A stretch of 18,290 nt of DNA, taken from a bacterium (lineage in GTDB: Bacteria > Cyanobacteriota > Vampirovibrionia > Gastranaerophilales > JBAXKC01). The DNA is taken from the NCBI GenBank assembly GCA_037137535.1, contig JBAXKC010000045.1, positions 1 to 18,290 of the forward strand, in the 5' to 3' direction. The position numbers were made by a program, and so were the translations under genes. Position 1 is the stretch's first letter. Each line of letters starts with the position of its first letter. This document shows, one piece after another, positions 1-18,290 of this stretch. The notes beneath the pieces were generated by a model, which was not told the origin of the DNA, did not search any database, and was given only the letters and a program-made list of their open reading frames with translations.

Positions 1-78
1 GCGGTGATTGGTCTTTTTCACTAGTTTTACTTTTGTTAGCAAACAATCTTTTTCCGCTATTCATTACGTCTATTTATA
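1..78 (-). ncRNA. Putative bridge RNA, 5' part with target-binding loop
   Basis: Nested stems GCGG/CCGC (57-54 with 4-1) and GATTG/CAATC (48-44 with 10-6) enclose an internal loop. The loop holds TTTGCTAAC (43-35, identical to the left target flank 102-94) and AAAAAG (18-13, complement of the right flank CTTTTT). Confidence 0.7.
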
Positions 79-94
79 TATTTTATTGTACGAG
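1..94 (-). mobile_element. IS110-family left end (non-coding, bridge-RNA-bearing), truncated by the window edge
   Basis: Minus strand reads ...TTTGCTAA-CT-cg-TACAAT, with a CT core at 94-93 and a -10 hexamer at 90-85. The flanking repeat copy stops exactly at this core. It pairs logically with the right end at 18104-18124. Confidence 0.75.
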
Positions 95-236
95 TTAGCA
101 AAAACAACAACATAGCAGCTCTTAACCGCTACTGGCTTCTTTTCATACTCTTTGAGCGGTTTTGCACAAAATAATTTTTGAGAAAAGAAGCAAACCGCTT
201 ATGGGCAGTGGGCTTAGTTGAAGCTTTTGCCAAAAG
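93..236 (+). repeat. Dispersed multi-hairpin repeat, segment 1 (3' half only)
   Basis: Contains AAAAACAAC...CTTAACCGCTACTGGCTTCTTTTC...GAGAAAAGAAGCAAACCGCT, shared with the other copies. The 5' half is replaced by the IS110 end. Confidence 0.9.
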
Positions 237-253
237 AATTCATATGATTTAAG

Positions 254-1465
254 CTAAACCTTATAAATAACATTACCATCCTGATTGTATAAATTATTAA
301 TACTATCTTTCATTTTTTGGTCTGGAAAATTCTTGTATTCCTCTTTATACATATTGAAATAAAGCCCTTTTTTATCGGCAAGGTCAAAGATATACTTGTT
401 TCTTACGTCAATTATAAACTTTTTGCCGTCCTCAGCATTGTATTCCAGCCATGAATGATCTTTATTTATCATTAAAGTAGTATTTATACCGCTTAATTGT
501 GCCGTTGCCTTTAAAAACATTGACTGCACCAGACAAGTAGCGACCGAAGCAGGTAAACCCATACTACCTGTTGAAAATTCACCTATATCAACAATACGGC
601 ACGGATATTTTTTTTGCTTGTAGTCTGAATAATATATAAATTTGCCATTCATAATCAAGCCGTTTTCATTGTGTTTTGAGGTATGAATAATCCCGTTTTT
701 CTCATATTCATTAGTAATAAGTTTTGGCTTAAAAAAGTCTGTTTCTGTTTCAAGCAAAGCCTTTGCAATGTTTATTGAAGCTGATTTATCTGTATTTTTT
801 AAGTTTTTGTTTAACTTTTTTGACGCTTCAACCAAAACCTTATCATCTTCAAGATTTATTCTTACTTTGGAGAGAAATTCCTTCCCTATATCATCGTTTT
901 CGGTTAATTTCATCACCCCGCTTGGATAAAACGGCTTGTAGGTAAAAACAAACCCCTTCTCAAAGTCGTCAGACAGCTTAGCAACAGCTTTCCTTCCATC
1001 AAGAACGGCGAGCCTGTTATAATACAGATCGGACATCTGTTTAATCGGTGCATCGGCATTGATGGCATTTGCCTGCTGTAATAACTGCAAACGGATTGAA
1101 GTTATTCTTGCTTTGTTTGAATTATGAATCTGCACCTTCTTCGCTCTGTCTTCACCAGTTGTATTATCTTTTGCTATGTATTTATAGCGTTTATTGTTCA
1201 TTTCCGCCTTATCAACATAACTCAAACCCTTATTTGCAAGCCTATTTTTGGTTTTATAGTCAGTTTTTTCTTGTGAGGCTTTATTTAGATAAGTTTCAGC
1301 CTTATCCAAAGCTTGACCAACTTCCTTTTCTATAATATTTAACTTTGTCTCAACCGTTACATCTTTATCTTCAAGTATATTTAAAGTTTCTCTGTTTTTC
1401 TCGATAATTGCCTTTGAAGAAGCAGACTGCTTAAATGAAATATAAGGATTAGTTAATAAATTCAT
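254..1465 (-). CDS. Hypothetical protein with helical N-terminus and C-terminal transglutaminase-like (Cys-His-Asp) domain
   Basis: 403 aa ORF. The motif ATCLVQSMFLK...GI...DHSWLEY...FIIDV has the spacing of a transglutaminase-like triad. Confidence 0.6.
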   Translation of the reverse strand: MNLLTNPYISFKQSASSKAIIEKNRETLNILEDKDVTVETKLNIIEKEVGQALDKAETYLNKASQEKTDYKTKNRLANKGLSYVDKAEMNNKRYKYIAKDNTTGEDRAKKVQIHNSNKARITSIRLQLLQQANAINADAPIKQMSDLYYNRLAVLDGRKAVAKLSDDFEKGFVFTYKPFYPSGVMKLTENDDIGKEFLSKVRINLEDDKVLVEASKKLNKNLKNTDKSASINIAKALLETETDFFKPKLITNEYEKNGIIHTSKHNENGLIMNGKFIYYSDYKQKKYPCRIVDIGEFSTGSMGLPASVATCLVQSMFLKATAQLSGINTTLMINKDHSWLEYNAEDGKKFIIDVRNKYIFDLADKKGLYFNMYKEEYKNFPDQKMKDSINNLYNQDGNVIYKV

Positions 1466-1496
1466 TGTAAAAACCTTTTAAAAGCTAGTATAATCA

Positions 1497-1575
1497 TATA
1501 AAACAGCTAAAGAAAAAAGTTGCTGTAAGTAAATTTATTATTACATAACAATTTTTGCAATGATCTTGTTTTAAA
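1497..1575. promoter_or_regulatory. Two divergent copies of the bipartite motif RCAAYT-N12/13-TGTTTT
   Basis: GCAACT-N12-TGTTTTATA on minus (1523-1497) and ACAATT-N13-TGTTTTAAA on plus (1548-1575), each 30-40 nt upstream of a start codon. Confidence 0.6.
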
Positions 1576-1611
1576 TTATTGAGCATTAAATATCTTTTTA
1601 AGGGTTTTTAA

Positions 1612-2718
1612 ATGATTGAAACGACAAATCTTTCTAAAATAAATTTAACCTCCCAAAAACAGATAAAAAAGCCTTCTACTATAGATAACAAAAGAAATCT
1701 TTCATCTAAACTGAATTATAAGAAGCAATTAAAAAAAGACGAGTATTCTCTTTCTCAGAAACAGGCTCAAAAAACAGGTATAACTTTAATAATTTTAGGA
1801 GCACTCTTTCTAGCCGCAGTAGGAACAGCCCTATATTTTAAAAAGGCTAAAGACGCCATAATGAAAATATTTAGAGGCGGTAGGGCTGCAATTTCTTGGG
1901 AAAAAAGAGTGCAAACAACACTTCAAAAGTCATCTAATACAGCTATATCTGAATTTGCATCAAAAATAAAACTTACACGCTCTGGAAAAATTGAAGTCGA
2001 AGATAAAAAGAAATTACTGCAACTTATTAAGCAGGAATATATAAAAAACAACCTTACTCGTGATGAATCAAACGAGTTATGTAAATTGGTACATCCGCCA
2101 ATAGCAAGAAAAACAACTGTAACTAAAACCATTAACTACGAGCCATACAATAATTATTACCATAATGACTACTACGATGGATATAATAGGGGACGACTTG
2201 AAGAACAAGTTGATAATATGCGTTATGACTGGATGGAAAATGAACACAGATCGCAAGAAGTTCAACCAGCAAAACAAACGATTTTATTGAATAATAATGA
2301 GCTTTGGAATGAAACGAATAAGACCGCAGAAAATACATTAGGATACGATGCTCCGCATGTTAACGAAGCTCTTAATGATATTGATTCTTCAAGCACTCAA
2401 TTAGATGATTTCCTTAATGAAAGGGAAGATTATGATAATTTTGATGATATATTCAGCAGTTCAGAGGAATCAAGGGATTTTAACTTTGAGAACTCAAGCA
2501 GTTACGAATCTGACAACTTTTCGAACGATTCAAATTACCCAAACGATTATGATTATAACAATTATTCCGATAACTCATATTCTTCAGACTATAACAGTTC
2601 ATCAGATGACTCAGGCAGTTGCCTTTTTGGAAACTCAGACAACTCCGGCTCTGATAACTCTTGGCTCTCTGACAGTTCAAGTTGTTATGACAGTTATGGC
2701 TCGGATAATTCTTGGTAA
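1612..2718 (+). CDS. Hypothetical single-TM protein with basic N-half and acidic Ser/Asp/Asn/Tyr-rich tail
   Basis: 368 aa ORF with TM segment GITLIILGALFLAAVGTALYF and a low-complexity C-terminus. Confidence 0.8.
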   Translation: MIETTNLSKINLTSQKQIKKPSTIDNKRNLSSKLNYKKQLKKDEYSLSQKQAQKTGITLIILGALFLAAVGTALYFKKAKDAIMKIFRGGRAAISWEKRVQTTLQKSSNTAISEFASKIKLTRSGKIEVEDKKKLLQLIKQEYIKNNLTRDESNELCKLVHPPIARKTTVTKTINYEPYNNYYHNDYYDGYNRGRLEEQVDNMRYDWMENEHRSQEVQPAKQTILLNNNELWNETNKTAENTLGYDAPHVNEALNDIDSSSTQLDDFLNEREDYDNFDDIFSSSEESRDFNFENSSSYESDNFSNDSNYPNDYDYNNYSDNSYSSDYNSSSDDSGSCLFGNSDNSGSDNSWLSDSSSCYDSYGSDNSW

Positions 2719-2781
2719 TCAACCATTGTTAAAAAATACACAAAGATAAAAGTTAAAATAATTCATTAATTATTTGTTTTA

Positions 2782-3008
2782 ACAAGTAAATTATCTTCGT
2801 TGCTTTACGGTTTCGATGTCTGAAACCATCGACTAACTTTTTATTTTTTGAAAAATAAAAAGAGCCAGCAAAAACAAAAATATTGTTGGTTCTTTACCGC
2901 TACTGGCTTCTTTTTTTACTCTTTGAGCTTTTTTGCACAAAATAATTCTTGAGAAAAGAAGCAAACAGCTTGTGGATGGTGGAACCTTGGTTAAAGCCTT
3001 TGCGAAAA
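2782..3008 (+). repeat. Dispersed multi-hairpin repeat, copy 2
   Basis: GTAAATTATCTTCGTTGCT...CCATCGACTAACTTTTTATTTTTTGAAAAATAAAAAG...ACCGCTACTGGCTTC...GAGAAAAGAAGCAAAC. Confidence 0.92.
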
Positions 3009-3032
3009 CTATATTTTTAAAGACAAAAACCG

Positions 3033-3070
3033 TTTACAGATTTATTTTTAAAATCAAATAAATCTGTAAA
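3033..3070. repeat. Perfect 15-bp inverted repeat (operator or hairpin)
   Basis: TTTACAGATTTATTT-N8-AAATAAATCTGTAAA. Confidence 0.7.
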
Positions 3071-3136
3071 TCCTTTCATAATAAACCTTTAATGCTTTCA
3101 GACATGTCAAAACACATGTAAATAAATAAATTCGGC

Positions 3137-3164
3137 GCAATTTTTCAAGTCGAAATGTTTTTAT
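3137..3164 (+). promoter_or_regulatory. Bipartite motif GCAATT-N13-TGTTTTTAT
   Basis: Exact match, 48 nt before the ATG at 3212. Confidence 0.65.
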
Positions 3165-3211
3165 AAATATATAGAGGATTTAATAGTATAAGAGTTTTAA
3201 AGGGGATATGA

Positions 3212-3520
3212 ATGGCTGGAATTGGAGCAATCGGCGGCGGCGGATCAAATGATGAATTATTAAAAAAATTAATGCAAAAACAACTGGCACAAGGTTCAGG
3301 ACAAGTTCAAGGCGACCAAAAGGCACAAGGTACGCAACAAGCTCAAGGAGCTAACCCATTTTCAGGCACATTGCCACCCCAAAAACTTGATGAAAGTATC
3401 TTTAAAGACAATAATAAAGTAAAAAAAACAGACGAACCTACTCAAGGCGGCTTAAATCAAAATATGCAGGCTCTTGAAGAGATGATGAAAAAAGAATTTA
3501 TGAAAATGAACGTGGCTTAA
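3212..3520 (+). CDS. Hypothetical Gln/Gly-rich small protein
   Basis: 102 aa ORF with an AGGGG Shine-Dalgarno-like sequence upstream. Confidence 0.8.
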   Translation: MAGIGAIGGGGSNDELLKKLMQKQLAQGSGQVQGDQKAQGTQQAQGANPFSGTLPPQKLDESIFKDNNKVKKTDEPTQGGLNQNMQALEEMMKKEFMKMNVA

Positions 3521-3525
3521 AAAAG

Positions 3526-3648
3526 AATCTCTCGTGACATAGAAAGCACAAACAATCGCACAGCGGAAATGGCTGACAGACTTTGGGGAGCGTATATAAG
3601 GTATGACTATCGCCTTATCTGTTTGATAAGACTTTTACGCGAGAGATT
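3526..3648. ncRNA. Candidate structured RNA of unknown class
   Basis: Closing stem AATCTCTCGTG/CGCGAGAGATT with inner hairpins CAGC/GCTG and ATAAGGT/GCCTTAT. It is GC-richer than its flanks and followed by a terminator. Confidence 0.35.
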
Positions 3649-3660
3649 TTCCAATTTAGC

Positions 3661-3691
3661 AAAAGAGGAGTTTTATCAAACTCTTCTTTTT
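3661..3691. terminator. Bidirectional intrinsic terminator
   Basis: AAAAGAGGAGTTT-tatc-AAACTCTTCTTTT between convergent genes. Confidence 0.75.
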
Positions 3692-3716
3692 GTGTTTATT
3701 TAAAAAAAACAGAAAT

Positions 3717-4781
3717 TTAGGCCGCCAAATTAGCGTCAATAATATCGAGAGCCGATGAGATTCCCAGAGCCTCATCGGCTAATTTAAACTTTACGTCCCC
3801 CACAGAGCCGCCTGACAATTGCCCAAGTACAGTCATAAGTGAGTAAGCAAGGCATACTAAACCAACATGGTTCGTTAATTTATTCCAGCTTTGCATCATC
3901 AAATAATCCAGTCCCAGCTTTTGTTTAGCCTCTCGGTGAAATACCTCAACTTGCCATCTCTTTAAATATCCGACTTTCAATTCCTCGCTTGTAAGATTAA
4001 TATTGTTTGAGCCGATAAAATATTCCTCGTCTTGGTGGCAAAATCGAAGTATTTTAACCTCTCCTTTTATGTCATTAAGCTTACAAATTACACTTTCGTC
4101 ATAATTTAATCCTAATTTCTGCAATTGAGCATTATTTTTAGCAATTTGAACCTTTCTATTCCTTTTCAATCTTGTAAACCAAGTAAATCCTTTCCTATTT
4201 AGCCACTTTATGATTTTCTTTGAGGCAAAAAAACTATCGAACATTATTGTCTTTACAGGGATTTACATCAACAAAGACTTTTTAAGTAAATTTAAAAATA
4301 TATCAGTTTTTGTCTTGTATTCACGCTTGTTTACCAGTTTTGAGCTAACCCAAATGCTGAAATCAAGAGGAATATATATTTTCCCATTTGTCAGTCCTAA
4401 GCTAATAAGTTCATTTTGAGGCATGTTTTTCATCCCTCTTATGCTTTTCAATCCTTTTTTTGTTATTCTATTTTTCGCATATTGCTGCCTCAAAGGCGTT
4501 CCATCCACAACAAGATAGAAATTTAAGGCTGTAAAGATTGGCAATATTAGTTTTGCCAATTGATAGAACAGGTTTTTCCAGTTTATCTTTGATTCTAAGA
4601 AATCATAAAGCGGCCATTTGCTTCTTACTTTAGTATTTTTAGATATTCTATTCGTGCTAAAGCTTCTCTCTTGATAAATTAATCCTATTAAATATTTTCG
4701 GAATGAAATTTTATCGATATCATTTAAAACAAATGATAGAATGTAATTGAGAAATATATTTAGCCAAAATGATTGGCTCAT
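3717..4781 (-). pseudogene. DDE transposase (IS701-like) interrupted by one in-frame TAA at 4265-4263
   Basis: The two ORFs are in the same frame (...LM*IPVKTIMFDSFF...). Catalytic motifs VVDGT, MFDSFF and RWQVEVFHREAKQKLGL are present. Confidence 0.85.
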
Positions 4782-4787
4782 AATTAA

Positions 4788-4823
4788 AGCCTCCTGTTTA
4801 ACTATATTGTGATTCAGGAGGCT
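4788..4823 (-). promoter_or_regulatory. Hairpin sequestering the transposase Shine-Dalgarno (AGGAGG)
   Basis: AGCCTCCTG-N18-CAGGAGGCT, whose 3' arm on the minus strand is the SD just upstream of the ATG at 4781. Confidence 0.65.
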
Positions 4824-4900
4824 ACTTTATTTCAACTCGTTTTTGATTATCCTAATCTTCTGATAAAAATATTAACATAAGTTCAGCATAACGTTTTTAG

Positions 4901-5122
4901 TAAGAACCCTCCATCAACCCCCAACACTAACGAGCGGCTGGCTTCTTTTCTTACTTTTTGAGTTGTTTTACATAAAATAATTTTTGAGAAAAGAAGCCAG
5001 TAGCGGTCAAAAACTGCCATGTTTTTGTTTTTACTCCCTTTTTATTTTTCAAAAAATAAAAAGGGAGTTGATGGATTTATACATCGAAACCGTAAAGCAA
5101 CGAAGATTATTTACAGTTAAAA
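4901..5122 (-). repeat. Dispersed multi-hairpin repeat, copy 3 (loop of last hairpin inverted)
   Basis: Reverse complement of copies 2 and 4, except 4952-4986, which is in plus orientation. Confidence 0.92.
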
Positions 5123-5147
5123 GAAAAAAATTTATGATTAAAACCCC

Positions 5148-6794
5148 TTAATGAACACCAAGGTTTTGAAGTTCATGAACTATTTCTTTAAAGACATTAG
5201 TCCAATCTCCGTGGACTTTTTGCCTGAATATTCTCATTGAAGAATAATAAGGGGAGTCTTTTCCTTTGGTAAACCATCTCCAGTTTGGGGCGTATGGGAG
5301 CATAAGCCATGTTTTAACTCCTAAAGAACCGGCAAGATGTGCAACTGAGGTATCAACAGTAATTAATAAATCAAGTCCCATTATAGCGGCGGCAGTATCA
5401 TCAAAAGAAGTAAAGTGAGAGCCAAGAGATTCAACACTAAAGGAAACTTCTTCAATCTGATTTACACCAGAGCCAACAAGCAAAGAATAAAGCATTACAT
5501 CACTAACGTCAGCTAAAGAATTAAAAGCGGAAAGGTGTTCAACACTTTTTAGTCTATCTCTTAAATCATTGTTTTTAGAATGCCATACAAGTCCTATTTT
5601 CTTAGAGGAATTATTGAAATATTTTTTTGAAAATTCATGAACTTTTTTAGAATCGGAAATTAAAAAGCCATCCGCAAAAGGAAATTTTTCTTCCTTGAAA
5701 AACCAGACAAGGCAAAATAAATTTGTTTGGAGGTCATATTTTACGTCAGAATAATCAAAAGACTGGCCAACAACTTGAACATCGGGAAAACTTCTTTTAC
5801 AAATATCCAAAAGCCCATCCTGAACTTCAAAAATAACTTTTGCACCTGCCTTTATTAAAAACGGAATATATCTTGCATATTGAATAACATCACCGTAACC
5901 GGCTTCATAATAGACAAAAACGGTTTTGCCTTCAAGGTTTCCGCTAAAATCATTAAGATGCTGAACCTTTAAATCTTTTCTTTCAAAAAGAAGCCGTCTG
6001 TATTTAAAATATTCCCAACCGTTTTCAAGGTCGCCTTTTGCAAAATAAGCCCTTGCAAGGTTAAACTTGTATCCATCATAGGACGGATTTAATTTAACGG
6101 CACTATAAAAGCTCTCTATGGCCTCATCGATCATATTTAAATCAAGGTAAGAGTTCCCCGAATTATTATAACTTTCTGCACAATCAGGGTTATTTTCAAT
6201 TGCTTTTTTATTGAAATACAGGGCTTTTTCGAGTTCATACAGGTCGTAATAAAGTCCGGCAAGATTTATGCAAGTAGCCGCACTTGTTGAATCGAGTTCA
6301 TAGGCTTTCAAATAACAATCAAGTGCTTTCTTAGGATTATCAGCTCTTGATAATGCAAAGCCAAGATTGAAATAATCAAGAGCAGTCTCTTTTTCTTTAC
6401 ACACTACCTCAAAAACCTCAGCAGATTTAACAAAATAACCGGAGTAAACAAGTGCTGTTGCATAATTTTGCAAAACATCAAAATCTTCACCAACTAAATT
6501 CAAATATGCCTCATAATACTTTACTGCCTTCTCAAAGCGTTGGAGGTCAAAGCTTATATCCGCAACTTGTTTTAATGCTTCAGCATCAATATTATTCTTT
6601 AAATATTCTTCTAAATAACCAAGAGCAATCTCAAGCTCCTGCGTTTGAACATGTAAAACTCCAATAAAAAACAAAGCCTCAGAATTTGACGGTTCAAAGT
6701 TCAAAACTTCAATATATAATTGCTTTGCCTGCCTAAGATCGCCCTGTTTATGCGAATCAAATGCAGTTGCAAGTTTTTGCTCAACAATTGACAT
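5148..6794 (-). CDS. TPR-repeat protein with C-terminal GT9-like glycosyltransferase domain
   Basis: Multiple TPRs followed by EAGYGDVIQYARY, IGLVW and DTAAAIMGLDLLITVDTSVAHLAGSLGVKTWLML...NWRW...SPYY. Confidence 0.9.
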   Translation of the reverse strand: MSIVEQKLATAFDSHKQGDLRQAKQLYIEVLNFEPSNSEALFFIGVLHVQTQELEIALGYLEEYLKNNIDAEALKQVADISFDLQRFEKAVKYYEAYLNLVGEDFDVLQNYATALVYSGYFVKSAEVFEVVCKEKETALDYFNLGFALSRADNPKKALDCYLKAYELDSTSAATCINLAGLYYDLYELEKALYFNKKAIENNPDCAESYNNSGNSYLDLNMIDEAIESFYSAVKLNPSYDGYKFNLARAYFAKGDLENGWEYFKYRRLLFERKDLKVQHLNDFSGNLEGKTVFVYYEAGYGDVIQYARYIPFLIKAGAKVIFEVQDGLLDICKRSFPDVQVVGQSFDYSDVKYDLQTNLFCLVWFFKEEKFPFADGFLISDSKKVHEFSKKYFNNSSKKIGLVWHSKNNDLRDRLKSVEHLSAFNSLADVSDVMLYSLLVGSGVNQIEEVSFSVESLGSHFTSFDDTAAAIMGLDLLITVDTSVAHLAGSLGVKTWLMLPYAPNWRWFTKGKDSPYYSSMRIFRQKVHGDWTNVFKEIVHELQNLGVH

Positions 6795-6847
6795 TAATAG
6801 CCCTTAACATTCCTATAACCTAGATTTTATCACATTCCTATAAACAC

Positions 6848-7078
6848 GTCATGCTTAAATTGTTTCAGCATCACCTTAAATTATTGGATTTTTACCTCTG
6901 AAATTTGTTCGTTGCTATACGGTTTAAATATCTAAAGCCATCGACTCCCTTTTTATTTTTGAAAAATAAAAAGGGAGTAAAAACAAAAACATGGCAGTTC
7001 TTGACCGCTACTGGTTTCTTTTCTGACTCTTCGAGTTGTTTTACACATAATAATTTTCGAGAAAAGAAGCAAATCGCC
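6848..7078 (+). repeat. Dispersed multi-hairpin repeat, copy 4, preceded by a GTCATGCT..TTCAGCATC REP-like palindrome
   Basis: REP-like unit at 6848-6872 and core from ~6891, including hairpin ACTCCCTTTTTATTTT/AAAATAAAAAGGGAGT. Confidence 0.92.
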
Positions 7079-7283
7079 TTATTTGAATTTACATTTATTA
7101 ACATAAACACAATAAACAAGTAATTAAACACCCATTAACTTCTTTGATAAGAATAAGTCTTAATTTGAATAATAAACAAAAGGAGAATTTATTTAAAAAC
7201 AAGCGGCAAAAGAGATCAAACATATCGTAACAGACTAAAGGATTTCAGGGAACATACAAATTATGTTTCCTTTCGCTGTTAAT

Positions 7284-7655
7284 TTATCTGGCTTTATAGT
7301 TTTTTGCCTTTTCGTATGCTTGTTGAACCGTCGTCTGACAAGTTTTAACTTCATTCAAAAGCAACATATCATGTGCTGTTTTCCTACTGTGAACAGCCTT
7401 AGTTAAAGCCTGCAAGTTATCAACGTTGTTTGAACCGCCAAGACACAAAGGGATCTTATGATCAACCTCAATCCATTTTTGTCCTGCATAGCCGTCTCGC
7501 TTTTTAACAAAATATTTAGTCGTTTGCGATATATCCCGCTCATCTAGGGAGATACAACTTCCAAAACAATCGAAAAGAACTCTGGCATCAACTTTTAACG
7601 CAAACAGAGAGATTAAAAAAATGACAAAAACAACAAATTTAAAACTGAATTTCAT
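7284..7655 (-). CDS. HNH endonuclease with N-terminal signal peptide
   Basis: HNH motif EVDHKIPLCLGGSNNVDNLQALTKAVHSRKT and leader MKFSFKFVVFVIFLISLFALKVDA. The ATG abuts the upstream stop (TAAATG). Confidence 0.85.
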   Translation of the reverse strand: MKFSFKFVVFVIFLISLFALKVDARVLFDCFGSCISLDERDISQTTKYFVKKRDGYAGQKWIEVDHKIPLCLGGSNNVDNLQALTKAVHSRKTAHDMLLLNEVKTCQTTVQQAYEKAKNYKAR

Positions 7656-8333
7656 TTATAAATTCCATTTCTCTTTTAATTTTTTCGCAAAATAACTACT
7701 CTGTGCAAAAGTTCCAAGATTTTCAATATAGTCGATTGCCTGTTGTTTGTCAAAATCTAAAGGCGATCCTATTTCCACCTTTTTCTGTTGTTCGATATAA
7801 GTTTTTGTCTGTGCTATACGTGTTTTTTGTTCAAAAGCTCCTTTTCGTTTTATATGCTCCTCAATATTTGAAATAGTACTCTCCTTTTCGGCCTTTTTAT
7901 TTTTTCTAAAATCGGAAGAGTTATTTTTATAGTTACTATTATATTGTTTGTCTGACATTTTGACACCAAGTAGTGTGTCAGATTGACAGCTTTCAGGTGC
8001 CATATCGACAGCGCCAAAAAAAATAGCGGTAAAAGCATATAAGTTATTATTTCCGTTTTTTGACTTTACGATAAGACGTTTTTTAATCAGCTCATTTATT
8101 GCTCTGACTACTGATCGCTCACTTATATTTAAATTCTTTGCCAGATACTCCTGAGAAGGGAATACAACAGATTTCTCGGGATTATAATGAGAAGCTAGAC
8201 CTATTAATACAAGCATTTGAGTAGGATTTAATTCAAACTGTTTAGCTGCGCCTGAAATATAAAGACGTTGCGCAAGGTTAAATCCGTTGATTTTAACCTT
8301 TTTCGGTGATGGTTTATAGTTTTGTGAATACAT
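7656..8333 (-). CDS. Winged-HTH replication initiator-like protein (HTH_36-like N-terminus)
   Basis: LNPTQMLVLIGLASH...VFPSQEYLAKNLNISERSVVRAINELIKKRLI...NNNLY, with an AGAGGAG SD and an iteron-like tract just after the HTH. Confidence 0.75.
   Translation of the reverse strand: MYSQNYKPSPKKVKINGFNLAQRLYISGAAKQFELNPTQMLVLIGLASHYNPEKSVVFPSQEYLAKNLNISERSVVRAINELIKKRLIVKSKNGNNNLYAFTAIFFGAVDMAPESCQSDTLLGVKMSDKQYNSNYKNNSSDFRKNKKAEKESTISNIEEHIKRKGAFEQKTRIAQTKTYIEQQKKVEIGSPLDFDKQQAIDYIENLGTFAQSSYFAKKLKEKWNL
7953..8011. repeat. Three iteron-like repeats inside the rep-like gene (candidate origin)
   Basis: TGACATTTTGACAC (7953), TGTCAGATTGACAG (7976) and TGCCATATCGACAG (7998), spaced 23 and 22 bp, next to an AT-rich tract at ~7894-7949. 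Confidence 0.6.
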
Positions 8334-8485
8334 TAAAATAACACTCCTCTTTGGTGCTGAAAGTCCGTAAACATAACAGCCGCACTTTGTTTGAGCGTTG
8401 CAACATGCTGTAAGCCATGCTGATCATGGCTTTTGCCGATAGTTTAAAATCCTGTAACATTAAGGCTTTCAAGGCACGACAAAGG

Positions 8486-8514
8486 TTGCAATTTAATGCG
8501 CCTTCGGTTAGAAT
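8486..8514 (+). promoter_or_regulatory. Sigma70-type promoter for an antisense RNA
   Basis: TTGCAA (8486-8491)-17 bp-TAGAAT (8509-8514). Confidence 0.65.
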
Positions 8515-8519
8515 AAGGT

Positions 8520-8570
8520 AGATGGTTTTAAAAGTTTTGTGAAGGTCGCATTATATGCGGCTTTTTTTTT
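8520..8570 (+). ncRNA. Putative ~50-nt counter-transcribed RNA opposite the rep leader
   Basis: Lies between the promoter above and a terminator AGGTCGCAT-tat-ATGCGGCTTTTTTTTT (8543-8570), with no ORF. Confidence 0.55.
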
Positions 8571-8927
8571 GTGATGATTCATATTCAATTTTTTAGGGTT
8601 TGTGTCTGTTTATGACAAATTCGGGCAGTAACTGCCTCGTATGGAATCGTTATTTTACAGGACCTTTGCTGAAATTTTCAATTGGTATCGTGAAATATGG
8701 TATATGTTCAAAAAATAAAGACATTGTTATTTATTATGCTTATTTCAGCACTTACGGTCTTTTTATCACTCCTCTCCAAGTGTGAATCATATTAAGTAAG
8801 GGATTTTGATCATGATTATAACCAACATTCATAACCCCTTGTTAATTAGTTTAGCCATGCATTATAATAATGTCAACAACTATCATGTGTAATATAGATT
8901 AGGTTATAATGGGATTATAAACAGGTT

Positions 8928-9488
8928 ATGAGTACATCGAGAAAACTGACTGTATCCGAGTTAAGTCAAGCATTAGGGGTAAGTGTAAACACCACATGGA
9001 AGAAAATTAAGAAAAAGGGGTTAACAACAGTTAAAGACACTGTTAATAACAGGGAAATTACTTTCATAGAGCTAACCGAGCACGAATATGATGATTTAAT
9101 GTCTGAATCATCCGTTAATATCCCCATTAATAATGGGGGTTATGACTCCAATTATGAAGATTTTGAAACAATTCATGAAGGGGTTAAGGTTTCATCATCT
9201 CCTTATGAACCTCAGGTTGACGTAATATCAATCGTAGAAAGAGTTATGGACTATTCAAAAGAAATGAATAATCAGGTTAAAGAATATATTAACCGGGTTA
9301 TTGATGCTGAAAAACAGGTTAAACTCCTTGAAGACTCCGAAAATAGAAAAAATGATGAGTACCATCGGCTCATTGCTGAAAATAAAGAACTAATTTCTAA
9401 AGTTGCACTCCTCGAAAAAGAAAATGCTGAATTTAAAGAAAAATTAGAAAAATATGAAGCCAAATGGTGGAATAAAGTTATAAAATAA
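8928..9488 (+). CDS. HTH + coiled-coil DNA-binding protein (pSK1 Par/RacA-like architecture)
   Basis: LTVSELSQALGVSVNTTWKKIKK HTH, a C-terminal coiled coil and the terminal motif KWWNKVIK. Divergent from the rep-like gene. Confidence 0.7.
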   Translation: MSTSRKLTVSELSQALGVSVNTTWKKIKKKGLTTVKDTVNNREITFIELTEHEYDDLMSESSVNIPINNGGYDSNYEDFETIHEGVKVSSSPYEPQVDVISIVERVMDYSKEMNNQVKEYINRVIDAEKQVKLLEDSENRKNDEYHRLIAENKELISKVALLEKENAEFKEKLEKYEAKWWNKVIK

Positions 9489-9491
9489 TTT

Positions 9492-9537
9492 AATAAAAAA
9501 CTTTTAGGTTAATTATGATCTGAAAGTTTTTTTTATT
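9492..9537 (+). terminator. Intrinsic terminator
   Basis: AAAAAACTTTTAG...CTGAAAGTTTTTTTT directly after the stop codon. Confidence 0.6.
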
Positions 9538-9550
9538 TGCTTTAAAAATC

Positions 9551-9810
9551 ATCATTGTGAGCGTAATGAACAATCGCCTATATTATTTGGCTTCACAAGT
9601 AAATTATCTTTATTGCTCAATGTTTTCGATATCTAAAGCCATCGCCTTCCTTTTTATTTTTGAAAAATAAAAAGGAATCAAAAACAAAAATATTGAAGTT
9701 CTTAACCGCTGTTTGCTTCTTTTCTTGCCCTTTAAGTTCTTCTTCACAAAATAATTTTAGAGAAAAGAAGCAAACAGCTTGTGTGTCGTGTGTCTTGGTT
9801 AAAGTTTCAC
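9551..9810 (+). repeat. Dispersed multi-hairpin repeat, copy 5 (full length with (G/A)TCATTG REP-like head)
   Basis: ATCATTGTGAGCGTAATGAACAATCGCC...TTCCTTTTTATTTTTGAAAAATAAAAAGGAA...GCTGTTTGCTTCTTTTCT...AGAAAAGAAGCAAACAGC. Confidence 0.92.
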
Positions 9811-9863
9811 AAGTAAATTTTTATCTAAACGTAAAAAATATAATTTGATAAGTGAGCTTGTTA

Positions 9864-9891
9864 GCAATTTACTCAAATCGTTTGTTTTTAT
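9864..9891 (+). promoter_or_regulatory. Bipartite motif GCAATT-N13-TGTTTTTAT
   Basis: Exact match, 52 nt before the ATG at 9943. Confidence 0.65.
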
Positions 9892-9942
9892 ATGGATATA
9901 ATTTGCTGGGACGGTATTTATTTGGGGAAAAGGGAGTAAATC

Positions 9943-10476
9943 ATGGGATATTTTAACATAGAGCAAAAACCATACGGAACAATGGGAGATAGATACGGTA
10001 TACCGGATGATATAGGATATCATTACGGCAATGCAAGCAGTTCAGTAAATTTATTTGATAGAAAAGAATTTAATAAAATTGGCAATAATGATGGATTTAT
10101 AAGCAAAGAAGAATACGTAAAAGCTCAACTTGATACAAGTAAAATGCCTGAATGGCAGAAAGAAATGATGAAAGACTCTAGTCTATTTGGAAAAAATAGG
10201 AATTCTAAGAAATTAGAAAAAATATTTGATTCAGTTGATATAAATAAAGATGGAAAGTTGGATATAAAAGAATTAATGGCATTGAGCATAAATGATCATG
10301 GGGTTGGAGTAAATGTAAGATCAAATTTAGACCCTGACTTTGAGAAAAGAGAACCTGCAGAAAATAGGAAAATATTAAAATCAATTTTTGATTTAAATAA
10401 ATTTGATAATAATAATAAAATTCCTGATAAACCTGCTGATGTCAGTCCCTTTGATATAAATCCCCTCTTTCATTAA
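9943..10476 (+). CDS. EF-hand domain protein
   Basis: Canonical loop DINKDGKLDIKE and degenerate loop GNNDGFISKEE, with a GGGAG SD. Confidence 0.8.
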   Translation: MGYFNIEQKPYGTMGDRYGIPDDIGYHYGNASSSVNLFDRKEFNKIGNNDGFISKEEYVKAQLDTSKMPEWQKEMMKDSSLFGKNRNSKKLEKIFDSVDINKDGKLDIKELMALSINDHGVGVNVRSNLDPDFEKREPAENRKILKSIFDLNKFDNNNKIPDKPADVSPFDINPLFH

Positions 10477-10533
10477 TTTTGTTAAATAATACGTCATTCT
10501 ATAGTAAACCCGTGTAGGAAATTATTACAACTC

Positions 10534-10568
10534 AAAAAATCGCTGATATTGAGCCATCAGCGATTTTT
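10534..10568. terminator. Bidirectional terminator
   Basis: AAAAAATCGCTGAT...ATCAGCGATTTTT between convergent genes. Confidence 0.8.
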
Positions 10569-10586
10569 ATACGTTAATGAACTAAA

Positions 10587-11162
10587 TTAATTTACGGTAT
10601 AAGTTCCTATTTTCAAAGAGTGAACAATTTTAGGGTATTTGTCTAACCCATACAGCTCAACATATTTAATATTGCTGTTTTTCCCGTTTGTAATGACATA
10701 AGTGTATTTATCGCCTCGATAAACATTGATTGAAGTAGGTATACCTCTTGAATTTCCTAATACTTTGGCTACTTCTGCCGTTGAATTATTAAAGTCTTTA
10801 CCAGTTTCTTCACCAAGTACCGCACTGATAATCGAGTTAAGTGCTTCATCTTTTCTTGATGTGCCAATATTTGCACCATCAATTTTTATTATTTCTCTGC
10901 TGATAACCATATCGGGACAGCTTATATGAGCCGTAAATGAAACCTGCGCATCATTTAAAAGAAATTCTTTTGAATAGGGCATCCCTTGTTTTCCATCAGC
11001 ACAAAGTGCCGCATTTTTTTTGTTAATATTTTTTAAATAAGCCGTAGTTTTAGCCCATTCCTGAAATTTTGTTTCGTTCATGTTAGGTAAAGAATACGCT
11101 GCATAAGCAATGCCCGATACAAAAAAACAAGTTAAGACAGTTTTTGATAGTGCGTTAAACAT
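10587..11162 (-). CDS. Hypothetical exported protein
   Basis: 191 aa ORF with signal-peptide-like N-terminus and a GGGGAGG SD. Confidence 0.8.
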   Translation of the reverse strand: MFNALSKTVLTCFFVSGIAYAAYSLPNMNETKFQEWAKTTAYLKNINKKNAALCADGKQGMPYSKEFLLNDAQVSFTAHISCPDMVISREIIKIDGANIGTSRKDEALNSIISAVLGEETGKDFNNSTAEVAKVLGNSRGIPTSINVYRGDKYTYVITNGKNSNIKYVELYGLDKYPKIVHSLKIGTYTVN

Positions 11163-11212
11163 TTAGCCCTCCCCCTTAATCTTATTATTGCTTATTTTTA
11201 TAAAAAAAGTAT

Positions 11213-11488
11213 TTATTTGCTTTTTTTTCTGAAATCACCGTAGGTAACATTTTTATAATATCTTGAGCTTTTTGAATTGTTAGTGTTTCCGCCGTTATCT
11301 CTGGTTTCTTGTCTTGAATTATTATATCCGCCACTGTTTGAACTGGAATTATCAGACCAACTATAAGAATATGACTTAGAGGTGGAAGATTTTGACCCTA
11401 GATCCATTGCAGAGAAGGCTAAAGCCTTTGATGTTGTTATTAACAATACAAATAATGATAATAATAATCTTTTCATGTATAAATTCAC
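11213..11488 (-). CDS. Small exported Ser/Asn-rich protein
   Basis: 91 aa ORF with signal peptide MKRLLLSLFVLLITTSKALA and an AGGAG SD. Confidence 0.75.
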   Translation of the reverse strand: MNLYMKRLLLSLFVLLITTSKALAFSAMDLGSKSSTSKSYSYSWSDNSSSNSGGYNNSRQETRDNGGNTNNSKSSRYYKNVTYGDFRKKSK

Positions 11489-11502
11489 TCCTGTAAAACA
11501 AT

Positions 11503-11529
11503 AATGGCAGTTTACAATAAACTGCCATT
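11503..11529 (-). terminator. Perfect 12-bp hairpin after the CHAP gene
   Basis: AATGGCAGTTTA-caa-TAAACTGCCATT. Confidence 0.6.
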
Positions 11530-11573
11530 GAGTGAATTCATATATTTACTATTTATCTAATAGCCGACTAAAA

Positions 11574-12209
11574 TTAAGCGACAAGGCTAGTTGAATTTGT
11601 TCTGTATTTGTCCATTTTAACAAAACCGTGAATACTACTGTCTCCTGACTTGTATGTTTTTTCTCTTACGGCATTAGAGCTATTTCCTTCAATTGTGTGT
11701 ATAGTTCCGTCGGGATCTACGGATTTAACAAGTCCGATATGTTTACTGCCCTCTGATCCAAATACAATGCAATCACCTGGCTTTATGCCGATTGAAGTGT
11801 TTTGCTTTGCATAGCAGCCATTTTGTTGTGCCCATTCTCTGATTTGGCTTACTGCTGCTTTATAATTTTTTCCACCGTTATATCCCCAAGGGCATACGCC
11901 GCCATTGGCTTTTTCCCAGATGTGGCTTACGGTATCAGCACACCATGCTTCTTTTCTGCCTTGTGAAATTGACAGATAACTGCCATCTGCTTCATTTTTT
12001 CCTAGTAGTGACATGGCAATTTGAACGGGATTTCCGCCTGAGCCTTGAGCCCCTGCTATATTTGCTTGAGAAGGATTAAAAATTGAAGCTGTTTGAGGAG
12101 CAACATTACCGAACGGATTTGCGGCAGATGTTGCAGCGCCTGTATTTTGCAAAAGAGCCGCAGTTGTGTTGTTTAACTGTCTGGCTGTATCGTAAACAGT
12201 TGGAGCCAT
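11574..12209 (-). CDS. CHAP-domain peptidoglycan amidase/peptidase
   Basis: AWCADTVS...PGDCIVF...HIGLV...IHTIEGNSSNAV, with a low-complexity N-terminus and no Sec signal. Confidence 0.85.
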   Translation of the reverse strand: MAPTVYDTARQLNNTTAALLQNTGAATSAANPFGNVAPQTASIFNPSQANIAGAQGSGGNPVQIAMSLLGKNEADGSYLSISQGRKEAWCADTVSHIWEKANGGVCPWGYNGGKNYKAAVSQIREWAQQNGCYAKQNTSIGIKPGDCIVFGSEGSKHIGLVKSVDPDGTIHTIEGNSSNAVREKTYKSGDSSIHGFVKMDKYRTNSTSLVA

Positions 12210-12250
12210 AAATACCCTTTCACCTATAAGTTAAATATTTCCTTATATTA

Positions 12251-12278
12251 ATAAAAACAAACTGGGGTCGAGAATTGC
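12251..12278 (-). promoter_or_regulatory. Bipartite motif GCAATT-N13-TGTTTTTAT
   Basis: Exact match on the minus strand, 42 nt before the ATG at 12209. Confidence 0.65.
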
Positions 12279-12324
12279 CTAAAAGCATGTAAAATCAAGA
12301 AGAATTAGCTTTTAAAATAATTAG

Positions 12325-12550
12325 GAGATTCTCAATCAATTTCAGCATGACGATTTTCGTAAAAGAAAAAACGAAAGAACCACCACTAACGAGCGGTTTG
12401 CTTCTTTTCTCGAAAATGCTATTGTGCGAAGCCACTCAAAGAGTAAGAAAAGAAGCCGATGGCTTTAGGCCTCGAAATCATTGAGCAATGAATATAATTC
12501 ACTTGTGAAGCCTCATAATATAGGCGAAGGTTCGCTACGCTTGCAATGAC
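12325..12550 (-). repeat. Dispersed multi-hairpin repeat, copy 6 (middle hairpin deleted) plus a GTCATGCTGAA REP-like unit
   Basis: On plus, AGAAAAGAAGCC joins directly to GATGGCTTTAG. Head GTCATTGCAAGCGTAGCGAA on minus from 12550, REP-like unit at 12325-12351. Confidence 0.88.
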
Positions 12551-12564
12551 AGTTTTTTCTTTTA

Positions 12565-12598
12565 TAAAAAAAGAGGATTTTTACATCCTCTTTTTTTA
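12565..12598. terminator. Bidirectional terminator
   Basis: TAAAAAAAGAGGAT-N6-ATCCTCTTTTTTTA. Confidence 0.8.
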
Positions 12599-12603
12599 TG
12601 TGT

Positions 12604-12870
12604 CTATCCAATTAAATCAAGCCCTGCTTTTATTTGTTTTTGGTTCGGGTTTTCATTTAGTGCGGTAAAAATCTCACTTGCTTTATCTTTTAAAAAGCTG
12701 AAAACGGATTGTCCGTCGAGTAAATCGGGTTTTCTTACCTCTTCGGTTTCTCTTAAGAAACGGTCTCTGTTTTCTTGGCTGGAGAAAGCTAACATCTGAG
12801 CGGTTGGACCGTTTATTCCGCGAAAAGCCAGCTGCTTTGCGGCATAGTTATTTGTTATGTTTATATTCAT
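12604..12870 (-). CDS. Hypothetical small protein
   Basis: 88 aa ORF with an AGAGG SD-like sequence upstream and a terminator downstream. Confidence 0.75.
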   Translation of the reverse strand: MNINITNNYAAKQLAFRGINGPTAQMLAFSSQENRDRFLRETEEVRKPDLLDGQSVFSFLKDKASEIFTALNENPNQKQIKAGLDLIG

Positions 12871-12933
12871 TTTTTTCGATTGCCTCTTTATTTATTGATC
12901 TCTTCTTCCACGTTTAGGTGGGATGGTTTTATT

Positions 12934-13047
12934 AGTGTTTTATCTACACTCTTATATTATCATGCAAAAGTGTTTTGTCTACACTATTTAATAAAAAATT
13001 TATATTAAGGATAAATGTTAGAATTGTGTTAGTGTCAAAATTACACT
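12934..13047. promoter_or_regulatory. Three palindromic operators AGTGT-N7-ACACT
   Basis: Sites at 12934-12950, 12969-12985 and 13031-13047. The second overlaps a minus-strand TAGACA-16-TAATAT promoter candidate. Confidence 0.7.
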
Positions 13048-13412
13048 TGCTATAAGAGTATAGAGCTATAATGCATGCAAATAAAGCGTTTTAAACATAG
13101 CTTAATGTTTCTTAATGTTCAAGTTTTATTGGCGGCTTGAATAAATCAAGCTATAACAGGATAAAATACATGTAGGTATGGGCATAAAAAAAATATGCCC
13201 AGTTGGGGAATAGGTTAAATTTTTTGAAATGAGTTAATAATAATTGTTAACCCTATTTCTTAATTTTTTAACCAATCAACTATATTTTGAAAAATTTATA
13301 TTGATTTTACCCGAACAAAGACCCAGTTAAAAAACAGTTAAATAATATTTCTGTCCTTCATTGGATAGAAATTTTTTTTTATTAAATAAGTATGTAATAA
13401 AAAGTTTTAATT

Positions 13413-13473
13413 GTCATGTTGAGCGAAGCTGGATTTTATAATATTGAGATTCTTTGACATAGGCTGCAATGAT
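13413..13473. repeat. Degenerate REPIN-like GTCA... doublet
   Basis: GTCATGTTGAGCGAAGC...GAGATTCTTTG...GCAATGAT resembles the REP-like heads and tails seen elsewhere. Confidence 0.45.
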
Positions 13474-13716
13474 GCTTTGTGGGAAAGTTTAACTAATAAC
13501 CATATTTTACAGGCTTAATCACCCCAAAATCAGTAAAATGGTTTTATACGTTTTTTTATTTTAAATTTAGGTTTAATACTTAATGTATTGTTAAATATTT
13601 CATGGTTTTACTTTATAATGTTATTATTGAATTTCGCTTTATCTCCATAATGTAAGCATTTTGCTTGTTTAAAAAATCTTATTGCGTAAATCAGCGTTTC
13701 AATTTAAAATACAGAT

Positions 13717-14799
13717 ATGGATGAAATTGTAATATCAAGATTAAATATTGATGGTCATAACCCTTTCGGAGCGACTGCAGAAGAGTTGCTCGCTAATTCT
13801 TTGGATGAATCAGGACTAATTGCAGAGGATACTTTAATCAATAGTGTTTTAGCCCATGATTTATGTAAGTCTTTATTTAAAAAAAGAGAAGAATATAAAG
13901 AATCCACTAAAATTGGTAATATTTTAATTAAAAAACAAGTTATTACCGAGAAACAGCTACAAGAAGTGGTTGATCATCAACAAAAAAACCCTAATAAAAA
14001 ATTGGGTGATCTCCTTGTAGATTTGAATATGTGTCAACCTGATGATATAAGTTGCTGTCTTGATATTCAAAAGCAGATAAGATTTAACCATACTTCTCTT
14101 GATTACAATAAATTAAATAATTATCCGGCAGAAATAGTTAAAACTTCTATTGAAAAATATTTTCCTGTCGGGCAAAAACTTTCTATAAAGAGAACTTTTG
14201 CCAATGAAAAAGAAATGCACCATACTTATATTAAAGACCTTAATAAAAGGATGATGCTCATTGATTTGCCAACAAAGAACGGAGTTCCTATTCCTCTTTA
14301 TGAAAATAAGGAAATTGAAGTTACCAGTATTAATAAAGAAGGGATTTGGCTTGGTTCGGCAGAAGTTTTTAAAATTCAAAAAACAGGATTAATTGGTGCG
14401 TGGGTCCAATTGCCGAGTGTTCTGGAAAAAGTTCAGCGAAGAGAATATATGCGTTGGATTTTATCTTTCAATACTCAGCTTTTTGTTTATGGTGTAAATT
14501 CTAATCTTAGCAGTCCTGAAAATATTATAGATGTTGAAGTTAAAAACATTTCAGGCGGAGGAATTGCGATAATTTCAAAGCAAAAACTTCCACAGAATAA
14601 ATTCTTTTATATCAAAGTTGATTATAGAGATATTTCTGCGATGGTGAAAATTCAATTTATTCATGAACAGTTTGATGCGTATACTAAAAAAATGACCACA
14701 GGCTTTAAATTTCTTGAACTTGATTTTAAAACTATTGATAAAATTCATAAAATTGGCGTATTTAACGAGCTTCAAATGAGAAGAAAAGGTTTTATTTAA
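13717..14799 (+). CDS. c-di-GMP receptor: MshEN-like + YcgR-type N-domain + PilZ (flagellar brake-like)
   Basis: Tandem KIGNILIKKQVITEKQLQEVVDHQ and KLGDLLVDLNMCQPDDISCCLDIQ, plus PilZ motifs QRREYMR and NISGGG. Confidence 0.85.
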   Translation: MDEIVISRLNIDGHNPFGATAEELLANSLDESGLIAEDTLINSVLAHDLCKSLFKKREEYKESTKIGNILIKKQVITEKQLQEVVDHQQKNPNKKLGDLLVDLNMCQPDDISCCLDIQKQIRFNHTSLDYNKLNNYPAEIVKTSIEKYFPVGQKLSIKRTFANEKEMHHTYIKDLNKRMMLIDLPTKNGVPIPLYENKEIEVTSINKEGIWLGSAEVFKIQKTGLIGAWVQLPSVLEKVQRREYMRWILSFNTQLFVYGVNSNLSSPENIIDVEVKNISGGGIAIISKQKLPQNKFFYIKVDYRDISAMVKIQFIHEQFDAYTKKMTTGFKFLELDFKTIDKIHKIGVFNELQMRRKGFI

Positions 14800-14834
14800 T
14801 TATTCTAAATCAAGTTTAGACTGATATTTTATGA

Positions 14835-15086
14835 GAATTCAACTAAGAACCGCTCCAAATGAGCGGTTTGCTTCTTTTCTCAAAAATGCTTTTGTGCAAA
14901 ACGCCTCAACGAGTAAGAAAAGAATCAAGTGGCTGTTAAGAACTTCAATGTTTTGTTTTTGCTTATTTTTTATTTTTCGAAAAATAAAAAGTAAGTCGAT
15001 GGCTTCAAACATTGAAATCATTAAGCAACGAAGAAAATTTACAGGTAAAAACTCATAATCAAGGCGATTGCTACACTCGCAAAGAC
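14835..15086 (-). repeat. Dispersed multi-hairpin repeat, copy 7 (full length)
   Basis: Reverse complement of the consensus, with head GTCTTTGCGAGTGTAGCAATCGCC. Confidence 0.92.
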
Positions 15087-15105
15087 GGATTAAGAAAAAG
15101 AACGC

Positions 15106-15220
15106 AAAAAAAAGCCTATGGAAACCATAGGCTAGCAATCTCGGTAAACTTCAGGTCCTTGCGGACCTTGTCTATTTAGTGAGTTTAGAGAAACAAAACA
15201 TCTAATGAAAGATGTTCATG
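15106..15220 (-). ncRNA. Candidate ~115-nt sRNA
   Basis: Consensus promoter upstream, hairpins AACATCT/AGATGTT and AGGTCC-GCAA-GGACCT, and terminator AGCCTATGG-ttt-CCATAGGCTTTTTTTT. Confidence 0.65.
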
Positions 15221-15225
15221 TATCA

Positions 15226-15253
15226 ATTATATAATAAAAAGATATCGTGTCAA
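15226..15253 (-). promoter_or_regulatory. Sigma70 consensus promoter
   Basis: TTGACA (15253-15248)-16 bp-TATAAT (15231-15226). Confidence 0.7.
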
Positions 15254-15363
15254 ATGTTTATTCACATTATAATTGTCTGATTACATGTAAAATGATTGTA
15301 TAAATAAACTAAGTCATAATAGTATGTTTTCATGTGTATTTTGATGAATAAAATATGCTTTAT

Positions 15364-15397
15364 GGTTAATAACCCCTGTTATTAAGGGGGTTATTAA
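15364..15397. repeat. Palindromic cluster of three TTAATAA/TTATTAA boxes with G/C flanks
   Basis: GGTTAATAACCCCTGTTATTAAGGGGGTTATTAA, with 11-bp inverted arms. Confidence 0.6.
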
Positions 15398-15595
15398 TGC
15401 CTTGTTGTGCTTGCTTTTTACGCTGATTAATGAACTAAGATTATTTTTTTAAAAAACACTTCTAATGCCTCTAAAAATATGTTAAATTAAATAAAAACAA
15501 ACGAAGCAGTTTTTTTGTTTATTTAGTGTGAGAGTCTTTTGTGTAGTTAAGAAAAATATTTTCTATTTCATCTCGGTAAGGAAGGAGTCAATTTT

Positions 15596-17308
15596 ATGCA
15601 GTGGTTTAATGACCTTAACGTTCGTTCAAAAATGATGGTTTCAGCCTTTGTAAGTGCGGCATTTATAAGCGTTACCTGTTTTATGGTTTATGATGCTATT
15701 GCTTCAATTCAAAAGCAAAATTATTATTTAACGCATACAGTTCTTGAAGGAACAAGGCAGATTTCTCAGTTAAGCCGCAATATGGGCTATATTGAGTCTT
15801 ATACTTACGAAATGATTTTAAATCATGATTTGGATAAAATCGCTGAAGTCAAAGCAAAGCGTATGAAGTTAAGAGCTGATAATGATGCTATTTTAAAAGA
15901 TTTAGAGCAAGAACATGTTAAAGATTACAATAAAGAGGCTTATCAAACCTTTAAAAGTGATTTTATGAACTGGCGCAATGTTCAAGCTAAAGCAATGAAA
16001 TTTGCAGAGCAAAACAGAGATAATGATGCTTTTGAAACTTTTAACGGCAAGAATATAAATGTTAAAAAAGCTTCAGGCAGTATGGCGGCGTTAATTAAAA
16101 TTAATAATGATAAAGGTAATGAAGTTAATCAAAGTATAAAAAAAGAGATGGACTCTGCAATCTTTAAAATTATTGTTTTTACAATTTTATCGGCAATATT
16201 TTCATTTTTCATAAGTGCTATAATTTCATTAAAAATTGAAAAAGGTATTAAAGCAGTTGTTGACTCTCTCCATGAAGTTTCTAAAGGAAATTTAAAAATT
16301 AAGCAGCTTGATGTTAAAACTAAAGATGAAACGGGAATGTTGTCATTAGCATTAAATGAGACAGTAACTTCTTTAAAATCTTTGGTTCAGGAAGTGTCTG
16401 TTTCAGTTCAGGACATAACTGCAGGTTCTCAAGAGATGAATGCGGGAGTTGAGCAAACATCAATTGCTTCTCAACAGGTTTCTTTAAGCACTTCACAACT
16501 TGCAAAAGGTTCTCAGGAAATTTCTCAGAACGTTGAAGAATCTGCTTTCAGTATTGGAAAAATGAACTCGTTAATCCAAACAATCTCAGAAGATGCAATG
16601 GAAATTGCAGATCTGGGAAATGCAACTGAATCAACTGCAAATATCGGTAGAAATTCTGTAGAAAAAGCGATAACAAAAATCCATAATATTGAAAAGACTA
16701 CTGAAGGCATTTCTCAAACAATCAGTGAATTAGGAGCTTTATCTTCCGAAATAGGTCAGATTATCGATTTAATCAAGACAATAGCTGGACAAACCAATTT
16801 ATTAGCTCTAAATGCCGCAATTGAGGCAGCTAGAGCTGGCGAGCATGGTAAAGGCTTTGCAGTTGTAGCCGAAGAAGTTAAAAAACTTGCGGAACAGTCT
16901 GGCACTGCTACCGATAAAATCAATTCAATGATTAAAGAAATTCAATCTAAAACCCAACAAGCCGTTAAAGATATGAACAACGGTGTCGATGAAGTAAGAG
17001 AAGGTGTAGACGTTGTAAATGATGCAGGAGTTGCTTTAAATGATATAATTAAAGGAGTGCACGCTGCGAATAGTAAAATTCAGCATATAAATTCCGAAAT
17101 TAAATCTGTTGCGGATACTTCAGACGGTATTGTAAGAATGATTGAAAATATATCTGCCGTTGTTGAAGAAACTGCTGCAAGTTCTCAAGAAATTTCAGGT
17201 ATAGTCGAATTACAAACTACATCACTTGAAGAAATCAGTGCAAACACAAATACTTTAGCTAATATTGCAGAACATCTGTCAGAAAAAATTACTGTATTTA
17301 AGATATAA
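15596..17308 (+). CDS. Methyl-accepting chemotaxis protein (2 TM, 4-helix sensor, HAMP, signalling domain)
   Basis: [38 protein letters not shown], with a GGAAGGAG SD. Confidence 0.97.
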
Positions 17309-17321
17309 ACAGGAGTAGAAA

Positions 17322-17834
17322 ATGGCAAATCAGTTTTCAAAAGATGAAGAACTTCAGTTGATCGTTTTTAAATTAGCCACAGAGGAGTACACAGTTCCTA
17401 TAACTTGTGTTCAAGAAATTATTATGCCTCAAAAGCCCGTAAAATTGCCTAAAAGTCCTTCATTTGTCGAGGGTGTGATAAATTTAAGAGGTAAAATCAT
17501 TCCAATCATTGATGGAAGAAAGAAATTTGGAATGGAAACATCTGAAGCAACTAATGATACAAGAATAATGGTTTTAGAGTTTGATTTACATACTATTGGT
17601 GTAATTGTAGATTCTGTTTCAGAAGTAATTTATGTGAATACCAATGAAATAGAAAAATCTCCAATGGCGGAAGAGGATACCGTAGACTTTATCCAAGGGA
17701 TCTGCAAGTATAAAAACCGCTTGCTTATTCTAATTGACGGAGAAAAAGTTTTAAATACTCATGAGATTGAAAGTATAAAACAAACTGCTGCAATGGCAAA
17801 AAATATTTCTTCTATTGCAAATCAAATGGCATAA
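17322..17834 (+). CDS. cheW: Chemotaxis coupling protein CheW
   Basis: LIVFKL..EEY...VQEII...LPKSPSFVEGVINLRGKIIPIID...GVIVDSVSEV. Confidence 0.96.
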   Translation: MANQFSKDEELQLIVFKLATEEYTVPITCVQEIIMPQKPVKLPKSPSFVEGVINLRGKIIPIIDGRKKFGMETSEATNDTRIMVLEFDLHTIGVIVDSVSEVIYVNTNEIEKSPMAEEDTVDFIQGICKYKNRLLILIDGEKVLNTHEIESIKQTAAMAKNISSIANQMA

Positions 17835-17859
17835 ATTGAAGATTTAATTATGTGTTGTT

Positions 17860-17893
17860 AGGGACTGAAATTTATTCAGTCCCTGTTTGATTT
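17860..17893 (+). terminator. Intrinsic terminator of mcp-cheW
   Basis: AGGGACTGAA-attta-TTCAGTCCCT followed by a T-rich tail. Confidence 0.8.
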
Positions 17894-17942
17894 TTGGGCA
17901 AATTTTAAGAACTACAGTAAATAATTAAAATAAAGGAATAAA

Positions 17943-18105
17943 GTCATGCTGAAATTGTTTAAGCATCTCATAAAAACTATCATTGCGAGCATAGCGAAAC
18001 AATCCAAAGCATTTTTAGGTTTTTACATTTAGATTATCTTTGTTGCCGTATGATTTCGATGTCTAAAGTCATCGACTAACTTTTTATTTTTCGAAAAATA
18101 AAAAG
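17943..18105 (+). repeat. REP-like unit plus dispersed repeat segment 8 (5' half only)
   Basis: GTCATGCTGAAATTGTTTAAGCATC, then ATCATTGCGAGCATAGCGAAACAATC...CATCGACTAACTTTTTATTTTTCGAAAAATAAAAAG, cut at the AG core. Confidence 0.9.
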
Positions 18106-18290
18106 ATTATGTTATGGAAGTCAAATACTTTTTAGAATAATTGGAATCAAAAGGTGTTCTGTTTCTTAAAATAGCAGCGGCAGTTGCAAGCATTTTTCTC
18201 ATAACAGCGATAAGTGCTACTTTTTTAGCTTTACCTGATTCCGTAACAACTTTTGTGTAAACCTTAATTTTGAGAGATTAGAGAAATTTT
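18104..18290 (-). mobile_element. IS110-family right end, truncated by the window edge
   Basis: Minus strand ends TTGACTTCCATAACATAATCT, an outward -35 followed by a CT core, overlapping the transposase 3' end. Confidence 0.85.
18107..18277 (-). pseudogene. IS110-family transposase C-terminal fragment (not in the ORF track)
   Basis: Manual translation SLKIKVYTKVVTESGKAKKVALIAVMRKMLATAAAILRNRTPFDSNYSKKYLTSIT* matches the IS110 C-terminal GK.KKVAL.A.MRK motif. An in-frame TAA lies at 18280-18278. Confidence 0.8.

Follow-up and report, generated by a model that had tools for sequence, protein, structure and literature searches.

Ends of an IS110-family insertion sequence, with a probable bridge-RNA target-binding loop, in a split dispersed repeat

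Element ends and CT core

The stretch of DNA analysed here, 18,290 nucleotides in all and referred to below as the window, has both its first and its last bases within a mobile element of a single kind, an insertion sequence (IS) of the IS110 family. Both visible parts of the element are read on the minus strand, and they are delimited by the following features.

92-1, minus strand: left end (LE), visible part; begins directly after the CT core, has its -10 hexamer at +3..+8 as in relatives, and runs off the window at position 1
94-93, minus strand: CT core at the left-target/LE junction; CT is the sole sequence common to both junctions
90-85, minus strand: -10 hexamer TACAAT, 17 nt from TTGACT after RE-LE joining
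18290-18106, minus strand: right end (RE), nearly all of it the 3' end of the transposase gene
18124-18119, minus strand: -35 hexamer TTGACT, 13 nt before the core
18105-18104, minus strand: CT core at the RE/right-target junction, the same CT as at the left junction

The sequence across the left junction is ...GCTAA-CT-CGTACAAT; across the right one it is ...CATAAT-CT-TTTTATT. The bases flanking CT differ between the two junctions, which thus have a common CT core without any longer target duplication; the insertion is seen once in the window, or as two half-views of one insertion. A preliminary description of this DNA, made from the sequence alone, had placed a CT core at 94-93 and a TACAAT -10 hexamer on the minus strand, and both are present there. 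The stop codon of the transposase frame (18109-18107) lies one base before the CT at 18105-18104, so that the RE has a single non-coding base, while the LE is non-coding over 92 nt or more if an open 21-codon frame of doubtful significance (see below) is set aside.

The tail frame has an in-frame TAA at 18280-18278, a point against the reading adopted here, and no other stop from 18277 until its stop codon; the minus strand from 18277 to 18107 encodes ...KVVTESGKAKKVALIAVMRKMLATAAAILRNRTPFDSNYSKKYLTSIT and then the stop. A HMMER search of 1.84 billion representative proteins with this 55-aa tail gave 33 matches at E <= 1e-3, the best at 3.6e-7. When 10 of the 33 were scanned with Pfam, eight carried both PF01548 (DEDD_Tnp_IS110) and PF02371 (Transposase_20), one carried PF02371 only, and one was an unrelated low-complexity protein. 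The tail aligns to the extreme C-terminus (the last ~45 residues) of the PF01548/PF02371 proteins, at 43-48% identity. The 55 residues themselves have no Pfam match, the piece covering only the part after the PF02371 domain, and a protein word search for longer proteins with this tail found none at E <= 0.01. These alignments identify the coding part of the RE as the C-terminal end of an IS110-family transposase, in agreement with the earlier proposal that an IS110 recombinase system lies here.

Searches at the nucleotide and translated levels place the element far from the sequences retrieved. The tail matched 645 plasmid records by tblastn, all less than 60% identical, and most of the matches listed bear the annotation IS110 family transposase; the RE, compared with plasmids by blastn, had no match there. 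Scanning genome contigs for the tail yielded 43 loci. All of them are distant (39-75% identity across short segments), and no copy of this IS is among them. A close relative of the element was thus found in none of the genome, plasmid and protein collections searched. The Rep-like and CheW proteins encoded in the window show at most 39% identity to anything in the plasmid collection.

The split repeat

The window contains six internal copies of a composite repeat of about 240 nt with three hairpins, and the two halves of an interrupted copy adjoin the two IS ends.

2763-3008, plus strand: repeat copy
4916-5137, minus strand: repeat copy
6889-7077, plus strand: repeat copy
9571-9812, plus strand: repeat copy
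12354-12557, minus strand: repeat copy without the middle hairpin
14829-15070, minus strand: repeat copy
18019-18103, plus strand: interrupted copy, left half; holds most of the middle hairpin and forms, as seen from the IS, the right target flank
95-211, plus strand: interrupted copy, right half; the other half of the split copy
104-95, minus strand: left target flank (LT), TTTTTGCTAA, part of the right half of the repeat

The hairpin arms CTAAC...GTTAG, one in each half, are complementary to one another. When the empty site is rebuilt, it folds as a 16-bp AT-rich hairpin in which, in IS orientation, the CT core occupies nt 6-7 of the 5' arm. The element splits one repeat copy within its AT-rich middle hairpin, on the 5' arm; the preliminary description, too, had placed the target in the middle hairpin. 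The 14-nt target does not recur elsewhere in the window at one mismatch or fewer.

A predicted promoter across the junction

If the RE is joined to the LE across one CT, the joined sequence runs TTGACT, 13 nt, CT, CG and TACAAT, which is a near-consensus promoter with a 17-nt spacer. Promoters of this quality (TTGACT-17-TACAAT) occur at 3 of 36,522 window positions. In the integrated state, a promoter was looked for in the region 1-260 and none was found. From the sequence, circularisation is thus predicted to rebuild a sigma-70 promoter over the core of the RE-LE junction.

The proposed target-binding loop and its guides

Read on the minus strand, 102-1 is ...TTTGCTAA-CT-CG-TACAAT-..., followed by GCGG-AAAAA-GATTG-TTTGCTAAC-A-AAAGTAAAACTAGTG-AAAAAG-AC-CAATC-A-CCGC. 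The elements of the proposed loop are listed below, all on the minus strand.

57-54, minus strand: outer stem, 5' arm GCGG; pairs with 4-1 and may extend past the window edge
53-48, minus strand: second AAAAAG, in the bulge between outer and inner stems; the less likely right guide
48-44, minus strand: inner stem, 5' arm GAUUG; pairs with 10-6, in the position of the 4-5 bp inner stems of relatives
43-34, minus strand: left target guide (proposed); UUUGCUAAC (43-35) is identical to the flank 102-94
33-19, minus strand: apical segment between the guides; a weak, imperfect hairpin at most, its 15-nt gap being the shortest of the set
18-13, minus strand: preferred right target guide AAAAAG; complementary to core plus RT (CTTTTT), 2 nt before the 3' arm of the inner stem
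10-6, minus strand: inner stem, 3' arm CAAUC; pairs with 48-44
4-1, minus strand: outer stem, 3' arm CCGC; pairs with 57-54

What the preliminary description said of the sequence of this loop holds at the positions it gave. It had proposed that GCGG/CCGC and GATTG/CAATC close an internal loop, one side of which is identical to the nine flanking nucleotides that end at the core C; the arms are found at 57-54/4-1 and 48-44/10-6, and the bases at 43-35 are indeed those at 102-94. Its caveat that the left guide fails to match the core T is also borne out. In the register used by IS621 (LT7 + CT), the guide would be UUGCUAACA at 42-34, which matches at eight of nine positions and misses the core T alone, where the guide has an A. 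The further claim, that AAAAAG on the other side of the loop is complementary to CTTTTT at 18105-18100, stands as a match, AAAAAG being the exact reverse complement, and falls as a significant one: there are two copies of AAAAAG, a third stretch (AAAAGT at 34-29) is able to pair with the same right-target bases, and 6 nt of match are reached at 128 of 1,903 control sites and in 9,005 of 20,000 shuffled sequences (controls described below). The right-guide match is thus uninformative in itself.

The order of parts in the loop is GAUUG, U, UUGCUAACA, 15 nt, AAAAAG, AC and CAAUC. The minimum-energy fold (-8.0 kcal/mol) has both stems and also pairs UUUGCUA of the left guide with UAGUGAA, without a stable apical hairpin. 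This fold is no better than expected from base composition in dinucleotides, with z = -1.02 and 32 of 200 shuffles folding as well.

The left-guide match was compared with two controls. The first took as pseudo-targets all 1,903 CT sites of the window between 300 and 18000, on both strands. None of them has a 9-nt match ending at the core C, and two reach 8 nt. The second consisted of 20,000 dinucleotide shuffles of the LE, in which 9 nt was reached twice and 8 nt 11 times. The placement of the match was examined with the 9-mer held fixed: a closing stem of at least 5 bp directly before the guide arose in 1,168 of 20,000 shuffles, and such a stem together with AAAAG 2-3 nt before its 3' arm in 36 of 20,000, the latter descriptor having been picked after the relatives had been seen. 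From the match and its placement, 43-34 is probably the left target guide of a bridge RNA. AAAAAG at 18-13 is the better candidate for the right guide, an assignment that we regard as rather likely and hold with less assurance. Its counterpart at 53-48 was considered for the same role and is unlikely, since all parsed relatives have theirs 3' of the apex of the loop.

Related elements

The ends of related elements were parsed by hand on the basis of self-consistency, and the set is small. Ten distinct elements were tabulated (L001, L004, L012/14/15, L016, L017, L022, L032, L034, L039/40 and that of the window). The LEs of the relatives have no sequence similarity to the window LE, blastn-short against all loci giving only chance matches of 10-15 nt, and what they have in common with it is a plan. 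In all ten elements the LE begins with 2 nt and then a hexamer; six of these hexamers can be recognised as -10-like, and those of L012/14/15, L017 and L022 are poorer. TTGAnn lies exactly 13 nt before the core, the distance seen in the window, in seven of the ten. For L039/L040, a boundary at the edge of the block of identical sequence was tried and dropped: the left guide and the promoter geometry assign the first 12 bases of that block to conserved target.

The loops have a common architecture as well. On the 5' side there is an outer stem, a bulge of 0-5 nt, an inner stem of 4-5 bp, about 1 nt, and a 9-nt left guide equal to LT7+CT; an apical hairpin comes next, followed on the 3' side by the right guide, 2-3 nt, and the second arms of the inner and outer stems. 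The inner stems of relatives include GAUC/GAUC, GACC/GGUC, GGCC/GGCC, UCUU/AAGA and CACUG/UAGUG, and their loops fold at -21 to -38 kcal/mol. The 2-nt spacer before the second arm of the window's inner stem agrees with this plan. The left guide of the window, at LE 51-59, lies within the range of 45-119 found in the seven relatives that have their best 9-mer inside the loop, and its guide-to-guide gap is 15 nt versus 17-29 nt in the six relatives with a tabulated right-guide match in the loop.

Guide-target covariation among homologues, which the preliminary description had named as a check on its reading, is apparent in a 10 x 10 matrix of LEs against LT7+CT targets. The diagonal has at most one mismatch in six of the ten elements, and the off-diagonal cells are that good in 3 of 90. 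The window LE has one mismatch to its own target and 4-6 to the other nine. The rule is not a clean one: the best LT-like 9-mer lies outside the loop in L001 and L022, and L004 and L017 have three and two mismatches, respectively. L034 shares the unmatched core T of the window.

A second guide can be recognised in the relatives. LD7+CT, made up of the 7 bases that precede the core in the RE and CT itself, reappears in the LE with 0-1 mismatch, just upstream of the transposase start, at 12 of the 18 loci examined, and is taken as the donor guide; it begins 31-82 nt after the right target guide. The donor guide was not recovered at the other six loci (L011, L018, L024 and the short contigs L019, L036 and L042). 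In the visible LE of the window, the best LD-like 9-mer has three mismatches; a good match would indeed not be expected there were the donor loop to lie past the window edge.

A test that went the other way was based on a covariance model, another of the checks named beforehand. The model, R1, has 67 positions and 13 pairs and was built from the loops of nine relatives, with a structure from RNAalifold plus two apical pairs. It finds nothing in 1-92; its four matches (E 2.3-9.9) are all elsewhere. The training loops are distant and mostly GC-rich, with outer stems of 7-10 bp, and GC-rich stems dominate the model, whereas in the window loop the pairs are AU-rich and number 4 + 5, a real apical hairpin is lacking, and the window edge cuts the outer stem. 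The failure of R1 to detect the loop is a weak test, yet it counts as a failure. Rfam 15 gave no matches in the whole window at the gathering threshold, and at E <= 10 only four spurious eukaryotic or viral families in 1-130; on the loci of six relatives it found only a tRNA. Rfam accordingly seems to hold no family for this RNA.

Mechanism and alternative explanations

The junctions and core, the geometry of the promoter halves, the transposase tail, the split repeat, and the match and placement of the left guide are all seen directly in the window. The mechanism of IS621 is the most likely account of them, and by analogy with it we infer the transcription, the RNA-DNA pairing, the donor loop and the catalysis. 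The element would excise as a circle in which the RE joins the LE over the CT core, creating the promoter TTGACT-17 nt-TACAAT. This junction promoter would transcribe the LE into a bridge RNA, and the transcript would fold into a target loop and a donor loop. Its first structured module would be the target-binding loop, with the outer stem GCGG/CCGC, the bulge and the inner stem GAUUG/CAAUC. The donor-binding loop, expected about 20-30 nt past position 1, or roughly 18-28 nt past it by analogy with the relatives, would hold the donor ACATAAT-CT-CGTACAA, and is predicted to carry a 9-mer like ACATAATCT and a stretch like GTACGAG. The DEDD/serine recombinase would then exchange strands at CT. 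The programmed target, TTGCTAA-CT-TTTT, lies on the 5' arm of the repeat's AT-rich middle hairpin, where the element sits.

The ends could be genuine IS110-family ends, with TTTGCTAAC at 43-35 a chance match in AT-rich DNA and the true target loop past position 1. Such a coincidence would agree with the fold being no better than that of shuffles, with the failure of R1, with the uninformative right-guide match and with the unmatched core T. It would have to produce, however, a 9-mer match ending at the core C, which none of the 1,903 control sites and 2 of the 20,000 shuffles gave, and to set it 1 nt behind a 5-bp stem whose other arm has AAAAAG 2 nt ahead of it, an arrangement found in 36 of 20,000 shuffles, at a distance from the start of the LE that is typical of the family. 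We consider a chance match unlikely. The open frame in the LE raises a different question, namely whether the coding sequence of the transposase begins here, with 64-2 on the minus strand (MNSGKRLFANKSKTSEKDQSP...), in which case the LE would be only ~28 nt long and there would be no guide RNA upstream of the gene. The frame starts with ATG and is open to the window edge, and in some relatives the GIDxSK motif is indeed preceded by an N-terminal extension of 17-30 residues. But 21 open codons are, by our estimate, fairly frequent by chance, no Shine-Dalgarno-like run of purines precedes the ATG, and the LE of L001 is likewise crossed by an in-frame ORF that is not the real start. Moreover, at 12 of the 18 related loci examined the start codon is preceded by a long non-coding LE that contains the donor guide, and with one non-coding nucleotide the RE of the window could not house a guide RNA instead. 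A coding start at this position is quite improbable. Finally, there may be no insertion at all: the window might end in an assembly chimera or in unrelated sequence, and its half-repeats would be a coincidence. Only a single junction of each kind is seen, and the body of the element is missing. This is scarcely credible given that the transposase tail, the CT at both junctions, the promoter halves at 17 nt and the CTAAC/GTTAG halves of the hairpin all agree.

The preferred reading, then, is that 92-1 comprises the first 92 nt of an IS110-group LE with a bridge-RNA target loop and 18290-18106 its RE, and we believe it to be correct with good, if not complete, confidence. The observation itself is confirmed, and the bridge-RNA interpretation given to it in the preliminary description is supported, each part of it on which the window bears having come out as predicted.

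Comparison with known systems

IS621 is described as having a nine-base left and a four-base right target guide, each of which includes the core, and a promoter that is reconstituted across the core in the circular form; in the same account, the IS110 group is characterised by a long LE and a short RE, and REP elements serve as targets (PMC11208160). The window element is like IS621, as portrayed there, in its CT core, its predicted circle-junction promoter and its long LE and very short RE. Its probable LE loop also recalls that of IS621, since the left guide, on the 5' side, is same-sense and 9 nt long (LT7 + core) and the right guide, on the 3' side, is antisense (core + RT). A further resemblance is its insertion into an intergenic repeat hairpin, the counterpart of the REP elements of IS621. 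The differences begin with sequence: there is no detectable similarity between the LEs, and the window tail is ~40-60% identical to those of the IS621-like loci L001-L006. The window loop, which is AT-rich and has 4 + 5 bp stems, is far smaller and forms no stable apical hairpin; its left guide misses the core T, and the ORF of the element reaches to 1 nt before the core. The missed T speaks against the proposed guide, as the IS621 screens are reported to show a strong preference for pairing of both core bases (PMC11208160).

The element of OY968764.1, present as two identical copies (L039 and L040, at loci of ~34-35% GC), has the same sequence of TTGACT, 13 nt, CT, 2 nt and -10 hexamer. Its RE end, TTGACTT...CATAAT, is similar to that of the window and its LE too starts with C. 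Its loop has an outer stem, a bulge, a 4-bp inner stem, a 9-nt left guide, an apical hairpin, a right guide and the closing inner stem, in that order, and its LTG and LDG each match at 9/9. In contrast to the window element, its LE is strongly structured (z = -4.49), its target is its own (GCTCGTC-CT-GA), and its stop codon is inside the -35 hexamer rather than beside the core; the two tails are 40% identical.

ISPpu10 of Pseudomonas putida, also an IS110 element, is reported to have all of its insertions in a conserved intergenic repeat, with a stem-loop beside the base-paired target (bioRxiv 10.64898/2026.03.19.712850). The window element likewise sits at an intergenic repeat stem-loop. The stem-loop of ISPpu10 is described as GC-rich and as a 5' extension of the target, whereas the hairpin in the window is AT-rich and has the core within its 5' arm. 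The IS1111 group, with its DEDD recombinases and RNA-guided targeting, is related to the present system, and is described as having a long RE that carries the RNA, along with long subterminal inverted repeats (PMC11208160). An IS1111-type organisation was considered and does not fit, the RE of the window, with its 1 non-coding nt, being too short.

The probable guide loop is a further example of a mechanism described in 2024, and not a new mechanism. The window element does differ from those known in its very compact AT-rich loop, the unpaired core T, an ORF that runs to 1 nt from the core, and its distant sequence. These features might mark a deep-branching, AT-adapted lineage of bridge RNAs with a minimal target loop (4 + 5 bp stems, no stable apical hairpin, core T unpaired), a suggestion that we regard as speculative and on present evidence doubtful. 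If the element is active, an apical hairpin and full pairing of the core would be dispensable, and the loop would be a compact scaffold for AT-rich targets; only in that event would so small a loop be of interest for the engineering of bridge recombinases. More immediately, the locus would add one more natural bridge-RNA element, from an AT-rich bacterium, and another case in which intergenic repeat hairpins are landing sites. Reading the window ends as an IS also accounts for the break in the contig, sets the boundaries of the IS to the base, and yields the explicit prediction for the donor loop given above.

Dispersed repeats in the window

The insertion sequence whose two ends lie at the edges of the window splits one copy of a composite intergenic repeat, about 240 nt long with three hairpins, that recurs within the window in both orientations at a spacing of roughly 2-3 kb and with 60-85% identity.

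Copies of the composite repeat in the window
95-211, right half of the interrupted copy
2763-3008, copy
4916-5137, copy
6889-7077, copy
9571-9812, copy
12354-12557, copy without the middle hairpin
14829-15070, copy
18019-18103, left half of the interrupted copy

The middle hairpin is a perfect, T/A-rich palindrome that resembles a bidirectional terminator. The bases of the stem vary among copies: of the six that bear the hairpin, four show compensating changes, while in the remaining two the arms match only in part. An extra short module (CATTGCGAGC-TAGCGAA-CAATC-like) precedes some of the copies; it is found at 17980-18010 and also just upstream of the copies at 9571-9812, 12354-12557 and 14829-15070.

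At the opposite ends of the window (1-211 and 18019-18290), the half-repeats complement each other, CTAAC...GTTAG, and both ends of the insertion sequence share one orientation. Given this fit and the like orientation, the window may be a circular molecule closed by a single copy of the insertion sequence, or else a contig flanked by two like insertions. The CTAAC motif is also present in only one of the five other left halves of the repeat.

Reading frames at the ends of the insertion sequence

In the minus-strand stretch 18278-18290, a TAA at 18280-18278 interrupts the reading frame that encodes the C-terminal tail of the transposase, and upstream of this stop a different frame (NFSNLSK...) is open up to the window edge. 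This pattern suggests either a mutation (nonsense or frameshift) or a sequencing error in an A-run, and the transposase gene of this copy may be broken. At the other end, an ATG-started frame, MNSGKRLFANKSKTSEKDQSP (2-64, minus strand), crosses the proposed guide loop of the bridge RNA and exits the window. It could be read as an N-terminal extension of the IS110-family transposase, but this is less likely than a chance frame, which it probably is.

Other genes

A second transposase, of the DDE type and unrelated to the IS110-family enzyme, lies at 3717-4781 on the minus strand, flanked on both sides by mutually inverted copies of the dispersed repeat. The split gene matches DDE_Tnp_1 (E 4.7e-12) and also, below the cut-off, DDE_5.

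Genes in the interior of the window
3717-4244, minus strand, DDE transposase, ORF piece 1
4263-4781, minus strand, DDE transposase, ORF piece 2
within 5148-17834, TPR protein
within 5148-17834, HNH protein
within 5148-17834, Rep-like HTH_36/DnaD_N protein
within 5148-17834, EF-hand protein
within 5148-17834, CHAP-domain protein
within 5148-17834, PilZ protein
within 5148-17834, MCP and CheW pair
within 5148-17834, several S/N/D-rich ORFs of no family

In a plasmid collection, the best identity of the Rep-like protein and CheW was at most 39%. The GC content is about 32%.

Targets and target loops of distant relatives

Some distant IS110-group relatives also lie in repeats. The flanks at four of their loci (L011, L012, L014 and L015) are copies of a single hairpin-containing repeat, and a GC-rich relative, L032, is inserted in a REP-like palindrome (L032:3766-3800, 3929-3955), and an intact copy of its target, GGCCGCCC-CT-ACACCCGG, lies upstream of the insertion site at a distance of about 160 nt.

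Relatives from three unrelated hosts have target loops in which both arms of the inner stem read GAUC, a self-complementary sequence, with a G after it; this may reflect a conserved protein contact.

Target loops with a GAUC/GAUC inner stem
L014:4035-4103
L022:116-178
L034:233-294

The left guide of L034, CCUCGUCCC (L034:249-257), matches the seven target bases before the core and the core C, and leaves the core T unmatched, just as does the left guide of the insertion sequence in the window.

Follow-up and report, generated by a model that had tools for sequence, protein, structure and literature searches.

Ends of an IS110-group element border an 18-kb contig that may be a small circular plasmid of a Gastranaerophilales-like bacterium

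IS110 elements are already known to insert into palindromic repeats. REP-targeting members of the IS110/IS1111 group are covered in the relevant parts of Tobes and Pareja (2006, PMC1525189), and the hallmarks of IS110 elements set out in the pertinent sections of Durrant et al. (2024, PMC11208160) fit the ends, core, junction promoter and guide-like 9-mer that we describe below. In those sections, PF01548 denotes the N-terminal DEDD RuvC-like catalytic domain of the family. The DNA analysed here, which we call the window, makes up an entire assembled contig (18,290 nt). Its host is a Gastranaerophilales-like bacterium, from the non-photosynthetic relatives of cyanobacteria. Between the insertion sequence (IS) ends at its two termini lie 18,013 bases of unique DNA (93-18105).

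The right (3′) end of an IS110-group element occupies positions 18106-18290 on the minus strand, and foreign sequence begins at 18106. It carries the tail of a transposase, whose last 56 codons run from 18277 to 18110 and whose stop codon lies at 18109-18107 (minus-strand translation), so that only 1 nt separates the stop codon from the core. An in-frame TAA is present at 18280-18278, 11 nt from the contig end. The only family match of this tail is to the NCBIfam model NF033542 (IS110 family RNA-guided transposase; E 3.2e-4), with a score well under the full-length cut-off, as expected of a 56-codon fragment; tail residues 13-42 align with profile positions 314-343 of 343. Pfam gave no match to the tail. 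A tblastn search with it matched 1105 plasmid records, and genes annotated as 'IS110 family transposase' underlay 19 of 25 rows among the matches listed, at 44-46% identity over 79-89% of the fragment.

The left (5′, non-coding) end of an IS110-group element occupies positions 1-92, also on the minus strand, and departs from the surrounding repeat family (see below) exactly at 92/93. The sense strand of the IS is thus the minus strand of the window, and 92 to 1 read as its 5′ non-coding end. This end is at least 92 nt long and has no ORF; the right end extends 1 nt past the stop codon, and the left is therefore the longer of the two non-coding ends. The core dinucleotide is AG on the plus strand, or CT on the IS strand, and is found at 93-94 and at 18104-18105. 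Terminal inverted repeats are absent, the IS ends sharing 12 of 30 identities. Only when the right end, core and left end are joined, as in the excised circle of such elements, do they form a promoter of TTGACT, a 17-nt spacer and TACAAT, with 10 of 12 matches, which 214 of 20,000 shuffles equalled. The -35 hexamer TTGACT ends 13 nt before the right terminus, and the -10 hexamer TACAAT lies 2 nt into the left end. Neither IS end had a blastn match in the plasmid collection, and an Rfam search at E <= 1 gave two sub-threshold matches at chance level, neither of them at the IS ends. The IS portion within the window is 92 nt plus 185 nt, and the catalytic domain, the donor-binding loop and the full RNA structure fall outside it. 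These observations support the view that the contig terminates in both ends of a single type of IS110-group element. The original prediction that the two ends are co-oriented, as halves of one type of element, thus holds: both the 5′ non-coding end and the transposase tail lie on the minus strand.

The element interrupts one member of a repeat family. This repeat, of about 240 nt, is found at seven loci in 18 kb, all of them intergenic and in both orientations. In an alignment of eight segments, intact copies lie at 2763-3010 (copy 2), 6888-7077 (copy 4) and 9571-9812 (copy 5) on the plus strand and, inverted, at 4916-5139 (copy 3) and 14829-15070 (copy 7) on the minus strand. A further inverted copy (copy 6; 12354-12557, minus strand) has had its central palindrome deleted, as reflected in 74 gap columns of the alignment. 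The interrupted copy is represented by a left half (segment 8; 18019-18105, plus strand), which is 85% identical to copy 2 over 88 nt, and a right half (segment 1; 93-215, plus strand), which is 81% complementary to copy 7 over 111 nt. The six other copies are 61-85% identical over 88-173 nt. Altogether, the repeats make up about a tenth of the length of the putative replicon. A 20-nt direct-repeat pair is also present, at 12934 and 12969.

Segment 8 tracks the family to 18105 and segment 1 resumes at 93, exactly where the original prediction had placed these boundaries. No base of the split repeat has been lost, and AG alone is duplicated (18104-18105 and 93-94). Of a hairpin, segment 8 includes the 5′ arm (18076-18091), the loop CG and 12 nt of the 3′ arm. 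When 18094-18105 is joined to 95-98, the result is the exact reverse complement of that 5′ arm, so the full repeat with a perfect 16-bp stem around CG, which had been predicted to arise when the halves are joined at AG, is confirmed by this check of the arms. In five intact copies, the outer five stem positions are paired at 5, 5, 4, 4 and 1 of 5, with four different arm sequences among them. With its many intergenic copies and a hairpin that is kept by compensatory changes, the family qualifies as a REP-like palindromic extragenic repeat. A 34-nt pattern with 3 mismatches allowed had 2 matches, compared with 0.00 expected (200 shuffles). We also considered an integron-like arrangement and rejected it, as the copies are in both orientations and are unrelated to gene direction. 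A scan of 185,579 species genomes with the core palindrome returned two records, a Clostridium metagenome-assembled genome (MAG) and a Flavobacterium MAG, which we take to be chance hairpins because the pattern required nothing else of the repeat family.

Within the left end, a 9-mer at 35-43 (minus strand) is a candidate bridge-RNA guide for the left side of the target. Its letters are the same as those of the left target flank with the first core base added (window positions 102 to 94), and a match of equal length arose in just 1 of 5000 shuffles of this end. The corresponding match for a right guide is not significant (2906 of 5000 shuffles), since the target there is a run of T. The 9-mer is flanked by two short complementary stretches, and the fold of the incomplete 92-nt end is no better than that of shuffles (z -0.48). 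An exact cognate 10-mer is found in the window at the occupied site and nowhere else. At the equivalent site of copy 2, 2 of 10 bases deviate from the cognate target, and the core dinucleotide is present twice.

The unique DNA encodes a protein that resembles replication initiators. This winged-helix protein of 225 aa (7656-8333, minus strand) was recognized with both Pfam (HTH_36, E 3.8e-16; DnaD_N, 29.3 bits with a cut-off of 27; RP-C, 26.6 bits with a cut-off of 24.4) and PHROGs (replication initiation and O-like families, 9e-13 to 4e-10). Among plasmids and phages it has partial matches only, to HTH or replication proteins at 31-47% identity, and its best plasmid matches cover 24-44% of its length. 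A fold search of the PDB with a predicted model (pLDDT 67) returned generic winged-helix regulators only, among which the DnaD N-domain ranked ninth. The 11 relatives of this protein all come from contigs of 931-25,479 nt. With n=11 this pattern is weak, since a probability of about 0.19 is expected by chance at the rate seen for the CheW protein described below. Directly downstream of the initiator-like gene is a gene for a small HNH-motif protein (7284-7655, minus strand; Pfam HNH, 6e-4; PHROGs HNH endonuclease, 1e-7). The original prediction of a rep/par-like module in the middle of the window is therefore borne out for the rep-like gene and not for par, of which none was found among the 17 ORFs.

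Strand composition switches in the divergent intergenic region at 8334-8927, a candidate origin zone, or just within the initiator-like gene. The cumulative GC skew has its minimum at 8151. As GC skew over all positions partly tracks the coding strand, we set it aside as stand-alone evidence and used third codon positions as a control. To the left of 8333, 7 of 8 genes have a negative third-position GC skew (plus strand), and to its right 9 of 9 have a positive one, regardless of coding direction. The gene order is best divided just past the gene that ends at 8333, where t is 4.9, a value reached by 5 of 5000 permutations of gene order, and the intergenic skew is -0.03 to the left and +0.08 to the right. 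No second switch is found within 8.1 kb to the left or 9.9 kb to the right of the first. No iterons were found at 8334-8927, DnaA boxes are not in excess (6 found, 4.9 expected), and the fold of 8352-8575 is no better than that of shuffles. Taken together, the annotation and composition support a putative initiator gene with an origin-type switch in strand composition beside it, carried in unique DNA.

The other genes include no housekeeping or essential chromosomal gene (0 of 17 ORFs, Pfam and NCBIfam), no tRNA was found in the window, and the same two collections recognized no partition, multimer-resolution, mobilisation, relaxase or transfer gene among the 17 ORFs. Genes for partition, multimer resolution and mobilisation are common in plasmids and not obligatory. 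The first gene inward of the left junction (254-1465, minus strand) encodes a 403-aa protein of unknown family, which matched no family in Pfam, NCBIfam or PHROGs and nothing in the plasmid collection. Its sole relative, 40% identical, is on a 17,699-nt contig (NCBI MAG). A scan of the species genomes with the alignment of these two proteins gave 92 pattern matches and no relatives, so that neither of the two pattern scans of this collection found a related locus. Megablast with the entire window likewise gave no match in the plasmid collection. On the right side, Pfam/NCBIfam matches identify genes for a PilZ / c-di-GMP-binding protein (13717-14799), a methyl-accepting chemotaxis protein (MCP; 15596-17308) and CheW (17322-17834), all on the plus strand, the last being the final gene ahead of the right junction. 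The CheW relatives that bear names are Gastranaerophilales or Gastranaerophilaceae MAGs. Among the matches listed for CheW, 17 of 119 relatives are on contigs above 30 kb, the largest being 2.58 Mb; these large contigs with relatives of the chemotaxis cargo are presumably chromosomal. An IS701/IS4-type DDE transposase gene, split into two ORFs (3717-4781, minus strand; Pfam/NCBIfam), is apparently what is left of a second, broken insertion sequence. We rejected a phage origin for the window: a comparison of 13 proteins with PHROGs revealed no structural genes, and the only matches were the HNH protein, the initiator-like protein, a CHAP-type lysin and a TPR protein.

The likeliest reading of these features is that the window belongs to a circle of about 19.5 kb that is closed by one IS110-group element; we hold it at about even odds, and sequence alone is no proof of it. 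Such a circle would have a single minus-strand element between CheW and the gene for the 403-aa protein. The element would have been inserted by the bridge-RNA mechanism of its family, with an RNA from the left end pairing with the target and recombination occurring at the CT core, on the shoulder of the AT-rich hairpin, in one copy of the ~240-nt intergenic repeat. The assembler would then have stopped in the IS from both sides, the IS interior also being present elsewhere in the sample. Elements of the IS110 family are about 1.2-1.6 kb long. We infer the length of this element, the origin of both ends from the same physical IS copy, and hence the circle, and the capacity for autonomous replication. 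Consistent with a circle, the initiator-like gene is accompanied by a skew switch, there are no housekeeping genes, and relatives of the initiator are on contigs of at most 25.5 kb. Furthermore, the 17,699-nt contig that encodes the relative of the 403-aa protein is close in size to the 18,011 nt of this DNA minus the IS. On the other hand, there is no terminal overlap between the contig ends, relatives of the chemotaxis cargo are found on large contigs, and no partition, relaxase or transfer gene was found among the 17 ORFs. The lack of iterons and of a DnaA-box excess, the generic result of the fold search and the failure to match the plasmid collection also weigh against it. The lack of a second skew switch also means that, in a circle, the IS must lie within ~1-2 kb of the terminus, at one of the seven repeat loci, whereas a larger replicon needs no such coincidence.

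The main alternative is that two direct copies of the IS110-group element, each in its cognate target in a different copy of the repeat, bound an 18-kb segment of a larger replicon, which could be either a bigger plasmid with its origin here or a chromosome with an integrated element. We consider this distinctly possible, while placing it clearly below an even chance. Of such a composite or IS-flanked unit, the window would hold only the inward-facing IS ends, and the contig would be no more than what lies between two breaks in the assembly. The perfect join had originally been offered as an argument for the circle. That argument does not discriminate between the two readings, because the guide-like 9-mer specifies exactly this flank: if the target is guide-specified, every insertion acquires the same flanks, and a pair of direct copies, one in each of two repeats, would 'reconstitute' a repeat just as a single copy does, so that both arrangements predict the join. 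That the contig stops within the IS on both sides implies that the IS interior is in more than one context in the sample, as a multi-copy IS would be. That no further skew switch follows in the 8.1 kb on the left side or the 9.9 kb on the right would fit long replication arms, and the absence of partition and transfer genes from the window is likewise compatible with a larger replicon. MCP, CheW and PilZ genes are typically chromosomal, with CheW relatives on contigs of up to 2.58 Mb. In addition, the relevant part of a preprint on ISPpu10 (10.64898/2026.03.19.712850) describes IS110 elements in identical intergenic stem-loop repeats that border segments of more than 100 kb. However, two independent copies would be in direct orientation in only one of two outcomes, and the assembly would need to have broken at this IS on both sides, and at no other repeat. 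An origin-type switch with an initiator-like gene, in the absence of dnaA or dnaN, is unexpected in an ordinary chromosomal stretch; none of the 11 relatives of the initiator is on a contig above 25.5 kb; and the size of the window matches that of the 17.7-kb contig with the only relative of the 403-aa protein.

It could also be that both states coexist, with a free plasmid circle and a form that is integrated via a chromosomal copy of the same IS, which we think improbable. Homologous recombination between two direct IS copies yields a circle, and classical episomes integrate through shared insertion sequences. A mixture would account for both the replicon-like features and the further IS copies that break the assembly, but the window shows no sign of one, bearing in mind that a single consensus contig hides variants and alternative junctions. 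Finally, it is very improbable that the ends are dead partial IS fragments or chimeric contig ends, as could be suggested by the in-frame TAA near the contig end in the transposase frame and by the unequal IS stretches of 92 and 185 nt, since both IS boundaries are exact and include the core, the two ends jointly build the junction promoter, the tail aligns with the last positions of the IS110 profile, and the TAA, with only three codons upstream of it, tells little.

The most far-reaching version of the circle, which we hold tentatively and at a little under an even chance, is that the window derives from a native plasmid of ~19.5 kb that replicates bidirectionally from a phage-O/DnaD-like initiator, carries MCP-CheW-PilZ cargo and has, in a repeat at its replication terminus, a bridge-RNA-guided IS with a guide that is legible at the contig end. 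If the circle is real, it would be a small natural replicon in a Gastranaerophilales-like lineage, with the initiator and origin zone mapped to ~1 kb. To our knowledge, this lineage has neither cultured members nor genetic tools, and a literature search gave no title on plasmids of Gastranaerophilales; the circle, if true, would thus be a first candidate replicon for the group. If it is not real, the contig ends reflect an ordinary assembly break at a repeated IS, apart from two points. In the IS ends, a candidate guide, its target, the core and the junction promoter can all be read off a natural insertion into an AT-rich hairpin repeat. Moreover, they carry a lesson for other assemblies: for a guide-directed IS, a target that is 'reconstituted' across contig ends is expected with one copy or two and is no proof of circularity.

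Compared with small theta-type plasmids that have winged-helix initiators, the window shares an initiator-like gene beside a divergent intergenic region, a switch in skew sign at that place and a remainder of accessory cargo and insertion sequences. It differs in that no iterons or partition system were found, and its initiator-like protein resembles phage O / DnaD-like families more closely than any plasmid Rep family that has a name. The insertion itself can be compared with those of ISPpu9, ISPpu10 and ISPa11, as described in the relevant parts of PMC1525189 and 10.64898/2026.03.19.712850. In both cases, the element is site-specific for one type of multi-copy palindromic extragenic repeat, a stem-loop adjoins the recombination site and IS copies border segments. 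Here, however, the host is of an uncultured Gastranaerophilales-like lineage, and the repeat is ~240 nt long and AT-rich, with several hairpins and one occupied site visible. The target hairpin is almost pure A/T, in contrast to the GC-rich REP elements named in the pertinent sections of the cited papers.

The closest parallel is with IS621 and the IS110 group as presented in the corresponding sections of PMC11208160. The guide-like 9-mer here differs from the guide described there in that it spans the first core base only, and no Rfam family was matched here. The likenesses are a tail of a DEDD-family transposase, the absence of terminal inverted repeats, CT at both junctions, a long left non-coding end and a very short right end, a sigma-70-type promoter that is restored where right end, core and left end meet, a candidate guide identical to the left target flank within the first ~100 nt of the left end, and insertion in a palindromic intergenic repeat.

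The two edges of the window hold two halves that together make up one repeat unit, each half abutting one end of an IS110-group insertion sequence (IS; left end 1-92, right end 18106-18290, sense strand minus). The repeat belongs to a family of about 240 nt with six further copies in the window, three of which are inverted. In the segment alignment, the right-end segment tracks this family to 18105 and the left-end segment resumes from 93. Bases 18094-18105 followed by 95-98 are the reverse complement of 18076-18091, and the dinucleotide AG is found at 18104-18105 and again at 93-94. On the IS strand this core reads CT, which is described as highly conserved in both target and donor by Durrant et al. 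(2024, PMC11208160). The original prediction of a repeat split across the window ends, with a stem and an AG core, is thus correct to the base, as judged by segment alignment, arm complementarity and the twofold AG.

The other copies vary in several respects. In copy 2, the site that corresponds to the IS insertion point (2863-2872) contains two core dinucleotides in tandem, against one in the other intact copies, and the outer stem is broken, with pairing at one of five positions. Copy 2 could thus bear the scar of an IS that once inserted there and was lost, or its state could be due to chance. Copy 6 (12354-12557) retains the flanking hairpin parts, but its entire central palindrome is missing together with the sequence that follows (74 gap columns in the alignment). 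An extra 33-nt repeat, 85% identical, lies ahead of copies 4 and 8 (6848-6880 and 17943-17975), so that in some copies the unit may reach further to the left.

According to the recorded contig of its own proteins, the window is made up of the whole 18,290-nt contig. The right IS end encodes the C-terminal 56 residues of a transposase (18277 to 18110, minus strand; stop codon 18109-18107). Its sole NCBIfam match is NF033542, 'IS110 family RNA-guided transposase' (E 3.2e-4), in an alignment covering profile positions 314-343 of 343; a Pfam search with this fragment gave no match. Compared with plasmids by tblastn, the fragment matched 1105 records, and among the best 25 of these 1105 matches, 19 lie under the annotation 'IS110 family transposase'. 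The transposase frame also contains a TAA at 18280-18278 (minus strand), 11 nt from the contig end. Either the transposase gene of this copy is perhaps a pseudogene, or the contig's last bases may be unreliable; with just three codons ahead of it, the TAA carries little weight. The left IS end has no ORF (bases 92 to 1, minus strand) and, in the segment alignment, parts from the repeat family precisely between 92 and 93.

Three tests say that the IS ends at the two edges are cognate and come from the same type of element: the lack of inverted repeats, a junction promoter and a guide-like 9-mer. Terminal inverted repeats were not found between the IS ends (12 of 30 identities). When the right end, one core and the left end are joined, they form TTGACT, a 17-nt spacer and TACAAT, with the -35 element in the right end and the -10 element 2 nt into the left end, a promoter equalled in 214 of 20,000 shuffles. 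Durrant et al. (2024, PMC11208160) describe a promoter that is re-formed across the core in the excised circle. The 9-mer, at 43 to 35 in the left end, is identical to the left target flank extended by one base, the first of the core, a match reached in 1 of 5000 shuffles. In the same source (PMC11208160), the left target guide carries the top-strand sequence of the left target, and the RNA's target-binding loop lies within its first 104 nt. A right-guide match is present but non-significant (2906 of 5000 shuffles were as good), since the flank on that side consists of consecutive Ts. The fold of the 92-nt left end was not better than those of shuffles, and the left end had no Rfam match. The exact cognate 10-mer occurs in the window at the occupied site alone, the equivalent sites in the other repeat copies differing at two or three of ten positions.

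These properties limit what the perfect join can tell. Since the guide sets the left flank, and the flank lies within the palindrome, every insertion of the IS should have the same two flanks, so that two direct IS copies in two repeat copies of the same type would also 'reconstitute' a repeat. The two repeat halves share zero overlapping bases by which they could be distinguished. The perfect join across the window ends therefore does not prove a circle. Furthermore, the contig breaks off inside the IS at either side, with no overlap between its ends, which implies that the sample contains the IS interior in at least two contexts.

A rep/par-like module had been proposed mid-window; its replication part is supported by family matches, while its partition part is not, as family searches found no partition or transfer genes among the 17 ORFs. 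A winged-helix protein is the product of the minus-strand gene at 7656-8333; it has HTH_36, DnaD_N and RP-C matches above cut-offs and also matches phage replication-initiation and O-like families (9e-13 to 4e-10). Its structural model (pLDDT 67) matches the folds of generic winged-helix regulators only, the DnaD N-domain being ranked ninth. No iterons were found at 8334-8927, and DnaA boxes were not in excess. Strand composition is independent support for an origin here. Third-position GC skew of the plus strand is negative in seven of the eight genes left of 8333 and positive in all nine genes right of it, irrespective of the coding strand. The sign change is placed best just after the gene that ends at 8333 (t 4.9), a value attained in 5 of 5000 gene-order permutations. 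Between genes, skew amounts to -0.03 on the left side and to +0.08 on the right side, the cumulative skew minimum is at 8151, and the change from minus to plus has the polarity of an origin. The stretch 8352-8575 (plus strand), which lies upstream of the initiator-like gene, has higher G+C and is closed by a terminator-like hairpin and T run at 8541-8565. It might be a small RNA; its fold was not better than those of shuffles, and it had no Rfam match.

The 17 ORFs include no housekeeping genes, and no tRNA was found. The 403-aa protein (254-1465, minus strand) belongs to no family found, and has one relative among 5.8 billion sequences searched (40% identity, on the 17,699-nt contig that contains WCK67_12415). 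Their alignment shows a conserved C-terminal third with invariant C311, H337 and D353, a set of residues that may resemble transglutaminase-like cysteine proteases. The 368-aa protein (1612-2718), also without a family, ends in an extended C-terminal tail in which Ser, Asp, Asn and Tyr are abundant, and a 114-aa ORF overlapping its gene out of frame is probably spurious. Two minus-strand ORFs (172 and 175 aa) at 3717-4781 are the pieces of an IS701/IS4-type DDE transposase and mark a second insertion sequence, which is apparently broken. An AT-rich stretch of 846 nt (12871-13716; GC about 0.27-0.31) without an ORF of at least 60 aa contains a pair of 20-nt direct repeats at 12934 and 12969, 35 nt apart, and might serve in regulation or as another origin-like region. 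The adjoining gene (13717-14799) encodes a 360-aa protein with an MshE-type c-di-GMP-binding motif (NF053729, 1.3e-12) and PilZNR and PilZ domains, and its position just upstream of an MCP-CheW pair suggests that its product may place motility under c-di-GMP control.

We give an even chance to the reading that the window is a circle with a single IS copy. In its favour, 11 of 11 relatives of the initiator-like protein are on contigs of 931-25,479 nt, although this pattern is weak: 17 of the 119 CheW relatives among the matches listed are on contigs above 30 kb, and at that rate zero large contigs in 11 has a chance of about 0.19. The 17,699-nt contig carrying the relative of the 403-aa protein is also close in size to the 18,011 nt of window DNA without the IS. 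Counted against a circle are the absence of a partition gene, a chemotaxis cargo that looks chromosomal (the named CheW relatives, among the matches listed, are Gastranaerophilales or Gastranaerophilaceae MAGs) and the absence of a second skew switch within the window. The terminus of a circle must consequently fall either in the roughly 0.4 kb of repeat or in the IS, placing the IS at one particular locus of seven. This coincidence is not required if two IS copies bound a segment of a larger replicon, a reading that we consider a serious possibility, though short of probable. Two species-genome scans, with the alignment of the 403-aa protein and its relative and with the repeat core palindrome, found nothing related. 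A mixture of free and integrated forms is improbable, and it is more improbable still that the ends are an artefact.

It is established that IS110-family elements insert site-specifically in palindromic extragenic repeats (Tobes and Pareja 2006, PMC1525189; PMC11208160), and a preprint (10.64898/2026.03.19.712850) describes a stem-loop in the target that acts as a specificity element, as well as IS copies bordering amplified segments. Among the literature matches listed, neither 'Gastranaerophilales' nor 'plasmid' is in any title, and the one relevant title concerns Vampirovibrio. The insertion described here is a new case of the same kind, with an uncultured lineage as host and an AT-rich hairpin as target.

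Follow-up and report, generated by a model that had tools for sequence, protein, structure and literature searches.

Sequence features of the locus

The window, by which we mean the whole stretch of 18,290 nucleotides analysed here, is the complete contig C45 of an 81-contig, 2.95-Mb assembly. Its first 92 nucleotides (1..92, minus strand), which run into the contig start, are annotated as the assembled part of the left end of an IS110 element; a 54-nt stub of the same end is found at the start of contig C40 and at the end of C80, 53/54 nt being identical to the window. The left junction is marked by a CT core (93..94, minus strand) that C40 and C80 share. At the opposite side of the window the right end of an IS110 element (18106..18236, minus strand) carries the last codons of a transposase, and 53 nt of it recur as a second copy at the end of C47. 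The transposase stop (18109-18107, minus strand) and the left donor ACATAAT (18112-18106, minus strand) lie within this right end, which has no long inverted repeat in common with the left end. The left end cuts a copy of a host repeat at its middle hairpin, leaving a half repeat at 93..231 (plus strand, nhmmer model positions 111-246), and the right end cuts the complementary half at 18011..18105 (plus strand, model positions 20-114), in which the core (18105-18104) and the right target (18103-18099) are located.

A CT core was present at 3/3 left and 2/2 right ends in the assembly, two of these ends having an extra CT. The left junction on C80 (L228) and the right junction on C47 (L229) read CTCT in place of CT. 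Should both junctions belong to one and the same copy, a CTCT target was duplicated as 4 bp. The CTCT may represent a 4-bp core duplication in which the guides registered on two adjacent CTs.

The assembled transposase tail of 42 codons matched positions 316-343 of the 343 positions of profile NF033542 with E = 0.0012, a tail match that is under the cut-off for a whole protein. Profile searches for PF01548 and PF02371 gave no match anywhere in the assembly, whose repeated IS110 interior must therefore have collapsed; full-length relatives carry both domains. Run X1 contains a 1,067-nt contig (depth 76.7) that ends on window 1-94 and extends 973 nt beyond position 1, as well as a 155-nt contig (depth 94.4) that spans 18104-18236 and extends the frame by 22 nt past 18236. 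The unique window contigs in the same run have a depth of 29-42, the depth varying along C45 itself (29 vs 42), and a C45 circle closed by one IS copy is at most a possibility. If the two contigs adjoin, they would sum to an element of about 1.19 kb, which could accommodate one target loop, one donor loop and some 330 codons. Jointly with the assignment of the left end discussed below, we consider it highly probable that about three IS110 copies exist and are collapsed in the assembly.

Joined ends and homologous elements

The right end contains the box TTGACT (18124-18119, minus strand) inside the last transposase codons and the left end contains TACAAT (85..90, minus strand). In computationally joined ends these are separated by 17 nt and would form a sigma-70 type junction promoter, whereas no promoter was found in the integrated left end (window 1-300). 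For IS621, the available text of PMC11208158 describes a junction promoter of which the -35 box is likewise located in the right end and the -10 box in the left end. Neither a circle junction nor an empty-site joint was among those listed for the contigs of 4 runs, a form of data from which rare forms are dropped.

Related loci were retrieved by alignment seeded with the right-end peptide. The closest homologues were found in Gastranaerophilales genomes and records and in metagenome contigs, with 44-67% identity in the C-terminal peptide; they start with CT-CGTAC as in the window and end with TTGACT, 13 nt and CT. Judged by these homologues, the host probably belongs to the order Gastranaerophilales. 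The C-terminal peptide of the window is present in none of the retrieved proteins (best match 22/30 residues), and no protein matched the 42-aa tail at E <= 0.01 among 25 longer candidates, which is weak evidence. Exact left-end patterns aimed at the element interior were unmatched in metagenome contig and viral contig collections. Comparison of the 93-nt left end with 400 genomes of the order gave short matches at chance level only, and none of the best 6 loci, which were inspected, is an IS end.

In principle, two different elements could have contributed the left end (position 1) and the right end (18106), or the left end could be a non-autonomous remnant without a transposase. The ends are not linked by assembled interior sequence, nor was any single record seen to contain both; moreover, the right-end copy in the window is interrupted by another IS, and the left end carries a private base at position 56, the outer-stem pair being C-G here but U-G in C40, C80 and the X1 contig. 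Against this, homologues found by the peptide share the window's arrangement at both of their extremities, the joined ends give the exact promoter spacing, and the two X1 contigs, if adjoining, add up to the element length given above. A separate origin of the ends, or a left end that is only a remnant, is thus very unlikely.

The target-binding loop and its guides

A first-pass annotation, made from the sequence alone, had proposed that the left end encodes a bridge-RNA-like target-binding loop programmed against the local repeat. The motifs on which this proposal was built are all found on the minus strand at the positions it gave: the core CT at 94-93, TACAAT at 90-85, the stem GCGG (57-54)/CCGC (4-1), the stretch TTTGCTAAC at 43-35 and again in the flank at 102-94, and AAAAAG at 18-13 with its complement CTTTTT at 18105-18100. 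The letters of a second stem, GATTG (48-44)/CAATC (10-6), are present too, but its G44-C10 pair probably does not form. The register of the loop, which occupies 1..57 (minus strand) according to covariance model R1 and stem covariation (see below), was mapped onto the IS621 bridge RNA with the positions given in the available text of PMC11208158: window A49 and G44 are the counterparts of A43 and G48, and A26, G21 and T20 those of A67, G72 and U73. In this register T43 is probably a linker and G44 the conserved unpaired G, which would leave G44-C10 unpaired.

The register also changes the left guide. Its identity to the flank stands, but its length is 8 nt (42-35) and not 9. The left target guide TTGCTAAC (35..42, minus strand) reads target positions 1-8 and is followed by A, not T, at position 9. 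The 9-nt version was rejected, as C80 has a C at the additional position and the IS621 register makes that position a linker; with this register the C80 flank fits the left guide perfectly, despite the mismatch at the ninth base of the earlier version. The right target guide AAAAAG (13..18, minus strand) reads target positions 13-8 and is complementary to 18105-18100, while the left target TTGCTAA (95..101, minus strand) belongs to the first arm of the middle hairpin of the repeat. The putative handshake positions AC (11..12, minus strand) were assigned from the IS621 rule and the junction sequences. The handshake A would pair with donor T7 and not with target A7; pairing with the donor but not the target at position 7 favours strand exchange in IS621 (PMC11208158). 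The missing match between the left guide and the core T, which had been put forward as a caveat, is real and is ordinary in this clade: in 6/14 homologues, too, the best-fitting loop has a base other than T at guide position 9. The length of the element suggests that it probably has a single target loop.

Folding of nucleotides 1-70 alone gave a structure that is no stabler than those of shuffled sequences (-8.0 kcal/mol, z = -0.75, 40/200 shuffles equally good). The minimum-energy fold shuts part of the loop; the centroid corresponds to the open loop that had been described. No Rfam family was found in the window.

The resemblance of the loop to the flanking DNA could also be due to AT-richness or to capture of a piece of the repeat, with the insertion site being chosen by protein or DNA structure and without any RNA guide. 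The guides are indeed short and AT-rich, and the target is palindromic, so that both guides also occur in the hairpin arms. The complete layout is nevertheless rare by chance. The 92-nt left end was shuffled by mononucleotide and resampled under a first-order Markov model, 200,000 times each. The 8-mer TTGCTAAC alone arose 124 and 157 times, respectively, but exact TTGCTAAC with AAAAAG 12-22 nt further on arose only 9 and 6 times, i.e. in 3-5 per 100,000 trials. The conserved A...G motifs at the IS621 positions also argue against a loop without guide function, as do the homologues, in which loop positions vary with unrelated targets while the stems still pair.

Guide-target covariation among homologues

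Covariation of guides with targets was examined by permutation over 15 elements, i.e. the window and 14 homologues with both junctions. The guide-target score was 123, compared with a permuted mean of 59.4 (sd 8.2), and none of 200,000 permutations reached it; with one element per lineage (10 elements) the score was 84 vs 37.4 (sd 7.1), again with 0/200,000. In these scores the loops were picked by conserved context with the targets in view, and the best loop was allowed in real and permuted pairs alike. For the window guide, the score is 9/9 with the site of the window element and never above 5 with the other 14 sites. The permutation set excluded L012, which has no left flank; L134, L145 and L148, which duplicate L033 or L032 in both element and site; L151, of which the left flank is common with L032 and the right flank misfits at position 10; L157, of which the loop was unparsed although its left end fits 8/8 and 7/7; and more distant, uncurated loci. 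This test largely refutes a choice of site without an RNA guide, which we regard as hardly tenable.

The stems are maintained as well. Since RNAalifold gave no structure on a MAFFT alignment of the 14 homologous loops, pairing was counted for a named structure, which was derived by the analyst from the same sequences and with 2/14 rows kept although misregistered at the 3' end: 92% of 137 cells are paired and 8/10 pairs have two-sided changes, whereas 0/500 shuffles paired as highly and slid controls reached 33-49%. A covariance model built from homologous left ends (R1, 13 loops of elements retrieved with the right-end peptide, window excluded) recognised window 1-57 with 28.9 bits and E = 0.00034, and in a search of the 2.95-Mb genome this segment was the sole hit (E = 0.05).

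The donor side could be followed in the relatives. In 13/14 homologues, which represent five donor types, the donor 8-mer is found again as a donor guide. The first-pass annotation had predicted a donor loop beyond position 1; such a loop is present in homologue L152, of which the donor is identical to that of the window, and consists of ACATAATC followed by a discontinuous guide ending in ACGAG, but the window's own copy would lie past the contig end.

The host repeat and the insertion sites

The repeat is about 230 nt long, forms multiple hairpins and covers < 0.4% of the genome. A search with its profile yielded 70 hits without overlap, 41 of them extending across the middle hairpin; the hits are dense on C45, C50, C60, C40, C47 and C57. 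All full-length copies with flanking genes on both sides (28/28) are intergenic. A search of 150 other genomes of the order revealed no copy, there is no Rfam match, and terminal inverted repeats are not evident on inspection. A Y1/RAYT-type transposase (PF01797) that might belong to the repeat was not detected in the assembly.

Comparison of the genomic IS copies and their flanks showed a single position in the middle hairpin for all 5 IS110 ends of the assembly. Only 3/103 ends of other multi-copy IS lie in the repeat, compared with 5/5 for IS110, a table of which the p value overstates the case because the five ends represent about three insertions. The sequence of the left guide followed by T, TTGCTAAC-T, is present at 3/3 left junctions and in 0/41 empty repeat copies (Fisher p = 7.6e-5). 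The 13-nt target is perfect in none of the 41 empty copies; 5 have one mismatch, 13 have two and 23 have three or more. Within the window, three mismatches to the guide occur in the target arm of the empty copies at 2763..3007 (plus strand), which also has an extra CT, and at 4904..5136 (minus strand), 6862..7104 (plus strand) and 9566..9813 (plus strand). The empty copy at 14828..15074 (minus strand) has 2 mismatches, and a copy without the middle hairpin, detected as two partial hits, lies at 12375..12533 (minus strand). The middle hairpin was thus correctly named as the site read by the guide, but what the guide specifies is one minority allele, not the repeat as a whole.

All perfect copies of this target allele in the assembly are occupied, and the empty copies have mismatches. 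The partner arm GTTAG pairs with the target allele. An intact target arm was found in 0/7 empty copies with a GTTAG partner arm (6 called by script and 1 by eye) vs 13/29 of those with other alleles (p = 0.034). This skew fits saturation of the perfect sites; escape from insertion and simple survival are not separated by these data.

Matches to the guides also occur outside the repeat. The minimal 11-nt target is matched by nine empty sites that are not in the repeat, including C13:29263, which matches all 13 target positions, and the intergenic site C2:121524 with a 12-nt match. The element and guide could therefore be as proposed here, with the hairpin as a second requirement beyond base pairing. 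Such a role for the hairpin is a possibility that we hold only tentatively, and it refines rather than replaces the explanation by guide pairing. It accords with the observation that all insertions are in the hairpin while these nine sites are empty, with the need for a target stem-loop reported for ISPpu10 in the available part of 10.64898/2026.03.19.712850, and with the folding of the reconstructed targets of L146, L153, L032, L033 and L171 at -4 to -9 kcal/mol, calculated without a shuffled control. On the other hand, 8/9 of these empty sites fall within long open frames, from which insertions would be lost by selection, and the element has only some 3 copies in all. The targets of L011, L152, L154 and L038 barely fold (0 to -1.7 kcal/mol, also without a shuffled control), and the geometry is unlike that of ISPpu10 in that the guide-read bases are in the hairpin stem here.

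One genome offers a natural specificity series: the perfect sites are occupied, five repeat copies with one mismatch are empty, and so are the nine matching sites that lie outside the hairpin. It is well suited to a direct test of mismatch tolerance and of any hairpin requirement.

One further locus (L226, G000:C37:5974-6009) is a shortened repeat copy with 33/36 nt of the target loop, directly followed by the partner arm; three differences are within or adjoining the left guide. Most simply, it is the scar of an older insertion that was cut down by two deletions. Alternatively, it is derived from a sibling element with a different guide. Of the relatives, L146 and L153 insert into a short REP-like palindrome. 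Similar palindromes adjoin some copies of the repeat (window 6848-6880 and 17943-17975), with the 11-mer TGCTGAACTTG occurring 10 times.

Relation to IS621 and other IS110-group systems

The features described above agree with those reported for IS621 in the available text of PMC11208160 and PMC11208158: a CT core at both ends, a -35 box in the right end, a -10 box in the left end and an RNA encoded in the left end. The order of stem, left guide, stem-loop, right guide and handshake is the same, the conserved A and G positions are shared, and both elements insert into an intergenic palindromic repeat. For IS621, 144/173 mapped sites are in REP elements, as given in the text of PMC11208160 that is available. 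Differences are found in the details. IS621 pairs all 9 left-guide positions, whereas the window guide covers 1-8 and has A at position 9. The spacing from core C to core G in the loop is 22 nt in the window vs 23 in IS621, and the natural match of the right guide is 6 nt vs 4. Furthermore, the -35 box of the window is inside the last codons of the transposase, and the AT-rich target allele belongs to a 230-nt repeat.

Similar to the window element, ISPpu10 from Pseudomonas putida is an IS110 element with a CT duplication and a repeated intergenic hairpin as target, as far as described in the available part of 10.64898/2026.03.19.712850. A 5' stem-loop in its target was shown to be necessary, whereas the partner arm of the window hairpin is located 3' of the core. 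The IS1111 group is characterised by a bridge RNA in a long right end and by sub-terminal inverted repeats of 7-17 bp, according to the accessible text of PMC11208160. Assignment to this group was rejected, since only 1 nt separates the transposase stop from the right core and it is the left end that carries the guide loop.

Taken from sequence comparison, window 92-1 very probably represents the left end of an IS621-type IS110-group element with a guide that reads a minority allele of the middle hairpin of the repeat. The proposal of an IS110 recombinase system in the first-pass annotation is supported by the transposase tail, the location of the ends in the repeat, the guide covariation and the donor loop of L152. 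The window element appears to work like IS621 and shows each of the membership features that can be examined on the assembled sequence. By analogy with the mechanism described for IS621 in the available text of PMC11208160, the element would form a circle, and the promoter created by its joined ends would drive transcription of the bridge RNA. The guides would pair with both target strands and the recombinase would insert the element at CT. Targeting by bridge RNA has been known since 2024; the window element adds a clean new case of such a system and not a system of another kind. With it, the bridge-RNA rules worked out for IS621 reach an uncultured freshwater lineage and a target that is very rich in AT.

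Tandem target loops in related elements

A clade of nine IS110 elements from Gastranaerophilales and metagenomes (L011, L032, L033, L038, L146, L149, L150, L152 and L153) shares the CT-CGTAC start, the right-end layout and a homologous target loop with the window element. Unlike the latter, which probably has one target loop, these 9 of the 14 homologues have 2-3 target-like loops in tandem ahead of the donor loop, each with different guides. Two loops were found in L011, L032, L033, L149 and L150, and three in L038, L146, L152 and L153; L012, which lacks a left flank, also has three. The best fit to the insertion site was obtained with the first loop in five of the nine and with the second loop in four. 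The tandem-loop elements are 1.42-1.52 kb long, compared with the approximately 1.19 kb inferred for the window element.

No description of multiple or tandem target loops was found in the literature searched, in which subscription papers were mostly absent. The available text of PMC11208160, 10.1101/2025.05.14.653916 and 10.64898/2026.10.21.760802 does not mention them, and figures or supplements of these papers may show them. The loops of the relatives are the larger lead, as bridge RNAs with 2-3 target loops would, if functional, be a natural multiplexed design.

It is conceivable, though we consider it rather less likely than the contrary, that elements of this clade use the target loop as a modular cassette. 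Different loops would then serve different insertions, and the window element would be a one-cassette member aimed at one allele, with perfect copies filled and the remaining copies persisting through changes at guide positions; the CTCT junctions may fit in as the 4-bp core duplication mentioned above. If true, natural multiplexed bridge RNAs exist and a chase between guide and repeat can be read from the sequences.

Other mobile elements and neighbouring genes

The transposase copy in the window is interrupted at 18237..18290 (plus strand) by the end of another multi-copy IS, which we take to be IS256-like. The same end occurs at 8 other places, all at or near contig ends. At least 6 other multi-copy IS families break the assembly, giving the 103 clustered ends used above, and the runs show one IS nested in another. 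Transposition in the host population looks recent.

A transposase of the IS701 family is encoded in two frames at window 3717-4862, and a fragment of this IS is present on G000:C77:1-209 (L230). Runs X1, X3 and X4 link the IS701 end at 4862 with 18085, and C77 links the IS701 fragment with the partner arm of the hairpin. These joints point to a third IS110 right end, located in a hairpin that also received an IS701 fragment. Additionally, window 7284-9488 encodes a small HNH protein, an HTH_36/RepC-like protein and a possible DNA-binding coiled-coil protein, which form a plasmid- or prophage-like group of genes in the middle of the contig.

Follow-up and report, generated by a model that had tools for sequence, protein, structure and literature searches.

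A modular, palindrome-rich intergenic repeat and an IS110-type insertion into it on a contig of a Gastranaerophilales bacterium

Introduction

Bacterial interspersed mosaic elements (BIMEs) are clusters of REP units and linkers known from enterobacteria. The BOX elements of Streptococcus pneumoniae (boxA-boxB-boxC) are modular, span a few hundred bases, form hairpins and occupy intergenic DNA; to our knowledge, no transposase is known for them.

Palindromic repeats and hairpins are also linked to insertion and inversion events. REP elements are cited as targets of IS110/IS621 in PMC11208160. According to bioRxiv 10.64898/2026.03.19.712850, the IS110 element ISPpu10 uses copies of a conserved intergenic sequence as insertion sites, where a target stem-loop lies beside the RNA-matched site. 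Moreover, small hairpin-associated inversions of non-coding plastid DNA are known from plastomes (e.g., PMC6824564).

Here we describe a repeat family in a window of 18,290 nucleotides, i.e., the whole analysed stretch of contig JBAXKC010000045.1, outline its architecture and context, and discuss what kind of element it may represent.

Extent and non-coding status of the repeat

A non-coding repeat of about 235 bases, composed of several hairpin modules, occupies most gaps between same-direction genes on the contig. Pairwise repeat finding and MAFFT alignments yield eight segments (c1 to c8), which account for about 10% of the contig; five are full-length copies, c6 lacks the A/T hairpin and the spacer, and c8 and c1 are partial copies at the contig ends. 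An nhmmer profile built from these same eight segments, and hence circular by construction, re-finds exactly those eight and no further partial copies on the contig. Pairwise matches independent of the profile include 242-nt arms at 74% and 173 nt at 80%, and the pattern GCTTCTTTTC-N30-45-AGAAAAGAAGC occurs at four sites (seven strand matches) on the contig versus none in 200 shuffles. The original prediction had placed eight segments at 93, 2782, 4901(-), 6848, 9551, 12375(-), 14835(-) and 17979, close to those delimited by nhmmer, and had rightly called all of them intergenic, as none of the eight overlaps an ORF with family support.

The sole overlapping ORF of at least 80 aa (14839-15138, minus strand; 99 aa) spans c7. 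Neither protein library contains a homologue of this ORF: there is no word-sharing candidate and no phmmer match among 1.84 billion representatives. A short peptide encoded by M1 on its reverse strand was also considered: its ATG is present in seven of seven copies, yet the frame stops after 5 to 26 codons, and the variable columns distribute 6/5/3 by codon position (codons 2-10, by eye). Because of the early stops and the lack of a third-position excess, this candidate was rejected.

Module architecture

The modules follow the fixed order M1-M2-M3-M4-M5, comprising a weak CGAT/ATCG hairpin (M1), an A/T palindrome with a 16-bp stem (16 pairs; M2), a spacer (M3), a stem of 11-13 bp with a 35-nt loop (M4) and a degenerate tail (M5). 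Palindromic heads of two kinds, both optional, are added to these five core modules: a REP-like head, and a second, different palindrome, ATGCTGAAA..TTTCAGCAT, found at three sites on the contig. The repeat thus combines distinct palindromic units and linkers in intergenic DNA and carries no coding signal, as is typical of BIME-type elements. The palindrome centres measure only 1-4 nt, and neither long palindrome (M2, M4) directly precedes a T run. The four modules anticipated by the original prediction (REP-like head, CGAT hairpin, A/T hairpin and hairpin with a 35-nt loop) are present as described, though not in every segment: the head occurs in four of eight (three by pattern, and c7 by alignment), c6 is devoid of the A/T hairpin, and c1 and c8 are incomplete.

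The full copy c2 (2764-3015, plus strand) displays the order in its entirety, with M1 at 2777-2831, M2 at 2832-2867, M3 at 2868-2905, M4 at 2906-2962 and M5 at 2963-3008. Copy c3 (4883-5136, minus strand) is also full, and its 35-nt M4 loop (4952-4986) is inverted relative to the other copies. Its sister c4 (6839-7092, plus strand) is headed by a palindrome (6851-6871) and is without the M5 tail; the two share 78 nt at 94% in inverted orientation, with a TPR gene between them. The full copy c5 (9540-9825, plus strand) has a REP-like head (9552-9570) and an M4 stem extended to about 18 bp. In c6 (12342-12564, minus strand), M2 and M3 are missing and CATCG is joined directly to GCTTC; a REP-like head lies at 12531-12549, and the second palindrome (12328-12348) is found at the 3' end. 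Finally, c7 (14820-15103, minus strand) is also full; its REP-like head is shortened, and its M5 tail forms a perfect 9-bp hairpin (14847-14869).

Genomic position and transcription signals

All copies reside in co-directional gaps, beside the 3' end of a gene. They are found in six of six long co-directional gaps, in none of three divergent and in none of two convergent gaps (hand-computed Fisher p about 0.002, with gap classes read from an ORF table in which several ORFs are without family support). Five of the eight segments are oriented like the upstream gene, or six should a candidate small RNA upstream of c7 prove genuine, and three are antisense to the incoming gene.

Terminator-like motifs, albeit weak consensus matches, are frequent in the repeats: 11 of the 34 matches on the contig fall inside this tenth of the sequence, distributed over seven of eight segments. 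In six of these seven the match is located on the strand of the arriving neighbour-gene transcript, in c3 on the opposite strand, and c5 has no terminator-like match. A promoter within the element was tried and rejected, as a plausible -35/-10 pair (TTGNNA-N18-TATATT) is seen only in the heads of c5 (by eye) and c6 and nothing is conserved across copies; c2, c3 and c4 have no promoter-like head.

Conservation, covariation and DNA-level exchange

The stem arms are almost invariant and do not covary, with a mean pairwise identity of 0.90-1.00 versus 0.75-0.82 for the unpaired parts and 0.53 for the tail. Departures on the forward strand comprise T:G in M4 (two cells), which is mildly RNA-like, and C:A in M2 of c7. 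Compensatory changes occur at the base of the A/T hairpin, where they involve two of 16 pairs in five copies (three cells; pair types CG, UA and AU), and the covariation score is reached by only 6 of 500 shuffles. These changes would also fit selection on RNA. The large M4 hairpin shows no covariation beyond shuffles, and changes in the CGAT hairpin (M1) are mostly disruptive, as judged by eye from the alignment.

Two qualifications apply to the claim that the base of the A/T hairpin covaries. The 5' arm of CTAAC/GTTAG comes from c8 and the 3' arm from the start of c1. These arms pair genuinely only if both segments derive from a single split copy, and the G may be a base of the IS. In c2, the CTAAC faces GAGCCAG; the base is unpaired and the matching 3' arm is absent.

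In six of six copies, the two strands fold equally well, each with z values between -1.2 and -7.3. The M4 loop of c3 is identical to those of six other copies at 25-30 of 35 positions when flipped, and at 10-13 of 35 as found. The M4 stem was lengthened by different changes, namely CTGG/CCAG in c3 and those producing the longer stem of c5. The copies are also mosaics: c3 and c4 share 97-100% identity over M2-M3 compared with 73% over M1, and c5 and c6 share 87% over M1 compared with 77% over M4. Overall, per-module identity between copies amounts to 65-91%, with 77-91% for M4 (only seven countable copies) and 33-67% for the tail. Strand-equal folding, near-invariant arms, the inverted loop of c3, mosaicism and covariation limited to two of 16 pairs together favour a mosaic maintained at the DNA level over a dedicated RNA.

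Insertion of an IS110-type element

At both contig ends, IS ends interrupt the repeat, and they do so at an identical element position. The segment c8 (17965-18105, plus strand) comprises only the 5' part (M0-M2), i.e., a REP-like head (17980-17998), M1 and M2, with a palindrome (17946-17966) just upstream and an IS end right after the A/T hairpin. The segment c1 (93-246, plus strand) represents the 3' part, with an IS end directly before it, followed by M3 (98-134), M4 (135-191) and the M5 tail. Thus, c8 and c1 complement each other as halves, both interrupted at one position by IS110-type ends, and may derive from a single split copy. The right end of the IS (18107-18290, minus strand) encodes a transposase C-terminus that ends at the junction (stop codon 18107-18109) and matches positions 314-343 of 343 of the IS110 model NF033542 (E 3.2e-4).

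The left (5') non-coding end (1-94, minus strand) harbours two guide-like strings on the minus strand, AAAAAGATT (45-53) and TTTGCTAA (36-43). These strings of 9 and 8 nt each include the core TT and correspond to the two flanks of the target, in opposite senses, in line with the left/right target-guide logic described in PMC11208160. A match to both flanks is reached by none of 3000 shuffles and none of 758 other pieces of the window; as the element is only partly on the contig, this match refers to strings and not to a bridge RNA fold. Judged from the junctions and strings, an IS110-type element inserted into the repeat at a site that its own guide RNA appears to match. The fixed junction position, the NF033542 match and the 9-nt and 8-nt guide matches bear out the original prediction that the repeat provides IS110 landing sites, and one contig displays an IS110 guide, its target and the adjacent hairpin together as a natural example.

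Within the otherwise invariant A/T palindrome, only 4-6 bases at the 3' base and their 5'-arm partners are hypervariable. They coincide exactly with the crossover core and the bases that the IS110 target guides read. The repeat might accordingly be a dedicated landing pad that co-evolves with an RNA-guided IS110 element: each copy would bear its own "address", the hairpin would be kept by compensatory changes as a structural gate, and changes of the address (e.g., GCC for the core TT in c2) would admit or exclude particular bridge RNAs. We consider this scenario distinctly doubtful. If the variable hairpin base is such an address, the copies would form a useful natural test set for target structure and sequence in the specificity of bridge-RNA recombinases; if it is not, the repeat is an ordinary intergenic one, though dense and unusually modular.

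Database and literature searches

In agreement with the original prediction, which recognised no named family, the searches in Rfam, PLSDB, phage records, a GTDB pattern scan and literature strings returned no match. Three Rfam scans, a check the prediction had called for, gave nothing near any gathering score (best 29.1 bits versus 47, and 27.4 versus 55), the rest being generic hairpin (miRNA-precursor) matches far below threshold. One exact pattern of the M4 arms retrieved 33 loci from GTDB representative genomes, all unrelated by blastn and by eye. PLSDB contains no match for the whole contig (near mode) or c5 (distant mode), and c5 has none among phage records (distant mode). One literature motif string occurs, among the matches listed only in unrelated eukaryote papers, and the others are absent; for Melainabacteria and palindromic repetitive elements, nothing relevant is found among the matches listed. 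The nearby RAYT or other mobilising nuclease that the original prediction had proposed to look for did not emerge: none of the 17 ORFs scanned on the contig encodes a RAYT/Y1 transposase domain, and no mobilising enzyme for the repeat is visible on the contig.

Nature of the repeat

With moderate confidence, and drawing on the copies of a single contig, we interpret the elements as a new family of intergenic repeats, mosaic and rich in palindromes, of the same kind as BIME or pneumococcal BOX. On this reading, they are homogenised at the DNA level, are read at mRNA 3' ends and carry an IS110 site at the base of the A/T palindrome. The copies would persist through such homogenisation: exchange among them, by recombination or gene conversion, together with hairpin-templated events inside single copies, would keep the M2 and M4 palindromes intact. 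Hairpin-plus-T-run motifs may be read as part of mRNA 3' ends and, by analogy with REP/BIME, act as terminators or stabilisers. A resident IS110-family element abuts the repeat with a matching guide, and recombination would take place at the 3' base of the A/T palindrome. Such repeats influence how genomes rearrange, the 3' ends of transcripts and the places where mobile elements land. The lineage of the present family is poorly sampled; its best non-self protein match shows 48% identity.

The original prediction also offered a structured RNA family. This could be a small RNA gene or a cis-acting 3'-UTR/intercistronic element on the forward strand with hairpins under RNA selection. We deem this unlikely, even though the compensatory changes at the A/T hairpin base, the tolerated T:G oppositions on the M4 forward strand, the predominant co-orientation with upstream genes and the TTGNNA-N18-TATATT strings in the heads of c5 and c6 would suit it. 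The idea falters on the confinement of covariation to two A/T hairpin pairs, with none in the large hairpin, on the mostly disruptive CGAT hairpin changes and on the lack of strand asymmetry in folding. Moreover, the inverted loop of c3 would replace the RNA loop by its complement, three of eight segments run antisense to the incoming gene, c2, c3 and c4 lack a promoter-like head, and Rfam gave no match near a gathering score. Size, lack of coding capacity and multiple intergenic copies in both orientations would instead suit a classical MITE, a non-autonomous cut-and-paste IS derivative mobilised in trans by a DDE transposase from another part of the genome; a 14-nt direct repeat flanks c5 (within 9592-9607 and 9806-9821; 0 of 300 shuffles), and an IS701/IS4-like transposase remnant adjoins c3. 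This origin is nevertheless improbable, and the non-autonomous element of the original prediction finds no support here, given that terminal inverted repeats or flanking direct repeats (target duplications) above shuffles are absent from five of six copies tested: no inverted end match is rarer than 23 of 300 shuffles, and c5 is the only copy with a flanking direct repeat. The element ends are ill defined, with a poorly conserved tail, and the per-module identity indicates that the copies are not a recent burst. The IS701-like remnant, tried as parent IS, shows no recognisable inverted ends to compare.

Very unlikely, in our view, is a role as functional DNA sites on a plasmid or mobile island, either as invariant palindromes bound by a contig-encoded dimeric protein or as recombination sites bounding exchangeable gene modules. 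Invariant arms that do not covary and near-perfect palindromes with short centres would suit such sites, the contig encodes a replication-type HTH protein (HTH_36, DnaD_N, RP-C) and may be circular, one to four genes lie in each block marked off by the copies, and several neighbouring copies form inverted pairs. However, at 235 bp and with five modules, the repeat far exceeds the size of an operator or recombinase site, the only recombinases on the contig are IS transposases, and PLSDB holds neither a homologue of the Rep-like protein nor a match to the contig. The contig ends show no terminal overlap in a circularity check.

Comparison with known systems

The mosaic repeat favoured here resembles BIMEs in its palindromic units and linkers in set order, its non-coding nature and its location in co-directional gaps at gene 3' ends, and both are targeted by IS110-family elements (for REP, PMC11208160). 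In contrast to BIMEs, its sequence is dissimilar, its units are longer (16-bp and 11-13-bp stems, 35-nt loop) and AT-rich, and the 17 ORFs include no RAYT. As in REPIN/RAYT systems, inverted short repeats form a long hairpin (M4, in which two inverted arms of 11-13 nt enclose 35 nt) and many copies populate intergenic DNA, whereas here the copies have diverged and are not near-identical, a single element greatly exceeds a REP doublet in size and, again, no RAYT is encoded in these ORFs. Thus, the REPIN/BIME-like assignment of the original prediction stands for the modular, non-coding BIME type but not for a strict REPIN. With BOX, the repeat shares a fixed module order and an optional module (M2 and M3 missing in c6), but sequence and host are unrelated and the middle module is not reiterated in tandem.

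The flipped loop of c3, bounded by short inverted repeats, parallels the small inversions of plastids, known from plastomes (e.g., PMC6824564); the mechanism in c3 is inferred. ISPpu10 provides a further parallel, since in both cases an IS110 element is inserted into copies of a conserved intergenic repeat with a target-encoded stem-loop beside the matched site. For ISPpu10, the stem-loop is GC-rich and the copies are identical, whereas the present repeat has an A/T-rich hairpin and its copies vary precisely at the positions that are matched.

Architecture of the repeat

Eight segments of a modular intergenic repeat are spread over the contig, at 93-246 (c1, plus strand), 2764-3015 (c2, plus), 4883-5136 (c3, minus), 6839-7092 (c4, plus), 9540-9825 (c5, plus), 12342-12564 (c6, minus), 14820-15103 (c7, minus) and 17965-18105 (c8, plus). 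In agreement with the eight segments of the original prediction, these and no others are returned by repeat finding, MAFFT alignments and a profile search alike, the last being circular, since its profile was made from the eight copies themselves. They total ~1,850 bases (10% of the contig) and lie outside every ORF having family support. The single long ORF across a copy (c7; 14839-15138, minus strand) lacks relatives in either protein library, and neither this ORF nor a reverse-strand mini-ORF provided a coding signal in the repeat.

In element orientation, five modules follow each other in fixed order. M1 (55 nt) forms a weak CGAT/ATCG or GGTTTC/GAAACC hairpin, and M2 (33-36 nt) is a near-perfect palindrome, in which T5AT5, a centre of 1-4 nt and A5TA5 are framed by variable stretches of 4-5 nt. 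The A-rich spacer M3 (~37 nt) ends in ACCGCTACTG and leads to the large hairpin M4 (57 nt), composed of GCTTCTTTTCT, a 35-nt loop and AGAAAAGAAGC, the stem of which reaches 13 bp in most copies through added T:G and A:T pairs; a tail, M5 (~45 nt), completes the element. A REP-like head precedes the core in four segments (c5-c8), and another small palindrome is present three times, 5' of c4, 5' of c8 and 3' of c6. Several copies are incomplete: c6 has exactly lost M2 and M3, joining CATCG to GCTTC, c4 lacks M5, c1 consists of M3-M5 only, and c8 comprises only the heads, M1 and M2. Terminal inverted repeats or target duplications are absent in five of six copies. Only c5, after which M1 starts a second time, has a 14-nt exact direct repeat at its flanks, TTCACAAGTAAATT (within 9592-9607 and 9806-9821), which is a partial tandem copy or else a long target duplication.

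Conservation and mosaicism

Pairwise identities amount to 65-87% for M1, 82-100% for M2, 73-97% for M3, 77-91% for M4 and 33-67% for M5. The palindrome arms are almost invariant (mean pairwise identity 0.90-1.00), compared to 0.77 in the M4 loop, 0.75 in M1 and 0.53 in the tail; the arm sequence itself is conserved, beyond mere pairing ability. The copies are mosaics of one another: identity between c3 and c4 is 97-100% in M2-M3 and 73% in M1, and that between c5 and c6 is 87% in M1 and 77% in M4. Moreover, a TPR gene (5148-6794) is framed by c3 and c4 in inverted orientation, with 4987-5064 and 6947-7024 being 94% complementary over 78 nt, and the neighbour pairs c2/c3, c5/c6 and c7/c8 are likewise inverted. 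Recombination between such neighbours could invert gene blocks.

DNA hairpins or structured RNA

The base of the A/T hairpin (M2) had been proposed to covary. Among the five intact hairpins, 12 of 16 pairs are invariant, 95% of the cells are paired, and two pairs show compensatory changes (three cells), a score matched by 6 of 500 column shuffles; in five related sequences this covariation is suggestive only. The base is unpaired in c2, and the originally cited CTAAC/GTTAG pair joins c8 to c1, its G possibly being IS-derived. The 11 core pairs of M4 are almost invariant and show no covariation above column shuffles, and changes in the small M1 hairpin are, by eye in the alignment, mostly disruptive.

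A structured RNA, as also suggested originally, would agree with a few stem departures that are T:G on the forward strand, and with the direction of five of the eight segments, which is that of the upstream gene. Yet the six copies tested all fold equally well on either strand, and no Rfam family matches the repeat. Furthermore, the M4 loop of c3 is inverted: it agrees with the six other copies at 25-30 of 35 positions once flipped, but at 10-13 in its actual orientation. Such an event befalls DNA hairpins, whereas in an RNA it would turn the loop into its complement. Together with the longer M4 stems of c3 and c5, which arose via different changes on opposite arms, and palindrome centres too short to make comfortable RNA loops, these features favour a DNA-level element and leave the structured RNA improbable. 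We interpret the element as a repeat at the DNA level, the hairpins of which are transcribed too, rather than as an RNA gene in its own right.

Genomic position and contig context

Among the ORFs of the window, copies occupy all six long gaps between co-directional genes, none of three divergent gaps (147, 595 and 847 nt) and neither of two convergent gaps (hand-computed Fisher p ~0.002). Terminator-like matches, which are weak consensus matches, number 34 in the window versus 9.2 expected from shuffles, and 11 fall within repeats. Absent from c5, they lie on the strand of the incoming neighbour transcript in six of the seven segments having one, c3 being the exception. REP/BIME-type elements serve at mRNA 3' ends, and the motifs of the repeat may act likewise. 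Directly upstream of the c7 head, a candidate small RNA gene (15100-15253, minus strand) features a perfect 12-of-12 sigma-70-type promoter (15253-15226) and a strong terminator hairpin plus T run (15133-15113); its 123-nt stretch (fold z = -5.0; 0/200 shuffles equally stable) yielded no Rfam match. Following c2, the remainder of the gap (3010-3211), which is free of the repeat, also folds unusually stably (z = -4.2) and includes, by eye, a long near-perfect hairpin at ~3040-3075.

The window, which is an entire metagenome contig of 18,290 bases, has a G+C content of ~27-39%. Family support exists for the TPR protein, a replication-type HTH protein (HTH_36, DnaD_N, RP-C; 7656-8333, minus strand), HNH, EF-hand, CHAP and PilZ/YcgR proteins, as well as a chemoreceptor and CheW. 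The closest non-self relative of the TPR protein is 48% identical, and its named matches (~30% identity) are mainly Melainabacteria/Gastranaerophilales MAGs, with other phyla intermixed, and hence provide just a lead to the taxon. A likewise family-supported IS701/IS4-like DDE transposase (3717-4781, minus strand), split into two same-frame ORFs by an in-frame TAA (4263-4265), is probably a pseudogene and has no recognisable inverted ends. The replication-type protein and the IS ends at both termini suggest a small plasmid or mobile island, the assembly of which broke in a multi-copy IS; for protein and contig, no relative was found in PLSDB.

IS110 insertion site

The right contig end (18107-18290, minus strand) encodes a C-terminus matching the final 30 positions of the model for IS110 transposases (E 3.2e-4). 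Its stop codon lies at the junction with the repeat; thus, there is minimal non-coding sequence on the right side, as described for the IS110 subgroup in PMC11208160. The left contig end (1-94, minus strand) is the beginning of a long IS110 left end. The repeat is interrupted at the identical place at the two junctions, with TT on each side, AAAAAGA-TT preceding the IS and TT-AGCAAAAAC following it. On its RNA-sense strand, the IS left end carries, adjacent to each other, AAAAAGATT, equalling left target flank plus core, and TTTGCTAA, the reverse complement of core plus right target flank. Both matches together occur in 0/3000 shuffles and 0/758 other window pieces, and the remaining copies differ exactly at the guide-matched positions. 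The proposed role of the repeat as an IS110 landing site is thereby supported, and an RNA-guided insertion site at the base of the A/T hairpin is credible. In c2 (2832-2871) both flanks are kept, with GCC instead of the core TT, which could reflect an insertion-resistant variant or plain drift. One IS on a circular molecule may have split a single copy into c8 and c1, or each of these segments may belong to a different split copy; the contig ends do not overlap.

Relation to known systems

Outside Rfam, the repeat matched no plasmid or phage record, and scanning representative genomes with one exact M4 pattern yielded only unrelated loci, so that, within these resources, the family is not a named one, in keeping with the initial view. 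All 33 loci of this GTDB scan were rejected as copies. Eleven of them (L001, L002, L003, L005, L009, L015, L021, L022, L023, L031 and L033; about 4975-5085) are from Variovorax and represent a near-identical GC-rich hairpin of ~60 nt, which by chance has the same 10-11-nt arms and is nested in longer inverted repeats. This Variovorax repeat family is distinct from, and unrelated to, the present one. The REPIN reading in its strict form is not supported, as none of the 17 ORFs scanned on the contig encodes a RAYT.

The IS110 guide-like strings follow the logic of the left and right target guides outlined in parts of PMC11208160, where each sense has one guide and each guide includes the core. 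For an IS110 element, a recent preprint (bioRxiv 10.64898/2026.03.19.712850) reports that a stem-loop encoded by the target acts as a second gate of specificity. The repeat itself, which is real, dense, unusually modular and intergenic, represents a new family among elements of the REP/BIME/BOX type.

Follow-up and report, generated by a model that had tools for sequence, protein, structure and literature searches.

The window, by which we mean the whole 18,290-nt stretch of contig JBAXKC010000045.1 analysed here, appears to begin and to end inside the same kind of mobile element. We are fairly confident that its two edges are the ends of one IS110-family species of the IS110 group, transcribed from the minus strand and inserted at a CT core in the palindromic hairpin stem of a modular repeat of ~240 bp. 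The window most likely represents a contig whose assembly broke off within the IS on either side. A preliminary description of the same DNA had proposed a single IS species for both edges, and the evidence in favor of this proposal, drawn from the sequence, is strong if indirect: the edges carry consecutive halves of one repeat unit, CT stands on both sides of the split, and the left end contains a 9-mer equal to the flank. The coordinates of the individual features are collected in Table 1.

Table 1. Features at the two edges of the window, copies of the interrupted repeat, and repeat loci of another genome. Positions are those of the window unless a contig is named.
Feature	Position	Strand	Basis or remark
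Predicted IS110-family transposase C-terminus, last 56 codons	18277-18110	-	NCBIfam match, phmmer relatives, tail alignment
Transposase terminal stop TAA	18109-18107	-	translation
Edge codons with in-frame TAA (18280-18278)	18278..18290	-	homology undetectable in either frame
Core CT, right-end junction	18105-18104	-	repeat similarity ends at 18105/18106
-35-like hexamer TTGACT, within the last transposase codons	18124-18119	-	sequence and junction scan
Core CT, left-end junction	94-93	-	repeat similarity resumes at 95
-10-like hexamer TACAAT, 2 nt inside the left end	90-85	-	sequence and junction scan
Probable IS left end, non-coding as far as visible	1..92	-	breaks the repeat at the point where the right end does
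Candidate left target guide TTTGCTAAC	35..43	-	identical to 8-nt flank and first core base
Candidate right target guide AAAAAG	13..18	-	complement of core and 4 T of the right-end flank
Repeat copy R1	2763-3008	+	2 nt longer at the insertion point
Repeat copy R2	4916-5137	-	
Repeat copy R3	6888-7077	+	
Repeat copy R4	9544-9812	+	
Repeat copy R5	12354-12557	-	middle module missing
Repeat copy R6	14829-15070	-	
Repeat copy R7, split by the IS	18019-18105 and 95-211	+	
R7, 5' half (target)	18019-18105	+	85% identical to the copy at 2776-2863; alignment
R7, 3' half (target)	95-211	+	direct and inverted matches to other copies; alignment
Repeat loci L006-L032 of an alphaproteobacterial MAG	contigs CBDDHH010000003.1 and CBDDHH010000004.1, locus positions about 3684-4219		

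At the right edge, the minus-strand frame from 18289 translates to KFL*SLKIKVYTKVVTESGKAKKVALIAVMRKMLATAAAILRNRTPFDSNYSKKYLTSIT*. The preliminary description had recognized in it the C-terminus of an unannotated IS110 transposase, and had read the letters at both edges correctly throughout. A profile search with the peptide agrees with this identification: residues 13-42 match NCBIfam NF033542 (IS110 family RNA-guided transposase) at the last 30 profile positions (314-343 of 343), with an E-value of 3e-4 and 19.9 bits, a score that lies far under the whole-protein cut-off of 140 because the peptide is only a fragment. A Pfam scan of the 56-residue peptide gave no match. With phmmer, 33 proteins were found at E<=1e-3 among 1.84 billion representatives, the best of them at 63% identity. 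Pfam was run on the 11 of these 33 that are at least 230 aa long, leaving out the 22 shorter proteins; Transposase_20 is present in ten, DEDD_Tnp_IS110 is additionally present in nine, and the remaining one is a low-complexity protein. The peptide also aligns with the extreme C-termini of seven full-length IS110 transposases, and a profile built from these seven relatives gives the right-edge frame 66.4 bits. This profile was made from the peptide's own phmmer matches, whose IS110 identity is confirmed separately by their other domains. Among plasmids, tblastn with the peptide returned 646 records, all below 60% identity, and nine of the 15 matches listed carry the annotation "IS110 family transposase". 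Taken as sequence evidence, these data support the assignment of the peptide to the C-terminus of an IS110-family transposase. The part of the transposase within the window lies wholly downstream of Transposase_20 (PF02371), the domain with the conserved serine, and both catalytic domains would be located beyond the edge.

The coding sequence of this transposase runs almost to the end of the element. On the minus strand, the terminal TAA is followed by T (18106) and then by the core CT (18105-18104), which places the stop 1 nt from the core. The right end is therefore almost wholly coding, with ~1 nt of non-coding DNA plus the core (~3 nt past the stop), and the distance from TTGACT to CT is 13 nt.

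The frame is interrupted by a second TAA close to the edge, which the preliminary description had interpreted as the mark of a defective copy or of an erroneous edge sequence. The TAA is indeed present at 18280-18278, but a frameshift would explain the edge equally well. The alignment with the seven-relative profile starts only at residue 9, 3' of the internal TAA, and the neighboring frame (from 18288) is open up to the edge, with N and F at conserved positions. Frames 2 and 3 of the 15 edge codons score -1.3 and -0.6 bits, respectively. A nonsense change, a 1-nt frameshift and an error at the contig end are all possible origins of the edge TAA, and the frameshift fits as well as the nonsense change does. 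Recoding of TAA was also considered and was rejected, since seven of the seven window genes that we checked terminate with TAA, which makes it an ordinary stop in this organism.

The exact positions of the two ends come from the DNA that they interrupt. The window contains seven copies of the ~240-bp modular repeat, six besides the copy that is split by the IS (R7). Full copies carry three hairpins each, and the middle one is a perfect AT-rich palindrome; in R7, the 5' half ends with the perfect 26-nt palindrome CTTTTTATTTTTCGAAAAATAAAAAG at 18080-18105. Upon alignment with the six other copies, the right-edge piece ends exactly where the left-edge piece takes over, at a single point of the repeat, with AG (CT on the minus strand) on both sides of the split and nothing else gained or lost. 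Judged from this alignment, the same core dinucleotide is found at both junctions, without a longer target duplication. Because the junctions are fixed by the six-copy alignment, the IS ends can be placed at the CT that the preliminary description had named, and on independent grounds. Past either edge, then, lies DNA that breaks into this repeat family at an identical site. Four additional bases lengthen the stem of the middle hairpin and covary from copy to copy (TCCC/GGGA, TTCC/GGAA and CTTA/TAAG), with compensatory changes in 4 of 40 predicted pairs, and in R7 the corresponding CTAA (18076-18079) is complementary to TTAG (95-98). The repeat gave no match in Rfam or among plasmids and phages, and no match to the 26-nt palindrome was obtained in a full-text literature search; in its layout, we take the repeat to resemble BOX- or REP-like elements. 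A 75-aa ORF (14831-15058, plus strand) lies wholly within copy R6 and is probably no gene.

We infer the pairing of the two ends, because a full-length copy was not found in our searches, and this pairing rests on the split repeat, because two unrelated elements at the same nucleotide, both leaving CT, would be far less likely. Protein word-index searches with the peptide, directed at longer and at near-length proteins, found none. Neither blastn of both edges nor megablast of the whole window gave a match among plasmids and phages. A scan of genome contigs with the peptide returned at least 36 loci, the best among the matches listed being 55-65% identical over 30-47 residues. At the DNA level, none of these loci resembles the edges or the repeat more closely than chance would allow, and no full-length or close copy was found among the genome-contig matches listed. 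Two of the relatives, L001 and L004, share 70% identity over 1,312 nt; the ends of the IS in relatives were sought by comparing these two with each other and within an alphaproteobacterial MAG, and could be fixed in neither case. This MAG contains more than 20 copies of a ~480-540-bp repeat in which an IS110-like gene is represented by its last ~30 codons alone, and its copies share only the ~480-540-bp piece around the match. They may be truncated or miniature IS110 derivatives.

The same picture would arise if both edges came from one and the same IS copy, in which case the window would be a circular, plasmid-like replicon of ~19-20 kb whose assembly failed inside the IS, and not a piece of chromosome flanked by two copies. 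We regard this variant in topology as quite possible, if tentative. It would fit that the two flanks together make up one repeat unit whose stem extensions, CTAA and TTAG, are complementary, but a site-guided IS in two repeat units gives an identical picture, and the complementarity is expected for two copies as well, because the guide selects TTAG and the hairpin covaries. A replication-initiator-like protein is encoded at 7656-8333, and the cumulative GC skew reaches its lowest value around 8 kb and its highest at either end of the window, both of which are compatible with a small replicon and do not prove one; on the other hand, iterons were not found near the rep-like gene, no plasmid or phage record matches the window, and the MCP, CheW and PilZ genes that it carries are commoner on chromosomes. 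The divergent orientation of the genes is compatible with a small replicon and is no proof of one.

With regard to the other contents of the window, the protein at 7656-8333 matches the Pfam families HTH_36, DnaD_N and RP-C as well as PHROG replication initiation families, and its gene adjoins that of a small HNH endonuclease (together 7284-8333, minus strand). A CHAP-domain, endolysin-like protein is encoded at 11574-12209 (minus strand). The presence of the rep-like, HNH and CHAP genes beside MCP, CheW and PilZ genes suggests plasmid- or prophage-like DNA. At 3717-4781 (minus strand), two adjacent ORFs match IS701/IS4-type DDE transposases, one of 175 aa in their C-terminal part and one of 172 aa in their N-terminal part, and by its sequence this pair looks like a second, broken insertion sequence. 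Two long ORFs, 254-1465 (minus strand, 403 aa) and 1612-2718 (plus strand, 368 aa), gave no match to Pfam, NCBIfam or PHROGs.

Turning to the left edge as the left end of the IS110-family element, the minus strand reads CT (94-93), CG (92-91) and TACAAT (90-85), and the window would cover the first ~78 nt of a putative bridge RNA of ~180 nt, the donor-binding loop of which would lie beyond the edge. For comparison, the bridge RNA of IS621 is ~177 nt long, starts at the junction promoter and has guides of 9 nt and 4 nt, according to excerpts of Durrant 2024 (PMC11208160). Read from 43 down to 35, TTTGCTAAC is identical to the 8 nt of flank that adjoin the left end plus the first core base; the left target guide of IS621 is described there as standing in the same sense relation to its left flank and core (PMC11208160). 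A match of at least 9 nt to the 16-nt flank-plus-core occurred in 0.045% of 20,000 shuffles of the left end and in 2.8% of random window segments, the latter figure being inflated by the other repeat copies. The base that follows TTTGCTAAC is A and the second core base is T, such that the guide reads CA against the core CT. The 9-mer spans the four variable stem bases of the repeat's middle hairpin. As a right target guide, AAAAAG is uninformative: it occurs twice in the left end, and 33% of the shuffles contain it too.

In a predicted fold of positions 80 to 1, two stems (GCGG/CCGC and GAUUG/CAAUC) enclose a 33-nt loop, in which TTTGCTAAC lies toward the 5' side and one AAAAAG toward the 3' side. 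The folding of the left end is not significantly better than that of shuffles (z -1.0), 32 of 200 of which fold as well or better. Rfam, searched at the gathering score and at E<=5, held no family for the left end or the repeat, all of the 12 weak matches being sub-gathering, and the left end by itself matched no database entry. From an ATG at 64-62, a frame of 21 codons stays open up to the edge of the window, a stretch that is unremarkable at this length, and a very short non-coding left end (at least 30 nt) is possible because this frame is open to the edge.

If the left-end 9-mer is a guide, the other copies of the repeat show what it would have to distinguish. Four other sites in the window differ from the 26-nt rebuilt site at no more than 6 positions (4, 2, 4 and 4 mismatches), and all four are unoccupied. 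Each of them has 1-3 mismatches in the nine flank bases that precede the core, or an altered core, and R1, the fifth copy compared, differs in length at the insertion point. Since all four empty sites are mismatched and R1 has a different length, the sole occupied copy is the one that matches the guide.

The preliminary description had further pointed out that the right and left ends, when fused via their shared CT, give TTGACT-17-TACAAT and that the resulting promoter points into the putative bridge RNA. Both parts of this observation hold: the fused sequence has 10 of 12 matches to the consensus, and its orientation is toward the left end. Among 20,000 random junctions of window sequence, 153 (0.77%) reach at least 10/12 and 8 reach 11, when random pairs of window positions are joined and the promoter is required to span the joint with a spacer of 16-18. 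Read together with its present flank, the left end shows no promoter that reaches the scan threshold of 9/12. The arrangement is what would be expected for the family, since excerpts of Durrant 2024 (PMC11208160) describe a promoter that is rebuilt across the core of the joined RE-LE in the circular IS110 form; that a circle junction assembles a promoter, as the preliminary description had stated for IS110 elements, is in this respect published. Without its -35 box, IS621 no longer recombined unless it was given the RNA in trans (Durrant 2024, PMC11208160, as excerpted). In silico, then, a sigma70-type promoter is rebuilt across the core when the two ends of the window are joined. Together with its present flank, the right-end -35 can also be read as TTGACT-18-TATTTT (18124-18095, minus strand; 9/12), which points out of the IS, toward cheW and antisense to it, and is no better than what shuffles provide.

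It is conceivable that the ends are paired correctly and that the junction hexamers are no promoter, the RNA and the transposase being expressed by read-through or from another internal promoter. The activity of the junction promoter is a prediction, hexamer matches are common in DNA as AT-rich as that of the window (GC 0.31-0.35), and weak bridge RNA expression has been reported from integrated IS621 loci (Hiraizumi 2026, as excerpted). Because of the latter observation, the junction promoter would not be the sole source of expression. Nevertheless, with a 10/12 match, an optimal 17-nt spacer and a position across the core as described for IS621 and IS492 in excerpts of the literature, we find it quite unlikely that the hexamers have no promoter function. 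The least likely of the alternatives, and one to which we give hardly any credence, is that the right edge is a dead 3' IS110 remnant and the left edge is unrelated to it, the promoter being a chance juxtaposition: homology does fade and a TAA does appear within the last 25 nt of the window, the left end is without a database match of its own and 0.77% of random junctions score equally, but this explanation needs two unrelated elements at the same nucleotide of the repeat, both leaving CT, and has to accommodate that the flank's 9-mer is present in the left end and that the -10 sits exactly at the position described for the family in excerpted sources.

The pairing of both edges as ends of one IS110-family species is also in keeping with what is known of the family. 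Comparison of the two ends of the element revealed no terminal inverted repeats (the best end-to-end inverted identity is 15/40, and inverted exact matches reach 7 nt at most). The right end is short, the left end, of which at least 30 nt lie within the window, would be the long one, and the features visible in the window place it, on sequence grounds, within the IS110 family. According to excerpts of Durrant 2024 (PMC11208160), IS621 of E. coli, a member of the IS110 group, likewise has a CT core at both junctions, has no terminal inverted repeats and inserts into a repeated palindromic element (PMC11208160). Its right end contributes the -35 and its left end the -10 of a promoter rebuilt across the core in the circle, an arrangement that the joined ends of the window element would share, and its left end encodes the guide RNA, which is putatively the case here as well, where the RNA would be seen only in part (PMC11208160). 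The two elements differ in several respects: the protein tail of the window element is distant, all plasmid records being below 60% identity; its right end is ~1 nt plus the core, whereas that of IS621 is ~107 bp, as calculated from a 298-bp RE-LE minus a 191-bp LE in the excerpted text (PMC11208160); and its target is an AT-rich palindrome in a ~240-bp modular repeat rather than an E. coli REP.

ISPpu10 of P. putida resembles the window element in that it inserts into multiple copies of a conserved intergenic sequence with a stem-loop by the recognized bases, as described in an excerpted source (10.64898/2026.03.19.712850). In the same excerpt the ISPpu10 stem-loop is a GC-rich 5' extension (10.64898/2026.03.19.712850), whereas the hairpin in the window is AT-rich and has the core within its stem, on the side of the right target. 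IS492 of Pseudoalteromonas atlantica forms a circle with a promoter across the junction, as mentioned in excerpts of Durrant 2024 (PMC11208160), a behavior that the window element would share. The transposase family is also shared with the IS1111 group, in the members of which the left ends are short, the right ends are long and the subterminal inverted repeats are long as well (Durrant 2024, PMC11208160, as excerpted). Membership of the IS1111 group was considered and rejected, given a stop 1 nt from the core, a right end of ~3 nt and no inverted repeats.

With its CT core, short right end, junction promoter, guide-like flank match and palindromic repeat target, the element may well work in the manner of IS621, ISPpu10 and IS492. 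By analogy with IS621 and IS492, excision would join both ends through a single CT into a circle, and only in this circle would the -35 and the -10 stand 17 nt apart. The junction promoter would then drive transcription of the non-coding bridge RNA from the left end and, further downstream, of the transposase, which presupposes an interior that joins the two ends seen here. In the bridge RNA, a target loop with TTTGCTAAC would read the flank, including the four stem bases that vary between copies of the repeat, and this reading would direct reinsertion into matching repeat copies.

A junction promoter, a CT core and the targeting of palindromic repeats have already been published for IS110 elements and are ordinary for the family, and our knowledge of IS110 elements is unchanged by the present case. 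A more speculative idea, which we think rather unlikely, is that the repeat serves as an address system for the IS and that one IS copy closes the window into a small circular replicon. The address part of this idea derives from the fact that the variable stem bases (TTAG here; GGGA, GGAA and TAAG elsewhere) are those read by the candidate guide. Were the repeat such an address system, an IS with one guide would fit only a subset of the copies, and different variants of the guide could divide up the repeat family among themselves. In more practical terms, a contig that breaks inside an IS110-family element at both ends is of relevance for assembly and annotation. The element would add to the family an AT-rich and very compact example, in which the last codons of the transposase gene contain both the -35 and the donor bases. 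It would also offer a natural control of specificity, in that the guide-like 9-mer agrees with the one occupied copy of the repeat, whereas every other site compared is empty and falls short of a perfect target.
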